A stretch of 64,000 bases of DNA, counting the filler, from Stramenopiles sp. TOSAG23-6 (Eukaryota): the NCBI GenBank assembly GCA_900128565.1. It is 19 parts of 19 records of this genome, joined end to end, with 100 filler letters (N's around TTAATTAATTAA, not from the genome) between each part and the next. Parts side by side here need not be neighbours in the genome. Positions count along the whole stretch, not along the records: positions 1 to 3,317 come from LT637560.1; positions 3,418 to 6,730 come from LT637561.1; positions 6,831 to 10,139 come from LT637562.1; positions 10,240 to 13,547 come from LT637563.1; positions 13,648 to 16,955 come from LT637564.1; positions 17,056 to 20,363 come from LT637565.1; positions 20,464 to 23,769 come from LT637566.1; positions 23,870 to 27,170 come from LT637567.1; 11 more parts are not named here. One strand, given 5' to 3'. The translations under genes were made by a program, and so were the position numbers. Of this stretch, positions 1-64,000 are shown piece by piece. Each line of letters begins with the position of its first letter. Position 1 is the stretch's first letter. The notes beneath the pieces were generated by a model. That model ran no database searches, was not told the DNA's origin, and worked only from the letters and a program-made list of their open reading frames with translations.

Positions 1-183
1 TGCTATTATAAGGGAAACGTATGTACGTTTTCTTTTTGTTTTTCGTACGAAATTTTATACCTAACATTTTTATTTTTTTTATTTTATACCAACAATCTTT
101 TTTAATTTTTTTTTTGCCTATCTTTTTTTTGAAACATTTTGTACCTAATTACAAAAATCTTGTATTATTTTTTCACAATACAT

Positions 184-1382
184 ATTGGCGAAAGTAATTC
201 GCGAAATAATCGATTTTGGGTTAAAGGCAGTATTTACCGAGGTACTACTGAAATAGCAGTGTTTAATAGATTACATATCAATGGTAACGTATGTTTTATC
301 TTTTTTCAATTCCGATTTTTTTTTTTAGTACGAAATTTTGTACCTAACAAATTTTAAGTTTTTTTTTTGAAATATTTTTCCGAAATACATGCTATTTACC
401 GTTTATCTCGCCCATTTGCAAAGTTTCTTTTTGAGAAAGTTTTAAAGCATGAATCTTCATCACCCTGTGGTCAATACCAAGCTCTAGATACTGGTATTTT
501 TATGTATTTTTTTGGGGTCATTTCTCATTCATTTGTTCCATTTCTTTCATATTGGAATCGCAAACGTATGTTTTATTTTTTTTTCAATTTCGAATTTTTT
601 TTTTCGTACGAAATTTTGTACCTAACAATTTTTTTTTTTTGAAATATTTTTCCAAAATACATGTACAGTTTATATGGCAACCATTAAATGCAGAGACAAA
701 AACGACTACATACCTTACATCAAATGAATGCTTTACGAGGAAAGTTTTATTTGGCAGAAATATAATTTTGCAAGAAAATTTAAACTCTACAGATGATAGT
801 GCGGCTATTGGGGGATGGTTATTGAAAAGAAAATTACGCCTATGGACATCGAACTATTTTCGAATTAGTAAAGATTGTGTGGAATGCTACGTATGTTTTT
901 TTTTTCATACGAAATTTTGTACCTAACAAAAAACAAAAAACAAAAAACAAAAATTCAAACGTGTACTATTTTTTTTTTATTTTTTTTATAGGAAACTGTG
1001 TGGATTTGACGATATTTATTTTTTTGTCTACATTTTTTTATAGGAAACTTTGTACCTAACAAAAAATTTTAGAGTTTTTCTTTTAAATTTTTCCAAAATA
1101 TTTTTTTTTTTCGTATGAAATTTTGTACCTAACAATTTTTTTAAGATTTTTTTTGAAAATTTAAAATATTGTTGCACAATAAAGACATCAGAAATGGATG
1201 CAGAAGATCCATTTATTCTACCTCTTAGTAAATATGATATTAAAAAAATGAGCTCTCCACCCGTTCAAAAAAAATGTCGGATTTGCTTATCAAGTGGAAA
1301 AGAGCTTATGGCTGTTGATGTCACACAAGCACATTTATGGGTGAAGTCAATCACAAAACAATGGAATCTCTGTCATGATTGA
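184..1382 (+). CDS. Multi-exon gene fragment with probable C-terminal PH domain
   Basis: Exons are separated by family introns (289-390, 566-662, ~891 onward). The C-terminal part GGWLLKRKLRLWTSNYFRI...AHLWVKSI has a PH-like signature. Confidence 0.5.
289..390 (+). other. Family intron, GT-AT (102 nt)
   Basis: GGT AAC|GTATGTTTT...GAAATACAT|GCT ATT TAC joins the 139 and 367 ORF frames. Confidence 0.7.
566..662 (+). other. Family intron, GT-AT (97 nt, no AG dinucleotide inside)
   Basis: GCA AAC|GTATGTTTT...CCAAAATACAT|GTA CAG TTT ATA TGG. Confidence 0.7.
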
Positions 1383-1791
1383 AGTTTGGTGATGATGTGT
1401 GCAGTAGCTCGATTTTCTTGGTCACTATCACTTGCATTATTTTTATAATATAAAATATAAGATTATAAAATATAAGTATTATTTATCACTATCACTTGCA
1501 TTATTTTTATAATATAAAATATAAGATTATAAAATATAAATATTATTTATTTTTCGATCTTTTTTTTTTAATTTACAAATTCTCTACAAAATTCAGGTAA
1601 TTCTCTTAAGGGTAACTTAACCTAACCCTAAATACAAAAGTGATGTCAACAAATTCCATTTTTTTTTTTTCAATATTGTTTTCAAAAATTGTTGTTTTTT
1701 TTTTAAAAAAAATAATTTTGCAATATTGTTTTCAAAAATTGTTTTTTTCAAAATTTACTGTTTACTTTTTTTTCTCAAACTAATTGGATCA

Positions 1792-3317
1792 TTATTCTTT
1801 GATCTCTGTCGCTTTGGTGGTCTTTGTCGTACATATTTAGTACGAACATGACCATCTGGCACAGAACTGTCCACCTTAAATCCATGTACAATGTATGCAT
1901 TGTGAAAAAATATTTTAAAATTTTTTTACCAAAAAAAAAAAAAAAAATTTGTTAGGTACAAAATTTTCTATAAAAAAAAAACAAATTCGAAATTCATGAT
2001 GAAAATATACATCCTCCATGAGCTGACATTTTCATATGAGGATGGGTTCGATTTTGTATAACTTGATAAGGTCTAAGCCAACACTCCTTCAACTCAACAT
2101 CGATAGCTTGTTTATTTTCTCGGAGCTGTAAATGTAATTCAGATAATGCATTTATTTTTGGAAAATATTTAAAAAAAAAAAAATTAAATTTGTTAGGTAC
2201 AAAATTTTTTTACNNNNNNNNNNNNNNNNNNNNNNNNNNNNNNNNNNNNNNNNNNNNNNNNNNNNNNNNNNNNNNNNNNNNNNNNNNNNNNNNNNNNNNN
2301 NNNNNNNNNNNNNNNNNNNNNNNNNNNNNNNNNNNNNNNNNNNNNNNNNNNTTTTTTTTTTTTTTATATATAAAAAAAAAAAAAAAAAAAAAAATTCAAA
2401 AATAAAAAAAAAAATAAAAAAATAAAAAAAAAATAAAAAAATTCAAAAATAAAAAAATAAAATAAAAAACGTACATTGCGTAAGTATGGATAACAAAAGT
2501 TAAACATTGTTATTGGATCAAATTCACTTGCAATAATAAGACTATCGACTCCTTCAAATAAACATTGTTCAACTCTTTTTTCATCATACTTTGCTCTTTG
2601 AGGTGTACCAGGAGGAAACTTTTTGAATTTTTTTTTATTATGTTGTACATCTTTTTCAGTTTTATTATTTTGTTTAATACTAGTATCATCATCATTTTGT
2701 TTAATACTAGTATCATCATCATTTTGTTTAATACTAGTATCATCATTTTTTACACACCCTGCACTAGGAGGAGGAAGAAAATATTTACAATTTTTACTAA
2801 AAACATCAAAAGGAAAATTCAAAATTGTTTTTTTCCGATCTTCTGAAAGATTTAAAGCCTCCACAAAAGCGGTGGGAGCTCCTTTATAAAAAGCATTCAG
2901 AACGTTTCCAAAACCACCAAGGCGATATGCGACGGAACCATGTATTTTGGAAAAATATTTCNNNNNNNNNNNNNNNNNNNNNNNNNNNNNNAAAAAAAAA
3001 AAAAATTTTTAGGTACAAAATTTTCAAAAAAAAAAAAACGAATTTGAAAAAAAATTAAAACATACAGCAACGAGACCTTGACAACTTTCCACTACTAAAA
3101 TATTTGAACTTGGTTTACAGTTTGAATATGATAATAATTGTGCTAAATTGTCCCATCGTAATCCTTGAATCTTACGCGAATCACGAAGAAATTGATACTC
3201 ACAAAGCGTTCTCGGCGTGCAGCGACACACTCGAATACGTAATACATATTTTTTTTGCTTCTTTTTTATATATTTTTCTTGTGAAAATCTGGTTTTACTA
3301 GCAAATGTTTGACTACC
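1792..3317 (-). CDS. TRM6: tRNA m1A58 methyltransferase non-catalytic subunit TRM6 (5'-truncated, multi-exon)
   Basis: Spliced translation TFASKTRFSQEKYIKKKQKKY...CQGLVA|GSVAYRLGGFG...ECWLRPYQVIQNRTHPHMKMSAHGG|YIVHGFKV matches Gcd10/TRM6 motifs. An internal N gap may hide an exon. Confidence 0.88.
1895..2010 (-). other. Family intron, GT-AT (116 nt) in TRM6
   Basis: GGA GGA T|GTATATTTTC...CAATGCAT|AC ATT GTA gives GGYIVHGFKV; no AG between branch motif and 3' end. Confidence 0.85.
2940..3065 (-). other. Family intron, GT-AT in TRM6 (contains an N gap)
   Basis: GTT GCT|GTATGTTTT...AAAATACAT|GGT TCC GTC gives GLVAGSVAYRLGG. Confidence 0.8.
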
Positions 3318-3417
3318 NNNNNNNNNNNNNNNNNNNNNNNNNNNNNNNNNNNNNNNNNNNNTTAATTAATTAANNNNNNNNNNNNNNNNNNNNNNNNNNN
3401 NNNNNNNNNNNNNNNNN
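3318..3417. other. Artificial contig spacer (N-TTAATTAATTAA-N); recurs about every 3.4 kb (near 6775, 10184, 13592, 17000, 20408, 23814, 27215, 30613, 34008, 37397, 40784, 44165, 47542, 50917, 54290, 57663, 61036)
   Basis: Identical all-frame stop linker flanked by N runs; spacing falls steadily from 3413 to 3373, i.e. length-sorted contigs. Confidence 0.97.
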
Positions 3418-6400
3418 CCAGCAGACATAACTATACGACCCCCAGATTCGTTGTTGCCACTACCAACAGATACACTGATGCTTCCACCAGCACCTAATGT
3501 TGCATTCCCAGTGCGTAATGACATCGCTCCACTACTTCCTTTACCAGACGCACCAGTAGATAGTGATAAAGAACCAGACACACCTGAAGTTCCACCATTT
3601 GCAGTGCGAATACTAAACGTGCCACTAGATGTTGCAGATCCATAACCTGTTGTCATAGATACAGCTCCACCAGTTGATGTTGTACTCTCACCGGCATTTA
3701 TTGTGATTCGCCCACCAGTTGTTTTGTTTCCACTTCCGACTGTAATACTGATACTTCCTGATGTTCCTTTTACTGCAGCCCCAGTACGAAGTGTAATTGC
3801 ACCGCTACTGCCTTCACTTGTGTTCCCGGATATAAATGAAAGTGAACCTGAAACACCATTAGTTCCAGCATTGGATGTTTTAATACTAAATGACCCACTG
3901 GATGTAGTGCTACCATAACCAGATATCATGGAAATAGAACCACCAGTTGCATCTGTACTTTTACCTGCAGATATTACAAATCGACCACCAGATGAAGTGT
4001 CGCCACTACCAACAGATAAACTGATGCTTCCACTGGCACCTAATGTTGCATTTCCAGTGCGTAATTTTATCATACCACTATTACCTCCAGAAATAACGTT
4101 TCCGGTAGATAGTGATAAAGAACCAGAGACACCATCTGTGCCACTATCAGCAGTACGAATACTAAATGAACCACTAGATGTTGTAGATCCATAACCTGTT
4201 GTGATAGATACGGCTCCACCAGTTGATGTTGTACTCTCACCAGCGTTGATTGTAATTCTCCCACCGGTTGTTTTATTTCCATTTCCTACAAACACACTCA
4301 CACTACCACCAGCACCCAATGTTGCTGAACCGGTTTTCAGAGCAATCGAACCACTACTTCCTTTGCTAGTTGTACCAGAGATGAATGATAATGAACCAGA
4401 CATACCATTAGTTCCCGCATTTGCAGTTTTGATACTAAAGGAACCACTTGAAGATGATCTACCGTAACCAGAGATCATTGATAAAGAACCACCAGTTACA
4501 TCAGTACTCTCACCAGCAGATATAACTATACGACCACCAGTAGCTTTAGTCCCACTACCAACAGATATACTAATGCTTCCGCCAGCACCTAATGTAGCAT
4601 TCCCAGTGAATACTGATATCATACCACTACTTCCTTCACCAGTCGAGCCGGTAGATAGTGATAAAGAACCGGAAACACCATCTGTGCCACTATTTGCAGT
4701 ACGAATACTAAATGAACCACTAGATGTTGCAGATCCATAACCTGTTGTCATTGATACAGCACCACCAGTTGAAGTTGTACTTTCACCAGCACTCAAAGTA
4801 ATTCGCCCACCAGTAGATTTGTTTCCACTTCCAACTGTAATACTGATACTCCCTGATGTTCCTTTTAGTGCTGCTCCAGTACGAAGTGTAATTGCACCGC
4901 TACTACCTTCACTTGTTGTTCCAGATACAATCGAAAGTGAACCTGAGACACCATTAGTTCCGGCATTGGATGTTTTAATACTAAATGAACCACTGGATGT
5001 AGTGCTACCATACCCAGATATCATGGAAATAGAGCCACCAGTTGCATCTGTACTTTTACCTGCCGACATTACAATACGGCCACCAGATGAAGTATCTCCA
5101 CTACCAACGGATATACTAATGCTTCCACTGGCACCTAATGTTGCATTCCCAGTTCGTAATGATATCATACCACTACTTCCTTTACTAGTAATACCAGTCG
5201 ATAAAGATATAGAACCAGAGACACCATCTGTGCCCCCATTTGCCGTTCGAATACTAAATGAACCACTAGATTTTGCAGACCCATAACCTGTTGTGATAGA
5301 TACTGCGCCACCAGTTGATGTTGTACTTTCTCCGGCACTTAAAATAATTCGCCCACCAGTTGATTCATTACCACTTCCAACAATTACACTCACACTACCA
5401 CTTGTACCTAATGTGGCTGAACCAGTTCGAAGAATTATGGAGCCACTGCTTCCTCTGCTAGTTGTACCTGATGTTAATGACAATGAACCAGACACACCAT
5501 CAGTTCCCGCATTTGAAGTTTTGATACTAAAGGAACCACTTGAAGATCCTCTACCATAACCAGAGATCATTGATAAAGAACCACCAGTTACATCTGTACT
5601 CTCACCAGCAGACATAACTATACGACCCCCAGATTCGTTGTTGCCACTACCAACAGATAAACTGATGCTCCCACCAGCACCTAATGTTGCTTTCCCAGTG
5701 CGTAATGATATCATTCCACTNCTACCACCACTTACAACATTTCCCGTGGATAGTGATATTGATCCTGACACACCACTACTTCCACTGTTAGCAGTACGAA
5801 TGCTAAACGATCCACTAGATGTAGCTGCACCAAATCCAGTGATAAAAGAAACTGAACCTCCTGTATCCGATGTGCTATCACCAGCATCAATAGTAACACG
5901 TCCACCAGGTCCTTCATTGCCAGTTCCTACTAGAATACTAATACTTCCGCCTGTCCCAAGGGTTGCTGATCCCGACCGAAGTAAAATAGCTCCACTACTA
6001 CCTTTGCTTGAAGTACCAGAAATTAATGACAATGACCCAGATACCCCATCACTTCCAGCATCTGTCGTACGTATACTGAATGTTCCGCTAGAAGATGCTC
6101 TACCATAGCCAGATGCTAAAGATATTACACCGCCTGTAGAAGTAGTACTTTCACCGGCAGATATAGATATACGTCCACCGGGACCTTTATTTCCACTACC
6201 AACAATGATGCTCACACTACCACCAGTGCCCTTAGTTGCTGATCCTGTTTTTAAGGTAATCATTCCACTACTACCATGATGAGCGACACCCGATTCAATT
6301 TTGATCGCACCGGAGACACCATTAGTCCCTGCATTGGCAGAACTAATTGTAAAAGCACCACTAGAAGATGTACTTCCGTAACCTGTCACCAGAGACACCG

Positions 6401-6730
6401 TACCACCTGTGACATCTTGACTCTGACCAGCATTAATTTGAACTCGACCACCCGACGCTATATTACCATTGCCAACAGCGATACTAATACTCCCACCAGC
6501 TCCTGAAGTAGCTTCTCCGGTACGCAGCATGATCATGCCACTGCTTCCTTTGCTCGTAGTTCCTGTCGAAAACGATAATGATCCGGAAACACCAGCTGTG
6601 CCACCATTTGCAGTACGAATACTGAATGAACCACTAGATGTCGCAGACCCATAACCTGTTGTCATCGATACAGCTCCACCAGTTAATGTTGTACTCTCAC
6701 CAGCATTGATTGTGATTCTCCCACCGGTTG
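3418..6730 (-). CDS. Internal fragment of a very large Gly/Ser/Thr-rich repeat protein (15-aa units, 90-aa super-repeat)
   Basis: Uninterrupted ORF of about 1100 aa spanning the contig. Units such as GGAVSMTTGYGSATS / SGSFSIRTANGGTAG recur, with synonymous divergence between copies. Confidence 0.9.
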
Positions 6731-7460
6731 NNNNNNNNNNNNNNNNNNNNNNNNNNNNNNNNNNNNNNNNNNNNTTAATTAATTAANNNNNNNNNNNNNN
6801 NNNNNNNNNNNNNNNNNNNNNNNNNNNNNNCAGACATCGGAAGCTGATCGCTTCGAACTCTTTTTCATCACCCCTTTTGAAATATCTTCTTTATTACGCA
6901 ATTTAGTATTTTCAACCAATACTGGTTTTGAAGATGAGCAGATCTCTTTTGGAGTACTGGCTGATTTAGAAACCTTGCCAAGCTTTCCTTTGTTTGGTGC
7001 AACTTTAGGAGGAAGCGACTCGGATTGTTGAATATCTATAGACGAAGGACGTTTGTTAAATAAGGGGAACATTACTTGGAACAAAACAATATACCGAATT
7101 AAATAGATTCAACAAAGCAGAAAGGGGATAATGGTATTCGTTTATTCACCCCCTTATTCAAAGCTTTCACACCACAATCTAATTTGAGATTGAATTTGAT
7201 TGTTAGATTAGATTTTTGTACACCGAGACGAAAAAAAGCCTCTTTACGAGATGATGGCGATGAGGATGACCTTTGAAATTTTGCGTGGTACCCGGTAACG
7301 TATTAATCGTCAATAATTCAGTTCGTTGTTCTCGAACACGAACAATTTCATATAGGTAGTACAAAACAATTATTGTGTAAGCTACTAGTGAAACATGTAT
7401 ACTATCGCATGACTGGAACACGAAGAACTCTGGGTGTACAATCATTGTTTTTAGTATACT

Positions 7461-9095
7461 ATGAGTCGTTTCGCTAATGTTGTTTCCTCTAAATTACGTA
7501 TCGGTCGGTTCTGTAGTGCATGTAGACAAAATAAAGTATTTCAATTCCGGTCTCTTGGTAGCGTAGTAAAATACCCTCCTCCTCCAATGAAAATGTCACA
7601 AATAGGGAATAACATAAATAGAAATAAGAAACACAATAAGAAAATGTCGGATTCGTTATCTTCAAAGGAACGAACAATTTTAAAACACAATATTGTTCTT
7701 AACGACGTCAATAGTGATTACTGTCGTTCTAGTCAAGAGTGCCAATACATTATTGACAAGTTAGCACCAAAAGCTGGAAAAATACAGAGTACACGTATGT
7801 ATTGTAATCTTGCAAAAATGCTTCTTTTAGAAGGCGACATAAATGCCGCTAGAAATGTCGTATCTTCTCATATATCATCACTGGCTATAGAGTCCAGTAT
7901 TTCATCAGGTACAGATTTTTGTACGAAAAAGTTATTATATCTTTTTGACAATGGAGAATTACAGAAGTTTAGGATTTCTTCAATATTAAAATGGATAAGT
8001 GATGATAAAAAAAGTCTGTTTGGTGTATCTGGATTATTTTCCGCTTTGCAACTTCTTCATACGTTGCATTATAACAAACAAGCAAACACTGATTTGTACC
8101 GAATTTTGATTGATAAATTAGTCACTGTAGATAACTGTGAACGAAATAATATGTCTAACAATGCTACAACAAATACTAACAATGCTATAACAAATATTTC
8201 ATGGACAATTGAATCAGATTATGGTCTTTCATTTTCGATTTATAAAGCTTGTCTTCGAGAAAGAACTGATATACCTATAGGAAATAGACTACTCTCTCCT
8301 ATTATTTCCAACTGTACACATGTATGTTTTATTTTTTTTCAAATTTAATTTTTTTTCGTACGAAATTTCGTACCTAACAAAACAAATTAGATTTTTTTTT
8401 TGAAATATTTTTCCAAAATACATGAAGATGAACAAGGACTAATTCAATTTTCACATTCTGATGAAAGACGAGTCATTGACTTACATGGAGCTAGTCGTGG
8501 TGTTGCAGTTGTTAGAATTACGGATGTACTCATTCAACTACGTCGATATTTCCTTAACCCTAACAGAACTGCGAAATCAGTCATGCCGATATCATTCTTG
8601 GTCGGGTTAGGAATTCATAGTAAAGCAAAAGTAGATCCTGAAAGTAAACTAACATTTAAAGAAATAATTCTACCAAGTGTACTTCGGACGTTTCTTCATG
8701 AAGTCTTGAATCCACCTATTCAAACAAAAGTGAATTTTGAAAATCCAGCGGAGATTGATCTTAATACAACAGATATTGAAAATTGGATCAAGAGTGAACA
8801 AGCTACATTGTGGGAGAAAATTGTCGTCAATTCGTCAGATTTATATAATAGTTATGTAAATGTCACACATTCTGATCAAAAGAAAAGACTAGCATTATTG
8901 TACCAAGAAAAACAGAAATGGGATTCTAAATATGGAGATGGTATGACGTCTACTACATTATATACAAATGATATAAATCCAAAAAGAATGTCTATAACAA
9001 ATTGTAGGAAAAAGTCATCTTCATCATTTGTTTTTTCTCAGTTTCTGAAAAGTATCGAAGAAGGAAAGCAAATAGCTAGAGAAAAACATTTGTAA
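7461..9095 (+). CDS. Smr/MutS2-domain protein, two exons (7461-8321, 8424-9095), possible mitochondrial presequence
   Basis: VIDLHGASRGVA...FLVGLGIHS is an Smr signature; the GT-AT intron 8322-8423 joins NCTH|EDEQ in frame. Confidence 0.7.
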
Positions 9096-9192
9096 CACAA
9101 AAAGTCAATTATAATAATATGAAAAAAAAACCTAGTATATATAAAAATACTAAAACATAAAATAAAATGTGTAAAAATATCATCTCAATCAT

Positions 9193-10139
9193 TTAATCTT
9201 CATGAAAATATCCAGTACCAAGATCATCTTCAAGACCCTCAGCCCATCGAGGAATCCAATCACTATGTATTTTAAAAAATATTTTACATTCAATATTTTT
9301 GTTAGGTACAAAATTTCGTATGAAAAAGAAATTCGAAATTGAAAATAATAAAACATACACAGTCATTTGGGGAAGGATTAAAACAACCTTTTTTCCTTTT
9401 CCAAAGTATTAAAGAATTCTTAAAAAATGGTGACACTCGAACAAATTCCCATTGTTCTGTGATTGGTATACCAGCCAACTCTGCATCTCTCTCATACAGG
9501 ACTTGTACTTCTTTAGCTACTTTAACTAAATCTTCCCACAAACCATAACCCGAGTCCATAAATAAAAATATTGCACCAACTTTTGCGTTTGTAAATAATT
9601 CACGAAGAAAGCTAAATTTGTTATTAATAATCGCTATTCTATTTTCTATTAAAACATAGTTGCATACAAACAAATCGAATGTAGATGCATTGCTTTCCAA
9701 CTGGGTATTTATTGCATCTTCCAATGATTTAGTGACATCACAAGAAGCAAAGTTCATTTCTCCCCAGCAATAATGAGTGCCTTCAATAAAATGCCTAATC
9801 TTTCGTAAATTAAATCCATGTAGAAGTGGTTCTAAATTGGAAATATCTTCCTCCATTAATGGCAGAGCATTTTCATCTAATGTATATGCCTTACGTTCAG
9901 TGTCATAAAACTTTCTTGCCTTCATAGACTGATTCAATAGCTTTGTACACAATTCCCAACCTGGTTCATATTCAAACACTGTAGTATCAAGAACATTTGG
10001 TCTCATTCGACCACCATAGCCTAAGAAATACGCTAACATGATGTAGCCTAACGCATCAGATCCACCGGCTCCGCCTATTGAAGCCATACGCACGCGCGGA
10101 AGCTCAAGTAAAGTCTGGCGGAGTTCTACACAGACATCT
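9193..10139 (-). CDS. Putative SAM-dependent methyltransferase-like protein (3' part)
   Basis: Motif I-like ASIGGAGGSD and FDLFVCNYV; the GT-AT intron 9265-9358 joins the last exon SDWIPRWAEG...*. Confidence 0.55.
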
Positions 10140-10239
10140 NNNNNNNNNNNNNNNNNNNNNNNNNNNNNNNNNNNNNNNNNNNNTTAATTAATTAANNNNN
10201 NNNNNNNNNNNNNNNNNNNNNNNNNNNNNNNNNNNNNNN

Positions 10240-10647
10240 AAAAACCTGATTATTTGACTTGTATGTTTTCTTACATTTTTTTTTTTTTTCGTAATTTTTT
10301 TTTTTTTTTTTTTTTAAAAAATTTTTTTTTTTTTTTTTTCAAAATTTTTTTTTTTTTGTACGAGAAAAAAAAATCATACTAACAATTTTTTTACATTTTT
10401 TTCTAAAATATTATGTACATAGTATACGTATACAACAAATTATAAATTCGCGTCGAAGTAATCGTTTATTCATATCCATTGCAAAAAACACGAAATCTAA
10501 AATATTAAATTCAAAATGTCGTCGTCAAATTTCACAATATCAACAAAAAAAAATATTAGACAATGAAACAAACAAAATTCAAAAATTAGAAGAACAAAAA
10601 AATAATGTACGCTTTCATTTCAATTTTGAATTTATTTATTTATTTTG

Positions 10648-10683
<36 letters not shown>

Positions 10684-13547
10684 TTTTTAAAAAAAATTTT
10701 TTTCCAAAAAAAAAAAAAAAAAAAAAAAAAAAAACAATTTTCAATGAAACAAATATTTTGACTTTTTTTTGTTTTTTTTGTTTTTTCAAATATTTTTTCA
10801 CAATGTATCTAGTGATTCAATTAGGTGGTTATATTAAAAATGGTATCGATGGAATCACAGTCACTTCTAATGATGATTTTGATGATAATTTTCGTTTTCA
10901 TGAAAATTCATCCTATTTAAATGATAAGAATAATGATGATTTTACTTTTGATTTTAATCATGATTTTAAACATAATGATTATTTTAATGATTATTTTCGA
11001 TTTCTTGAAAATAATAATGATTTTAATAATGATGATGATTTTAATAATGATGAATTTCGATTTGCAATAGAAAAAAAGGAAAAAATGCTTGTTCGAATAA
11101 ATGGTGTTATACTATCAGCAGGAAGTTCAATTGAAAGACAAGTACAGAAAAGCGTTATACAACGATTAACAAAAAAAAAANAAGAAATTCAACAAGAAAT
11201 CAAAGAACAATCAGAAGAGGGTAATGGTAATGGTGATGATGATGGTAATGATGATGGTAATGGTAATGATGATGGTCATGGTGATGATGAAGAAGATAAT
11301 GAAGATAATGAAGCTAATGATGATAATGATGATAATGATGATAATGATGAAGAAGAAGATGATAAAAAATTTCAATATGCAATAATGACACATAATTTCC
11401 CACCAATTGGTAAAACGTATGAAAATCAATTAAAAGTGAACAAAAATGATATAATTTTCATTCTTGAAGAATATAAAAGTGGAGCTAGTGAAAGATGGAG
11501 TCTGGCAATGACAATTGATAAAGAGAAAACAGGTTATGTAGCACAATCATTTTACAACATTATAACAAAAGAAGAAGCAGACATAAAATTAGATGAGGCT
11601 AAACAAGAAAAAGCAGCAATGGTTATTCAGTCTGCTTATCGTGATCGTCAAGCAAAAGCAAAACAAAATGAAGCAGCTATGGTTATTCAGTCTGCTTATC
11701 GTGATCGTCAAGCAAAACGAAATGAAGCAATCGCAGCTGCAGAACAAGCAGCTAATGATTCCGACACCGCTGGTGGTGGTACTGGTGGTGGTACTACAGA
11801 TGGTGGTGATTCCGGTAGTACAGATGGTGCAGATGCTGGTGGTAGTACACTACCACAAAAAACAAACCAACCACAGGCACCTGGTGATTCCGGTGATTCC
11901 GGTAGTACAGATGATACAGATGGTGATGGTGATGATGATGAAGAAGAAGATAATGATGATGAAGAAGAAGATGAAGAAGAAGAAGATGATGAAGAAGAAG
12001 ATGATGATGAAGAAGAAGAAGAAGAAGAAGGAGAAGAAGGAGGAGGAGAAACTACTCCTGTAGATGATGATGTTGATGTTGCTGATTCTCCAGCAGAAGA
12101 AGGCATTGGTGATGCTGATGGTGGTGAAGAAGGTGGTGGTGAAGAAGGCAAAGAATCTGTTGGCAATGCAGTTAGAACAGATCAAAAAAAAAAAGATGGT
12201 GTTGTAAATACAAAACGTATTCTTATTCTTGGAATGAGTTCTGGTGAGTATACACGGACACACCGACCTGATACGCCATTACGTGAGAGTTTCAATATTC
12301 CAGCGGATCAACATATTGAAATTTATTTCATTGATGATGTATGTTTTTTTTTTTTTTTTNAAAAAAATCGAATTTNTTTTTTGTTTTTGGTTTCATACGA
12401 AATTTTGTACCTAACAAATTTTTTTCAATTTTTTTTCAATTTTANTTTTTTTTTTTTNGTTTTTTTTTNGTAAAAAAATTTTGTATCTAACAAATTTTTT
12501 TTTTAGTAAATTTTTAAATATTTTTTCAAAATACATGGAACAGCTTCTGGTGGAGACGGTCCAGGTAAAGTGAAAGACAAAGCATGGTACAACGCTCGCA
12601 AGTCTGGATCTTCAGAGCCCGACACAATGGACAACAAGACAACACTTTTTGATTACATTGGCAAATTTGACAATTTACCAAAAGATTTTACAAACAATTT
12701 CTTTGATTTCATCTTAAATGATTGGTCGACAAGCAAATTTTTTCCTCCAGGATTTGGCCTTGTCCTTCAAAACTTACTACGACAAGGAGGCCAAATACAC
12801 ATGCAAGATATACTGCCAAAAGTGCCATATGGTTCAGGTCCCGGGGCGAGGTGTATGGATTCTAACCAAGAGAAGTTGCAACCTCCTAATCAATATGTCA
12901 TGTTATCTCAAACGATAGGTGGTGGACCTATTTACTGCATAGTAACAAATGATACGACAGTCTGGGATTTGAAGGTTGGAGTTATAACATTAAAAAACCC
13001 TGATCAATCAGCCACCAGCTACGATTCGATTATTGATATGGCAAACAATAGCAACTTACCAAATAATACTGTGGTGAAGGATATGAAGAAGAAGGTGGGA
13101 TTCATGTTTTTCCCAGGCACTCCTTTTACCGTCGGTGGAATGTCCTTTGAGGATTTTACAAAAGGTGGTGGTATGAATCAACGAATACCTTTTGAAACAT
13201 ATCCATTGGCTTCTTCTCGTTTAAAAAAAGCCGGTCATGAAGCGAAAAATTATGTTCAATTTGCTGCTACTGTAGATGGTGCTGCTACTGGTGGTGCTGC
13301 TGTTGATGGTGATGCTGCTGGTAAGAATCCAGCAAAACCAAATGCAGCTGCAGAACAAGCAGCTAATGATTCCGACACTGCTGGTGGTGGTGGTGGTGGT
13401 GATGCCGGTGATGCCGGTGGTGGTGCTGGGCCTGCTGGTGATGGGTCTGCTGGTGCTTCTCCAGCAGTAGAAGAAGAAGAAGAAGAAGATGCTGGTGATG
13501 GTGATGGTGATGCTCCTCCAGCAGTAGAAGAAGAAGAAGAAGAAGAA
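10240..13547 (+). CDS. Multi-exon fragment: SH3 domain, two IQ motifs, acidic low-complexity tracts (copy 1)
   Basis: SH3-like YAIMTHNF...QLKVNKNDII...RWSLA...KTGYVAQSFY and AAMVIQSAYR x2; the GT-AT intron 12339-12536 joins IDD|GTASGG in frame with the 12570 ORF. Confidence 0.75.
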
Positions 13548-14055
13548 NNNNNNNNNNNNNNNNNNNNNNNNNNNNNNNNNNNNNNNNNNNNTTAATTAAT
13601 TAANNNNNNNNNNNNNNNNNNNNNNNNNNNNNNNNNNNNNNNNNNNNAAAAACCTGATTATTTGACTTGTATGTTTTCTTACATTTTTTTTTTTTTTCGT
13701 AATTTTTTTTTTTTTTTTTTTTTAAAAAATTTTTTTTTTTTTTTTTTCAAAATTTTTTTTTTTTTGTACGAGAAAAAAAAATCATACTAACAATTTTTTT
13801 ACATTTTTTTCTAAAATATTATGTACATAGTATACGTATACAACAAATTATAAATTCGCGTCGAAGTAATCGTTTATTCATATCCATTGCAAAAAACACG
13901 AAATCTAAAATATTAAATTCAAAATGTCGTCGTCAAATTTCACAATATCAACAAAAAAAAATATTAGACAATGAAACAAACAAAATTCAAAAATTAGAAG
14001 AACAAAAAAATAATGTACGCTTTCATTTCAATTTTGAATTTATTTATTTATTTTG

Positions 14056-14091
<36 letters not shown>

Positions 14092-17000
14092 TTTTTAAAA
14101 AAAATTTTTTTCCAAAAAAAAAAAAAAAAAAAAAAAAAAAAACAATTTTCAATGAAACAAATATTTTGACTTTTTTTTGTTTTTTTTGTTTTTTCAAATA
14201 TTTTTTCACAATGTATCTAGTGATTCAATTAGGTGGTTATATTAAAAATGGTATCGATGGAATCACAGTCACTTCTAATGATGATTTTGATGATAATTTT
14301 CGTTTTCATGAAAATTCATCCTATTTAAATGATAAGAATAATGATGATTTTACTTTTGATTTTAATCATGATTTTAAACATAATGATTATTTTAATGATT
14401 ATTTTCGATTTCTTGAAAATAATAATGATTTTAATAATGATGATGATTTTAATAATGATGAATTTCGATTTGCAATAGAAAAAAAGGAAAAAATGCTTGT
14501 TCGAATAAATGGTGTTATACTATCAGCAGGAAGTTCAATTGAAAGACAAGTACAGAAAAGCGTTATACAACGATTAACAAAAAAAAAACAAGAAATTCAA
14601 CAAGAAATCAAAGAACAATCAGAAGAGGGTAATGGTAATGGTGATGATGATGGTAATGATGATGGTAATGGTAATGATGATGGTCATGGTGATGATGAAG
14701 AAGATAATGAAGATAATGAAGCTAATGATGATAATGATGATAATGATGATAATGATGAAGAAGAAGATGATAAAAAATTTCAATATGCAATAATGACACA
14801 TAATTTCCCACCAATTGGTAAAACGTATGAAAATCAATTAAAAGTGAACAAAAATGATATAATTTTCATTCTTGAAGAATATAAAAGTGGAGCTAGTGAA
14901 AGATGGAGTCTGGCAATGACAATTGATAAAGAGAAAACAGGTTATGTAGCACAATCATTTTACAACATTATAACAAAAGAAGAAGCAGACATAAAATTAG
15001 ATGAGGCTAAACAAGAAAAAGCAGCAATGGTTATTCAGTCTGCTTATCGTGATCGTCAAGCAAAAGCAAAACAAAATGAAGCAGCTATGGTTATTCAGTC
15101 TGCTTATCGTGATCGTCAAGCAAAACGAAATGAAGCAATCGCAGCTGCAGAACAAGCAGCTAATGATTCCGACACCGCTGGTGGTGGTACTGGTGGTGGT
15201 ACTACAGATGGTGGTGATTCCGGTAGTACAGATGGTGCAGATGCTGGTGGTAGTACACTACCACAAAAAACAAACCAACCACAGGCACCTGGTGATTCCG
15301 GTGATTCCGGTAGTACAGATGATACAGATGGTGATGGTGATGATGATGAAGAAGAAGATAATGATGATGAAGAAGAAGATGAAGAAGAAGAAGATGATGA
15401 AGAAGAAGATGATGATGAAGAAGAAGAAGAAGAAGAAGGAGAAGAAGGAGGAGGAGAAACTACTCCTGTAGATGATGATGTTGATGTTGCTGATTCTCCA
15501 GCAGAAGAAGGCATTGGTGATGCTGATGGTGGTGAAGAAGGTGGTGGTGAAGAAGGCAAAGAATCTGTTGGCAATGCAGTTAGAACAGATCAAAAAAAAA
15601 AAGATGGTGTTGTAAATACAAAACGTATTCTTATTCTTGGAATGAGTTCTGGTGAGTATACACGGACACACCGACCTGATACGCCATTACGTGAGAGTTT
15701 CAATATTCCAGCGGATCAACATATTGAAATTTATTTCATTGATGATGTATNTTTTTTTTTTTTTTTTCAAAAAAATCGAATTTNTTTTTTGTTTTTGGTT
15801 TCATACGAAATTTTGTACCTAACAAATTTTTTTCAATTTTTTTTCAATTTTAATTTTTTTTTTTTTGTTTTTTTTTCGTAAAAAAATTTTGTATCTAACA
15901 AATTTTTTTTTTAGTAAATTTTTAAATATTTTTTCAAAATACATGGAACAGCTTCTGGTGGAGACGGTCCAGGTAAAGTGAAAGACAAAGCATGGTACAA
16001 CGCTCGCAAGTCTGGATCTTCAGAGCCCGACACAATGGACAACAAGACAACACTTTTTGATTACATTGGCAAATTTGACAATTTACCAAAAGATTTTACA
16101 AACAATTTCTTTGATTTCATCTTAAATGATTGGTCGACAAGCAAATTTTTTCCTCCAGGATTTGGCCTTGTCCTTCAAAACTTACTACGACAAGGAGGCC
16201 AAATACACATGCAAGATATACTGCCAAAAGTGCCATATGGTTCAGGTCCCGGGGCGAGGTGTATGGATTCTAACCAAGAGAAGTTGCAACCTCCTAATCA
16301 ATATGTCATGTTATCTCAAACGATAGGTGGTGGACCTATTTACTGCATAGTAACAAATGATACGACAGTCTGGGATTTGAAGGTTGGAGTTATAACATTA
16401 AAAAACCCTGATCAATCAGCCACCAGCTACGATTCGATTATTGATATGGCAAACAATAGCAACTTACCAAATAATACTGTGGTGAAGGATATGAAGAAGA
16501 AGGTGGGATTCATGTTTTTCCCAGGCACTCCTTTTACCGTCGGTGGAATGTCCTTTGAGGATTTTACAAAAGGTGGTGGTATGAATCAACGAATACCTTT
16601 TGAAACATATCCATTGGCTTCTTCTCGTTTAAAAAAAGCCGGTCATGAAGCGAAAAATTATGTTCAATTTGCTGCTACTGTAGATGGTGCTGCTACTGGT
16701 GGTGCTGCTGTTGATGGTGATGCTGCTGGTAAGAATCCAGCAAAACCAAATGCAGCTGCAGAACAAGCAGCTAATGATTCCGACACTGCTGGTGGTGGTG
16801 GTGGTGGTGATGCCGGTGATGCCGGTGGTGGTGCTGGGCCTGCTGGTGATGGGTCTGCTGGTGCTTCTCCAGCAGTAGAAGAAGAAGAAGAAGAAGATGC
16901 TGGTGATGGTGATGGTGATGCTCCTCCAGCAGTAGAAGAAGAAGAAGAAGAAGAANNNNNNNNNNNNNNNNNNNNNNNNNNNNNNNNNNNNNNNNNNNNT

Positions 17001-17463
17001 TAATTAATTAANNNNNNNNNNNNNNNNNNNNNNNNNNNNNNNNNNNNNNNNNNNNAAAAACCTGATTATTTGACTTGTATGTTTTCTTACATTTTTTTTT
17101 TTTTTCGTAATTTTTTTTTTTTTTTTTTTTTAAAAAATTTTTTTTTTTTTTTTTTCAAAATTTTTTTTTTTTTGTACGAGAAAAAAAAATCATACTAACA
17201 ATTTTTTTACATTTTTTTCTAAAATATTATGTACATAGTATACGTATACAACAAATTATAAATTCGCGTCGAAGTAATCGTTTATTCATATCCATTGCAA
17301 AAAACACGAAATCTAAAATATTAAATTCAAAATGTCGTCGTCAAATTTCACAATATCAACAAAAAAAAATATTAGACAATGAAACAAACAAAATTCAAAA
17401 ATTAGAAGAACAAAAAAATAATGTACGCTTTCATTTCAATTTTGAATTTATTTATTTATTTTG

Positions 17464-17499
<36 letters not shown>

Positions 17500-20363
17500 T
17501 TTTTAAAAAAAATTTTTTTCCAAAAAAAAAAAAAAAAAAAAAAAAAAAAACAATTTTCAATGAAACAAATATTTTGACTTTTTTTTGTTTTTTTTGTTTT
17601 TTCAAATATTTTTTCACAATGTATCTAGTGATTCAATTAGGTGGTTATATTAAAAATGGTATCGATGGAATCACAGTCACTTCTAATGATGATTTTGATG
17701 ATAATTTTCGTTTTCATGAAAATTCATCCTATTTAAATGATAAGAATAATGATGATTTTACTTTTGATTTTAATCATGATTTTAAACATAATGATTATTT
17801 TAATGATTATTTTCGATTTCTTGAAAATAATAATGATTTTAATAATGATGATGATTTTAATAATGATGAATTTCGATTTGCAATAGAAAAAAAGGAAAAA
17901 ATGCTTGTTCGAATAAATGGTGTTATACTATCAGCAGGAAGTTCAATTGAAAGACAAGTACAGAAAAGCGTTATACAACGATTAACAAAAAAAAAANAAG
18001 AAATTCAACAAGAAATCAAAGAACAATCAGAAGAGGGTAATGGTAATGGTGATGATGATGGTAATGATGATGGTAATGGTAATGATGATGGTCATGGTGA
18101 TGATGAAGAAGATAATGAAGATAATGAAGCTAATGATGATAATGATGATAATGATGATAATGATGAAGAAGAAGATGATAAAAAATTTCAATATGCAATA
18201 ATGACACATAATTTCCCACCAATTGGTAAAACGTATGAAAATCAATTAAAAGTGAACAAAAATGATATAATTTTCATTCTTGAAGAATATAAAAGTGGAG
18301 CTAGTGAAAGATGGAGTCTGGCAATGACAATTGATAAAGAGAAAACAGGTTATGTAGCACAATCATTTTACAACATTATAACAAAAGAAGAAGCAGACAT
18401 AAAATTAGATGAGGCTAAACAAGAAAAAGCAGCAATGGTTATTCAGTCTGCTTATCGTGATCGTCAAGCAAAAGCAAAACAAAATGAAGCAGCTATGGTT
18501 ATTCAGTCTGCTTATCGTGATCGTCAAGCAAAACGAAATGAAGCAATCGCAGCTGCAGAACAAGCAGCTAATGATTCCGACACCGCTGGTGGTGGTACTG
18601 GTGGTGGTACTACAGATGGTGGTGATTCCGGTAGTACAGATGGTGCAGATGCTGGTGGTAGTACACTACCACAAAAAACAAACCAACCACAGGCACCTGG
18701 TGATTCCGGTGATTCCGGTAGTACAGATGATACAGATGGTGATGGTGATGATGATGAAGAAGAAGATAATGATGATGAAGAAGAAGATGAAGAAGAAGAA
18801 GATGATGAAGAAGAAGATGATGATGAAGAAGAAGAAGAAGAAGAAGGAGAAGAAGGAGGAGGAGAAACTACTCCTGTAGATGATGATGTTGATGTTGCTG
18901 ATTCTCCAGCAGAAGAAGGCATTGGTGATGCTGATGGTGGTGAAGAAGGTGGTGGTGAAGAAGGCAAAGAATCTGTTGGCAATGCAGTTAGAACAGATCA
19001 AAAAAAAAAAGATGGTGTTGTAAATACAAAACGTATTCTTATTCTTGGAATGAGTTCTGGTGAGTATACACGGACACACCGACCTGATACGCCATTACGT
19101 GAGAGTTTCAATATTCCAGCGGATCAACATATTGAAATTTATTTCATTGATGATGTNTGTTTTTTTTTTTTTTTTNAAAAAAATCGAATTTNTTTTTTGT
19201 TTTTGGTTTCATACGAAATTTTGTACCTAACAAATTTTTTTCAATTTTTTTTCAATTTTAATTTTTTTTTTTTNGTTTTTTTTTCGTAAAAAAATTTTGT
19301 ATCTAACAAATTTTTTTTTTAGTAAATTTTTAAATATTTTTTCAAAATACATGGAACAGCTTCTGGTGGAGACGGTCCAGGTAAAGTGAAAGACAAAGCA
19401 TGGTACAACGCTCGCAAGTCTGGATCTTCAGAGCCCGACACAATGGACAACAAGACAACACTTTTTGATTACATTGGCAAATTTGACAATTTACCAAAAG
19501 ATTTTACAAACAATTTCTTTGATTTCATCTTAAATGATTGGTCGACAAGCAAATTTTTTCCTCCAGGATTTGGCCTTGTCCTTCAAAACTTACTACGACA
19601 AGGAGGCCAAATACACATGCAAGATATACTGCCAAAAGTGCCATATGGTTCAGGTCCCGGGGCGAGGTGTATGGATTCTAACCAAGAGAAGTTGCAACCT
19701 CCTAATCAATATGTCATGTTATCTCAAACGATAGGTGGTGGACCTATTTACTGCATAGTAACAAATGATACGACAGTCTGGGATTTGAAGGTTGGAGTTA
19801 TAACATTAAAAAACCCTGATCAATCAGCCACCAGCTACGATTCGATTATTGATATGGCAAACAATAGCAACTTACCAAATAATACTGTGGTGAAGGATAT
19901 GAAGAAGAAGGTGGGATTCATGTTTTTCCCAGGCACTCCTTTTACCGTCGGTGGAATGTCCTTTGAGGATTTTACAAAAGGTGGTGGTATGAATCAACGA
20001 ATACCTTTTGAAACATATCCATTGGCTTCTTCTCGTTTAAAAAAAGCCGGTCATGAAGCGAAAAATTATGTTCAATTTGCTGCTACTGTAGATGGTGCTG
20101 CTACTGGTGGTGCTGCTGTTGATGGTGATGCTGCTGGTAAGAATCCAGCAAAACCAAATGCAGCTGCAGAACAAGCAGCTAATGATTCCGACACTGCTGG
20201 TGGTGGTGGTGGTGGTGATGCCGGTGATGCCGGTGGTGGTGCTGGGCCTGCTGGTGATGGGTCTGCTGGTGCTTCTCCAGCAGTAGAAGAAGAAGAAGAA
20301 GAAGATGCTGGTGATGGTGATGGTGATGCTCCTCCAGCAGTAGAAGAAGAAGAAGAAGAAGAA
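10240..20363 (+). repeat. Three near-identical 3.3 kb contigs (10240-13547, 13648-16955, 17056-20363): assembly redundancy
   Basis: Identical except at N positions, same breakpoints, separated by artificial linkers. Confidence 0.93.
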
Positions 20364-21398
20364 NNNNNNNNNNNNNNNNNNNNNNNNNNNNNNNNNNNNN
20401 NNNNNNNTTAATTAATTAANNNNNNNNNNNNNNNNNNNNNNNNNNNNNNNNNNNNNNNNNNNNTAAATGTATGTTTTATTTTTTTTCAAATTCTATTTTT
20501 TTTCGTACGAAATTTTGTACCTAACAAATTTCAATTTTTTTTTTTGAAATATTTTTCCAAAATACATGGGTAAAGTAAAGAGACCAAAAGGAAGTGGCCG
20601 AATGAAACACAGATATGATTTCGATTTGTCATCACCAAAGACTGCGAAACGAAATTATATTCCAGAGTATAGAATCGAAAATGATAAATTTGCTAAAAGT
20701 TGGGTCAAATCACGAGCATGTATTTTTTTTTTTTTTTTTCAATTTTTTATTTTATTTTTTTTTCGTACGAAATTTTGTACCTAACAAACTTTTTTAGATT
20801 TTTTTTGAAATATTTTTCCAAAATATATATAAGCAGGCTGTTAGAGGATATATGCGTGCTGAAAGGGCGGATCGTAGGACTAAATTAAAGAGATATATGT
20901 ACGTTGTTTTAGTATGAATTTTTAGTATGAATTTTTAGTATGAATTTTTAGTATGAATTTTTTACTACACTTTGGAGTTCAATTTGTACCTAACAAAATT
21001 TGAATTTTTTTTTTCAATATGTTTCAACACTATTTGCCTAAAAGAGGAAGAAATCATAAATCAGAAATTGAATATTCTGGAGATAGTTCCAGTAGTGAAA
21101 GTGATTATTGAACCCTAACCCTAATCATAAATCAGAAATTGAATTTTTCTTATCTCTTTGTGTAAAACATGACTACAAAATAACTAAAAAAAATACAATT
21201 TTGTTTTTACTTGCAAATTTTATTTTTGAAAATGATATAAATATAATATAATAAATATGATATAAATGATATATATTTTTAAGTATACATTTTCTTCAAA
21301 TATTTTTGTTTTGTACAATGAATATTCAATATTTTCAATATTGTACACTTTGAAAAGCACGAAATAGAGTACGGAATTTTGGTACAAAGACTCTTTTT

Positions 21399-22286
21399 TT
21401 AATTGACAAGTTCAATAGATTTAATATTTTTAATTCCCTGTTGTTCAAGTCGATTCCTCATTTATTTTGGAAAAATATTTAAAAAAAAAAAAAAAAATTG
21501 TTAGGTACAAAATTTCCTATGAAAAAAAAAAATCAAAATTCAATTTTGAAAACGTACATTGTGTCCAAATCATTCGCAGAAATCCCAAGATCATTCTTAA
21601 TTTCTTCAACTGACTGGCTTCCATCGTCATATATGACTAAAACTCTTCGGCATTTATTTTGAAGAAATATGTAAAAACGTGAATTTTATGAGAATTTTTG
21701 AAAAAAAAAAAAAAAATTTTTGAAAAAAAAATTTTTTTTTGAAAAAAAAAAACAACCCTAACCCTAAAAACCCTAAAAACCCTAAAAACCCTAAAAACCC
21801 TAAAAACCCTAAAAACCTAAATTACAACAAATTCATAGTAAAAACCTACATGTTGTGTTCTCTAGCCAACCTTCACCTCCTGATATATGCCATGCATTCC
21901 TCATCATTAACTCGAAGTAATCATCATCGTCAATGGAGGCACTGATATCTCGATAATATTCGGCAAATTCATCGGGGGTGATTACACCACTCTTTTTTGT
22001 AGAAAAATATTTCAAAAAAAAAAATTGTTAGGTACAAAATTTCCTACGAAAAAATTTTTTTTTTCCGAAAAAAAAAAAAAAAAAAAAAAAAACATACATC
22101 ATCTTTATCCCACTGATGAGCAAAGTGTTGCAAAGCTTCTTCCTCGGTTTTTCTTCCCGATAAAACGTCCGGATGTTGTGAACAATCATAAATGTTTTTG
22201 ATATCTTCCAATGTAACTGTACCATCACAATTATTATCAAGTAAATTATATGCTTTTGTGACAAAAGACATTCTCCTTTCATTCAT
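21399..22286 (-). CDS. Calcyphosin-like EF-hand Ca2+-binding protein, 3' exons
   Basis: EF-hands DNNCDGTVTLEDI and DKDD|SGVITPDEF; SASIDDDDYFELMMRNAWHISGGEGW...NTT|CRRVLV. Introns 21992-22097 (GT-AG), 21652-21849 (GT-AT), 21460-21557 (GT-AT). Confidence 0.85.
21756..21820 (+). repeat. Telomere-like CCCTAA / CCCTAAAAA tandem array inside an intron
   Basis: CCCTAACCCTAAAAA followed by further 9-bp units. Confidence 0.8.
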
Positions 22287-22421
22287 GTATTTTAGAAAAA
22301 TATTTCAAAATTTTTTTTTTTAGTTTCAAAAAAAAAAAAAAATTTGTTAGGTACAAAATTTCGTACGAAAAAAAATTTAAAAAAAATTTAAAAAAAAAAA
22401 TTTGAAATTGAAACCGTACGT

Positions 22422-23710
22422 GTGTGAGGTATTCTTGTTCATGTACCATAAAGCAGTCAAAGACCATAAAACACTTCATAGCTAGACCTGGATACATGAA
22501 AAATATCACTGCATTCAATAAGGCAATTCCTTCATTTTTTGCACTTGATTTTGTGTATTGACTAAATCGTTGACCACAACATTTACAACAACATGTATTG
22601 TGAAAAAACACGAAATCACAAAAAACATCGTGAGGTACGAAATTTTTTAAATTGTATGAAAAAAAAGAAAATTTTTTTTAAATTTTAAACAAATTTGAAA
22701 TGAAAAAAAAGAAAAAATATTTCGTGTAAAAAAAAAAAAACATACATGTATACCCTAATAACAGCCAGATGATAAACACAAGAATCGATAGTATTGGCAA
22801 AATACAAAGATGAATATAAAAACCATTCGAAAAACTTGTACTTAAATTACACAAATCAACTGGTCCAATAATACCCGTCAAATCGATATTAATTGCACTA
22901 AATCCGCGATAAAAGTTTTTAAATTTCAACGGAAATGGCGCATTTACTGTGACATCAAGTTGAGTTAGAATTTGAAAATAAGATACTAAAAGCTTCAATA
23001 TACTACGGATATCCGTCAAGGCAATAAGCCATTGATTTGATAATAACTTCTTTAAAGCGTCTTTGGACTCTTTGGCTTGTGCAGCTGCACTCTTTGCCGT
23101 GCTCTTCACAGATGATACGGCATCAAGTGTAGCTTTACGCACAACTGCTGCACTATTTCCATCGCTTTGAAGTGTAGACTCAGCATATGCAGATTGTTCC
23201 ATTAAGGCTCCTCCTGCATGTTCCAGATATCCCAAAGATCTACTTTTTTCATCATCTTCCATTGCAGCAAGATCATCCGCATCTGTCCATTGTGGAGCTG
23301 GTTTTGACATACAATAGCACGATAACATACACCACAATAATAACAAAAATAATATTAATAAAATACCAGCAGCAGGAGAAGTTTCCGCACAATCTCTCTG
23401 TTCACATTTCATACCAGATTTATGTATTTTGGAAAATATTTCAAAAAAAAATTCTAAAAAATTTGTTAGGTACAAAATTTTTATAAAAAAAAAAAATTCG
23501 ATTTTTTTTTTTTTTGGTAAAGAAAAAAAAAAAAAATAAAACATACATAATATCCTTTTGTATCATCACACAATACACACAAAATGCCTTTCCGTCCAGT
23601 AGCACAATTATTCCAAGATGTATTATTTTTTCCACCACCAAGGCATGTTCCATCGAGAGGACATTTAACAATCTCCAACGTCGATTCATATCCAGTCTTC
23701 AACACGACGT
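22422..23710 (-). CDS. Cys-rich extracellular, multi-pass membrane protein fragment (multi-exon)
   Basis: CATGRKGILCVLC, a TM segment, LKLLVSYFQI and YPGLAMKCFMVFDC are typical of protist large polytopic membrane proteins; interrupted by family introns. Confidence 0.65.
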
Positions 23711-24113
23711 ATGTATTTTGGAAAAATATTTCAAAATTTTTTTTTTTAGTTTCAAAAAAAAAAAAAAAANNNNNNNNNNNNNNNNNNNNNNNNNNNNNNN
23801 NNNNNNNNNNNNNTTAATTAATTAANNNNNNNNNNNNNNNNNNNNNNNNNNNNNNNNNNNNNNNNNNNNTGTACCTAACAAATTTTTTAGAATTTTTTTT
23901 CAAATATTTTTCCAAAATACATCTTGCAACTAAATTAGTACATTTTTTGTATTGGTTTGGACGTCTTTCTCCCTTAATTGCTGAAAATGTTTGTATGTAT
24001 TTTCATCCCTTGGGATTTCGTGTCATTAAAACCTCTACCCCGACAAAGAAAACAACTGTACGTGTTTTTCGTGTTTTTTTACTTACATATGTTTTTTTTT
24101 TTTGTTTTTTCTA

Positions 24114-24166
<53 letters not shown>

Positions 24167-24472
24167 TTTTTTTTTTTCCCGGAAAAAAAAAAAAAAAAAA
24201 AAAAACATACATAAACTTCGAGAGCGTCAAGAAACATTTCATCGCAATCAAAATAATTTGGGTTTAGATTATCCTCGGTATATGTTTTCAAGTCTCTTAA
24301 ATTCTCTGGAATATTTCTGTTTGTAAAGAATATATCAATATATTGTGAAAAAATATTTCAAAAAAAAATTCTAAAAAATTTGTTAGGTACAAAATTTTTT
24401 TACNAAAAAAAAAAAAAAAAAATTTACTGTAAAAAAAAAATTTACTGTAAAAAAAAAAAAAATAAAACATAC

Positions 24473-25588
24473 ATTCATCAATGTAAATGTTTCGCCAAGT
24501 TCAATCATCTTCATTTGTATAAAAAAACGAACCAATAAAACCAAGACATAGCTACCTATCCCGCCTAAATATGGAATATCCATTTTATAATGGTGTAGAA
24601 ATATTTTTAACAAAATAATCATTGATTTAGCATCATCATTCAATTGTAAAGTATGTTTAACAATCTGAACAGCTGCTTGGTTTTTGTTACCTGGTATCCA
24701 TAAAGATATATCAAATTCTGTATCATTTTGCATAGTCATTTTTATAATAGGATGTTTTGTGTTACTGATTGTTTTTATACTCTTTATATGACGTTTGATT
24801 TTGGTATTCAAGATTCTTTCCAATTCAAATAATTTCGACAGTTTTTGATCTAATGTGAAGTCATTAATATTTTGTAATTCTTTACTTGTAACAGATAAAT
24901 CAACGTCGGATTGTCCTGGTAAATATAAACCATAAGATGCTGAGCCATATAATACAATATGTACATCTTCCCATGTAGTTTGAATTGCTTCTTTTATGAT
25001 TGGAATGTATTCCTCTGCACTTTGAAGACTTGGTAAACCTTCTACATTGCGCAACTTGTAATCTAAAATATCAAACAATTGTTGTTGGATGTCCCAGTGG
25101 AGAGGTTTTAATTGACTACAACTTATCTGCATTTTCTGCATTTTAAGTAGTAAAGACTCACTATTTGATTGAGGAAGTATGCATTGACTGAGCTCGCCAG
25201 GTATAAAGGGTGGTAGTGTTGCGGATGGCACATGTGGAATACTTCTTTGTGGTTGCTGTTTTTGTTCTTGATGCTGCGTTACAAGTTGTTGCTCGGGAGC
25301 ACGCCAAAAGTGGATTCTCGGACGCTGCGCTTGCAAATCATTTGATATATTCACAGATTGTGTATTTTGAGATTGTTGTTGCTCGGGAAAAGGTACACCT
25401 CGCCAAAAGGGGATTCTCGGAGGTTGCGCATGCAAATCTGAATCATTTGAGCTATTCGCAGATTGTGTATTTTGAGGTTGTCGTGAAGGTTGGTCTGCAC
25501 CTTTTGCAAATTGCACAGACTGCGAACTAAATGAACAAACAATACATAATAGGACAATATATACTTGGTATAAATATTTCATTTTCAT
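24473..25588 (-). CDS. Non-canonical poly(A) polymerase / terminal nucleotidyltransferase (TRF4/Cid-like), first exon
   Basis: Pol-beta motif YGSASYGLYLPGQSDVDL, third Asp in FDISL, and GGIGSYVL. Confidence 0.85.
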
Positions 25589-25815
25589 TCAAACAAAATT
25601 ATGAATTTTCGTATTGTTTTTTTTTGTCAGGCAGATGAGTTGAGTTCCTAATCAAAAAAAAAGGTAAAAATAGCAAGAAAGAAAAAACAACTGTCACAGT
25701 CACAGGAACGAAATTTTGATTAGGGTTAGGGTTTAGGATGGGTCAAAATGTAAAATGAGTCTCTCTCTCTAAATCGCGCGAAAATAAGGCGGTAAAATAG
25801 GGTAAAAAATAAAAA

Positions 25816-27086
25816 ATGTCTCGCCCTACACGGAGCTCTCGAAAAGCTGTCGTTAATTATGCAGAAGAAAGCGATGACGAGGAAATGATGGATATATCTT
25901 CAGAAGAGTGTGTTGTAAAAAGTGATTTAAAAATCGAAAATTCTCTTGAAAATAGTGACGATGACTTTGAAGTTGAAGAGTCTAGTAGTGACGATGAGAT
26001 TATTTATAAAAAAAACCCGTCATCAAAGCACAAACAACAAACACTACACTTTATTCCTGATGATTCATCTCGTTTCGACGTAGATTTGGGAGATGCTGAT
26101 TTTGTTTCATCTTTTTCAACCAAAGAAAACAAAAAAAACAAAAAAAAAGCGAAGAAAAACAAAGCAAAGAAAAAAAAAAAAAAATCGAATTCCGTTGAAG
26201 TTGACTACTCTATGTACAGAGTGTCTCGAGTATCAACTCGTCAACGGTCATCTTCAGGATCTACACTACACGATAAAGAAAATGTTCGTGTTAATTATAA
26301 GGAATGTTCAACGTCTGATTCGGATGATTTCAGCTCTTCCATTGAAGATGAATCTGGTGAACTTGGTGACATGGACAATTTCGAAGATGAGAGAGAAGAA
26401 CATATTATTGGAGAAATACTTGCACGTGATACACACACAGTATCCAAATGGAATGATATCATTACTACTATTAATACAAAATATATTTTACATGGACGTG
26501 CTAAATGGACTTTGAGTGATGATGTCATCAATATGTATGAAAAACACGAAAAACAGAAGAAAAATATACATTCGGAGTCGGTCCATCAAATATCAATAAA
26601 AACGTTAAAAAAAGGAGATATTGTTGATACTGTTTTTGGTTCTGGAGTGATTATAAGTAGTGATTTGTCGACGACTAGAGCGATAGAGGTACAATTGCCA
26701 TATGGTCATTTATTTTCGTCAACATTATTATCCTCTCAAAACATAAAAAACCCTAACCCTAGTACTAATGAACAAGAACACCTAAAAAACATAAAAAACA
26801 TAAAAAACCTAAAAAACATAAAAAACATAAAAAACCCTAACCCTACTACTCATAAAAATAATATGGTTATAGAAGATAGATTTCTAATTAAATGGAAAGA
26901 ATTATCACATTTACATTTATCTTGGCAATCTATAAAAGAATTACAAAATGTTGATCTACGAGCCAATCAAAAAATTAAAAAATTTTTATCACGTTTTACA
27001 GATTTTAATAATGGTACAGATTTTATACCGAATGCTCAAAGTTCAATAGATTCATTAATTAATACAGATTTTTTATTACCTGAACG
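25816..27086 (+). CDS. Chromodomain protein, probably the N-terminus of a CHD-family remodeller
   Basis: FLIKWKELSHLHLSW resembles CHD chromodomain 1; acidic/basic N-terminus; ends at PER before a family intron. Confidence 0.7.
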
Positions 27087-27388
27087 TATGTATGTTTTAA
27101 TTTTTTTTTTTGTATGAATTTTTTTTTCGTACGAAATTTTGTACCTAACGATTTTTTTTTGAAATATTTTNNNNNNNNNNNNNNNNNNNNNNNNNNNNNN
27201 NNNNNNNNNNNNNNTTAATTAATTAANNNNNNNNNNNNNNNNNNNNNNNNNNNNNNNNNNNNNNNNNNNNGGAACTGTCCAATTTATGTACGTTTTCAAA
27301 ATTGAATTTTTTTTTTTTTTTTTTTTTTTTCGTACGTAATTTTGTACCTAATGATTTTTTTTACTAAAAAAAAAATTCACAGTACATG

Positions 27389-29081
27389 TTGAACGGTTGG
27401 CGTGAAATGTCACTTTCATTGGCTGATCCATATATATTGCCACCAAATCCTCTCCAACCATACATGTCAATTTTGCTTCTTGAGGATAGAAACATGTATG
27501 TTTTTTTTTTTTTTTAAATTTGAAATTGAATTTATTTTTTTATAAAAAGTTTGTACCTAACAAATTTTGAAATATTTTTGAAATATTTTTCCAAAATACA
27601 TTATATTAGATTCTTTTCCATTTCATTCATCCGATAATTTAAGACAACTCGTAATTAGTTCGGATCCAATGAAAAATTTCCACGATTTACAATTGGAAAC
27701 GGGAATACCTTTGGCACAATTGTATCGACTTGCAGCTCATTTGTTATACTGGGGTAAAGCTAGAGTTATTAAAAAAATAAGTAAAGATAGTATATATAGA
27801 ATGGATTTATCGGCAACTGCTGACACTGGGGGTTATGTATGTTTTACTGTTTTTTTTTTGGATGAATTTTTTTTTCGTACGAAATTTTGTACCTAACGAT
27901 TTTTTTTGTTTTTGCAATATTTTTCCAAAATACATGGAAGTTCTAGTGTTGCGACTGCCTTGGGTCTTGAACGTGCAAGTGCTATTTATCCTACGGAAAT
28001 TCTAGTTCCAACATCCCCTTTACTTGCAAAGTTTACTCTTGTACATTTTCATTATGAATTTCAATATGTTTTTTTCGTAGAAAATTTTGTACCTAACGAT
28101 TTTTTTTTTCGTAAAAAAAAAAAAAAATATTTTTCACAGTACTCAGTTTCCCTGAATACCCTGGTGAATTTTTTTTCGTAGAAAATTTTGTACCTAACGA
28201 TTTTTTTTTTCGTAAAAAAAAAAAAATATTTTTCACAGTACTCAGTTTCCCTGAATACCCGGGTGAATTTCTGCATACACTTTTACAGCGTTTTGCTGGA
28301 GGTAAGCGAGTGTCGGAATTATTGTCTGAGCTTAGCGATCGCCAACAAGTTTCATTTATTAATATGTTGGTTTGGTTGTTGCAGAATAGGTGTACGTTTT
28401 CATCAGTAATTTTAATTTTTTTTTGGTACGAAATTTTGTACCTAATGATTTTTTTTTTTTGGATGTATTTTTTTATTTGTCATTTCAATTTTTGTTTTAT
28501 ACCAAATTCAATTACCTAACAAATTTCAATAAAGGTAAAAAATATTTTCCCAAAATACATGTCTAATTGAAGTGAACGAATATATTCATTTAAGAATAGA
28601 GCCATCTGCTCGAAGTCGTGGTATGTCTTTTGATTTTGGAACACGAAATATGAATAATGATAGGAAATTGAACCATTCTATAGAGAGACAAATTCGAAGA
28701 TTTGAAACAAATATGAAACTAACTGGATCTCGTGTGTCTCGTTTGTTCTGGCAAATGCTCCTAGGCATATCAAATAAACGTAATAGAGGTAGAGATCAAA
28801 TGAAAAATATGAGTTCTGGTAATAATAAATATGATAGTCGTGTGCAGTCAACTTCGAAAAAAGGTGCACGTCAACAAAGTGAGGCTACAAAAAATATGAA
28901 AACTTCGCTAGATGGATTTTCATCAGGATCGTTTAATGGCTCTCGGGATTTTGAAGAAATTATGTGGCGAGAAGGCGTTAGTCGTGCAGAGCTTATGCTT
29001 GTACTAAATAAGTATAAAGGAATTCTTTTAACAGTGCGACATCCAGAGCCGTGCATTATAAGCAAACCAATAATAAACTGA
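27389..29081 (+). CDS. NPRL3: GATOR1 subunit NPRL3-like, 3' exons
   Basis: PYMSILL, TGIPLAQLYRLAAHLLYWGKARVI, MLVWLLQNR|CLIEVNEYI and FNGSRDFEEIMWREGVSR match Npr3/NPRL3 motifs; several GT-AT introns. Confidence 0.8.
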
Positions 29082-29155
29082 TTTATTTGGTTTTTTTACA
29101 TTTTAATTTATTTAAAAAAAAACTTGTTTTTGCTAGAATTAGTTTTGGTCTATTT

Positions 29156-30508
29156 TCATCTTCGGAATTTACTGGAACTTTTTCTTAAAATTCTACGAAT
29201 TTTCAATAAATTGGATAATTCTTCAGTCATCTTTTGCATTTCATTGCGCTTTTCATCTATAGTAACTAGTATTTTTGGTTTACCCAGACGACCACGATGA
29301 ATACGCCATGAAATTAAATGTTGTTTCATAAATTTTGAAAAACTATCTTCGATCTCTTGTAGAATTTGTTCATGTTGTCTAGCCGCAGATAGTCTAGCTC
29401 TAGACCATACTAATTGGACATTTTCCAATGAAATAAAATCTGTATTTTCTTCTACATTATTTTCAGTATCTTTAGGAATACAAGGACCACAATCGTACAT
29501 GGAGATGAATGGTGAAGTATACAATACTGGTTGGGCAGTCACAAGTGCTTTGCTATGATCTGAAAATGTTTTCGGACTTTTTGGCATTGGATTATACTTT
29601 GAACTTTGAAAATTATTTTTTGTGTTATTGCTCATTATTGAAGCACTCCTATCCAGACCAATACTTCTAATATCACTAATTACTGGAACCCCAAGATTTG
29701 TTGGAATAATTTTGCTTACACCACCGAATTTTTTACCCGCTTCTAAGAGGGATTTCCAAGGGGTACTCATTCCATCATTTGCTGGCTTCCACGTGTATGT
29801 ATTGTGAAAAAATATTTTACATTCAAATATGTTGTTAGATACAATTTTTGGTACAANANAAAAAAGGTAAAAAAGTCAATTTTGAAAACGTACATTGAAT
29901 GATAAATTCAGGTAAAACATTTGCTGGCTCAAATATCAAGTATTCTTCTTGTGCTGGTGAATACATTGCATCAAATGCTGATGTAGATTTCATTGTTGGG
30001 AACCCTTTATAGTCTCTAGATGTAACGAAAAGTCGTTTTATAATAACTCTACATAGTGCTATATATCTTACTTTGTCTTTAGTACTATTTACATTGGAAG
30101 TATTTCCTGTAGTTTTATTCTCTAATAAAGCAACTCTTTCGTCATCTAGAGTTGAGTATCGTGAGAACATTGATGGGAAAGTGACAGGATGACTTTTGTT
30201 TACCTGATCTTTTGCATATGGCAATGTATCATCTTCTTGACTGTTTCCTGCACCATACCAAGATTTTCGAAATATAGTTTTTTTTTCCTTTTTTATTGAA
30301 GAAACATTCTCATCCTTTGTATCTACAGCGTCTTTGTTCATTTTAGAACCAAACCCATACACAATAACATGTTCTAAACTTTCAGGAGCAATAGTGCAGA
30401 ATAGACCTTTTACTTTGCCCTTCTCCATTAATCCCACACGTGTCTGAAAATCATCTAAAGATATTGAATTTTCAACTTTAAAAACATTTAAAACATTGAA
30501 CCCTTCCA
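29156..30508 (-). CDS. Protein with PARP-catalytic-like segment, last two exons (29894-30508, 29156-29796)
   Basis: IALCRV...EEYLIFEPANVLPEFIIQ|Y resembles the end of a PARP fold; the GT-AT intron 29797-29893 joins CAA T|AC ACG in frame with the 29156 ORF. Confidence 0.6.
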
Positions 30509-30750
30509 TGTATTTTGAAAAAATATTTCAAAAAAAATCGTTAGGTACAAAATTTCGTACGAAAAAAANNNNNNNNNNNNNNNNNNNNNNNNNNNNNNNN
30601 NNNNNNNNNNNNTTAATTAATTAANNNNNNNNNNNNNNNNNNNNNNNNNNNNNNNNNNNNNNNNNNNNTTTTTTAAATTTTTTAAATTTTTTTTCGTAGT
30701 AAATTTTGTACCTAACAAAAAAAAAGTTAAAATTTTCAAAAAAAAAAAGA

Positions 30751-31275
30751 ATGTGGTTTAGCAACATAATAAATCAAATTCCGGGTGTTCGACACAGATT
30801 ATCTCTTTATTTAAGAACGAAAGAAATGGTGTCGTTATTTGAGGCTTGCAGCTCCATGAATGCAATTATAGCTTGGACTGAGGACTGCTATCTCTGGACT
30901 CAACTTTATAAGCGTGATTATGCAAATTTAATTGGAAAAGTTATTTTCGATAATAATAGTAATAGAAGAGTCATCCGTGACGTTGTTCGTTCTGATCCTG
31001 TGTATCTGCAATATAAGCAAGTATATAAAGATGTAAGTCAAATACGGTTGAGAGAAAGTTTATTTCCCACCCGAGATATAGGTGATGCTAATTATTTATT
31101 ACTCCGTGACGAGGAAATGCAAGCTGCGGCGCGAGAACATCGCGCAGCAACAGCAAGGAATTTTGAAATATCATTACCCCAGTTACCATATGATATTCAA
31201 AATCTACCTGGTAGTGATATAACAAATCAGTGGCGAATGAGGAGGAGATCACAATATAGGAGAAACCTATTATAA
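30751..31275 (+). CDS. Hypothetical protein with weak F-box-like pattern
   Basis: Open frame; LSLYLRTKEMVSLFEACSSM...LWTQLYKRDY. Confidence 0.45.
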   Translation: MWFSNIINQIPGVRHRLSLYLRTKEMVSLFEACSSMNAIIAWTEDCYLWTQLYKRDYANLIGKVIFDNNSNRRVIRDVVRSDPVYLQYKQVYKDVSQIRLRESLFPTRDIGDANYLLLRDEEMQAAAREHRAATARNFEISLPQLPYDIQNLPGSDITNQWRMRRRSQYRRNLL

Positions 31276-31618
31276 ACAAAAAATATATATTTAGAAAATA
31301 AACGAATTCTTGTCATTTTCTAGAATTTTTTTTATCAAAGATTTTATTCTAACAATAATACGATAATACTATTATTTTTCCACTTCTGAAGGTTTTCAGG
31401 AATTACAAATTCAGACTGACCGTTTTCGTTTTCGTTTTCGTGTAAACGAAAAACAGTTACTTTTAACCTACTACTATATTCCAATAGAAGTAACATCACA
31501 TCTTCGTATTAAGTATCTTATTTAACGACCGCACTTCGTAAGTACTCCATTACCATTTAACTAATTCACCATTAGATATATGTTTTCTTCAGTGAAATAA
31601 TTGTTTGATATAATAGAC

Positions 31619-33466
31619 ATGCGAAAGCTCCGCGTTTCCACAGAAAAAGAGTCGAATGTATTGCATGACTATGGATACTCACCACACAGTCCTCATGGAA
31701 AACCTCTCAATGCAATAGTCGGAAGTGGTCTTAGTACTAAAAAAAGCCCTAACAAATTAGCCGAACACCACAAACATGGTCATCCAGGCCCATGGGGGGG
31801 AACTCATATTGATAGATCAAAGCAAGAAGAACATGCAAAACTTCGCGCAGAGCATGCTGCAGAAAAAGTAAAAAAACGACAAGAAAAACGGCTGAAAGAT
31901 AATGCTGAAGGTAGACCTTGGGGCGGTGCTCCACGAGGAACGACGATAAATGGCAGTATGAATAGCTCCGAAAACTTTGGGTTTAACAGGATTTTATTAT
32001 CTGGGTCACCACGGCTAAACCGAATTCAGCCGACTAGATATAAGTCTACCGCGTCAAGAAAAAAGTTTAATAGTATTTTGAAGGAAGATGGAGCATTGCA
32101 GGTTTTACACGCGGAGCAACAACTTGAAGAGTTATTACAAAAATATGAAAGTGGATTTACTAAATCCCATGGTTGGGGAATATCTGATGCACATGTTACC
32201 ACACATGAATGGGGAAAAGCTCATCATTTAAGTGAAGGTGATTCTCATTTGCTAAGCGTCGTAGCAACAGCAGCAGGAAAAGCTGCAGCTTCCGCAGTTA
32301 GAAAGCATAATGGGGCAAGTTTAAGTGCCGCACAAGCTGCTGCTACTGCTGCCGCTAAGGCCGTTGTTCCAAAGTACAAGGGGGATAACCTTCCTGCTGC
32401 CGTCATTGGTGAAAATGCAGCAGCGGCCGCATTGTCAGCTATCAATATAAAGTCCGATAAGGGAATGAATAATAAACATTTAGTACAGGCCATACTTGAA
32501 CTTGCTTCACAAGCAGCTGCACGAGTGTCATTAGCAGCAAGAGGAACCCCCAAAGAAGCCTCAACAGCCGCTGCTATTGCAGCTGCGTACATCGTTACTA
32601 AATGGCGATTACATCTTACAGCTGGTGCATTAGAGTCTGTGGCGCGTATCTCGCATCACATTGCATCTGAGGCAAATATTGTAGATTCTGATGAGGTTAG
32701 CGAGATAGTATCTAATTCAGTGATAAAGCTTACAAGTTTAGTCGCAAAACATGCCGGTGAAATTGCCGGCATACAGGCAGATAAATCAGGTGCATCATTC
32801 TCTGAAGTGATTCGTTTGATAGCGTTACATTCCGCCCGCGCTGTTGTATTCTGTGGAGGTTCGGTTGATCTTGCATGCAAAGTTTCCATTGAAGCAGCTT
32901 TTGGTGCTGGTGGTTCACCACATGACGTCATTCCATCTGTTGCTGCTGCATGTGTTGATATCTCCGTACTAAAAGGTGAAACAGAGCAAGATGCAGTAAT
33001 AACTGCTGCTAATGTAGTACATAGTGCATGGGCTCTAACGTCATCTCATCTACATGGTAAAGAATCATCAGTGACATCTAGTGAAGATTCAGTGTATAGT
33101 AAAGAATCTTCGCCAGTATCTCGTAAATATTCGGTGTATCGTGAAGAATCTTCGCCAGTATCTAGAGAAGATTCAGTGTATAGTAAAGAATCTTCGCCAG
33201 TATCTAGTGAAACAAACAGTAATATTTCATGGATAGAAGATCATAACGTATCATTACAACCACAACGTCGGATACCAAAAAGGCTATATGTTCCTAAAGC
33301 TAAAAAATCACCTCAAGTGAAAAGTGAAACAAATAATAATATTTCATGGATAGAAGATCATAATGTATCATTACAACCACACCGTCAGATGCCACCAACG
33401 GAAGATCATAATGTATCAGTACAACTAGACCGTGAGATGCCACCAGCGCCGCCACCTCCAATATAA
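31619..33466 (+). CDS. Hypothetical Ala-rich protein with short C-terminal repeats
   Basis: Intronless ORF of about 615 aa with coding-like composition. Confidence 0.75.
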   Translation: MRKLRVSTEKESNVLHDYGYSPHSPHGKPLNAIVGSGLSTKKSPNKLAEHHKHGHPGPWGGTHIDRSKQEEHAKLRAEHAAEKVKKRQEKRLKDNAEGRPWGGAPRGTTINGSMNSSENFGFNRILLSGSPRLNRIQPTRYKSTASRKKFNSILKEDGALQVLHAEQQLEELLQKYESGFTKSHGWGISDAHVTTHEWGKAHHLSEGDSHLLSVVATAAGKAAASAVRKHNGASLSAAQAAATAAAKAVVPKYKGDNLPAAVIGENAAAAALSAINIKSDKGMNNKHLVQAILELASQAAARVSLAARGTPKEASTAAAIAAAYIVTKWRLHLTAGALESVARISHHIASEANIVDSDEVSEIVSNSVIKLTSLVAKHAGEIAGIQADKSGASFSEVIRLIALHSARAVVFCGGSVDLACKVSIEAAFGAGGSPHDVIPSVAAACVDISVLKGETEQDAVITAANVVHSAWALTSSHLHGKESSVTSSEDSVYSKESSPVSRKYSVYREESSPVSREDSVYSKESSPVSSETNSNISWIEDHNVSLQPQRRIPKRLYVPKAKKSPQVKSETNNNISWIEDHNVSLQPHRQMPPTEDHNVSVQLDREMPPAPPPPI

Positions 33467-33592
33467 TAAAATAATAGTTTAGATGATTACGACAATACGT
33501 TTCATAAAATATCAAAGAATAAAGTGTGTTTTTTTATTTTTTTCATATAGTAGACATCAAAACATTAGATATACTATTCTTTACATATATTT

Positions 33593-33924
33593 TTAAGCAT
33601 AATGTAATTTTCCATTCATCACATCATTCAAATCACCTGGATTAATGTTACTACCTGATACTACACAAACAATTCTTTTACCAGTTACTTTTTGAGATAG
33701 TACAGCAGCTATACCTGCACATGTATTTTGGAAAATAATTCAAAAAAAATCGTTAGGTACAAAATTTCGTACGAAAAAAAATTCAAATTGAAAAAAAATA
33801 AAACGTACAACCCGAAGTTTCGCAAACGAAACCAAATGAATACATTAACTTTGTTGCTGCTACTAAATCTTCATCCGTTACGAGGACAACTTGATCAACA
33901 AATTCTTTGCAATGCGAATACGTA
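33593..33924 (-). CDS. PLP-dependent threonine dehydratase / serine racemase family, last two exons (not in ORF track)
   Basis: Spliced CKEFVDQVVLVTDEDLVAATKLMYSFGFVCETSG|CAGIAAVLSQKVTGKRIVCVVSGSNI matches the fold-type II C-terminus; intron 33721-33807. Confidence 0.82.
33721..33807 (-). other. Family intron, GT-AT (87 nt, contains no AG)
   Basis: TCG GGT T|GTACGTTTT...CCAAAATACAT|GT GCA GGT preserves ExSGxAGIAA spacing. Confidence 0.85.
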
Positions 33925-34063
33925 ATGTATTTTGGAAAAATATTTCAAAAAAAAATCGTTAGGNNNNNNNNNNNNNNNNNNNNNNNNNNNNNNNNNNNNN
34001 NNNNNNNTTAATTAATTAANNNNNNNNNNNNNNNNNNNNNNNNNNNNNNNNNNNNNNNNNNNN

Positions 34064-35036
34064 AAGGCAATCGATCTTCACAATGATTGCCAGTGAAACC
34101 TTCTTTGCACTTACAAAAACATGAACCAAATTTACCTGAAGCTAGACCATCATTTTGGCAAGGTTTATTGTCTTTACCTGTGGTACAAGGCAATCGATCT
34201 TCACAATAATCGCCAGTGAAACCTTCTTTGCACTTACAAAAACATGAACCAAATTTACCTGAAGCAATACCATCATTTTGGCAAGGTTTATTGTCTTTAC
34301 CTGTAGTACAAGGCAATCGATCTTCACAATGATTGCCAGTGAAACCTTCTTTGCACTTACAAAAACATGAACCAAATTTACCTGAAGCTAGACCATCATT
34401 TTGGCAAGGTTTATTGTCTTTACCTGTGGTACAAGGCAATCGATCTTCACAATAATCGCCAGTGAAACCTTCTTTGCACTTACAAAAACATGAACCAAAT
34501 TTACCTGAAGCAATACCATCATTTTGGCAAGGTTTATTGTCTTTACCTGTAGTACAAGGCAATCGATCTTCACAATGATTGCCAGTGAAACCTTCTTTGC
34601 ACTTACAAAAGCATGAACCAAATTCACCTGAAGCTAGGCCATCATTTTGACAAGGTTTATTGTCTTTACCTGTGCTACAAGGTAGTCGATCTTCACAATA
34701 ATCGCCAGTGAAACCTTCTTTGCAAATACAATAACAAGAGTGTCTGTCGCCTGAAGCAGTACCATCATTTTGACAAGGTTTATTCCCTTTGCCCGTGGTA
34801 CAAGGCAATCGATCTTCACAATAATCGCCAGTGAAACCTTCTTTGCAATCACAATAACAAGAGCCACTGTCACCTGAAGCTATACCATCATTTTGGCAAG
34901 GTTTATTGTCTTTACCTGTGGTACAAGGTGTCGTTGCTGCTGCTTTAATAGGAGAAATGAAGCAAACATGAAGTAAAAATATCATCGATAAAGCTACACC
35001 ATGATGAAAAGTTGGATAGTATCGCTTCTTTCTCAT
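34064..35036 (-). CDS. Secreted protein with tandem EGF-like repeats (5' part)
   Basis: Signal-like N-terminus followed by at least 7 near-identical PCTTGKDNKPCQNDG..CxCKEGFTGxxCE units. Confidence 0.9.
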
Positions 35037-35294
35037 TCTGGATTAAGTCCAACAGAATTAGAATGAAGTCTAGCTAGTAGTAGTATACTCTATATTATGA
35101 CTAAAAAAAAAGCTATATAGGAATGACAGCCGAAAGTAAAGTTTGATGTTTTGATCGTGATGACTCAATCAAAAATCTCAAATCGATTCGAAAATGACAC
35201 CCTAACCCTAATTATTTTTCAAATCGATCAAGAATGCATCCGGAATGCATGTCAAAACTTTTTCAAAAGAGAAAGATTAAGCATATATTGTGCA

Positions 35295-37220
35295 ATGCAG
35301 CGTCGTGGAAGTACACGCCAAATAGCCGTCGGATGGCTAGAAAAGAAGTGTAAACGTATGGGGTATGTTCGGCGTTGGATGCTTTTAAACTCACAGGGCG
35401 AACTTTTGCAAGCAAAGGACGAAAGAGGTAAAAAACGGCGTCTTCTAGTGTCATTGACACCAGGTTGTGGTTTACATGCACGTGCTCTAGAAGGTAAGAG
35501 TTCATCATTATATATCGGTTCAACAAATCCAAATATAAAAACTCGTATTTTTCTGCGTGCGGTTGATGAAGCTGTCCGCGATGAATGGCTTATTGCAATT
35601 CTTATTTCTCTTGGTGAAGTTAGAAAAGGCGGTGGTAATATAAATGGTTTGAGTATGGGTAATGTCACGTCACAATTAGTTCATGCGTCAGGATCACTAT
35701 CTGTGACAACAAATTGGTCAAAAGTTAGATTAGCTAATAGTAATGGAAAACTTAAGCTATGTAATAATGCGAATTTGACGCCCATAAATTCGGATAGCAA
35801 AAATAATGATGAGTGTGGAAGTGATAATGATGATGAGAAATCTCCAGTTTCGGCGTATTGGGCTAGAGTTCGAAGAGCATCAGCGCGAGGAGAGTTTGGT
35901 CCTGGATATAATACAGAAAACGGAGAAAATACACAAAATACAAAAAATACACAAAATACACAAAATACACAAAATATACAAAATATACAAAATATACAAA
36001 ATATACAAAATACACAAAATACACAAAATACAAAAAGTCAAGGATTATCCTCCAATCTATCCTCCAGTGCCCCTCAAAAAAGTCTCGATATTGACGCCAA
36101 TAAAAGTTTGGGCCCAAAATCAGAGTCACAAGAGAATCTTATTTTAGATAATTTATTTGATGAAAAACAAAATCCTTCAAAGAACTCAAAATCAATAGAT
36201 AACCCTAACCCTAATACAGATAATTCATTAGGGTTAGGGTTCCTCCAGGACGTCCAAGAACTTGATTCATTTTTATCTGCTTCGGAATTAAGGGTGAGAA
36301 GAGATTCCAAGTTTAAAAAGAAAGTTTCAATTTATTCTCCTCATCTTTCGTCTAATACAGAATTGGCAATTACTGCTGCATGTACGTTTTCAATTTCGAA
36401 TTTCGAATTTTTTTTTTTTTTTGTACGAAATTTTGTACCTAACAATTTTTTTTTTTTGAAAATATTTTCCAAAAAATATTATTAGATAGCCGCCATAGAG
36501 CAACATCACTACGCGAATTTTCATTAGATGACACTTCATCTGCAAAATTATCATCGAGAACAAATCAGAAAGAACCTGATAAATATTCTAATGATAACCC
36601 TAACCCTAATTTTAGTCTTCCTTTGAGACAATACCCATTTGAAATTAGTAAATTATCAAATGGAGAAAATGAATCTGTGCCTGCTGATCTCAAGTCCTCT
36701 GTTCGACGGCGAATATTTGTATATTATACACTTTCATTTCAAATTTATTTTTTTTTTTCTTTTTTTTTTCGTACGAAATTTCGTACCTAACAGATTTCAA
36801 TTTTTTTTTCGAAATATTGTTCACAATATTTGGTGCTCTTCGAGATGCATTACACGGAATAGTCAACGCCAATACTACTGATAAAAGTTCTCCTATATTA
36901 GTTTTGGATAGTGATACGCATTTTATTATGAGAACTGTCTGCACATACCAAGAAGTTATTTTGTTAGGTTTCGTGTCAATAGAAATATTAGGTAATATCC
37001 AAGATAAAGTAAAATGGAAAAAGTATAAAAATTTTATATACTTTATTTCACCGATTATTTTTGATACATCAAAATCTTCATCACACTATTTGTCATCCAT
37101 TGATACTCTACTTGCTTTGTATCAAATAAGTACAAAAAATGCGAAAAATAATAAAAACCCAAACACATCGCATGGATCGATACTCATTTTGTTTACAGAG
37201 CCTTCATCTGTTGATGGATG
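35295..37220 (+). CDS. PH-domain protein fragment, multi-exon (downstream exon linkage uncertain)
   Basis: VGWLEKK...YVRRWMLL...FLRAVDEAVRDEWLIAI is a PH signature; family introns at ~36382 and ~36720. Confidence 0.65.
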
Positions 37221-37308
37221 TGCGTTTTTCAAAATTATTTTTTTTACCAATTTTTTTTTTTTTTGTTTTTCATACGAAATTTTGTACCTAACGAATTTTT
37301 TACTACCC

Positions 37309-37344
<36 letters not shown>

Positions 37345-37467
37345 TTTAAAAANNNNNNNNNNNNNNNNNNNNNNNNNNNNNNNNNNNNNNNNNNNNTTAA
37401 TTAATTAANNNNNNNNNNNNNNNNNNNNNNNNNNNNNNNNNNNNNNNNNNNNGTATTTTTTCATTGT

Positions 37468-37503
<36 letters not shown>

Positions 37504-37517
37504 AATTTTTTTTTTTG

Positions 37518-37556
<39 letters not shown>

Positions 37557-37607
37557 TGTTAGGTACAATACTGACTATAAAAAAAAACAATGTATGAAAA
37601 AACGTAC

Positions 37608-38053
37608 TCTCATCATGTCCGTAGGTTTTCTTGGGTCAAGTTCCCCAACAATGGCAACATTTTCTCCTCTAACTACATTTATTTTGGAAAAATATTTCAA
37701 AAAATCTAAAAAAAATTGTTAGGTACAAAATTTCGTACGAAAAAAAAAAATCGATTTTTTTTTATCGGAAAAATAAAAATAAAACATATATATAAACCCA
37801 AAGGAATGTCAGCATAGTTGCGGCCTGCATATCGACGCTCGTACGTATCTTCAAGTACAAAATTCGTAAATTGATCAAAACTACGTAACAACCCTACTAA
37901 GTGACGGCCATCTTGCAATATAAGAATGACTTTTTTATCTAACTGTTCCACAAGACTGCATGTTCCAGGAAGTGTCGCAGGAGTACGCGGAGGTGGTAAA
38001 ATAGGTGGCATCATAGGCGGTATCATGTTCCCTACTGGCATTTCCACAGACAT
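37608..38053 (-). CDS. LSM1: Sm-like protein LSM1 (3'-truncated)
   Basis: SLVEQLDKKVILILQDGRHLVGLLRSFDQFTNFVLEDTYER...DIPLGLY|VVRGENVAIVGELD. Confidence 0.92.
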
Positions 38054-38626
38054 TCACTCGTATAGTATGGTATATTTATTCTAGAGTAAAAAGTATCGTT
38101 CGTTGTACTGACGACGGATGAGATGAATGAACGATTAATGTCAATATTGTGTATAGCCAATGTAAGCTATCTCTGTTCTGTACTATTCACTGTTGACCGT
38201 GTACACAACGTGAATCAAATGTGAGAATAAAAGGTAGATTAGTATACAAGTTATAGCTTCAAAATTGTACTAACTAGAGCTAAAAAACAAACAATTCGAG
38301 AAATTATTATATATAAATGTCAATCTATCAAAAAAAATTTCTTTTTTGTTTTGTACAAAAAATGTTGCGCAACAAAAATGAACACGTGTCAGAGTTTGTT
38401 GTGAATGAAGCAGGTTTGTTCTATATATTTTGTCGTTTTAAAATGAAACTGTAGAATTTCATTCACATGATGGATGGATGGAAAAAAACAAAAAAAAAAC
38501 AAAAAAAACAAAAAAAAAAGGACAAAAAAGACAATACAATTGTAATGAGACTATAAACCTATAACCCCCCCTAATTTTATTGTCCAATCTTAACCCTACT
38601 ATCCCTAATAACCCTAATACACTACA

Positions 38627-39173
38627 ATGACTATGATTGATGATATAGGAGAAGGAGATACACTCAAGTATGGTGACGTTATCTTTCTATATACCGAAGA
38701 TCAACCATCAGGTCTATTTCACTCTGAAGGACTCTATCACGATTGTTGTTCAGTTCTTTCACTACAACAAAATAACACAGCACCTATGAATTATAGACAG
38801 TGTTTGTTCCGTGTCTGTCCTTTATTACAATATATCGCTACAAATGAATATAAAACAGAATATAAAGAACTTCAAGAACAAAATGAAAAAGAGGGAAAGT
38901 CATCCAATACAAATGATAAAGGTGAAATTGAAAATGTAATCAACCACTTGAAGCTAGCAGCTNAAAAAGAAAATGAGACAAATGTAAGTGAAACAAAACG
39001 CTTAAATGGATCAAAAGTTGTTTATGGAGATACAATCCAATTACAACATTTTATATCAGGTAAATGGATCTCTTTTCTCTTTGGTGTGGTGGATAAAAAC
39101 GAAACTTCATGTAGATTTTCATTCTTGAAAAAAAAATATTTCATACGAAATTTCGTACCTAACGAAAAAAAAA

Positions 39174-39209
<36 letters not shown>

Positions 39210-40507
39210 CTTTTCTATCATTAATGATACTTTCTTCTTCACTTTAATCCTTTAGAATGAGATTTTTTTTTTTTTTCTTGTTTTATTTCAAAGTTTCATT
39301 TTTGTACCTAACAAAAAAAAAAAAAAAAAAAAAATTAATATTTTTTTTACATACATGCACCAGAATTCAACTCACAAAAAATGGATCTGAAGATAGCCGG
39401 CTCTGTATACTACCAAAATATCGAATACGAAATAAGGGTGATCCTATTGATATTTCAGATTTCGTGTTATTTCAAGGAATGGGTCGTTCAAATGAATTTC
39501 TTCATGCGAATAGAAATTTTGGTATCAATGGTATGAAATATTTTTGAATTTTTTTTTTCGTAGAAAAATTTGTACCTAAGAAAAAAAAATTAAAAAAATT
39601 AAAAATTTTTTTTTTTTTTGAGGTCATTTTATATACTACATTTTATACCTAACAAAAAAACAAACATTTGACATACTTTTATATAACAAAGGCAGTTTTG
39701 TGACAACAAGTTGGAAAATATTGAGATATGTTTCGGTACAAAATTTAATACTTAATACAAAAAACACAAAAAATACAAAAAACACAAAAAATACAAAAAA
39801 TACAAAAAATACAAAAAAGTCATCAGTAAAAAAAGACGCAATGACGTCATCATTGCATTCAGTGATGCATTTGGGCGATATAATTATGCTACACCATCCT
39901 CAAACAATGACTAATTTTTCGTGTTTACAGATTGATAGTTCAGACACAGGTATATTTCCAAATTCGAATTTTTTTTTTTTTTTTTTTTTTTTTTTTGTAA
40001 AAAAAATTTTCGTACAAAATTTCGTCCCTAAAAAAAAAAAAAAAAAAAAAAAAATATTTTTCACAAAACATTTCATGAAAATAAATTTGATGTTAAAAAA
40101 AGACCTGAAATAGGAATTTTTTTAGTCCCACAAAAGACACGAAATACAGACGATAAAACAAATCGATCCTCAGAAGAGTCTTCTACAATGATTTCTGCAT
40201 CTTTACCTAGTCCTTCTATTTTATGGCAAATTGAGGACGTACGTTTGTTTTTTTTTTCTCAATTTTTTTTTTCATACGAAATTTTGTACCTNNNNNNNNN
40301 NNNNNNNNNNNNNNNNNNNNNNNNNNNNNNNNNNNNNNNNNNNNNNNNNNNNNNNNNNNNNNNNNNNNNNNNNNNNNNNNNNNNNNNNNNNNNNNNNNNN
40401 NNNNNNNNNNNNNNNNNNNNNNNNNNNNNNNNNNNNNNNNNNNNNNNNNNNNNNNNNNNNNNNNNNNNNNNNNNNNNNNNNNNNNNNNNNNNNNNNNNNN
40501 NNNNNNN

Positions 40508-40540
<33 letters not shown>

Positions 40541-40688
40541 AAACTATGAAATTTTGTACCTAACACACATTTTACATTTTTTTTGAAATATTTTCCCAAA
40601 ATTACATGGTTTGTACTTCAAACCGAAATGATCCAAATACTTTATTTAATGTAGTGTCTTCAAAGAAATCACAAAAAGGAACAAAAAT
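38627..40688 (+). CDS. Inositol 1,4,5-trisphosphate receptor-like channel, N-terminal exons
   Basis: LKYGDVIFLY, PMNYRQCLFRVCP, VVYGDTIQLQHFISGKWI and LPKYRIRNKGDPI match IP3R suppressor/MIR region motifs. Confidence 0.85.
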
Positions 40689-40704
40689 GTATTTTTTTTT
40701 CAAG

Positions 40705-40739
<35 letters not shown>

Positions 40740-41228
40740 NNNNNNNNNNNNNNNNNNNNNNNNNNNNNNNNNNNNNNNNNNNNTTAATTAATTAANNNNN
40801 NNNNNNNNNNNNNNNNNNNNNNNNNNNNNNNNNNNNNNNTACAAATGCAAGAATATTTTGTGAAAAAAAAAAAAAAAATTACATTTTTTTTGTTAGGTAC
40901 AAAATTTACTATGAAAAAAAAAAGTGAAATGTTACAATTTGATTTTTTTTAGTATAGTATTCATTAGGGTTAGGGTATGAAAAAAACCTACATAAATCGA
41001 TTTTGACGAATTGAGTTATGGACATATACCTTGTCTAAACATATTATCAAAATTTGATTTTTTTGTTAGNNNNNNNNNNNNNNNNNNNNNNNNNNNNNNN
41101 NAAAAAAAAAAAAAAAAAAAAAATTTTAAAAATGTAAAAAAAAATCAAAATTTTTTTTTTTTTTTTTTTAAATTAACCATAAAAAAAGTTTCAAAAATGT
41201 AAAAAAAATCAAAAAAAATAACGCACAA

Positions 41229-42012
41229 GTATCATCACACAATGAAACACGAAATATATCAAGAAAAATTTGCCGTAGACGCGTGTCATCCGAGTATTGA
41301 TTTTGAATTGTATTTGTTGTAAAGTTTGATTTTTTATACATTTTTTGCATTTTATTGTTTGAATCCAATTTTGAATTTCTTTTTGATATGGTTTGAGGTG
41401 ATTTGTTTTGTATATGATTCGTTGTACTTTTATTATTTGTCGAAGTTTCATTGATATTTCGTGTTTTTGTCATCCATTCACACATGGCAGATTCCATGTG
41501 TGATGAAAAAATATTTCAAAATTTTTTTACCAAAAAAAAAAAAAAAATTGTTAGGNNNNNNNNNNNNNNNNNNNNNNNNNNNNNNNNNNNNNNNNNNNNN
41601 NNNNNNNNNTTTTTTTGTAAAAAAAAAAAAAAAATAAAACATTCATGACGATCATTTGTATCATATCTAAATCAATATTCAAAAGTAGTAGAATAGCAAC
41701 TAAAGATCCTGTTCCACTCTTTATTGTGAAATATATACAAATAAAAAAACTAAAAAAAATTAAAAAAAAATAAAAAAAATAAAAAAAATTAAAAAAAATT
41801 AAAAAAAATTAAAAAAAATTAAAAAAAATTAAAAAAAACTAAAAAATACACCAATAGCTTGTAATTTTGGATTTTCCGAAATTCCATGTATTTGGAACAT
41901 TCTCGCTACTCCCAAATGAAAAGGGAATAACCACCCTGCAGCAGAGAATGATAGACTCATTCCTTGTAAACCTAACGAAGAATCACTTAAATCAACATAT
42001 TTTTTTTCATCA
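41229..42012 (-). CDS. Patatin-like (PNPLA) protein fragment, multi-exon
   Basis: Manual translation MSLSFSAAGWLFPFHLGVA...QAIG|SGTGSLVA resembles the patatin glycine-rich and nucleophile-elbow region. Confidence 0.6.
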
Positions 42013-43026
42013 TTTCGTGTTTTTTTTTCTTTTTTTTTGTTAGGGTTAGGGTTTCCAGTTTGAAATAAATTTTTGAAAATATTTGGTTGTTTATTTGTAA
42101 ACTTTATTGATCCAAACTTTGTATTTGTTGTATTATTTTTTGTATTATTTTTTTTTAAATATTTTTTTAAATATTTTTTTAAATATTTTGTTTTATTTTC
42201 ATTCTGTGAGTAAAAAATATTTTTTTTTTCAAAATTTTGTTAGGTACAAAAATTTCATACAAAAAAAAACCCCTAACCCTAGCTATACTATAAATACGTT
42301 GAAACTGTAAAGAAAAAAAAANTTAAAGTGAAAATGAATAATAACGTAATACATCATCTGTAGACCCTAACCCTAATAAATATTGTGGTAATGATCTCAA
42401 AACAACACGAATTACATTATGATCATTGGTAGGTGGGCTTTGTAACTCGTATGTAGCACCAATGAGTAACGATGCCCAAGTATCAAGTACATCAATTTTA
42501 TTTTTTTGTGATGTTTGTGATTTGTGTGAATGATGATTTGTGTGAATTGTGTCATTGTTCGAATTCAACTCATGAGACATCATTGAAGCCTGATAAAACA
42601 AAACAAAATATTGCTTGCGTCCAGAATCAGACGCATGATATTTTGATGGAACCTTCCAATAATGTGTTTTACCTGGGGAAATTGAGTATATAGTAGAAGA
42701 CACTTTTTTTGGTTGAAAATCTATGGAATTAAAATAGTTTTTAACTTGTCCCACTCCATATCAAATACATTTACAATAGTACTGTGCATTGCTTGATTTT
42801 TATCCACACAAAATCGTACCTCAATTCAGTTTTTCACTCGTCACCGAATATAATGTGTCGATAGGTACACATATCTCATTATATATATATATAGATAGAA
42901 TTATTACATAGATATATCTTGCACCTGCATATATATACATATATATACATATATATACATATATATATATATAGTGAGAGTATTGAGATAGATACATATA
43001 CAAAAAAGTCCCCAGTCTTCTATAGA

Positions 43027-43538
43027 ATGAGACCAAACGAAATGAATACAATGTCACTTTATGAACGATTTCAGAGTACACCTTGTCTCCGAAATGCTCT
43101 GTTGTGGGGATTAACCTGCGGTACACTTGGTTTTATCCATCGAGGTGTTTGTAATGCTAGATTGGCTCAACAAATTGGAACAGGAATAATTGCAGGAAAT
43201 TTTGGAGCTGCCGGATCTTTTTATACATGCAGAAAGACATTCCGTGAGAAACACATTGAATATGTACGTTTTTTTATACCTAATGAATTTAATTTTTTTT
43301 TCGTATGAAATTTTGTACCTAACAAAAAAATTGATTTTTACTAAAAAAAAAAAAAATTGATTTTTACTCAAAAAAAAAATAATTGATTTTTTACTGATTT
43401 TTACTCAAAAAAAAAAATAATTGATTTGTACTGATTGTTACTCAAAAATAAAAATAATTGACATATGGATCAAAAATACATGTTCGACTAATGGAACTCC
43501 GCAAAGCATCCGGAGAAAAGTTTGAACAGAAAACTCAT
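43027..43538 (+). CDS. COX20-like small membrane protein (two exons seen)
   Basis: FQSTPCLRNALLWG...GSFYTCR pattern; a GT-AT intron joins HIEY|VRLMELRK. Confidence 0.55.
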
Positions 43539-43644
43539 GTATGTGATTTTTTTTCAATTTCGAATTTATTTTTTTTTTTCGTACGAAATTTTGTACCTAA
43601 CAAAATTTTAATTTTTTTGTTGAAATATTTTCATAAAATTACAT

Positions 43645-44004
43645 GCTGGTTTGGTTGGTGAATATCTTCTTGAACATTTTGCTCGTGTTCCAGTTGAGGT
43701 GGAGTATGCCTCTGAATTCCGGTATAAAAATCCTATTTTGAATAAGGAGACTGACGTTGTGTTTGTAATATCTCAATCTGGTGAAACGGCAGGTATGTTT
43801 TATTTTTTTTTTTTTTCCGGTAAAAAAAAATCGAATTTTTTTTTTTATAAAAATTTTGTACCTAACGAATTTAAAAGTTTTTTTTTTCACAATACAGATA
43901 CTTTAGCTGCAGTTAGACTTGCGAATGAATGTGGAGTATTAACTATTGGTGTCGTAAATACTGTTGGGTCAACAATCGCTCGTGAAACTACAGGTGGAAT
44001 ATAT
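43645..44004 (+). CDS. glmS: Glutamine:fructose-6-phosphate amidotransferase, SIS domain exons
   Basis: [30 protein letters not shown]...[13 protein letters not shown]...[12 protein letters not shown]; intron 43793-43897 (GT-AG, family body). Confidence 0.92.
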
Positions 44005-44286
44005 GTATGTTTAATTAGGGTTAGGGTTTTGGGTTTTTTTCAAATTCCAATTTTTTTTTTCATACGAAATTCTGTACCTAACAAAAAAAAAAAAAAAAAA
44101 AAAAAAATATTTTTCCAAAANNNNNNNNNNNNNNNNNNNNNNNNNNNNNNNNNNNNNNNNNNNNTTAATTAATTAANNNNNNNNNNNNNNNNNNNNNNNN
44201 NNNNNNNNNNNNNNNNNNNNACTTAAATTTGTTAGGTACAAAATTTCGTATGAAAAAACAAATTCGAAATTGAGATGAAAACGTAC

Positions 44287-45413
44287 ATTGGCAATCCATA
44301 CCCTAATCCAGAGAGTGGTACGTTTTTCGTGTGTGGCTTTGAATTTGATAAGAGATTATCATCAGTTGAGAATGCAGGGCGCGATGTTGTATATAAATAA
44401 TTCCATATTTTTGGTACATCTCTTCTTAGAATTCCACCACCTTCATCAGAGATTTTAATACACACATCATCATTTGCTTCACCATCCGCGATTACAATTT
44501 TTATTGGTGGAAGGTCCAAACTCAAGCTACTATGATGTTCAATTGTGGCACGCATTGAATTTTTGAGTAATTCAAATATTATATAATACAAATGAGAAGG
44601 CACATATGGAAATGCAAGATCTGTGCGACCTACAATATCTACCTCTGGTGCTTCACCAAATTCTCTCTCACAGATAAAGATTGCATCATCGATGGCTGCT
44701 CGAGCGATTGAGGCTGGTGAAGTTTCAGTATCTATCAAACCAACATAAGTTTCCTTTGAACTCTTTGGTTGAAGCAAAGATAAATATTGGCCAAGTAACA
44801 TACGGAGTCCAACCCGAGCAGTGTAGAAATCATCCAAGGTTTCATTAATGCTTTGAGCAGAAGTAGATGCATCGTATTCAGGGTTACTTTGCCGTAATTC
44901 TAATAGAGACTTTGCCACAGTAACTAATGTTGGATTGTGACGCTCGTATATTTCTTCAACTTTTGTGGCAAATGTACTACCTTGTGATGCCTCCTCCACA
45001 TTTTTGGGTATATCTAGATTCAGAAAGTCTTCGATAGAAGATAGATACCAACCTTGAACGACTTCTATAGAAGGCGTTTCGCTCAAACCACTTGGTAATT
45101 GTTGAAGGTCCGTATATCTATGCGCTAAGCGAACTGGGATTTCCCGATGAAGAAATCGGGCTATTTGAAGTAATACTAATGGGTTGACTCCGGTGGTACT
45201 ACAGTTGTAGCCTTCTTCTGCTGCTGCTTTCATATTCTGAGGTTCCATAAAGCTAAAGTCAGACTCCTTTAAAAGTTCGCCCGAACCGGTATTAACGAGA
45301 GCAGAAAGACTTACACTTGTCTGTTCTTTTGCGCACAACTCACGAATAATCTTAACATGCTTTACATTTGGAGAATTAGAGCTACATCGACGGCAAAAGA
45401 ATTTCAACAACAT
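44287..45413 (-). CDS. PDK: Mitochondrial pyruvate dehydrogenase kinase family (first exon)
   Basis: FLHREIPVRLAHR, FELLKNSMRAT, IKISDEGGGI, IWNYLYTT, LSGLGYGLP. Confidence 0.93.
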
Positions 45414-45678
45414 GGTTCTAAATCGTAAACTGGTGGTGATCTTCAGGAAGTATATCCTTAATTCGCGTATTTTGAATGAAGCTTTTGAAAGTTGACGCGA
45501 GTCCAAAAAAACAAACATCAAAATTTTCGTTTGTTTGACACGTCGTTTGATATTGATGCCCACATCTCCTGTTATTTGCATCAAGAACATAACTTGCTCT
45601 CTGATCTCTGTTTAGTGAACATTACATGAAAACTTTTAGTCGACAAGAAATTTACGATTTTTGTCGCGAAAGCAACTG

Positions 45679-46535
45679 ATGGATCTTGGAGAGGATTCTC
45701 CGACTTCGGAATCATTTCTTATTCGTCAATCATTGCGTTATAGGCTTCATCGACTGCTTGTTTTGGCACTCACATTCCTTGCATATGCCTCGTATCATAT
45801 GACAAGAAAGATTCCTTCAATTGTAAAAAAGTGCCCTACACCCTCAATCATCAACCGGTCTTCCGACGTATAATGCTAAAACAAATCCAGGGTGGATGCC
45901 TTTTAGTGTTGATGTCAATCCCGAAATTGTATCAAAAAACGGTTATAATGTTAAAGGGGCTGGCCTCAAATCCTTAAACGGATTTTACCAATGCAAGCAG
46001 TTCGAGCCGAAATCTCGCATTTGCAAAGACTACAGGAAAAGTGACGATGATTTTTTTGCTTTGCGTAAAATAGAATCATCATTTTGTGAAGTAGGTAATG
46101 TCAAATATTGCTGGGGTTTAACAGGTGATCCTTCAAAACCTTCTCATCCTCACTTTCGTTCAACTTGCTTAGATTTGCAAGATAATAATCCTCAATGCGT
46201 AATATTCTATCAACCAACTGACTATGGAATTCCTGCAGAGTCTGGAAGTTCTGTCAACGATAATAGTGATGAAAATATGTCTATTTGGCGAATTCCTAAG
46301 CTTGATCCTAATCCTAACCCTATCAATAATTCTGTTTTTCTACCCATACCAAAAGTAATCCCAAATTCAGCAAATGGTAAAATTCTCCTTGGTACTTGTG
46401 ACACAGTGTTTTTATCTTTTTACGCATTTTTTATGTTTGTATCTGGACAAGTCGCGGAAAAATATTCTACGAGACACTTTCTTTTTATGGGGATGTTTGG
46501 TTCGGCGATATTTGTCGGGGCTATTGGGATGGCAT
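45679..46535 (+). CDS. MFS sugar-phosphate / glycerol-3-phosphate exchanger (SLC37-like), N-terminal part, with apparent +1 frameshift at ~45825
   Basis: TFLAYASYHMTRKIPSIVK, GWMPF, LLGTCDTVFLSFYAFFMFVSGQVAE. Confidence 0.8.
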
Positions 46536-47689
46536 GTATGTTTTATTTTTTTTCAATTTCGAATTTATTTTTTTTTCATACGAAATTTCGTACCTAACAA
46601 AAACACAAACAAAAATATTTTTTCACAATACATAATCAACAGAATGCAAAATATGATTCATCCCCAGTCCCCATCTTTTACATTATATTTGATACAAGCT
46701 TCATTTGAACCTCTTCAGGGTATGTACGTTTTCATCATGAATGTATTTGTTTTTTTATTGGTATGAAATTTCGTACCTAACGATTTTTTTCATNATNTCT
46801 TGTTTTTTTTTTTCACGATACATTGGAAATGCTTGGGCGTATGGCTTAAATACAAGATTAATATTTAATTGGGTAAGATATTGTGGTAGGAATACATCGA
46901 TTAACGAACGTGGTTTTCTGAAGCGAAATTGTTATAATTGCATTCGCTGTGGTTGTATGTTTTTCATTGTAAATTTAAATTAATTTGATTTTTTGGTATA
47001 GAAAATTTCGTACGTAACAAATTCAAAAGACCAAAATGTTAGCCCTAACCCTAACGTTAACCCTAACCCTAATATATTTTTTCACAATACTTCTTGTTTG
47101 AAAGATAATGCGAGACGATGGAGTCAGTCTGATTCATTGGATGCTTCAGATGATGCTAGCAATACTACGACTGGAGAACCTTTTATTATGTGATATATCT
47201 TGTGAAGAATATTTTTTTTATTTTGTATTTGTTAGGTACAAAATGTGGTACATTTTTTTTTTGTATTAGTAATCGAAATTTAATTTATCTGAAAGGTTTT
47301 TATTGTTCATTTATCAAATCTGGACCTGGACAAACGTTTTGAAATAAAAATCCTAATAATTATAGTACTAATAAATAATGAGATTCCATACCGTTTTTTT
47401 GTAATTGATAACAACCCATAAAATATAATAAAATATAATAGAAAAATATTTTATTATTTGAAATTCTCTGTCGTCTTGAAAGATTGGCTACTTTATANNN
47501 NNNNNNNNNNNNNNNNNNNNNNNNNNNNNNNNNNNNNNNNNTTAATTAATTAANNNNNNNNNNNNNNNNNNNNNNNNNNNNNNNNNNNNNNNNNNNNCAA
47601 AAAGAAAAAAAAAAAAAATGATGATTTCAATTTTTTTTTTCATAGTAAATTTTGTACCTAAGAAAAACAAAAACAAAAAAATAACATAC

Positions 47690-48338
47690 TTGTTGAGCCT
47701 GTGACAAAGAGTTCTATTTTTACAGGAGTTCTTGACAAACTTTTAAAGATAGATTGATGCGATTTAAAATTATCATTCTTACGTGAAATGGCTATTTCAT
47801 CAGCTCGTTTCTTTAATACAACTTGTTGTGCTCGAAATATATCCAAAGAACACTTTTCATAAGTAACCAGTTGCAACGCAAAACCTTTGTTAATTGCGAT
47901 AACTGGCCGGGCACATTCAACAAGCTTAAATGCCTCGTATAACGTTTTGCCAAAATCTTTCATAAGAAAAGCAATGATAAGCGCCGGTGAACGTGATCTA
48001 CCACCACGACAATGTACAAGTACACCACCTTTAGTCAAACCAGCTCGAATAAAAATATTTGCTGCTGGAATACATGACAATAAGTTGGAATAATTTTTAT
48101 CTCGTAAATCTATTGTTAGGTAGTTAAATAAATTTGTATATTGGCATTGCTGTTCACCAGAAATATTCAAGACATGTGTAATTCCATTTTTTCGAAGAAC
48201 ATCAACATTGCAAGCTGCGTGAAGTGAACCAACCCATAGTTTAGGTATAACCAACGCAGGCAAATTATCTTGGATTAGATCGAGTTCTAAGGAAAGATTT
48301 TTTCGCCAAATACCTGATTTCATTGATCCCGCTTTCAT
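47690..48338 (-). CDS. Dual-specificity protein phosphatase (first exon)
   Basis: LWVGS, GITHVLN, VLVHCRGGRSRS, RPVIAINKGF. Confidence 0.93.
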
Positions 48339-48892
48339 ATATGCATTATATACGAAATAAACATCTATAATACATAATNATCTAATATGATGAATGTTAT
48401 TCTCATGTCATTTAGTTTGTATGATTTATCTTTTTGCTCTTACGTAGGCTATGTGACTGCACTTGGTTGTAGTTATTGAAACTAAAATTTAAGGAAACGG
48501 ATGTCAGTTGAAGTTGGTTTTCAGAACGTTCTTCGTTATATTTACCGGGTAACAGCACACGGATCCGGATTTCGTGGGTGATCTCAAGGAAGAATATTTG
48601 GATAACCACATATAAAATCAATTATAAAAGTAATAATCTGTATTTATAGTATTTATCGTATTTATTGAATTTTATTCATATATTCTATCAATTAGAAAAT
48701 TACAGACGCAGGTTAAGGCTGGGAAAGCATAAAATAGAATCAACCTCCTTGTGTGTGTATCGGTGTTTTTTCCTGATGTTCAGTTGTGTAACGGCTATAT
48801 AAAAAAAAAGCACTCTAAAAAACNCCCGAAAAAAACGATTTTTTTACAACTACTACACAAAGACAAAGTCTTACCGGCTTCTATTATTTTTA

Positions 48893-49261
48893 ATGGTATT
48901 TTACGACTCAGACGAAGAAATATTCTTTAGTAGTTTTCCTGTACTTTATAGTTATCGCACCTATAATAGACTCAAATATAGGCATAAATTTCTACGCCCA
49001 CCAAATGAAAAAATAAAAGGTTGTTCATGTTGTTATATAGACTGTTGCTCGCCGTGTGTTTCTATCGCAAACCAATCTTATTTTGACATGTTAAAAATAG
49101 GATTTGTTTGTAATCCATGCACTGGCGAATGTGACTGTTGTTACAGTTGCCGATTTTCTATTTATCCATTTGTCATTGTCAATGAGTCTTCACANTCACA
49201 TCCAGTTTTAGAAAGAGGAGCTTTTAAAGCTTTTAAGGCTTTTAAGGCTTTTAAAAGGTAA
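48893..49261 (+). CDS. Small Cys-rich hypothetical protein
   Basis: ATG-initiated 122 aa ORF with clustered Cys residues. Confidence 0.4.
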   Translation: MVFYDSDEEIFFSSFPVLYSYRTYNRLKYRHKFLRPPNEKIKGCSCCYIDCCSPCVSIANQSYFDMLKIGFVCNPCTGECDCCYSCRFSIYPFVIVNESSXSHPVLERGAFKAFKAFKAFKR

Positions 49262-49704
49262 AAAAAAAATCAAGTTGTCGTCATTATTTTTTTCGTCTCA
49301 TCGGAAGAATAAAATACTACTAGTTAACATTTTAGGCATTTTAGACTTTAAGAACTTTACCAACCAACAAATTTGTCCAAGTTTTCATTTTTTGAACAAA
49401 ATGAATGAATAATTAATTATTAGACTAAGTTACGCCCGATTTGGGATATTAATTCGTATTAAAAGGATATTTCGATTTCTTTCTAAAATTTAAAAAAAAA
49501 TTTAAAAAAAAAAATTAGAAATTTCAATTTTTTCCATGAACAATATAATCCTAACCCTAGCTTGTTTTGGATTTGAATAACAAAAAATACGTTGCCGCAC
49601 TGAATTAGAAGACGAATTACGCCGTATCCAGTTTTACATAGTAAGTGTAAAATGAACTCCAGCATGAATTCATAAGTGTTTACATTTTCAGAATACTATA
49701 TCAG

Positions 49705-50787
49705 ATGCCTGTACTTAATGGAAGTTTAGTTTCTGGATCTAATGCAAGTAGTAAGTATTCGGCTAATAAAGGCACTTCTAAAGAACCCTTTACGGTTAAA
49801 AAAAATACTACACAATTTCCAAATGAGCCAGTTTGTAGAATAGCATGGTCCCGAACTTTATATAATAATAGTCACATTCTAGGAGATGACCTAAATCAGT
49901 CTAATCCAAGTTCTTTAGTAAAAGCGACAAAAAGTTCAAAAGGTTGCAACTGTAAAAATTCGAGATGTTTGAAGTTATATTGTGAGTGTTTCGCCGCGTG
50001 TGTTTTCTGTACCGTAGGGCGTGGCTGTAATTGTAAGGATTGTTGTAACAATGATGATAACGAAGCTATCCGATCTAAAGCTGTGATTGCAGCATTAGAT
50101 AAAAATCGATCCTCTTTTCGACCAAAAGTGAAAAGAAATCCCCTACAGGATGGTTTCGATTATTGGGAGAGTTCAAAAAGTGATACGACTCCTGGGAAAA
50201 AACAAAAAAAACATTTAAAAGGTTGTCATTGTAAACGTTCTGCTTGCTTAAAAAAGTACTGTGAATGTTTTCAAGCTGACATTATTTGTACTTTATATTG
50301 CAAATGTATCGACTGTAANAATACAAAAGATTCTAAAGAAAGAGAAGCTGCGCGGAAAGCGCTTTTATTGAAGCTCGAGAGTGAATTAGAACTTCAAACA
50401 GCTCAACAAAACGAAGTGGGAGGAGAGCGTAAAAATACGACTGTCATTGGAGAACTTTTAGGATCCAACGATATAAATGCACAAAATAATAAGCGCTCTA
50501 GATCTGAGATGGATGGACGAGGGGAACAAAGTTCGTTGAGTAATTTAAATGACTTATATTTACGAACAAAACGAATGAAGCGTACAAATGCTGATAGTAA
50601 CCCTAACCCTAATGATACGTCGATAGTTTTTGGAGATTTTGAATCTCAAAATGAACCTTTTCACGTATTTGCATCCATAGAATTGAAAAAGGTTAAACAA
50701 GAATTTCTCAAAATGTCTAATATATTTGATGTGAATATTGGCGTAGATCCTTTTACTGGAAAGCCATTTGCTGGTGGGTTGAGGGAT
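49705..50787 (+). CDS. Tesmin/TSO1-like CXC (CRC) domain protein, LIN54 family
   Basis: Two CXC domains, GCNCKNSRCLKLYCECFA and GCHCKRSACLKKYCECFQ, with an SFRPK linker. Confidence 0.93.
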
Positions 50788-50972
50788 GTACGTTTTCATT
50801 TCAATTTTTTGTCTACATTTTTTTTTCGTACGAAATTTTGTACCTAACAAATTTAAGTTTTTTTTTTGAAATNNNNNNNNNNNNNNNNNNNNNNNNNNNN
50901 NNNNNNNNNNNNNNNNTTAATTAATTAANNNNNNNNNNNNNNNNNNNNNNNNNNNNNNNNNNNNNNNNNNNN

Positions 50973-51004
<32 letters not shown>

Positions 51005-51082
51005 TTTTCGAATTTATTTTATTTTTACAAGAAAATTTTGTATCTCACAAACATTTTCTAAAAATATTTCCACAGAATACAT

Positions 51083-51627
51083 GAGATTTGGTCCTGATGT
51101 CGAATGGGTTTTGGGTAATGATAAGAGTAATAGCCTATCAAATATAGAAGTAGATTATTCTGTAGATGTTGGTTTTCATCATGAATTTCAAATTTATTTT
51201 TTTCGTATGAAATTTTGTACCTAACGATTTTTTATTAAAACAATATTTTTGACAGTACATCCCTCTCGATCTGAAAGTTTTTATTCTGAAATACGAAAAT
51301 ATTGGCCAAATATTCAAAATGGTTCCCTCCTCCCTGACTATTCTGGTATAAGACCAAAACTAGTACCAAGTGGCACTCCAGCAGCAGATTTTAAAATTTG
51401 GTCGGGAAAAGAATATGTACTTTTTCAAAATTAAATTTTTTACTATTTTTTTTTTCATACGAAATTTCGTACCTAACGATTTTTTTATACAATATTTTTT
51501 CACAATGTATAATATAAAAAAAAATATACAACGAGATTTCAGTGGTCTCGTTAATTTATTTGGAATTGAATCTCCAGGATTAACTTCATCAATGGCTTTA
51601 GCTGATGCTACTTTTGAAGCTTTATAA
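51083..51627 (+). CDS. L2HGDH: L-2-hydroxyglutarate dehydrogenase-like FAD oxidoreductase, 3' exons
   Basis: RFGPDVEW...DYSVD|PSRSESFYSEIRKYWP...PDYSGIRPKL...GLVNLFGIESPGLTSS; GT-AT introns 51168-51260 and 51417-51510. Confidence 0.88.
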
Positions 51628-51945
51628 ATATTAATCAGTATAGATGTTAGATAGTGATCGACGTAATAACAGATTCCTACCATTTTTTGTACCTAATTTT
51701 CAATAATAAAAAAAAATTGTACCTAATTTTCAATAATAAAAAAAAATTGTACCTAATTTTCAATAATAAAGAGTAAGTACTAGTTGAAAGCAACTTGAGC
51801 AACGTTTATCTGAGTGTATGAAAGTCTTTTGAAGATTAATTGGCTTTGAAAAAAAATTTTAATTATTTTTAATGAAATAACAAGAGGGGGGAAATAGACT
51901 CCAGATTGGTACAAAATTTCGTATCAAAGAAATAATCATTATTTT

Positions 51946-53301
51946 TTACTGTAAATACTTGGAACAGATGGAATCATCTACCTTAAATCGATTTGCTTTG
52001 GTGCAATAATTTTCCACGATTTCATATGAAGAAATTGCACGGTTGTAGACACTCACGGCTGCTGTCCATCCATTGATAGCCTTATTGCTTTCACTTCCAA
52101 TTGTTAAATATTCGGTTCCATCTTCAGAATGCGTTCTTGAATTTACAATTTGCTGCTTGATTCCATTAACATAGATATATGAATAACCACCTTCTTTCCA
52201 TATTCCAACTATATGATACCATTTATCTACATCTGGTTTTGGAAAAGCTGACTTATATATCCTTCCNGCACCNCACAATGCAATTGAACCTCCAAAACGA
52301 ACATCATGCATGTTAATTCCTCGTCCTTTGAATTCAGCCAATCTATTTCCAAAAATTTCTCCTCGATTATTTGATATTGAGTTGAGCTTCACCCAAACCT
52401 CAAGTGAGACGTCATTCATATTACTCGCAGATATATCAATATTTGTTATTTTAATAGGACCACTAAAAAAATTAAAAGCGCCTTCTGCTTCATCGGTATA
52501 GACTATAGTCAGTGGAAGTCTCCCAACCGGAATTACGCCGTTATTATTTTCAGGTAAAACTATATTTGAATTGTGCCATGTTTGTTCCCCTCCTTTGACA
52601 TAACAAGAGGGATCTGCTGCATCAAGAGATAAAACTAAACCTTTCAGAGTTAATGGATATTTTGGATTATTTCCTCTCGCACCTTCACCACCACCTTCAC
52701 CACCACCTTCACCACCTTTACCACCACCTTCAACACTTTCACCATTTTGATGAAAGAAATCTTCCATGTTATGTGTATTCAAAGACTTATCTTTTTTTCC
52801 TGGGAGATCATCGCAAACACATTCATTTCTAAGTGGAAGTATGTCCGCAGACTTTGAAGATATAAGCCCTAACTTGCAAAAACAATTGATTTTTTTCCAA
52901 TATCCTACACCCAAACGATGTTTCAAGTGTATCGCGAGTTCATTTTCGATCTCTTCCACTCGGTCACGGGACAAATTTGCCTGACTATATATTTTCACAC
53001 TGCTACCATCAGGTAGTCTTACTTTTTTTGGGCTTGGTTCGTATTGACTTGGAATTTTATCTGAAGTTGGAAAAATAAATGTCGTGTTAGTAGGGTAGAC
53101 TTGATACAAAGCACTGTCTACGAGCAAAGGAGAAGGATTCACGAGTAGTCCTGGTCGAGACTCTACACCCAACTGTAACTGTGAAAGTAAGCTTTTCTGA
53201 ATAAGNCCTTTTGTGCATGGTAGCTGAATTGTGTGTATTAAGTAAAGAAGCATGATAATGGTAAATGGAGCCATCATTGATTTCAAGCCTGAAATCTGCA
53301 A
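51946..53301 (-). CDS. Concanavalin-A-like lectin/glucanase (LamG) domain protein
   Basis: GLVLSLDAADPSCY...SLEVWVK...WYHIVG...IYVNG...LTIG...VYNRAIS; N-terminal hydrophobic segment; start uncertain. Confidence 0.75.
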   Translation of the reverse strand: MQISGLKSMMAPFTIIMLLYLIHTIQLPCTKXLIQKSLLSQLQLGVESRPGLLVNPSPLLVDSALYQVYPTNTTFIFPTSDKIPSQYEPSPKKVRLPDGSSVKIYSQANLSRDRVEEIENELAIHLKHRLGVGYWKKINCFCKLGLISSKSADILPLRNECVCDDLPGKKDKSLNTHNMEDFFHQNGESVEGGGKGGEGGGEGGGEGARGNNPKYPLTLKGLVLSLDAADPSCYVKGGEQTWHNSNIVLPENNNGVIPVGRLPLTIVYTDEAEGAFNFFSGPIKITNIDISASNMNDVSLEVWVKLNSISNNRGEIFGNRLAEFKGRGINMHDVRFGGSIALXGXGRIYKSAFPKPDVDKWYHIVGIWKEGGYSYIYVNGIKQQIVNSRTHSEDGTEYLTIGSESNKAINGWTAAVSVYNRAISSYEIVENYCTKANRFKVDDSICSKYLQ

Positions 53302-53670
53302 GTGGTATCGTATCTACTTTTGAGATTTTTTTTAAATTCAATTAATTCGAAATTCAAAAAAAACATCCGAAATTTCAAAAAAGTTTGTTCAAAAAATGAA
53401 ACTGTAACATCGACATCGCACTTTCCTACAACTTTGGTTTTGAGATGTCCAAACATAAAAGAGAAAGGAGACCATAGACTTGCTTCCAATGAAATGCATA
53501 CGCATTTGTCCTTATTGATAGTGTTATCTTTATAGTTAAATTCTGTATGCGTTAGATTATGCAGGATTCTACTTTTTACTCCAGCGAAACAAGGTAACAC
53601 GACCATCTTCTTTTGCCTCTGTTTACAGCTAAATTAGTGTAGTAAATTCTTTATTAAATTATTTATAAAC

Positions 53671-54158
53671 ATGCGGTCACAGTCAGCGCGACAACCTCGA
53701 ATATCTGGTGCAAATAGTGACCTAAGTTTACGGGCATATACTTCTCGTTTGAGTGGTCATTCAGGGAGGAAAACTTCGCGTTCACAAATAAGTACATCTA
53801 GAATAAGCCATCGAACATTAGCTTCAACTTCACGATCAAGTCGCTCCCTCAGTACACGCCGTACACCTCGAAGAAGACCTTTGCGTCACCGCCCCGCAGG
53901 ATATATACAACCCACAACTATTTCACAAGCGCCGACAAAAATCAATAGGGAGAGAAATGGAAAGGAAGATTTTCCAATAAAGAAAGAATTTGATACCCCA
54001 ATAAAGAAAGAATTTGATATAAATGCCATCCGTCAGCAATTTGACCTTCCGCCTTCTGTTGAAGCACAACCAAATGCTACTGGTTCCATCACATTACCAA
54101 ATACACCATCCAACAATAAACTGAATGAATTATTAGATGAAGCACTCGATAGAGGTCA
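53671..54158 (+). CDS. Arg/Ser-rich hypothetical protein, first exon
   Basis: ATG-initiated open frame ending at CAT|GTATGTTTT. Confidence 0.6.
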
Positions 54159-54345
54159 TGTATGTTTTATTTTTTTTAATTTCGAAATTGTTTTTTTTTC
54201 ATACGAAATTTTGTACCTAACAAATTTAAGTTTTTTTTTTTTGAANNNNNNNNNNNNNNNNNNNNNNNNNNNNNNNNNNNNNNNNNNNNTTAATTAATTA
54301 ANNNNNNNNNNNNNNNNNNNNNNNNNNNNNNNNNNNNNNNNNNNN

Positions 54346-57300
54346 ATATTTCAAAAAAAATCTAAAAAAGTTTGTTAGGTACAAAATTTCGTACGAAAAA
54401 TAATTTCGATTTTTTTTTGAAAAAAAAAATAAAACATACATGTTCCCAATCTGCTGCCGCGGCGATTTCTTTTTCTGTTAAGGCTGCATCCCATTTGAAA
54501 GTCTTCATTACAGCAACATTATTCATATCTCGAATTCTGGCTTCGCGAGCTTTTAAATCATGGTCTTTGTAACTACTCAAAATAAGATATTCATACTTTG
54601 TTATTTCCTCCATTTCAGGGATTTTCTCTTGCATAAAGCACTTCATTCGGGCAACTGACTTGTGTTGATATTCCCGAAATGTTAAATCACGACTTTGCAA
54701 TTCGCGCTCATGCTGCTGCTGACGAAGAGCTCCTTTTTTTTCTTCAACTTTTGCTGCTTCAACATTTTCACTTTCAAGTTTTACAATGGTATCCTTTTCA
54801 GTTTTATCGTCGTCTTTTGATTGAACTCTAAGCTGCTCTAGCTTTGCCTGAAGATATTTTTGTTTGCTTATATTACTTGTGCATGTCTCTCTTTTTATCT
54901 GGGCCAGAATCTTCTTCATTTCATTTGCATAATGTATCTTTAAATGGTTGGCTTCCGCTATGACATCTATTTTAGCATCTTCTGCTATTCGTGTTGCTGC
55001 GACAGCTTTTAATTTAGCTGTAGTTTCTCTAGCCATAACTGATTCATTTTCCTTAATTTTGAACATTTTATTTTTCTCCCTACTAAGCTGGTTTAAACGT
55101 TTTCCCCATTCAAGTTTAAGTAACTCTACATGTTGTTGACTATTGTAGTCTTTTGCTTTACGTTTATTCTGTGCCAATGTTTCTTTGTACTTCAGCTCGA
55201 GTTCATTACGCATGGATATAGAAAATTGTTTCTGTTGACTTTCTAAATGATCATTTTGAAAATATTGCGCTGTTTCAATATGCTGTTTCAGAAAAAGAAT
55301 CCAACTTTGACATTTTATTTTATGGCTTTCATTGTAGCCTTTCTTTATCTGGTAGAATTTCCGCAGTTCCCTTGTTACTTCTTTTTTTAGGTCAAATATT
55401 TTGACATCAACATCGTGAATTTTACATTCTAGTAGAGCTATATCAATTTGTTTATCATGAATTAAATTAGATATTCGGACTTTTCCATGAGTAGTTTGAT
55501 CTTCCGAATTTCGCAAAATGTCCAAATCATTTTTACATACATTCAATTCGTTTTGCAATACATTAGCCTTACCCTTCATACTTTCAATATTATTTTCAAT
55601 TTTGTTAATGAACTTAAAGTGAAATTCTTCATTTTTCTTAAAACTATGTTTCAGTTTTTCAGAAGCTTCTTTAAACTTTATTTCATGCTCGCGTCTGAGT
55701 TCAGTGAATTCATTTGACTTTTGTTTTCCCAGTAATTTCAATGTTTCCGTCTCCTCAGAAAAAAGTATCTCAGTAATCTCATCTTCACATTTATGACGAA
55801 ATATTTCCTCTTCTATTGCAATCTCTAAATTATGCTTTTCCCAAAGAGTCTGCCACTCAGCATGCAATATATTTTCAGAAAGCTGTTGATGTTTCTTTTT
55901 CTCTAATGAAAGGCGCTCAAAAGCAATTTTCTCGCAAATTAAACATTGTAGTAGCTCCTGTGTTCTATGTAAGTCAATTGTTTCTTTCATCATCTTAACA
56001 TTGGCTTCTGTTTGATGGCTTAAAGATGTGATCGTTGCTTGGTTTGCTGATAATTGCAGTTCATCATTCGATGATATCGATCTATACCCAGAAGTTTGTT
56101 TCATCTGTAGCAATTTCTCTTTGACTATATGAATCTTCTCTTCATACCTTGACCGAAGTAATTCGGCGGTGCGATGTTCAGCTTTGTGCTTTATCAATAA
56201 CTTTTGCTGTTCCTTTGTCAATTTTTGGGTCTTTTTTGCCAACACATTTCTGAGATTTAAAGCTTGTTCTACTTCAAGATAAGTAAGCCTTGCCTTCCAT
56301 TCAGTGTTCATCATATTCTTTAGTTCATCAGTCAACTTCTCTCTTCTTGTTTGCTCTATTTTACGCACAGATAATTCAACAGTTTCCATTTTTTGTATAT
56401 AACTCAAATAAAGATTCTCTAATATTGTGGTTGATTCAGATTGTTTTTCAAGTAGCATGTGCTGATATATTTGTCTAACTTTTATAGTCTTGGTCTCGAT
56501 TGTACGAATCTTATCAGCACGATCAACAAGATCTTGCTTTATTTTATTTTCTTTATCTAGTAGAGCTAACATCTTGCGATTAATTGCTTCAACCTCATCT
56601 GCGCTTTTAGAGTCTGCATGGTTTAATTGATTTTGAAGTTTTTGATATTCATCTACCCCTACAACACAATGAAGAGTTTTCTCAAAATGTATCTTCTCCT
56701 TTATTACTTTTATTTGAGTTTCACAACGAATTATTTGATCTAATGTGAGGCGATAATCCTGTATATTGCGCATTGTGTTTTCTTCGTGGTGCAATACAGA
56801 AGAGCTGTGNTCAGNTTCNAATNTTTTGTNTTTNTTTCTGTNTTAATCGAAGATCAATAAAATCAATTTTTTTTAATCGTAGGATTAAATCATCTTTCAC
56901 AAATAATTGAATATGTTTAATGAATTCTATGCATTTGTTTGCTTCGTGTTCTCTTAATTCATTTACGCGAGTTTTCAATTGAAGCATATACTTCATTTCA
57001 ATAGATTTGATACGATTTGCATGTTCCACTTTTGTGTGCTGGCAATTAGCATTGTGCCTCTGAATCTCCGCTTTTGCAAGAAATGTTTTTAAACTCAATA
57101 TTTGTTGACGTAAAAGTAAAAGTGTGTTTTTTTGCTCTTTGGGTGCAGTTTCCATCATATGCTTGTGGTGATTTTCTGCGTCCTCTGCATCATAAAGAGT
57201 TTTACTTAGCTTCTTTTCCAATTGCATTGTCTTCTGTGTCTCTATTTTCAATTTTACTTTCAACTTTTCTCGAATTTCTTCTATATATTTATTATCATTA

Positions 57301-60300
57301 CCTATTTGAATTTGAAGTGCTACTTTTGATTTCTCCGTCAAGTTTTGAATTCTTTTAATCCATGAATCATTCATTGTATCAATATCATTCGTTTTCGTGA
57401 TTTCATAATGCATTGTCTGTGTATCAATTGTGAATTCAGGAGACACTTTTAACAATTTGTCAACCCAAGTTTTTCTAAAAGCATCATCAATTATTTTTTG
57501 TGATTCTTTCTGTTCGCGAGCATCATGTATTTTGGAAAAATATTCAAAAAAACAATTAAATTTGTTAGGTACAAAATTTCGTATGAAAAATAAATTCGAT
57601 TTTTTTGTAAAAAAAAAANNNNNNNNNNNNNNNNNNNNNNNNNNNNNNNNNNNNNNNNNNNNTTAATTAATTAANNNNNNNNNNNNNNNNNNNNNNNNNN
57701 NNNNNNNNNNNNNNNNNNATATTTCAAAAAAAATCTAAAAAAGTTTGTTAGGTACAAAATTTCGTACGAAAAATAATTTCGATTTTTTTTTGAAAAAAAA
57801 AATAAAACATACATGTTCCCAATCTGCTGCCGCGGCGATTTCTTTTTCTGTTAAGGCTGCATCCCATTTGAAAGTCTTCATTACAGCAACATTATTCATA
57901 TCTCGAATTCTGGCTTCGCGAGCTTTTAAATCATGGTCTTTGTAACTACTCAAAATAAGATATTCATACTTTGTTATTTCCTCCATTTCAGGGATTTTCT
58001 CTTGCATAAAGCACTTCATTCGGGCAACTGACTTGTGTTGATATTCCCGAAATGTTAAATCACGACTTTGCAATTCGCGCTCATGCTGCTGCTGACGAAG
58101 AGCTCCTTTTTTTTCTTCAACTTTTGCTGCTTCAACATTTTCACTTTCAAGTTTTACAATGGTATCCTTTTCAGTTTTATCGTCGTCTTTTGATTGAACT
58201 CTAAGCTGCTCTAGCTTTGCCTGAAGATATTTTTGTTTGCTTATATTACTTGTGCATGTCTCTCTTTTTATCTGGGCCAGAATCTTCTTCATTTCATTTG
58301 CATAATGTATCTTTAAATGGTTGGCTTCCGCTATGACATCTATTTTAGCATCTTCTGCTATTCGTGTTGCTGCGACAGCTTTTAATTTAGCTGTAGTTTC
58401 TCTAGCCATAACTGATTCATTTTCCTTAATTTTGAACATTTTATTTTTCTCCCTACTAAGCTGGTTTAAACGTTTTCCCCATTCAAGTTTAAGTAACTCT
58501 ACATGTTGTTGACTATTGTAGTCTTTTGCTTTACGTTTATTCTGTGCCAATGTTTCTTTGTACTTCAGCTCGAGTTCATTACGCATGGATATAGAAAATT
58601 GTTTCTGTTGACTTTCTAAATGATCATTTTGAAAATATTGCGCTGTTTCAATATGCTGTTTCAGAAAAAGAATCCAACTTTGACATTTTATTTTATGGCT
58701 TTCATTGTAGCCTTTCTTTATCTGGTAGAATTTCCGCAGTTCCCTTGTTACTTCTTTTTTTAGGTCAAATATTTTGACATCAACATCGTGAATTTTACAT
58801 TCTAGTAGAGCTATATCAATTTGTTTATCATGAATTAAATTAGATATTCGGACTTTTCCATGAGTAGTTTGATCTTCCGAATTTCGCAAAATGTCCAAAT
58901 CATTTTTACATACATTCAATTCGTTTTGCAATACATTAGCCTTACCCTTCATACTTTCAATATTATTTTCAATTTTGTTAATGAACTTAAAGTGAAATTC
59001 TTCATTTTTCTTAAAACTATGTTTCAGTTTTTCAGAAGCTTCTTTAAACTTTATTTCATGCTCGCGTCTGAGTTCAGTGAATTCATTTGACTTTTGTTTT
59101 CCCAGTAATTTCAATGTTTCCGTCTCCTCAGAAAAAAGTATCTCAGTAATCTCATCTTCACATTTATGACGAAATATTTCCTCTTCTATTGCAATCTCTA
59201 AATTATGCTTTTCCCAAAGAGTCTGCCACTCAGCATGCAATATATTTTCAGAAAGCTGTTGATGTTTCTTTTTCTCTAATGAAAGGCGCTCAAAAGCAAT
59301 TTTCTCGCAAATTAAACATTGTAGTAGCTCCTGTGTTCTATGTAAGTCAATTGTTTCTTTCATCATCTTAACATTGGCTTCTGTTTGATGGCTTAAAGAT
59401 GTGATCGTTGCTTGGTTTGCTGATAATTGCAGTTCATCATTCGATGATATCGATCTATACCCAGAAGTTTGTTTCATCTGTAGCAATTTCTCTTTGACTA
59501 TATGAATCTTCTCTTCATACCTTGACCGAAGTAATTCGGCGGTGCGATGTTCAGCTTTGTGCTTTATCAATAACTTTTGCTGTTCCTTTGTCAATTTTTG
59601 GGTCTTTTTTGCCAACACATTTCTGAGATTTAAAGCTTGTTCTACTTCAAGATAAGTAAGCCTTGCCTTCCATTCAGTGTTCATCATATTCTTTAGTTCA
59701 TCAGTCAACTTCTCTCTTCTTGTTTGCTCTATTTTACGCACAGATAATTCAACAGTTTCCATTTTTTGTATATAACTCAAATAAAGATTCTCTAATATTG
59801 TGGTTGATTCAGATTGTTTTTCAAGTAGCATGTGCTGATATATTTGTCTAACTTTTATAGTCTTGGTCTCGATTGTACGAATCTTATCAGCACGATCAAC
59901 AAGATCTTGCTTTATTTTATTTTCTTTATCTAGTAGAGCTAACATCTTGCGATTAATTGCTTCAACCTCATCTGCGCTTTTAGAGTCTGCATGGTTTAAT
60001 TGATTTTGAAGTTTTTGATATTCATCTACCCCTACAACACAATGAAGAGTTTTCTCAAAATGTATCTTCTCCTTTATTACTTTTATTTGAGTTTCACAAC
60101 GAATTATTTGATCTAATGTGAGGCGATAATCCTGTATATTGCGCATTGTGTTTTCTTCGTGGTGCAATACAGAAGAGCTGTGNTCAGNTTCNAATNTTTT
60201 GTNTTTNTTTCTGTNTTAATCGAAGATCAATAAAATCAATTTTTTTTAATCGTAGGATTAAATCATCTTTCACAAATAATTGAATATGTTTAATGAATTC

Positions 60301-60991
60301 TATGCATTTGTTTGCTTCGTGTTCTCTTAATTCATTTACGCGAGTTTTCAATTGAAGCATATACTTCATTTCAATAGATTTGATACGATTTGCATGTTCC
60401 ACTTTTGTGTGCTGGCAATTAGCATTGTGCCTCTGAATCTCCGCTTTTGCAAGAAATGTTTTTAAACTCAATATTTGTTGACGTAAAAGTAAAAGTGTGT
60501 TTTTTTGCTCTTTGGGTGCAGTTTCCATCATATGCTTGTGGTGATTTTCTGCGTCCTCTGCATCATAAAGAGTTTTACTTAGCTTCTTTTCCAATTGCAT
60601 TGTCTTCTGTGTCTCTATTTTCAATTTTACTTTCAACTTTTCTCGAATTTCTTCTATATATTTATTATCATTACCTATTTGAATTTGAAGTGCTACTTTT
60701 GATTTCTCCGTCAAGTTTTGAATTCTTTTAATCCATGAATCATTCATTGTATCAATATCATTCGTTTTCGTGATTTCATAATGCATTGTCTGTGTATCAA
60801 TTGTGAATTCAGGAGACACTTTTAACAATTTGTCAACCCAAGTTTTTCTAAAAGCATCATCAATTATTTTTTGTGATTCTTTCTGTTCGCGAGCATCATG
60901 TATTTTGGAAAAATATTCAAAAAAACAATTAAATTTGTTAGGTACAAAATTTCGTATGAAAAATAAATTCGATTTTTTTGTAAAAAAAAAA
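54346..60991. repeat. Two identical contigs (54346-57618, 57719-60991): assembly redundancy
   Basis: Identical including N positions; separated by a linker. Confidence 0.93.
54440..57526 (-). CDS. Long coiled-coil protein, internal exon (copy 1; break near 56810-56845 lies in low-quality sequence)
   Basis: K/E/Q/L-rich heptad ORFs of 214 and 810 aa flanked by family introns. Confidence 0.75.
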
Positions 60992-61177
60992 NNNNNNNNN
61001 NNNNNNNNNNNNNNNNNNNNNNNNNNNNNNNNNNNTTAATTAATTAANNNNNNNNNNNNNNNNNNNNNNNNNNNNNNNNNNNNNNNNNNNNTTTCAAAAA
61101 AAATCTAAAAAAAATTGTTAGGTACAAAATTTCGTATGAAAAAAAAAATTAAATTAGAAATTCATATAAAGCATACA

Positions 61178-62570
61178 TCATTGCTATAACACTACAACTA
61201 TGATGTGTTTTCCAATCTTCTTCAATTTCATCCAAATGATTCAATGTAAATGCGATACCCATTTCTGAAATTTTGTTTTTTTCATGTACAACATTTGGAT
61301 TTTTCCATGAAATAAATCTATTTTCTAATATTTCGTGTACTTCTTTCAATTGTTCAGACATCACGAAATTCTCTATGTTTACACCTTTTAATGAAATTTC
61401 ACGAAATAATCGCCGACTACGATTTATTGTACAAGACGATTGGATAGCTTGTATTTTTTCTTCAATGATATTCAAAAATATTGATCCTAAAAATCCTTCA
61501 ACAATGATTTCTTTTTCAGTAGTTTTACTACTATTGATTTGAGTAGAGTCAATATTATTTGATACATAAATATACAATGATTTACACTCTTGATAACATT
61601 TCAAAGACAAATCTATCTTACCTTGAATACTACTCATTAACCCACGAAGCCAAAGAAGACGCAGCCATAGCATGTTTCTAAAAATATTTTCTGTAAATGA
61701 GCTAGGGAGAACTAGAAATCCAGATTCGACAATTTCAAGTTGATNTAAAATATACATCAATAATTGCGATAATGAATCAGCATCATCACATTTAGGTTTT
61801 TCTACAGGAATTTGTGACTCATTTGTATCATCATTACACGTGGAAACTGCATTTGGNTATAATTTCCGAAATAAAATTTCAGCAAGCATCACCAATGTTT
61901 CAACAGTGAGACACGTGTCATTTGTACCAATCATTGAGGTATTACAACTATTCAAATTTTCATCACAAGTATTTCCNGCTTCTCTTCCTAATCCTAATCC
62001 TACTGTCTTTCCTATATGTTTTTGTCGTTTCTGCTTCAATAAGTTTTGAAATCTTTGGTATACTAAAATAATTGTATCACATAAAGAGTTTTGTCGAAGA
62101 CAGCTCCAAGGTATTCCAGCACTATTTTTTGTATCTAGATGTGTAGTATTATCAGTATTACTATCATCATCAAATGGTTGGTGTTCAATGAACTTAGAAA
62201 TGCAATTATATGATTGCCCAAATTTTCTAAATGCATTTTTACTATTCGATAATATCTTTGAACTTTCATCTTGAACAATCTTTAGAGTAGAATAATGAAA
62301 CATTGTAGTCGATGCTACATAGCATAAATATCGTCCAAAACAAACAATGAAAATCTCTTCTTTTGCCTCTATCGAATGAAAATCACCCAACGTACTATTT
62401 TTGTTACAAAGTATAGATTTTATCTCCTTGTCAACAAATGAAGTCAACAAAAGCGATGCCATGTTTAACTCTGGTAAAGATGGCGACATCATCCCTACTT
62501 GTAACTCATCTTGAGTATTACATTGTTTGTTATTTTCATCGACAACAACCCTATCCGTCGAAACAGACAC
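61178..62570 (-). CDS. Helical-repeat protein exon, possibly CABIN1/Hir3-like
   Basis: LWLRLLWLRGLMSSIQGKIDLSLKCYQEC resembles a CABIN1 segment (from recollection); long open exon. Confidence 0.45.
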
Positions 62571-62673
62571 ATGGATTATGAAAAAATATTTCAAAAAAAA
62601 AAAAAAATGTTAGGTACAAAATTTCGTATGAAAAAATAAATTCGAAATTGAAAAAAATAAAAATAAAACATAC

Positions 62674-63410
62674 ATTCTTATTTGTTCCTTATTGTACTTG
62701 TTAATTGATAAATTTCTAAGAGCTCGAGCAGCCTGTACTAAAAGTTCTACATTTTTTGTTTTCGCTGCTTCTATGATTGGTTCAATTCCACCCGCCAATC
62801 CAATTGATTTTTCATTTTGGTCGTCTACTGCTAGGTTGGCTAACGCAGCTATCGCCTCTATGCAAACATTTTCATTAGTCGATGAACTTAATTTTATAAG
62901 TGGCTCTATTCCGCCACACTCTGATATTTTCAATTTATTTTGAGCATTCACGCCTAAATTTGCTAAAGCTTTTGCAGACTGTTGTTGGATCTGTTCAGAA
63001 GTTGAACTGAGCAGTGTAATCAACATTTCTATGCCTCCCTCTTCCGCCATTTTAGTTTGGTTTCCGGCATTTACTGAAAGGTTTGCTAATGCGTGTACAG
63101 CAAGTCGCTGTACTTCTATATCTTCAGACCGAGTCAGAGGTAATAGTAAAGAAAGTCCATCGTGTTCGACAATTTGAACCTGTCTGTTTGGTTTCACTGC
63201 TTCATTCGCTAGTTGTTCGGCAACCTCACGCTGCAAAGTTAAATCTGCCGCATCTCCGTAGGTGATCATTCTTTTCAAGTGCAACGTTAGTTGTTCGATA
63301 TCTTCTTCGTCGCCAGTATCTTGATGATTCTTAACCCATTCATTCGCTCTATAACTATTTTTACTCTCTTTAGATTCATTGCGTTTCAATAACTTTTTAA
63401 AGCGCTTCAT
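62674..63410 (-). CDS. Armadillo-repeat protein (Vac8-like), first exon
   Basis: Repeats EVQRLAVHALANLSV, GGIEMLITLL, AKALANLGV, AARALRNLS. Confidence 0.9.
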
Positions 63411-63666
63411 TTCATTGAAATTGGATACTTCCTATTATGTAGTACAGGGAGGTAGACAAAATAGCGTTTCAGTTTCTACGTCACATCTCCGACGGAGATT
63501 TTCATAAAATTTGAAAAATAAATTATTCACAGAAAATCACAAAAAGTTGGATGTCATAACACTTGACACTTCATGAGAGAACTATCTTTTTATTTTTATT
63601 CTGAAGCTTATTTCAGGCAAAAATAATGGTTTTATGGGTATACAAACTAATGCTAAATACAAAGTC

Positions 63667-63948
63667 TTAACAGGATTCTAACTTCCACCTACGCAGGCAG
63701 CAATCACCACCGGCTGTGACGAAGGTATCTTCACTTGTCCACATAATATGATTAGCGCCTCCAAAATGTGTATCTTCTTTCTTACACCGTTTTTTTATAT
63801 CTTTTGGTGATTCAACATTCCATAAAATGATCTGATCATCAATTCCCGTCGACGCTACATATTTTCCCGAAGGTGACCATGCTACAGATGTAACAGCAGA
63901 TCTATGAGCTATCCATATACCTTCAACAATTTGCTTTCCAGAAGCGCC
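63667..63948 (-). CDS. WD40 protein last exon, WDR1/AIP1-like
   Basis: WIAHRSAVTSVAWSPSGKYVAS...IILWNV...FVTAGGDCCLRRW*. Confidence 0.7.
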   Translation of the reverse strand, partial: GASGKQIVEGIWIAHRSAVTSVAWSPSGKYVASTGIDDQIILWNVESPKDIKKRCKKEDTHFGGANHIMWTSEDTFVTAGGDCCLRRWKLESC

Positions 63949-64000
63949 ATGTATTTTGGAAAAATATTTCAAAAAAAAATCGTTAGGTACAAAATTTCGT

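What the first reader, a model, noticed from the sequence alone, without database searches (positions are those of the whole stretch)
1..64000. Genome-scale family of non-canonical GT-AT introns (introner-like): the 3' splice site is AT, not AG
Seen: almost every gene is interrupted by the same ~90-120 nt element ending in (C/A/T)AT. Conserved motifs are restored with an AT end: TRM6 GG|YIVHGFKV (1895-2010) and GLVA|GSV (2940-3065), threonine dehydratase ETSG|CAGIAA (33721-33807), L2HGDH DYSVD|PSRS (51168-51260), calcyphosin NTT|CRRV, PARP-like PEFIIQ|Y and NPRL3 QNR|CLIE. All three intron phases occur. Several introns (566-662, 33721-33807) contain no AG at all. The 5' end (GTAYG) and CTAAC branch motif look spliceosomal. 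Established: spliceosomal introns are overwhelmingly GT-AG; introner elements mass-produce introns; lineages dominated by non-canonical introns are rare (euglenids, Fritillaria, Amoebophrya). Inference: this organism splices GT-AT as its majority class, implying altered 3' splice-site recognition. I do not know of a described GT-AT-dominated genome but cannot search to confirm.
Basis: partly seen in the sequence, partly recalled or inferred. Interest (0 to 1): 0.95.

Follow-up and report, generated by a model that had tools for sequence, protein, structure and literature searches.

The report
Repeated mobile introns ending in AT
A marine protist's genes are riddled with copies of one ~100-base mobile intron that appears to be cut out at GT...AT instead of the near-universal GT...AG, which would make it a natural experiment in how cells recognise intron ends.

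Summary
The window is 19 short contigs joined by linkers. 18 of them carry a ~100-nt element: 71 nhmmer hits, and its 11-mer core occurs 50 times against 0.02 expected. The element begins GTAYGT, holds TTGTACCTAAC, and ends (C)AT. It lies in the sense direction of flanking ORFs (44 sense, 5 antisense, 16 unclear of 65).

Removal at GT...AT is supported on several lines:
- It restores gap-free alignment to homologues at TRM6 GLVA|GSV and GG|Y|IVHG, where the split codon gives the Tyr present in nearly all aligned homologues.
- It does the same at calcyphosin NTT|C|RRVLV.
- Reading frames fit in 15 of 18 decidable junctions.
- Internal AG acceptors hit an early stop in 7 of 9 cases.
- One poly(A) metatranscriptome contig skips an intron, but read literally its joint lies 2 nt from GT...AT.

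Two to three introns of the same kind end in AG. A database name places the organism in MAST-3 marine stramenopiles. That public gene model reads through the element. No searched paper describes this.

Verdict: an introner family with a non-AG 3' end. The exact nucleotide and the machinery remain unproven.

The parts
289..390 (+). family intron, GTATGT...ACAT, phase 0
   Evidence: Full-length nhmmer hit. The frame runs 52 codons upstream and 83 downstream. Its internal AG gives a stop after 3 codons.
566..662 (+). family intron with no AG; the frame does not fit
   Evidence: The upstream frame is ambiguous. An indel in a T7 run of the exon is one possible cause (inference).
891..1184 (+). composite intron made of 3 degenerate copies, ending in AG (GT-AG)
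   Evidence: The copies are. Read by hand from the sequence, the phase-0 frame continues after the AG at 1184, not after the ACAT at 1188.
1895..2010 (-). TRM6 intron, GTATAT...GCAT, phase 1
   Evidence: The split codon T|AC gives the Tyr of the GGY motif of homologues, with no gap in the alignment.
2150..2474 (-). TRM6 intron region with a 138-N gap, ending AAAT
   Evidence: Exon C aligns to human TRM6 residues 408-451 from its third residue on, so the AG further downstream is not the acceptor. About 12 conserved residues are missing here, probably an exon that was not assembled.
2940..3065 (-). TRM6 intron, GTATGT...ACAT, phase 0
   Evidence: GLVA|GSVAYRLGG aligns without a gap to 45 homologues. 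Exon A matches human TRM6 residues 132-213.
8322..8423 (+). family intron, phase 0
   Evidence: 289 and 223 open codons on the two sides. Its internal AG would also keep the frame open.
12339..12536 (+). double-copy intron, phase 0 (also present in the two duplicate contigs)
   Evidence: 385 and 337 open codons on the two sides. Its internal AG gives an immediate stop.
21460..21557 (-). calcyphosin intron, GTACGT...AAAT
   Evidence: An RNA contig matches up to 21557 and then runs on for 26 letters that do not fit the DNA. Alignment to P0126 runs across the junction without a gap (my reading).
21652..21849 (-). calcyphosin intron, GTAGGT...AAAT, holding telomere-like repeats
   Evidence: RNA contig X8 record 20 joins 21848 to 21649. 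ENTT|C|RRVLV aligns to homologues without a gap.
21992..22097 (-). calcyphosin intron, family-like, probably GT...AG
   Evidence: Sequence. The EF-hand spacing argument is my inference. RNA contigs stop matching 6 nt upstream, at 22104; this is unexplained.
27837..27935 (+). NPRL3 intron with no AG, phase 0
28392..28560 (+). NPRL3 intron (QNR|CLIE)
   Evidence: The frame fits. Its internal AG gives a stop after 10 codons. The NPRL3 HTH domain lies downstream.
29797..29893 (-). family intron with no AG, phase 1
   Evidence: 211 and 212 open codons on the two sides.
33721..33808 (-). Thr-dehydratase intron with no AG, phase 1
   Evidence: The upstream exon aligns to 3iau_A residues 280-318 and ends at ETSG. 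The frame fits.
37677..37789 (-). family intron starting ATATGT (AT...AT?)
   Evidence: The frame fits at these limits.
43793..43897 (+). family intron ending ACAG (GT-AG)
44225..44286 (-). 5' part of a family intron at the end of the PDK gene, cut off by the contig end
   Evidence: The public gene model P0001 translates straight through it.
46536..46633 (+). family intron; GT...AT gives a stop codon
   Evidence: The frame fits if the second GT (+4) is the donor, or if the intron ends 1 nt earlier.
46724..46823 (+). family intron with no AG, phase 2
51168..51260 (+). intron in an FAD-oxidoreductase (L2HGDH-like) gene, GTTGGT...ACAT
   Evidence: The downstream exon aligns to 3dme_A from its first residue, 286. 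The frame fits.
51417..51510 (+). intron in the same gene, GTACTT...GTAT
62571..62673 (-). family intron in an Arm-repeat gene; the frame does not fit GT...AT

Best explanation
The elements are an introner family: a short mobile sequence that has multiplied through the genes of a MAST-3 marine stramenopile, roughly one copy per kilobase in this window. Each copy brings its own intron signals.

Signals carried by each copy:
- A strong 5' splice site, GTATGT or GTACGT.
- A yeast-like branch motif, TTGTACCTAAC.
- A T-rich tail.
- A conserved 3' end, ...CCAAAATACAT.

How it most likely works:
- Copies sit after an exonic AT, so each reads AT|GT....AC-AT|. This is the pattern a small transposon leaves when its ends are GTAT...ATAC and it duplicates a 2-bp AT target.
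- The pre-mRNA is cut before the GT and after the second AT. That removes the element plus one AT and restores the original reading frame.
- I infer that the cutting is done by the major spliceosome. It would have to accept U instead of G as the last intron base, while still accepting AG in a few introns.

Shown here: the family, its orientation, its ends, codon-exact removal at several junctions, and the absence of one intron from a poly(A) RNA contig.

Inferred: the exact nucleotide of the cut, the spliceosomal mechanism, and the transposon origin.
For: Family:
- 71 nhmmer hits.
- The 11-mer core occurs 50 times against 0.02 expected.

Orientation: 44 sense, 5 antisense and 16 unclear of 65 hits.

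Ends:
- GT at 27/27 5' ends and AT at 32/36 3' ends.
- The exon base pair before the GT is AT in 19/27. Chance probability is 1e-13 at a dinucleotide frequency of 0.10.
- The first exon base after the intron is G in 19/36, P=3e-7.

Codon-exact removal:
- TRM6 GLVA|GSVAYRLGG aligns without a gap to 45 homologues.
- TRM6 GG|Y|IVHG: the split codon gives the Tyr that nearly all aligned homologues have.
- Calcyphosin ENTT|C|RRVLV aligns without a gap.
- TRM6 exons match human TRM6 residues 132-213 and 408-451.

Frames: of 22 junctions, 15 fit, 3 do not and 4 are undecidable (plus my reading). P(>=15 of 18 at 1/3) = 1.9e-5.

AG is not the acceptor:
- 12 of 26 curated introns have no AG at all.
- Of 9 introns with an AG between the branch motif and the end, that AG leads to a stop within 14 codons in 7. 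The AT end keeps 29 to 200+ codons open in all 9.

RNA and DNA runs:
- X8 record 20 (207 nt, 0 mismatches) joins 21848 to 21649 and leaves the DNA again at 21557.
- DNA contigs of X3 run from exon into intron at 21831-21988 and 22859-23450. So the introns are present in DNA and absent from that RNA.
- Table 3 lists no variant at the terminal AT (20566/20567) of the element copy on which the very many related contigs of four runs were laid.

Structure: no conserved end-pairing; consensus energy is -0.17 kcal/mol.
Against: - The one RNA junction, read literally, is ...ACATGT|CGAAG. That is an AG...GC intron, 2 nt to the right of GT...AT. It fits GT...AT only if that strain has T for C at 21650, a synonymous third-codon position. 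Contigs of the same run differ from the window at 3 of 173 bases elsewhere.
- Two RNA contigs stop matching at 22104, which is 6 nt before the expected donor of the next intron.
- Three junctions do not keep the frame under GT...AT: 566-662, 46536-46633 (gives a stop) and 62571-62673.
- An automatic version of the frame test was weaker: of 15 'clear' pairs, 9 fit, 4 were off by one and 2 were off by two. Two of the misses were mis-paired ends and one was a short last exon.
- At most junctions a shift of 1 nt (TG...CA) gives the same mRNA, so homology cannot fix the nucleotide.
- There are 4-7 other AT dinucleotides between the branch motif and the end used. 'AT' alone cannot define the site.
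- No snRNA or splicing factor could be examined.
Confidence: 0.68

Rival explanations
1. The elements are removed from RNA, but not at a fixed GT...AT. Boundaries would shift from copy to copy (AG...GC, GT...CA, AT...AT), as in the non-canonical introns of Amoebophrya, hemistasiid diplonemids or euglenids, possibly by a machinery that does not read terminal dinucleotides.
For: - The only RNA junction seen is literally AG...GC.
- The match stops at 22104 in two RNA contigs.
- Two long-ORF junctions need a different boundary.
- 37677-37789 starts with AT.
Against: - The ends are strongly conserved: GT 27/27 and AT 32/36. Those other lineages show no consensus (PMC12621601 section read; PMC7789003 passages).
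- No end-pairing structure is conserved.
- A +2/+2 shift would replace the Tyr present in nearly all aligned TRM6 homologues by Cys, and the conserved Gly (and my reading).
- The deviating base is a synonymous C/T site, so a strain difference is plausible.
Confidence: 0.15
2. The introns are AT...AC introns. The cut would lie 2 nt to the left: ATGTATGT...ATAC. They would be removed like U12-type or U2-type AT-AC introns.
For: For the 19 of 27 copies preceded by AT, this reading gives the same mRNA. AT-AC is a known natural pair (recalled; also stated in PMC12621601 Introduction).
Against: - 8 of 27 copies lack the upstream AT, and the AC is less conserved than the final AT (25/36 against 32/36).
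- In TRM6 the reading gives CT...AC at 2940-3065 and AT...GC at 1895-2010. It would also put Asp where none of the 45 homologues has it.
- The 5' end is GTATGT, not ATATCCTT, and the branch motif lies 32-62 nt from the end. The U12 consensus and its short branch distance are recalled.
Confidence: 0.05
3. The elements are cut out of the DNA (programmed elimination, like the TA-bounded eliminated sequences of ciliates), and the RNA is copied from the cleaned DNA.
For: Precise removal between two short direct repeats (AT...AT) resembles ciliate eliminated sequences (recalled).
Against: - Copies carry splice-like signals and are co-oriented with genes. DNA excision needs neither.
- DNA contigs of an independent metagenome keep the introns (X3 records 5 and 8).
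- No DNA contig with a clean joint was listed, but most rows of that table were not shown.
Confidence: 0.03
4. The elements are not removed at all. They would be insertions in decaying genes, or artefacts of amplification and assembly.
For: The assembly is fragmentary with many N. The public gene model reads through an element. Many contigs end inside elements.
Against: - Independent DNA and RNA runs hold the element.
- Conserved proteins are restored exactly when it is removed.
- An RNA contig lacks an intron.
- Elements contain stops in frame: ORFs end inside them.
Confidence: 0.02

Closest known systems
Introner elements of Micromonas, Aureococcus, dinoflagellates, fungi and others (Gozashti et al. 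2022, PMC9860276, passages read; Huff et al. 2016, recalled)
   Same: Many near-identical short introns in unrelated genes. Short terminal inverted ends and a repeated flank. One splice site carried by the element, the other at or in the duplicated target. Removal restores the mRNA.
   Different: The families described there use GY-AG. The survey methods take annotated introns and treat AG and AC as the possible 3' ends (PMC12130899 passage), so a GT...AT family would be missed. Here the 3' end is AT in 32/36 copies.
Non-canonical introner elements of Amoebophrya (Farhat et al. 2021, PMC7789003, passages read)
   Same: A marine protist in which most introns are non-canonical. Repeated introns with direct and inverted repeats. 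Transposon-like spread.
   Different: Amoebophrya has no dominant dinucleotide pair, 8-20 nt inverted repeats that form hairpins, and variable cut positions. Here there is one fixed pair, canonical 5' and branch signals, and no conserved hairpin.
Non-canonical introns of Fritillaria and other tunicates (Henriet et al. 2019, as cited in PMC12621601; PMC13326754, listing and start of abstract only)
   Same: A major-type spliceosome is thought to process a majority of non-GT/AG introns.
   Different: The tunicate ends are highly diverse and the 5' GT is lost too. They are animals and do not have a single repeated family.
Nonconventional introns of euglenids and hemistasiid or eupelagonemid diplonemids (Thakur et al. 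2025, PMC12621601, sections read; PMC6221363 passages)
   Same: Abundant non-GT-AG introns in marine flagellates, first suspected from single-cell genomes without RNA.
   Different: Those lack conserved borders and rely on pairing of the intron ends. Here the borders are conserved and no pairing is conserved. The organism is a stramenopile, not a euglenozoan.
U12-type introns with variable 3' ends, including rare GT-AT (recalled; PMC1557818 seen only in the search listing)
   Same: The 3' terminal dinucleotide can be something other than AG.
   Different: The U12 5' site and the branch site close to the 3' end are absent here.

Membership tests
Introner elements | Many introns in unrelated genes share sequence along their whole length | tested here: met
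   71 nhmmer hits. Alignment of 15 full copies. Host genes include TRM6, NPRL3, calcyphosin, PDK, Thr dehydratase and others.
Introner elements | Copies lie in genes, in the sense direction, and are spliced out | tested here: met
   Orientation 44/5/16 of 65. Codon-exact removal at 3 junctions by homology. One RNA contig skips an intron whose ends are like the family's and leaves the DNA at the donor of a family copy.
Introner elements | Signs of transposition: target duplication and terminal inverted repeats | tested here: inconclusive
   The 5' flank is AT in 19/27, matching the terminal AT. The ends GTAT...ATAC are inverted over 4-8 bases. Because the AT is the same in all copies, a duplication cannot be told apart from a target preference.
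Introner elements | Recent gain: the intron is absent at the same position in relatives | not tested
U2-type (major) spliceosomal intron | GT (or GC) at the 5' end with a U1/U6-type consensus | tested here: met
   GT in 27/27 copies, GTATGT or GTACGT in most.
U2-type (major) spliceosomal intron | Branch motif of the CTRAY type upstream of the 3' end | tested here: met
   CTAAC in 24 of 26 curated introns, 32-62 nt from the end.
U2-type (major) spliceosomal intron | AG at the 3' end | tested here: not met
   AT in 32/36 and AG in 2/36. 12 of 26 curated introns have no AG. Internal AGs lead to an early stop in 7 of 9.
U2-type (major) spliceosomal intron | Removed by U1/U2/U4/U5/U6 through a lariat | not testable with these tools
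   No whole genome is held. No snRNA is in the window. No raw reads were available.
U12-type (minor) intron | 5' end [AG]TATCCTT, and a TCCTTAAC branch site about 10-20 nt from the 3' end (consensus recalled) | tested here: not met
   The 5' end is GTATGTTTT. The branch motif lies 32-62 nt from the end.
Euglenozoan nonconventional introns | No conserved borders; stable pairing of the two intron ends | tested here: not met
   The borders are conserved. The consensus fold has 4 pairs and -0.17 kcal/mol.
Amoebophrya-type introner elements | 8-20 nt inverted repeats forming a hairpin, 3-5 nt direct repeats, variable cut sites | tested here: not met
   The inverted ends cover only 4-8 bases, the direct repeat is 2 bases, and the ends are fixed.

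The most novel reading that the evidence does not exclude
A whole eukaryotic lineage (MAST-3 marine stramenopiles) has a major spliceosome that uses U rather than G as the last intron nucleotide for about nine in ten introns. A transposon that duplicates an AT target would have seeded on the order of ten thousand introns, each of which can only be removed precisely by cutting after that AT. The machinery that reads the 3' splice site would then have co-evolved with the mobile element.
Probability: 0.5. Interest if true: 0.92.

Novelty: new variant of a known kind. Interest (0 to 1): 0.85.

Why it matters
The AG at the end of introns is among the most constant signals in eukaryotic gene expression. 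Known exceptions are either rare introns or genomes in which the borders have become chaotic. A genome where one uniform non-AG end (AT) goes with textbook 5' and branch signals would isolate a single variable: the last intron base. That makes the recognition of the 3' splice site directly testable, through U2AF, Prp8, step-2 factors, and the pairing of the first and last intron bases. It would also show that a mobile element can impose a new splice-site rule on its host.

There are practical consequences:
- Standard gene finders fail on this genome. The public model of the PDK gene reads through an element.
- Gene counts, completeness scores and functional inferences for these abundant uncultured ocean flagellates are therefore likely to be too low.
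- Introner surveys that start from annotated GY-AG introns would not see such families.

Tried and rejected
Rejected ideas:
- Diplonemid origin. I first suspected a single-cell genome of a marine diplonemid, where non-canonical introns were predicted in 2016 (that paper itself is not held). The best hits to the PDK gene are stramenopiles, and the identical one carries a MAST-3-type label.
- Base-calling artefact (AT read for AG). Table 3 lists no variant at the terminal AT in four runs from other years.

Searches and calls that gave nothing:
- Whole genome: none held.
- Rfam on the window: 0 matches.
- TRM6 exon B word search: no hit.
- PDB or Pfam searches with short exons: no hit for TRM6 exons B and D, Thr-dehydratase exon B, or oxidoreductase exon A.
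- Transcripts of the same species. The metagenome scan with calcyphosin exon 1 gave only 7 loci at 43-46% identity, and none holds the element. The protein search with exon 2 gave 21 fragments at 68-89% identity, none identical.
- The element core in viral contigs: 0 matches.

Limits on the RNA evidence:
- Read laying could be run only once and on a single contig, because the linker pieces between contigs are too short. Most of its joint and loose-end rows were not shown.
- Parts of that contig without RNA cover say nothing.

Literature (supplements are closed):
- located the MAST genome papers. Seeleuthner 2018 has 0 'splice' and 0 'non-canonical'. Labarre 2021 has 0 'intron'. The Incisomonas 2025 paper has 0 'intron' and 0 'splice'.
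- GT-AT with stramenopile: nothing relevant. GU-AU: 2 irrelevant papers. Introner with MAST: none. 'introners' with 'GT-AT': 0 papers. Nanomonadea with intron: 11 papers hold both terms, none of the 10 listed relevant by title or abstract start.
- Supplementary tables of these papers, which I could not see, might list splice sites.

Full report
WHAT THE WINDOW IS
The 64 kb is not one locus. Eighteen linkers of the form N44-TTAATTAATTAA-N44, spaced 3.37-3.41 kb apart, join 19 contigs in order of falling length.
- Contigs 10240-13547, 13648-16955 and 17056-20363 carry the same ORF pattern. So do 54346-57618 and 57719-60991. I dropped the later copies from all counts.
- GC content is 23-40%.
- No whole genome is held.

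THE ELEMENT IS REAL
- A script search for the core TTGTACCTAAC with up to one mismatch found 74 places. The exact 11-mer occurs 50 times against 0.02 expected from shuffles.
- A profile built from 15 full copies finds 71 hits at E<=1e-3, and 65 after removing the duplicate contigs. 18 of the 19 contigs hold at least one copy.
- The consensus is GTATGTTTTAT..TTTCAATTTCGAATTT..TTTCGTACGAAATTTTGTACCTAACAA..TTTTGAAATATTTTTCCAAAATACAT.
- In 26 introns that I delimited by hand, length is 88-198 nt. The branch-like CTAAC lies 32-62 nt (median about 41) from the 3' end.
- Many contigs end inside a copy, as expected when a repeat breaks an assembly.

THE ENDS
Counts for profile-defined ends in non-duplicate contigs:
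- 27 of 27 5' ends begin with GT.
- 32 of 36 3' ends finish in AT: 25 ACAT and 7 other NNAT. Two finish in AG and two in TT.
- The two exon bases before the GT are AT in 19 of 27. Chance probability is 1e-13 at the window's AT frequency of 0.10.
- The last exon base is T in 24 of 27.
- The first exon base after the intron is G in 19 of 36, P=3e-7.
So a typical copy reads AT|GTATGT....ATAC-AT|G. This is what a small element with inverted ends GTAT...ATAC and a 2-bp AT target duplication would leave. Because the AT is the same everywhere, a duplication cannot be told apart from a target preference. The introner survey I read makes the same point for AG (PMC9860276).

THE COPIES BEHAVE AS INTRONS
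- Orientation. Of 65 hits, 44 are flanked by a long ORF on their own strand, 5 on the other strand and 16 are unclear. Most of the 5 are short-exon genes that the crude rule misjudges, such as the Thr-dehydratase and oxidoreductase genes.
- Frames, by hand. Of 22 junctions, the best upstream frame joins the best downstream frame under GT...AT in 15. One of these, 24340-24472, uses an AT two bases before the aligned one.
  - Three do not fit: 566-662, 46536-46633 and 62571-62673.
  - Four cannot be decided: 9265-9358, 20469-20567, 21460-21557 and 22285-22419. The last seems to lie between two genes.
  - Sources: plus my reading. P(>=15 of 18 at 1/3) = 1.9e-5.
- Frames, automatic. This version was weaker. 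Of 15 pairs it called clear, 9 fit, 4 were off by one and 2 were off by two. Two of the misses were wrongly paired ends and one was a short last exon.

THE ACCEPTOR IS NOT AN AG
- Twelve of the 26 curated introns contain no AG at all.
- Nine have an AG between the branch motif and the end. Using it leads to a stop within 14 codons in 7 of the 9, and keeps the frame only at 8322-8423 and, for 31 codons, at 51168-51260. The AT end keeps 29 to more than 200 codons open in all 9.

RESIDUE-LEVEL TESTS
TRM6:
- The TRM6 exon 3066-3317 matches human TRM6 (5ccb_B) residues 132-213 at E=9e-16 and the Gcd10p family.
- With that exon I fetched 150 homologues. I aligned 45 of the 76 that are 380-560 residues long with the window protein spliced at GT...AT.
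- Junction 2940-3065 reads ESCQGLVA|GSVAYRLGGFG with no gap. One homologue has EQCGGLVTGSVAYRLGGFG.
- Junction 1895-2010 reads MSAHGG|Y|IVHGFKV with no gap. The split codon T|AC gives the Tyr that nearly all aligned homologues have in their GGY or SGY motif.
- A shift of both cuts by +2 would give Cys there and would remove the conserved Gly at the other junction. A shift by -2 would put Asp where none of the 45 homologues has it.
- Exon 2011-2149 aligns to human residues 408-451 from its third residue on. So the AG 24 nt downstream of the AAAT end is not the acceptor.
- The intron before that exon holds a 138-N gap, and about 12 conserved residues are missing. I read this as an exon that was not assembled.

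Calcyphosin: 21 related fragments align as ...GGEGW.ANTTC[RK]RVLV..., matching ENTT|C|RRVLV without a gap.

Other genes:
- The Thr-dehydratase exon ends at ETSG, opposite residue 318 of 3iau_A.
- The oxidoreductase exon after 51168-51260 aligns to 3dme_A from its first residue.

WHICH NUCLEOTIDES?
Homology fixes the mRNA, not the cut. Wherever a flank repeats, neighbouring cuts give the same product. The allowed pairs are:
- 2940-3065: TG..CA, GT..AT, TA..TG.
- 1895-2010: AT..GC, TG..CA, GT..AT.
- 21652-21849, given the caveat below: AT..AA, TG..AA, GT..AT, TA..TG, AG..GT.
Only GT...AT is common to all three. It is also the pair that is conserved across copies. The upstream AT and the AC before the final AT vary more. 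Where the upstream AT is changed it is mostly to AAC, which in the frame used is synonymous with AAT (289-390; for 566-662). That is what is expected if this AT is exon and the downstream AT is the splice signal. It argues against an AT...AC reading.

RNA EVIDENCE
Ten runs hold parts of the stretch. Three of them are seawater metatranscriptomes. I could lay runs only once and on one contig.
- Supporting: X8 record 20 is a 207-nt contig of a poly(A) library. It matches 21935-21848 and then 21649-21557 with no mismatch and no letters between, and runs on for 26 unlaid letters. It therefore lacks the intron and leaves the DNA again at the donor of the next, family, intron. The one extra matched base there is the G shared by intron start and next exon.
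- Supporting: DNA contigs of an independent metagenome (X3 records 5 and 8) run from exon into intron. An RNA-library contig (X8 record 21) does too.
- Not fitting: read literally, the joint is ...ACATGT|CGAAG, which is an AG...GC intron. GT...AT predicts ...ACAT|GCCGAAG, one base different. The two agree only if that strain has T for C at 21650. That is a synonymous third position of the Cys codon. Another contig of the same run differs from the window at 3 of 173 bases. No DNA of that strain covers the site (table 2).
- Not fitting: X8 record 22 and X6 record 14 both stop matching at 22104. That is 6 nt before the GT of the next intron, which by sequence looks like GT...AAAAAG. I cannot explain this. 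I could not see the unlaid letters.
- Across the very many related contigs laid on the copy at 20469-20567, table 3 lists no variant at the terminal AT. Loose ends pile up at 20467 and at 20567-20569, which are the limits of the repeated unit including the flanking AT.

EXCEPTIONS INSIDE THE FAMILY
- 43793-43897 ends ACAG and its frame fits.
- The composite intron 891-1184 continues the frame after AG, not after the ACAT 4 nt further on (my reading).
- 37677-37789 starts ATATGT, and its frame fits at that limit.
- At 46536-46633, GT...AT creates a stop. At 62571-62673 it shifts the frame between ORFs of 252 and 197 codons. Both would fit if the second GT of GTATGT (+4) were the donor, or if the intron ended one base earlier. 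I have no evidence to choose between these.

STRUCTURE
A consensus fold of 15 copies gives 4 pairs and -0.17 kcal/mol with no covariation. The end-pairing that marks euglenozoan and Amoebophrya non-canonical introns is therefore not a feature here.

THE ORGANISM
- The PDK-like ORF 44235-45611 has as best hit a EukProt coding sequence labelled GSMAST32.... It is identical apart from an annotated 22-residue gap.
- The next hits are diatoms, Ectocarpus, Nannochloropsis and other stramenopiles at 37-51% identity.
- So the organism is a MAST-3 lineage marine stramenopile.
- That public model translates straight through the element at 44286-44241 (...GLPMYVFISISNLFFHTKF). Standard annotation therefore did not recognise these introns.

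COMPARISON WITH WHAT IS KNOWN
- This works like an introner family (PMC9860276) and meets its defining features, except that transposition marks are ambiguous and recent gain is untested.
- It differs from every described introner family I could read about in its 3' end. It differs from the genomes dominated by non-canonical introns (Amoebophrya; hemistasiid diplonemids; tunicates, listing only) in having one fixed pair with canonical 5' and branch signals.
- It is not U12-like (the U12 consensus is recalled).
- I found no description in the held library. Supplements were closed, and subscription papers are mostly not held.

VERDICT
This is a real introner family with a non-AG, most probably AT, 3' splice site, and it dominates the introns seen in this window.
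- The exact cut: confidence about 0.7.
- The spliceosomal mechanism and the transposon origin: inferences.

Noticed in passing
window 1-64000 (linkers at 3318-3417, 6731-6830, and so on to 60992-61091): The window is 19 contigs of 3.3-3.4 kb, sorted by length and joined by N44-TTAATTAATTAA-N44 linkers. It is not a continuous locus.
   Followed up: yes
10240-13547, 13648-16955, 17056-20363; 54346-57618, 57719-60991: Near-identical contigs are present three times and twice. They differ mainly in where single N bases stand. They may be alleles, copies from different cells, or redundancy in the assembly.
   Followed up: partly
44241-44286 and 45231-45296 (minus strand): The public gene model P0001 of the PDK-like gene translates through the element. 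It also removes an in-frame 66-nt GT...AG stretch inside an open ORF, which may be a false intron.
   Followed up: partly
21770-21840 (minus), 44020-44045, 40945-40960, 42270-42290, 1615-1630: Telomere-like repeats (TTAGGG, GGTTTTTAGGG) lie inside or beside introns.
   Followed up: no
28054-28237: A unit of about 101 nt is duplicated in tandem. It is made of the 3' half of an element plus a short unique piece, lies inside the NPRL3 gene region, and ends ...CACAGTACTCAG rather than ...ACAT.
   Followed up: no
3366-6782 (minus): A 1138-codon open frame in the only contig without the element. It is GC-richer (40%) and looks repetitive.
   Followed up: no
22098-22110 (minus): RNA contigs of a strain about 98% identical to the window, from two runs, stop matching at 22104. 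That is 6 nt before the expected donor GT.
   Followed up: partly
22285-22419 (minus): This copy sits between the end of a membrane-protein ORF and the ATG of the calcyphosin ORF. Splicing at GT...AT would leave a stop one codon later. It may be an intron in an untranslated region or between two genes.
   Followed up: partly
20464-20574 in runs X3, X6, X8, X9: Summed depth on one element copy is enormous in both DNA and RNA libraries (about 134,000 in X3 and 35,000 in X8). The family, or relatives of it, is very abundant in seawater samples.
   Followed up: no

What the first reader, a model, noticed from the sequence alone, without database searches (positions are those of the whole stretch)
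8320..8423. MITE-like architecture: terminal inverted repeats and an AT target-site duplication that supplies the acceptor
Seen: the typical copy reads AT|GTATGTTTT...AAAATAC-AT|. ATGTAT and ATACAT are reverse complements, extended by TTTT/AAAA. Most copies are preceded by exonic AT, i.e. the element GTAT...ATAC sits between two ATs. In GlmS (43793-43897) the flanks are AG and AG, giving a canonical intron with the same body. Established: introners in Micromonas and Aureococcus are non-autonomous DNA transposons that co-opt a splice site from the target-site duplication. Inference: insertion at AT with a 2-bp duplication, then splicing out one copy, restores the mRNA exactly and explains the AT acceptor.
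Basis: partly seen in the sequence, partly recalled or inferred. Interest (0 to 1): 0.85.

Follow-up and report, generated by a model that had tools for sequence, protein, structure and literature searches.

The report
Invasive intron family with AT acceptors
A roughly 100-base repeated element sits as an intron in many unrelated genes of this AT-rich marine protist and is cut out at a GT start and an unusual AT end that looks like a copy of the two bases at the insertion site.

Summary
The element at 8322-8423 belongs to a dense family of homologous introns: 70 profile hits in 64 kb, all in ordinary cellular genes.

- **Flanks:** the exon ends in AT before 26 of 40 conserved 5' ends, against an 11% background. 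The two bases after the ATAC-like 3' motif are AT in 23 of 29 cases.
- **Frames:** cutting from GT to two bases past ATAC keeps the reading frame in 23 of 29 testable copies (P=5e-7).
- **RNA:** one metatranscriptome contig shows a copy removed with only non-AG cut registers possible; GT..AT is the only one that starts with GT.
- **Duplication test:** the exon's last two bases equal the intron's last two in 24 of 32 complete copies. This includes AG/AG once and TT/TT twice (0.28 non-AT matches expected by shuffling, P=4e-4).

This supports a 2-bp target-site duplication that becomes the acceptor. Three things remain unproven. The inverted termini are short. No empty site was seen and no transposase was found. 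RNA cannot yet separate the GT..AT cut from shifted registers.

I rate it a new variant of the known introner kind. My searches found no paper describing it for this lineage.

The parts
8320..8321 (+). Exonic AT, the upstream copy of the putative 2-bp target-site duplication; last two bases of codon CAT
8322..8423 (+). The finding's own element, a 102-nt intron GTATGT...ATACAT in phase 0; 289 open codons upstream and 223 downstream
   Evidence: (E=1.4e-18)
8322..8330 (+). Five-prime splice site GTATGTTTT carried by the element
8358..8373 (+). Internal palindrome GTACGAAATTTCGTAC; predicted hairpin just before the CTAAC motif
   Evidence: (I1)
8371..8378 (+). TACCTAAC, a branch-site-like motif conserved in most copies but absent from the spliced copy at 21652-21849
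8389..8390 (+). Internal AG, 12 nt after CTAAC. In this copy its use would stay in frame, so frame alone does not exclude it. In 10 of 13 copies with such an AG it would shift the frame
8402..8421 (+). Conserved 3' motif GAAATATTTTTCCAAAATAC; the cut lies 2 nt after it
8422..8423 (+). Terminal AT of the intron: the acceptor, and the downstream copy of the putative duplication
21460..21557 (-). Copy C, 98 nt, AT|GTACGT...AAATAAAT|. An RNA contig joins 21557/21458. Only the registers TA..TG, GT..AT, TG..AA, AT..AA and AA..TA fit
   Evidence: (X8 record 21)
21652..21849 (-). Copy B, 198 nt, degenerate, with TTTTTAGGG repeats inside, AT|GTAGGT...AATAAAT|. It is spliced in RNA contigs of X8 and X9, but the junction reads ..ACATGT|CGAAG, one base off the GT..AT prediction (TGT and TGC are both Cys)
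21992..22097 (-). Copy A, 106 nt, family body, AT|GTATGT...CTACAAAAAAG|. It is spliced at a canonical AG 7 nt past the CTAC motif. The join restores the EF-hand loop DKDDSGVITPDEF
22285..22419 (-). Copy with AC upstream and AT at its end. Its 3' end splits the start codon AT|G of the EF-hand gene. The RNA contig carries AT before GAATG
43793..43897 (+). Copy in the GlmS/GFAT gene with AG/AG flanks: a canonical GT-AG intron with the family body
43539..43644 (+). Copy ending ..AAATTACAT| directly before the conserved GFAT block (H)AGLVG. There is no AG between CTAAC and the exon. The contig looks chimeric here: a different gene lies upstream
46955..47092 (+). Copy with TT upstream and ..ATACTT| at its end; frame kept (52 and 32 open codons); CCCTAA repeats inside
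36719..36831 (+). Copy with TT upstream and ..ATATTT| at its end; frame kept (92 and 173 open codons)
28041..28144 (+). Copy with TT upstream and ..GTACTC| at its end; frame kept (48 and 124 open codons). It is followed by a tandem duplicate of its 3' half plus a mini-exon
289..390 (+). Complete copy, AC/AT; phase 0, codon AAC (AAT would also be Asn); frame kept
566..662 (+). Complete copy, AC/AT; frame ambiguous
12339..12536 (+). Composite copy (two bodies), AT/AT; frame kept (385 and 337 open codons)
20469..20567 (+). Complete copy, AT/AT, inside a start codon: ..taaAT|intron|GGGTAAAG
20720..20828 (+). Complete copy, AT/AT; 3' motif ATAT
27288..27387 (+). Complete copy of the GTACGT subfamily, AT/AT
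27496..27601 (+). Complete copy, AT/AT; frame kept
27837..27935 (+). Complete copy, AT/AT; frame kept
28392..28560 (+). Composite copy, GT/AT; frame kept
43264..43481 (+). Long copy, AT/AT, in a small COX20-like ORF; frame kept
46536..46633 (+). Complete copy, AT/AT
46724..46823 (+). Complete copy, AT|GTACGT, AT/AT; the frame is kept once the 5' site is placed at 46724 rather than 46720
51168..51260 (+). Degenerate copy, AT|GTTGGT...GTACAT|; frame kept
62571..62673 (-). Complete copy, AT/AT (3' motif ATCC); longest frames do not fit
33721..33808 (-). Complete copy, TT/AT (mismatch); frame kept
29797..29893 (-). Complete copy, AT/AT; frame kept (211 and 212 open codons)
24338..24472 (-). Complete copy, AT/AT (3' motif ATAT); longest frames do not fit
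23422..23546 (-). Complete copy, AT/AT; frame kept; its internal AG would shift the frame
22593..22745 (-). Complete copy, AT/AT; frame kept
9265..9358 (-). Complete copy, GT/AT (mismatch)
2940..3065 (-). Complete copy with an N run inside, CT/AT (mismatch); frame kept. The exon reading GLVA|GSVAYRLGG favours keeping the upstream dinucleotide
1895..2010 (-). Degenerate copy, AT|GTATAT...AATGCAT|; frame kept
37677..37789 (-). Copy whose first base is A (ATATGT), AT/AT; 3' motif ATAA

Best explanation
The element is one copy of a very abundant, recently spread family of introner-type sequences, that is, short non-autonomous mobile insertions that survive in genes because they are spliced out. 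The host is an AT-rich marine stramenopile.

**What the element carries.**
- Its own 5' splice site, GTATGT or GTACGT followed by TTTT.
- An internal hairpin.
- A TACCTAAC motif.
- A T-rich stretch.
- A conserved 3' motif, TTYCAMAATAC.

**How it works.** It inserts with a 2-bp target-site duplication, usually at AT. The spliceosome cuts before GT and two bases after the ATAC-like motif, so the downstream copy of the duplication becomes the last two bases of the intron. One copy stays in the mRNA and the coding sequence is restored. The acceptor is therefore AT in most copies, AG where the target was AG, and TT where it was TT.

**Shown.**
- The family and its density.
- Sense position in ordinary genes.
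- Frame-preserving length.
- Removal from RNA at a non-AG site.
- Co-variation of the two dinucleotides.

**Inferred.**
- The duplication arises at insertion.
- The mobile form is DNA.
- The acceptor is chosen by its place relative to the 3' motif, perhaps a nearby branch point, rather than by its two bases.
For: **Family and setting.**
- 18 pattern matches against 0 in shuffles, and 70 profile hits in 64 kb.
- Flanking ORFs are unrelated cellular genes: PDK, poly(A) polymerase-like, GFAT, EGF repeats, IP3-receptor N-terminus, a phosphatase, tesmin CXC, Arm repeats and NPRL3. An EF-hand protein is read from the translation only.
- An independent seawater metagenome run lays 6381 contigs on one 3.3-kb contig, almost all of them on the elements.

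**Flanks and frames.**
- AT is upstream in 26 of 40 copies against an 11% background, and AT is terminal in 23 of 29.
- The frame is kept in 23 of 29 copies that have at least 25 open codons on both sides (one third expected, P=5e-7).
- 16 of 29 copies with a recognisable core have no AG at all between the core and the 3' end. In 10 of the 13 that do, using it would shift the frame.

**RNA and homology.**
- The 504-nt RNA contig X8 record 21 joins four exons of the minus-strand EF-hand gene into one 161-codon ORF that ends in a stop.
- It removes three family copies. For copy C only non-AG registers fit.
- GFAT homology starts at H-AGLVG, so that acceptor lies within ..tta|c|a|t|gct.

**Duplication.** u=d in 24 of 32 copies, with 3 non-AT matches against 0.28 in 200000 shuffles (P=4e-4). 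One further half match is TT/TC.

**Precedent.** Micromonas introners take one splice site from a 3-nt duplication. Fritillaria non-canonical introns take their 3' site from a duplicated exonic TAC (PMC11282704, passages).
Against: **Duplication test.**
- 8 of 32 pairs do not match: AC/AT 3, GT/AT 2, CT/AT, TT/AT and TT/TC.
- The co-variation rests on three or four loci.
- I placed the ends of the 32 copies by hand.

**Assembly.** The assembly is fragmentary, and at least one contig seems joined through an element. Some flank pairs may therefore not belong together.

**Mobility.**
- No empty site appeared among the joints listed for the DNA run (15 of 54 shown).
- No transposase domain was found in the 30 ORF pieces scanned.
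- Beyond the AT, the inverted termini are only GTAT/ATAC plus a T/A run. They are absent in copy C, which is still spliced.

**RNA junctions.**
- The copy B junction differs by one base from the GT..AT prediction. This needs either a silent SNP or an AG..GC cut.
- At copy 22419-22285 the RNA shows AT where the window's upstream exon has AC.
- All the RNA junctions come from one study: X8 and X9 for copy B, X8 alone for copies A and C.
Confidence: 0.62

Rival explanations
1. There is no duplication. The whole intron GT...ATACAT is the mobile unit and carries its own AT end. It lands preferentially after AT or AY, for example by reverse splicing into transcripts followed by reverse transcription, or by a target preference of the insertion machinery. 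The few AG and TT ends arose later by mutation.
For: - The terminal dinucleotide is far more uniform (AT in 28 of 32) than the upstream one (AT in 21 of 32).
- 8 of 32 pairs mismatch.
- No empty site and no transposase were found.
- The AG end in GFAT could have been selected because AG is the standard acceptor.
Against: - Both TT ends and the TC end sit behind TT exons, and the AG end sits behind AG. Independent mutation should match the exon only 0.28 times in this set (P=4e-4).
- The excess of upstream variants is expected if the upstream copy is exonic and drifts at silent sites. In copy 289 (phase 0) AAC and AAT both encode Asn. For the other two AC/AT copies the frame is not secure.
Confidence: 0.2
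2. The cut register is shifted by two bases. The intron is ATGTATG...ATAC, an AT-AC intron, handled like the known AT-AC classes. The downstream AT is exon.
For: - Where both flanks are AT the mRNA is the same in either register, so neither frames nor the RNA contig can tell them apart.
- AT-AC ends are an accepted intron class; GT-AT, AT-AA and similar pairs occur among minor-type introns of Physarum (preprint 10.1101/2020.10.12.336362, passages).
- At 22285 the RNA carries AT although the window's upstream exon ends in AC.
Against: - In this register the 5' end would vary (AT, AC, TT, GT, CT, AG) while GTAYGT just inside stays conserved.
- The RNA-verified copy C ends ..ATAA in this register, not AC.
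- The AG/AG copy would become AG..AC instead of a plain GT-AG intron.
- At 3065 the exon reading with the upstream dinucleotide (GLVA|GS) looks more plausible than GLVD|GS (weak).
- The 5' sequence is not the minor-type RTATCCTT.
Confidence: 0.1
3. These are old, immobile introns that look alike because of shared splicing signals or homogenisation. Alternatively, the sequences are removed from DNA rather than from RNA.
For: - GTATGT and a CTAAC motif are ordinary splicing signals.
- No insertion polymorphism was seen.
Against: - Similarity runs through the whole ~100 nt, including palindromes and spacers, in unrelated genes.
- Density is about one per kb.
- The elements are present in DNA contigs of independent metagenome runs. 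They are also present in a second assembly (L001).
- Their absence from an RNA contig therefore points to removal at the RNA level.
Confidence: 0.03

Closest known systems
Introner elements of Micromonas pusilla (and, from recall, of the stramenopile Aureococcus, which that review does not name)
   Same: Thousands of near-identical short introns in unrelated genes. The element supplies one splice site and the target-site duplication supplies the other. Short terminal inverted repeats are present (PMC11282704, passages).
   Different: There the duplication is 3 nt (Micromonas) and yields a canonical AG. Here it is 2 nt, usually AT, and yields a non-canonical acceptor. Body sequence and host lineage differ.
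Non-canonical, MITE-derived introns of the tunicate Fritillaria borealis
   Same: Transposon-derived introns with inverted termini. Their 3' splice site comes from a duplicated exonic motif and is not AG, and the host spliceosome tolerates it (PMC11282704, passages).
   Different: The Fritillaria ends are mostly AG-AC and AG-AT behind an exonic TAC. Here the 5' end is a conventional GTATGT and only the acceptor is unusual. The host is a protist.
Invasive non-canonical intronic elements of Amoebophrya
   Same: Repeated introns with direct repeats of a few bases at the boundaries and inverted repeats, in a marine protist (PMC11282704, passages; PMC7789003, search listing only).
   Different: Amoebophrya boundaries are highly variable and have 3-5 nt repeats. 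Here one family dominates, with a fixed GT start.
Minor (U12-type) introns, including the transposon-driven expansion proposed for Physarum
   Same: Tolerance of GT-AT and other 3' ends. GT-AT makes up 17% of the non-canonical minor-type introns in Physarum. A TE with a 2-bp (TA) duplication is the proposed source (10.1101/2020.10.12.336362, passages). GTATGTTTT differs from GTATCTTTT at one position.
   Different: The 5' motif is not RTATCC/RTATCT. The TACCTAAC motif lies 31-47 nt from the 3' end in 25 of 29 copies with a core and further in 4 composite or long copies, not 10-12 nt. No snRNA could be examined.
Nonconventional introns of euglenids
   Same: Non-canonical ends, duplication-like repeats at the junctions, and complementary intron ends (PMC11282704, passages).
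   Different: Euglenid excision depends on pairing of the ends. Here the RNA-verified copy C has no terminal pairing in its predicted fold.

Membership tests
Introner (transposon-like intron family) | Many introns of near-identical sequence in unrelated genes of one genome | tested here: met
   18 matches against 0 expected; 70 profile hits; host genes differ
Introner (transposon-like intron family) | Removed from mRNA so that the reading frame is restored | tested here: met
   An RNA contig removes three copies and gives one ORF. The frame is kept in 23 of 29 copies
Introner (transposon-like intron family) | Target-site duplication at the boundaries, one copy serving as a splice site | tested here: met
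   u=d in 24 of 32 copies; 3 non-AT matches against 0.28 expected, P=4e-4. The sample is small and the ends were placed by hand
Introner (transposon-like intron family) | Evidence of mobility: insertion polymorphism, empty sites or an autonomous partner | tested here: inconclusive
   No element-sized joint in the DNA run among the 15 of 54 joints listed. No transposase domain in 30 ORF pieces. Only 64 kb could be read
MITE (miniature inverted-repeat transposable element) | Terminal inverted repeats recognised by a transposase | tested here: inconclusive
   A 10-nt arm pair at 90% that includes the flanking bases. Inside the element there is only GTAT/ATAC plus a T/A run, and this is lost in degenerate copies
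Tc1/mariner-type MITE | TA target-site duplication (recalled from general knowledge) | tested here: not met
   The flanking dinucleotide is AT, not TA. A TA reading would need the 8-nt target ATGTACAT and would delete 6 nt from each mRNA
U12-type (minor spliceosome) intron | 5' motif RTATCCTT / RTATCTTT | tested here: not met
   The 5' ends are GTATGTTTT, GTACGTTTT and degenerate forms
U12-type (minor spliceosome) intron | Branch motif about 10-15 nt from the 3' end, and presence of U11/U12/U4atac/U6atac | not testable with these tools
   TACCTAAC lies 31-47 nt from the end in 25 of 29 copies with a core, and 56-197 nt in 4 composite or long copies. A TTCCAAAAT stretch lies close to the end, but no branch data exist. 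No Rfam match in the window and no genome is held
Euglenid-type nonconventional intron | Excision depends on base pairing of the intron ends | tested here: not met
   Copy C is spliced but its predicted fold has no terminal stem, z=+0.8

The most novel reading that the evidence does not exclude
In this uncultured stramenopile lineage nearly all introns descend from one invasive element. The spliceosome has come to choose the acceptor by its position, two bases past a conserved 3' motif and perhaps a fixed short distance from a branch point inside TTYCAMAATAC. It accepts AT, AG, TT or TC at that place and skips AGs that lie between TACCTAAC and the end. That would make GT-AT the main intron class of an organism. 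It would also explain why one public gene model of this organism reads into an element copy.
Probability: 0.35. Interest if true: 0.85.

Novelty: new variant of a known kind. Interest (0 to 1): 0.68.

Why it matters
Introners are the best current explanation for bursts of intron gain. Cases where the duplicated target gives a non-AG acceptor are few (Fritillaria, Amoebophrya).

Here the 5' end is fully conventional and only the acceptor is odd. The same body is found with AT, AG, TT and TC ends, which amounts to a natural series of acceptor variants. With transcriptome reads, this would let one test directly how a spliceosome chooses a 3' site without AG.

There is also a practical side. The one public gene model compared here translates into the element: P0001 ends in MYVFISISNLFFHTKF, which is intron sequence. 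If other models of this organism miss these introns in the same way, its gene catalogues would be incomplete or wrong until this intron class is modelled.

Tried and rejected

- No whole genome is held for the window.

**Scans for the 20-nt core in public collections.**
- Metagenome contigs: one locus, L001, with one AT/AT copy that keeps the frame.
- Viral contigs: none.
- Prokaryote genome contigs: one hit, L002. It is a chance match with no element ends around it.

**Other negative searches.**
- Rfam at gathering score: no match in the window.
- Transposase search: no transposase domain in the 30 ORF pieces scanned with Pfam.
- Empty sites: none among the joints listed for DNA run X3. X3 and the RNA runs leave many exon bins of the contig uncovered, which proves nothing.

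**RNA structure.**
- Terminal 4-bp stems are predicted in 5 of the 7 AT/AT or AG/AG copies folded.
- z-scores run from -2.4 to +0.8.
- The RNA-verified copy C has no terminal stem.
- I therefore dropped pairing of the ends as the splicing determinant.

**Models rejected.**
- A TA duplication (Tc1/mariner-like). It needs an 8-nt palindromic target and a 6-nt loss per insertion.
- DNA-level excision like ciliate IES. The elements are abundant in DNA contigs.

**Corrected readings.**
- A first frame analysis placed the 5' site of one copy at 46720. The GTACGT subfamily showed the true site at 46724.
- Copy 22097 first looked like AT/AA. RNA shows it uses an AG 7 nt further on. It was left out of the 32 pairs.

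**Also left out of the 32 pairs.**
- Copies whose 3' end I could not place: 19/23, 891, 20982, 36382, 51419.
- 40240, which runs across an N run.
- All copies cut by contig ends.
- Copies on duplicated contigs.

**Literature.**
- No paper holds both 'introner' and 'MAST-3'.
- None of the 10 papers listed for 'introner' / 'marine stramenopiles' / 'single amplified genome' holds 'introner' (16 papers met the two-term threshold, 10 were listed).
- The 2025 introner survey has no 'MAST' or 'stramenopile' in its main text. Its supplements, which list species, were closed.
Full report
**What the window is.** The 64 kb are not one locus. They are about nineteen contigs of roughly 3.3 kb each, joined by N44-TTAATTAATTAA-N44 linkers. 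Some contigs occur two or three times: 10240-13547 = 13648-16955 = 17056-20363, and 54346-57618 = 57719-60991. G+C is about 30%.

A PDK-like ORF at 44241-45590 (minus strand) is identical to public protein P0001, apart from a 22-residue stretch that the public model removes and replaces by one residue. P0001 carries the label 'eukprot:GSMAST32.ASY1.ANO1.496.1 assembled CDS'. Most of the other named hits are stramenopiles, at 51% identity or less. I read that label as a MAST-3-type marine stramenopile; this is my reading and was not tested. No whole genome is held.

**The observation.**
- The pattern GTATGTTT, then 40-70 nt, then ACCTAAC occurs 18 times against 0 in shuffles.
- A profile of 13 copies finds 70 hits, 64 outside the duplicated contigs. 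That is about 1.2 per kb of unique sequence.
- Many contigs begin or end inside an element, as expected of a repeat that breaks assemblies.
- A second 5' form, AT|GTACGTTTTCA, is common.
- Flanking ORFs encode unrelated cellular proteins.

**Flanks.**
- Of 40 occurrences of GTA[TC]GTTT outside duplicated contigs, 26 follow AT. AT precedes 11.2% of all 6174 GT in the window.
- Of 29 occurrences of the T-rich 3' motif, 23 are followed by AT, 2 by TT, 2 by TC, 1 by TA and 1 by AG.

**Where the intron ends.** I placed both ends of 32 complete copies by hand. The copies left out are listed under Tried and rejected.
- Cutting from GT to two bases past the ATAC-like motif links the longest open frames in 23 of 29 copies that have at least 25 open codons on each side (one third expected, P=5e-7).
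- The frame rule is crude. It scores the RNA-verified copy C as a failure.
- 16 of the 29 copies with a recognisable TACCTAAC core have no AG between the core and the end. In 10 of the 13 that do, that AG would shift the frame.
- In the finding's own copy the internal AG at 8389-8390 stays in frame, so frame alone does not exclude it there.
- In GFAT, homology to solved structures begins at H-AGLVG. The acceptor of copy 43539 therefore lies within the last three bases before GCT, and no AG is there.

**RNA.** I laid three metatranscriptome runs and one independent metagenome run on contig 20464-23769. This contig holds eight copies.
- X8 record 21 (504 nt) lies in four pieces: 22286-22104, 21991-21848, 21649-21557 and 21458-21393.
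- Joined, the pieces give one ORF of 161 codons that ends in a stop and contains the EF-hand loop DKDDSGVITPDEF.
- Copy A (22097-21992) is removed at GT..AG. Its AG lies 7 nt past the CTAC motif.
- Copy C (21557-21460) is removed so that only the registers TA..TG, GT..AT, TG..AA, AT..AA or AA..TA fit. With GT at the 5' end this is a GT-AT intron. Its 3' motif is ATAA rather than ATAC, so the AC is not required.
- Copy B (21849-21652) is degenerate and lacks TACCTAAC. It is removed in contigs of both X8 and X9.
- The copy B junction reads ACATGT|CGAAG, whereas the GT..AT cut predicts ACAT|GCCGAAG. The difference is one silent base (TGT and TGC are both Cys). Either the RNA population carries a SNP there, or this copy is cut as AG..GC. 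The RNA contig differs from the window at 6 other places.
- X8 and X9 belong to one study. The junctions of copies A and C rest on one contig.
- The metagenome run lays 6381 contigs, almost all on the elements. The family is therefore abundant in an independent sample.

**Duplication or not.**
- The exon's last two bases equal the intron's last two in 24 of 32 copies.
- AT dominates both sides, so the informative cases are the rare ends: AG behind AG (43793), TT behind TT (46955 and 36719) and TC behind TT (28041). All of these keep the frame.
- Shuffling the ends among copies gives 0.28 non-AT matches on average, and 3 or more in 4e-4 of 200000 trials.
- The mismatches are AC/AT three times, GT/AT twice, CT/AT, TT/AT and TT/TC.
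- In the AC/AT copy with a secure frame (289, phase 0) the exon codon AAC and its AAT form both encode Asn. This fits silent drift of an exonic copy. For copies 566 and 22419 the frame is not secure.
- The same pattern argues, though weakly, that the upstream copy is the one kept in the mRNA. So does the more plausible GLVA|GS reading at 3065.
- The RNA at 22285 carries AT where the window has AC upstream. The contig's 12 further bases could not be seen, and the alignment ends where the window's upstream exon would have continued. The upstream exon in the RNA is probably a different sequence.

**Inverted termini.**
- In young copies GTAT pairs with ATAC, and with an AT duplication the complementarity extends to ATGTAT/ATACAT.
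- This is short for a transposase site in a 30% G+C genome.
- It decays in old copies.
- It is absent in copy C, which is spliced. It is therefore not an RNA requirement, and its role at the DNA level is unproven.

**How the acceptor may be chosen.**
- AGs 10-12 nt after TACCTAAC appear to be skipped.
- Copy B lacks that motif altogether.
- The stretch TTYCAMAATAM next to the cut is the best-kept 3' feature.
- My inference is that the acceptor is set by position relative to this motif, perhaps by a branch point a few bases upstream.
- This resembles distance-based 3' choice in minor-type introns, where GT-AT ends are known. However, the 5' motif here is of the GTATGT kind, not RTATCC.

**Comparison with what is known.** From the passages of the review PMC11282704 returned:
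- Micromonas introners have a 3-nt duplication that supplies AG.
- Fritillaria MITE-derived introns have AG-AC or AG-AT ends, with the 3' site made from a duplicated exonic TAC.
- Amoebophrya elements have variable ends.

The Physarum preprint proposes a TE with a TA duplication as the source of minor-type introns.

The present family shares the logic of these cases. It differs in pairing a fully conventional 5' site with a 2-bp duplication that gives AT.

- No paper in the searched library joins 'introner' with MAST-3 or with marine stramenopile single-cell genomes.
- The 2025 survey does not mention them in its main text. Its supplements were closed.
- A paper on single-cell genomes of uncultured stramenopiles has only two passing uses of 'intron' in the passages I saw.
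- Public model P0001 runs into an element copy and ends in translated intron sequence. That intron was therefore not recognised.

**Verdict.** The transposon mechanism, the exact cut register and the rule for choosing the acceptor remain open.

Noticed in passing
window 1-64000; linkers listed: The window is a chain of contigs of about 3.3 kb, apparently sorted by length, joined by N44-TTAATTAATTAA-N44. Three contigs are the same locus with N at different places (10240-13547, 13648-16955, 17056-20363), and two more are identical (54346-57618, 57719-60991).
   Followed up: partly
window 44241-44290 (minus strand); protein P0001: The public gene model for the PDK-like gene is identical to the window but reads through the 5' part of an element copy. 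Its C-terminus ..MYVFISISNLFFHTKF is translated intron. It also removes a 22-residue in-frame stretch as a GT-AG intron, which may be spurious.
   Followed up: partly
window 43027-43644: The contig looks chimeric at element 43539. A small COX20-like ORF, with its own long copy at 43264-43481, lies upstream. Downstream the sequence starts in the middle of the GFAT isomerase domain, at the conserved block HAGLVG. Assemblies of this genome may join loci through the repeated introns.
   Followed up: partly
15 places, for example 21756-21815, 36203-36239, 44015-44026, 47043-47072, 50601-50612: Short telomere-like units, (CCCTAA)2 or (TTAGGG)2 and a run of CCCTAAAAA, are scattered through the window. 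Some lie inside element copies. From a hand comparison with ORF coordinates (no call checked this), some seem to lie inside ORFs, where they would read NPNPN. At 36203-36239 two units face each other as an inverted pair around 13 nt.
   Followed up: no
window 20467-20570 and 22284-22290: Two copies sit inside a start codon, between AT and G, so the ATG exists only after splicing.
   Followed up: partly
window 28054-28260: A tandem duplication of about 105 nt holds the 3' half of an element plus about 20 nt of exon. This creates a second element-like unit with a GTGAAT start.
   Followed up: no
window 3418-6730: This contig has about 43% G+C, against about 30% elsewhere. It is filled by one 1103-codon ORF with a weak DUF7524 match and no element copy. 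It may come from another organism or a different genome compartment.
   Followed up: no
L001 2475-2578 (minus strand): A metagenome contig from another assembly holds one AT/AT copy that keeps the frame. About 90 nt downstream there is a conventional-looking GTAAGT site. The contig shows no DNA similarity to the window (blastn, E<=1e-5). It may come from a relative with fewer copies.
   Followed up: partly
window 20464-20574, 22018-22128, 23461-23571 (table 2): Poly(A) metatranscriptome contigs match the elements in large numbers (1405 contigs in X9, 996 in X10). Possible causes are unspliced transcripts, excised introns or DNA carry-over.
   Followed up: no
window 37677-37789 (minus strand): One copy begins ATATGT instead of GTATGT and ends ..ATAAAT. 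It is either dead or an AT-start intron. Open frames on both sides fit.
   Followed up: no

What the first reader, a model, noticed from the sequence alone, without database searches (positions are those of the whole stretch)
8358..8378. Conserved 16-bp palindrome fused to the branch-point motif, plus a second hairpin before the acceptor
Seen: GTACGAAATTTCGTAC is a perfect palindrome directly followed by CTAAC. The common variants GTACGAAATTTTGTAC and GTATGAAATTTTGTAC keep pairing through G-U wobble. A second imperfect inverted repeat, TTTTGAAATATTTTTCCAAAA, lies just before TACAT, and a TTCGAA palindrome often lies upstream. These blocks are conserved while the poly-T spacers vary freely in length. 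Inference: RNA structure or a dedicated binding protein may position the branch point and an AG-independent acceptor; alternatively these are transposase-binding sites.
Basis: partly seen in the sequence, partly recalled or inferred. Interest (0 to 1): 0.75.

Follow-up and report, generated by a model that had tools for sequence, protein, structure and literature searches.

The report
Transposon-like intron family ending in AT
The palindrome is one block of a roughly 100-base intron copied dozens of times in this marine protist's genes; it looks like a small transposon, appears to be cut out at a non-standard AT end, and shows no sign of a conserved RNA hairpin.

Summary
The sequence facts hold. 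GTACGAAATTTCGTAC+CTAAC sits at 8358-8378, inside a 102-nt intron (8322-8423). The motif recurs far beyond chance: 68 strand-matches against 0.02 expected.

The window is at least 19 short contigs of an AT-rich, stramenopile-like draft. It holds about 63 non-redundant copies of one intron family:
- a GTAYGT donor
- T-runs
- the palindrome
- a CTAAC branch box
- an ...ATACAT end

The RNA-hairpin idea fails. There is no covariation (74.4% of cells paired against 74.9% in shuffles, no double changes). The left arm decays while the right arm plus CTAAC persists (27 right-only copies against 4 left-only). RNAalifold finds no consensus fold, and the second hairpin is no better than shuffled sequence.

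The AG-independent acceptor is supported:
- Removing exactly GT...AT restores the reading frame in 17 of 24 decisive copies.
- It gives ungapped alignment to six homologues at 51168-51260, where an AG 5 nt upstream goes unused.
- Rare AG-ended copies end at the same position.

The last two intron bases copy the two bases before GT (23 of 30; the AG/AG and TT/TT cases give p=0.0002). That is a 2-bp target-site duplication, so this is an introner-like transposon family.

No spliced RNA was seen, so the junctions are inferred.

The parts
8320..8321 (+). Exon dinucleotide AT just before the donor. Proposed first copy of a 2-bp target-site duplication.
   Evidence: AT precedes 20 of 30 donors, against 10.8% of all GT sites in the window.
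8322..8423 (+). The intron copy that holds the finding: 102 nt, GTATGT...ATACAT, phase 0.
   Evidence: Removing it joins a 289-codon and a 223-codon open frame. The frame score is 60 at the exact boundary and at most 13 at shifts of 1-2 nt.
8322..8327 (+). Donor GTATGT.
   Evidence: GT is invariant in the 22 aligned copies. Hexamers in 30 copies: GTATGT 17, GTACGT 7, others 6.
8358..8373 (+). The 16-nt palindrome. The left arm (8358-8363) is the decaying half.
8364..8378 (+). The most conserved block of the family: AATTTYGTAC plus CTAAC, an extended branch box. The likely branch A is at 8377.
   Evidence: Invariant or nearly invariant columns in A1 and A2. 27 copies keep it without a recognisable left arm.
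8398..8418 (+). Second imperfect inverted repeat, part of the conserved 3' block.
   Evidence: No fold better than shuffles.
8422..8423 (+). Terminal AT of the intron. Proposed second copy of the duplication, used as the 3' boundary.
   Evidence: Last two bases in 30 copies: AT 27, TT 2, AG 1.
51168..51260 (+). AT-ended copy (GTTGGT...GACAGTACAT) in an L-2-hydroxyglutarate-dehydrogenase-like gene. The best-validated junction.
   Evidence: The joined product aligns without a gap across the junction to 6 of 6 homologues. The downstream exon starts at residue 286 of 3dme_A.
33721..33808 (-). AT-ended copy in a threonine/serine-dehydratase-like gene, phase 1.
   Evidence: The upstream exon ends at ETSG, residue 318 of 3iau_A. 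NCBIfam profile positions on the two sides are colinear within one residue.
43793..43897 (+). AG-ended copy (AG before the donor, ...ACAG at the end) in a GFAT-like SIS domain.
   Evidence: SIS profile positions 19-67, then the junction codon, then 70-103 from residue 2.
21992..22097 (-). AG-ended copy in an EF-hand gene, phase 0.
   Evidence: The EF-hand_7 match of the upstream exon stops at profile position 52 of 67, inside the second loop.
36719..36831 (+). Copy with TT before the donor and TT as its last two bases. In frame.
46955..47092 (+). Second TT/TT copy. It carries CCCTAA repeats inside.
   Evidence: An AG 12 nt downstream would also be in frame.

Best explanation
The palindrome is an inherited block of a short (median 105 nt) non-autonomous, transposon-like element that has multiplied through the genes of an AT-rich marine stramenopile. 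It now makes up nearly all introns seen in this window.

The element brings its own donor (GTAYGT) and an extended branch box (AATTTYGTAC-CTAAC). Insertion duplicates two target bases, usually AT. The cell removes the element plus the downstream copy of that duplication, so most copies are GT...AT introns. A few are GT...AG or GT...TT, depending on the target.

Only the right arm of the palindrome is kept by selection, because it overlaps the branch signal. The left arm drifts. The palindrome is therefore a relic of the element and not a working RNA hairpin.

Shown: the family, its blocks and their decay pattern; the lack of covariation; frame restoration; protein colinearity at four junctions; the match between flank and terminal dinucleotides; and sense orientation.

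Inferred: removal is by the major spliceosome, the 3' site is chosen by position or context rather than by AG, and the family spread by transposition.
For: Family and copy number:
- 68 strand-matches against 0.02 expected, and 63 non-redundant copies.
- 36 of 68 GTAYGT hexamers are followed by the family box within 200 nt.
- 22 of 36 internal contig ends lie within 110 nt of a family mark, against 28% of window positions.
- 605, 702 and 716 contigs from three seawater RNA libraries (two studies) lie almost only on the conserved blocks. Pieces from other loci stop aligning at 27934-27937, the element's end.

No hairpin selection.

Boundaries:
- 17 of 24 decisive copies favour the exact GT...NN boundary, with 5 and 2 for the other two frame classes (p=0.0002).
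- 6 of 6 homologues align ungapped across the junction of 51168-51260, although an AG lies 5 nt upstream.
- 33721-33808 is colinear within one residue.
- AG-ended copies end at the homologous position.

Duplication: the flank and terminal dinucleotides match in 23 of 30 copies. All three non-AT matches are AG/AG or TT/TT (permutation p=0.00023).

Sense bias: 27 of 30 copies have longer flanking open frames on the element's strand (p=4e-6).

GT...AT is preferred over AT...AC because GT is invariant while the upstream AT is not. By my reading, four non-AT flanks (AAC, CAC, GGT-T, AGG-T) differ from AT only synonymously, as exon sequence would.
Against: - No spliced read or transcript was seen. 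The RNA-library contigs look unspliced and may be DNA.
- 7 of 24 decisive copies favour another frame class. They include 566-662, 22285-22419, 24338-24472 (in frame only if the intron ends 2 nt earlier) and 62571-62673 (in frame with an AG 20 nt downstream). 46536-46633 was a tie, and removing it exactly leaves a stop codon at the junction.
- At least one contig looks chimeric inside a copy, which may explain some misses but also weakens frame tests.
- The terminal inverted repeat is short (GTAT..TTTT against AAAATAC). Its pairs do not covary: donor position +4 is C opposite an A at position -6 in 8 copies.
- No transposase gene, empty site or insertion polymorphism was found.
- Seven of 30 flank/terminal pairs do not match. 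The AG-ended copy 21992-22097, which was not in that set, has AT upstream.
- All copies come from one 64-kb window of a fragmented draft.
Confidence: 0.6

Rival explanations
1. One reading: the palindrome forms an RNA hairpin next to the branch point, alone or with a binding protein. The hairpin presents the branch site and helps define the unusual acceptor.
For: The perfect and the common G-U forms fold as a 6-bp hairpin (-6.5 and -4.4 kcal/mol, z about -2.6). The stem abuts CTAAC in every copy. Position 12 is C or T, and both pair with G5.
Against: - No pair has changes on both sides. Pairing is 74.4% against 74.9% in shuffles, and the covariation score is 0.091 against 0.093.
- 29 of 52 distinct rows lack the closing pair and 22 of 52 lack the fourth pair.
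- The hairpin disappears in the ATAC and GTAG variants.
- 27 copies keep the right arm without the left arm, against 4 the other way round.
- RNAalifold does not predict the stem.
Confidence: 0.08
2. The likeness among introns reflects very strict lineage-wide splice signals kept by selection, as in intron-poor yeasts or diplomonads, and not copies of a mobile element.
For: The best-kept blocks are the donor, the branch box and the 3' end. Nearly every intron in the window has them. Mean pairwise identity is only 77%.
Against: - Spacer blocks with no known signal value are shared, such as CAATTTCGAATT and GAAATATTTTT.
- The flank and terminal dinucleotides match, including AG/AG and TT/TT.
- Contigs break inside copies.
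- Compound introns hold 2-3 branch boxes.
- Some pairs are up to 99% identical.
Confidence: 0.1
3. The same elements are removed as AT...AC introns: the cut is two bases upstream at both ends. This is a known terminal pair that either spliceosome can handle.
For: For the 20 copies with AT on both sides, the mRNA is identical under either reading. The bases at -4 and -3 are AC in 22 of 30 copies. A first A paired with a last C is an accepted combination (recalled; AT-AC classes are listed in PMC1557818, passages read).
Against: Under this reading the first two intron bases would be AT in only 20 of 30 copies and the last two AC in 22 of 30. Under GT...AT the figures are GT in 30 of 30 and AT in 27 of 30. 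The upstream dinucleotide varies in a way that is mostly synonymous, as exon sequence does (my reading). GTAYGT is a standard donor.
Confidence: 0.08
4. They are minor-spliceosome (U12-like) introns. That system tolerates GT...AT ends.
For: GT-AT is among the pairs reported as spliceable by the U12-type machinery (PMC1557818, passages read). The donor and branch box resemble the U12 consensus motifs in part (consensus recalled).
Against: Donor positions +5 and +6 are GT, not CC, and +4 varies between T and C. The branch box lies a median of 41 nt (32-115) from the 3' end, far beyond the short spacing typical of U12 introns (recalled). No U11, U12 or U6atac RNA could be searched for.
Confidence: 0.05
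5. The elements are excised from DNA. This would be precise transposon excision or programmed elimination that leaves one copy of the 2-bp duplication, as with ciliate internal eliminated sequences, and no RNA splicing would be involved.
For: The boundaries follow the duplication and not AG. RNA-library contigs carry unspliced copies. Telomere-like repeats lie inside four copies, which could mark DNA breaks.
Against: 27 of 30 copies lie in the sense orientation of their gene, which DNA excision would not require. The donor and branch box are the best-conserved parts. No nuclear dualism is known in stramenopiles (recalled).
Confidence: 0.04

Closest known systems
Introner elements of Micromonas pusilla and Aureococcus anophagefferens (as summarised in the review PMC11282704; passages read)
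   Same: Short non-autonomous DNA-transposon-like elements present in many near-identical copies as introns. The element supplies one splice site, and the target-site duplication supplies or positions the other. Splicing removes the element plus one duplicate.
   Different: Those families give canonical splice sites and, in Micromonas, a 3-nt duplication. Here the duplication is 2 nt, usually AT, so the 3' end is AT in 27 of 30 copies. The element also carries a strong branch box and a central palindrome.
Introner elements and non-canonical introns of Amoebophrya (PMC7789003; abstract and passages read)
   Same: Repeated introns with inverted repeats at the two ends, short direct repeats that overlap the exon-intron boundaries, and non-canonical ends in a marine protist.
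   Different: Amoebophrya shows no preferred terminal dinucleotides, 8-20-nt inverted repeats, 3-5-nt direct repeats, and many families. Here a single family dominates. The donor and branch point are canonical, only the last base departs from AG, and the terminal repeat is short and does not covary.
Rare GT-AT introns of animals, U2-type and U12-type (PMC1557818; passages read)
   Same: The same terminal dinucleotides. This shows that spliceosomes can join at a 3' AT.
   Different: Those are a handful per genome (7 U12-type GT-AT among the species listed in that paper's table). Here GT...AT is the majority class, and the donor, branch box and spacing do not fit U12.
Nonconventional introns of euglenids (review PMC11282704; passages read)
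   Same: Transposon-like introns with repeats at the junctions that resemble target duplications, and ends that can pair.
   Different: Euglenid nonconventional introns lack a canonical donor and a polypyrimidine tract. This family has GTAYGT, T-runs and CTAAC.
Fungal introner-like elements (PMC3609843; abstract seen in the search listing only)
   Same: Hundreds of similar introns that degenerate into ordinary-looking introns.
   Different: Those are described as longer than regular introns, with stable predicted structures. Here no conserved structure is supported.

Membership tests
Introner / transposon-derived spliceosomal intron family | Many similar copies within one genome that sit inside genes as introns | tested here: met
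   63 non-redundant copies in 64 kb. 17 of 24 decisive copies restore the reading frame. 27 of 30 lie in sense orientation.
Introner / transposon-derived spliceosomal intron family | Target-site duplication at the boundaries | tested here: met
   Flank and terminal dinucleotides match in 23 of 30 copies. The non-AT matches are AG/AG, TT/TT and TT/TT, p=0.00023. No empty site was seen.
Introner / transposon-derived spliceosomal intron family | Terminal inverted repeats or other transposon termini | tested here: inconclusive
   GTAT(G)TTTT against AAAATAC, 4-9 nt. The first three pairs are complementary in 24-28 of 30 copies. The fourth pair is mismatched in 8 copies without compensation.
Introner / transposon-derived spliceosomal intron family | Copies are spliced from RNA | tested here: inconclusive
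   Reads were laid on 27271-29856 and no usable exon-exon joint was obtained. Support comes only from frames and homologues.
Introner / transposon-derived spliceosomal intron family | Recent mobility: lineage-specific positions, polymorphism, or an autonomous partner | not testable with these tools
   No genome is held. There is no transposase domain among the 35 ORFs scanned. The family is absent from the scanned collections.
Major (U2-type) GT-AG intron | Donor GTRNGT-like and a CTRAY branch site | tested here: met
   GT in 30 of 30 copies. GTATGT or GTACGT in 24 of 30. CTAAC in 56 of 63.
Major (U2-type) GT-AG intron | 3' terminal AG | tested here: not met
   AG in 1 of 30 copies of the set, and in one further copy (21992-22097). 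AT in 27 of 30. 11 of 31 copies hold an internal AG past the branch box. In 51168-51260 such an AG is shown to go unused.
Minor (U12-type) intron | Donor RTATCCTT and a branch box close to the 3' end (consensus recalled) | tested here: not met
   Positions +5 and +6 are GT in most copies. The distance from branch box to 3' end has a median of 41 nt.
Structured RNA element (conserved hairpin) | Base pairs kept by compensatory change | tested here: not met
   0 of 6 pairs have double changes, and the measures do not exceed shuffles. RNAalifold gives -0.23 kcal/mol. There is no Rfam match.
Amoebophrya-type introner element | 8-20-nt inverted repeats at the ends, 3-5-nt direct repeats, and no fixed terminal dinucleotides | tested here: not met
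   The repeat at the ends is shorter, the direct repeat is 2 nt, and GT is fixed at the 5' end.
DNA-level eliminated sequence (ciliate IES-like) | Removal from DNA, independent of gene strand | tested here: not met
   Sense orientation in 27 of 30 copies. DNA without the element was not looked for.

The most novel reading that the evidence does not exclude
In this uncultured marine stramenopile, one transposon family has supplied almost all introns. Its spliceosome completes splicing at a site fixed by position: two bases past the element's ...ATAC end, whatever those bases are (AT, TT or AG). It ignores AG dinucleotides that lie nearer the branch point. This would be the first genome in which GT...AT is the standard intron type, and a natural case of 3' splice-site choice uncoupled from AG in an otherwise major-type intron.
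Probability: 0.4. Interest if true: 0.85.

Novelty: new variant of a known kind. Interest (0 to 1): 0.68.

Why it matters
Introners are the leading explanation for bursts of intron gain. Known families mostly produce canonical GT-AG introns, and large surveys start from annotated introns and treat unfamiliar splice sites with suspicion (PMC12130899, methods passage).

A family whose 3' end is simply the target duplication would show two things. First, a spliceosome can be drawn away from AG recognition by transposon invasion. Second, such families are invisible to standard gene finders. The one public protein model found from this assembly (P0001) reads straight into an intron, and none turned up for the finding's own gene in the length range searched. 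Gene sets for this group of abundant ocean grazers may therefore be systematically broken.

The family also offers many natural variants for asking what defines a 3' splice site once AG is gone.

Tried and rejected
- RNA evidence. The look-up of sequencing runs on 27271-37270 gave 3 RNA runs with small shares of 0.05-0.08.
  - The corrected request, 27271-29856, showed the shared words to be the repeated intron blocks. Exons were almost uncovered: one 165-nt contig lay on 27390-27487. The listed joints were repeat-to-repeat artefacts with short sides. No splice junction can be read from this, and the absence of cover is not evidence.
- Related sequence.
  - No genome is held, and there were no earlier notes by place or sequence.
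  - A two-block pattern scan gave 74 metagenome loci and 24 prokaryote loci. None carries the family, and the single match at up to 4 mismatches is spurious.
  - The core motif gave 0 hits in viral contigs and 0 in prokaryote genomes.
- Proteins.
  - A search with ORF 7455-8348 found nothing at E<=1e-10 in the 163-520 aa range.
  - PDB searches with ORFs 31601-33466, 35127-36485, 29156-29875, 33596-33718 and 51036-51167 found nothing.
  - Junction 51417-51510 falls in a loop of variable length, so it is in frame but not informative.
- Frame tests. The first, naive longest-ORF test gave 12 of 20 in frame. It was superseded because T-rich introns stay open in several frames and some ends had been miscalled.
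- Dropped rows. I dropped the auto-called 42181-42270 (donor GTTTTT, probably spurious). I also left out copies that lost an end in N or at a contig end, the compound intron near 893-1180, the duplicated 28040-28240 region, the copy near 29839 (N inside), the long copy near 43309, and the copy near 37732.
- Literature. Searches and the passages read gave no description of this family or of GT-AT as a dominant class. Supplements were not seen and might list introner families of related assemblies.
That analysis was redone from coordinates and generic motifs.

Full report
**What the window is.** The 64 kb is not one chromosome stretch. It is at least 19 contigs of about 3.3 kb, sorted by length and joined by N44-TTAATTAATTAA-N44 linkers. 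Contigs 4-6 repeat one locus, and so do contigs 17-18. GC content is 18-44%.

The genes are ordinary eukaryotic ones: PDK-like kinase, SIS-domain GFAT, NPRL3, EF-hand, armadillo, dual-specificity phosphatase and nucleotidyltransferase. The PDK-like ORF is 95% identical to a eukprot entry labelled GSMAST32.ASY1.ANO1.496.1. Among its other hits, those that carry an organism name are mostly diatoms, brown algae and other stramenopiles. I therefore read the source as a marine stramenopile draft. No rRNA or other Rfam family lies in the window, and no genome is held.

**The observation.** The bases are as described. The motif is massively over-represented. After removing the redundant contigs, 63 copies carry the right arm plus branch box.

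A full copy has a median length of 105 nt (range 88-198, n=31). It reads, in order:
- the donor GTATGT or GTACGT followed by TTT
- a T-rich stretch, sometimes with CAATTTCGAATT
- a T-run
- C-GTACGAAATTTTGTAC-CTAAC
- an A/T spacer
- GAAATATTTTTCCAAAATACAT, or the variant ...TTTCACAATACAT

The perfect palindrome of the finding is the exception, at 2 of 63 copies.

**Is the stem selected?** No.
- On 63 copies (52 distinct rows), the 6-bp stem pairs in 74.4% of cells against 74.9% in shuffles. No pair changes on both sides. The covariation score equals the shuffled mean.
- The frequent variants A1 and G4 break pairs and are never compensated, because positions 16 and 13 stay C and G.
- Two anchors of equal length and tolerance were compared. 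39 sites pass both, 27 pass only the right-arm/branch anchor, and 4 pass only the left-arm anchor. Some of those 4 are reverse-strand readings of the palindrome.
- The hairpin is modest in the perfect and G-U forms and absent in the ATAC and GTAG forms. The second inverted repeat folds no better than shuffles.
- RNAalifold on 22 full copies predicts essentially nothing.
- What is conserved is a linear block, AATTTYGTACCTAAC, together with the donor and the last few bases.

**Where are the boundaries?** Four junctions can be checked against conserved proteins.
1. 43793-43897 ends in ...ACAG. The SIS-domain profile runs 19-67 in the upstream exon and 70-103 from residue 2 of the downstream exon. 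This leaves exactly the junction codon and one residue for profile positions 68 and 69.
2. 21992-22097 ends in ...AAAG, at the position homologous to the others. The upstream EF-hand match stops inside the second calcium loop. By my reading, the downstream exon completes that loop.
3. 51168-51260 ends in ...GACAGTACAT. When it is removed exactly, the product reads ..DYSVD|PSRSE.. and aligns without a gap across the junction to all six homologues recovered. One of them is identical over SVDPSRSE. The AG five bases upstream would shift the frame and is evidently not used.
4. 33721-33808: the upstream exon ends at ETSG, residue 318 of a solved threonine deaminase. NCBIfam profile positions on the two sides are colinear within one residue.

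Across 30 copies, the exact boundary is the best frame class in 17 of the 24 that are decisive. The finding's own copy is among the clearest.

Seven of the 24 favour another class. One of these fits if its intron is 2 nt shorter, and one fits a downstream AG. One copy that tied (46536-46633) leaves a stop codon at its junction. At least one contig joins unrelated genes inside a copy (Cox20-like exons running into GFAT at 43539-43644), so assembly chimeras inside this repeat are a likely source of misses.

**Why AT?** The last two intron bases are AT in 27 of 30 copies, TT in 2 and AG in 1. The two bases before the donor are AT in 20 of 30, against 10.8% of all GT sites in the window.

The two dinucleotides agree in 23 of 30 copies, and the three non-AT agreements are AG/AG, TT/TT and TT/TT (p=0.00023). 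That is the signature of a 2-bp target-site duplication with a preference for AT. The removed segment is the element plus the downstream duplicate.

GT is invariant while the upstream AT is not. Four of the non-AT flanks differ from AT only synonymously (my reading). The upstream copy therefore behaves as exon and the downstream copy as the splice boundary. This favours GT...AT over the formally equivalent AT...AC.

Further points:
- The element ends form a short inverted repeat, but its pairs do not covary.
- Copies lie in the sense orientation of their genes in 27 of 30 cases. This argues for removal at the RNA level.
- High copy number is shown by contig ends that fall in or next to copies (22 of 36).
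- It is also shown by 605-716 contigs per run in three seawater RNA libraries that pile up on the conserved blocks. Pieces from other loci lose similarity at the element's last bases. Those libraries may contain DNA, and they show presence, not splicing.

**Comparison with what is known.** The logic matches introners: the element brings one splice site and the duplication sets the other (review passages). The outcome is unusual, because the duplication is not AG.
- Amoebophrya introners share the end repeats and non-canonical ends but have no fixed termini.
- GT-AT pairs are known as rarities in animals.
- The donor, the branch box and a 41-nt median spacing do not fit U12-type introns.
- My four literature searches and the passages read found no description of this family.
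- Annotation-based introner surveys state that they scrutinise or discard families with unfamiliar splice sites. The one public protein model found from this assembly reads into an intron. The family could therefore easily have been missed.

**Verdict.** The palindrome is real and repeated, but it is best read as inherited transposon sequence. Its right half doubles as part of an extended branch signal.

The more interesting result is the family itself: a transposon-like intron with a duplication-defined, mostly AT, 3' end. The family and its anatomy are well supported. Splicing at AT is supported by frames and by homologues at two AT-ended junctions, but it still lacks RNA evidence.

Noticed in passing
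window-wide, e.g. 8552-8563, 26751-26762, 35200-35211, 36203-36214, 36228-36239, 36598-36609, 50601-50612; inside family introns at 40964, 42271, 44015, 47043 and 47061: Telomere-like (TTAGGG)2 12-mers with up to 1 mismatch occur 19 times, against 0.13 expected. Many sit in frame inside long ORFs, where they read for example N-P-N-P, and five sites lie inside four copies of the intron family. Unexplained. They could be traces of break repair or a DNA-binding motif.
   Followed up: partly
window 1-64000 (linkers at 3318-3417, 6731-6830 and so on): The record is a chain of about 3.3-kb contigs in order of decreasing length, joined by six-frame stop linkers. Neighbouring genes across a linker are not neighbours in the genome. 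Contigs 10240-13547, 13648-16955 and 17056-20363 are one locus three times, and 54346-57618 and 57719-60991 are one locus twice.
   Followed up: yes
43027-44120: Cox20-like exons (43027-43264, 43484-43538) are followed across intron 43539-43644 by the middle of a GFAT SIS domain. This is most likely an assembly chimera formed inside the repeated intron.
   Followed up: partly
23-183, about 893-1180, 12339-12536, 28040-28240: Compound introns hold two or three branch boxes, or a partial tandem duplication of the core. This fits nested insertion or slippage within copies.
   Followed up: no
44232-45611 (-): The public protein model P0001 derives from this contig. It ends with residues translated from the intron at 44245 and removes a 71-nt GT-AG segment from inside what looks like coding sequence. 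Automatic models mishandle this intron class.
   Followed up: partly
3366-6782 (-): Contig 2 has 44% GC, well above the rest, and is one uninterrupted 1138-codon frame with only a DUF7524 match and no family intron. It may be a different kind of gene, or foreign to this genome.
   Followed up: no
22285-22419 (-), 24338-24472 (-), 46536-46633 (+): In three copies, exact removal leaves a stop codon at the junction or within one codon of it, while a long open frame continues downstream in another frame. Possible causes are an intron just before a stop codon or in a 5' UTR, a 1-2-nt difference in the 3' boundary, or an assembly error.
   Followed up: partly
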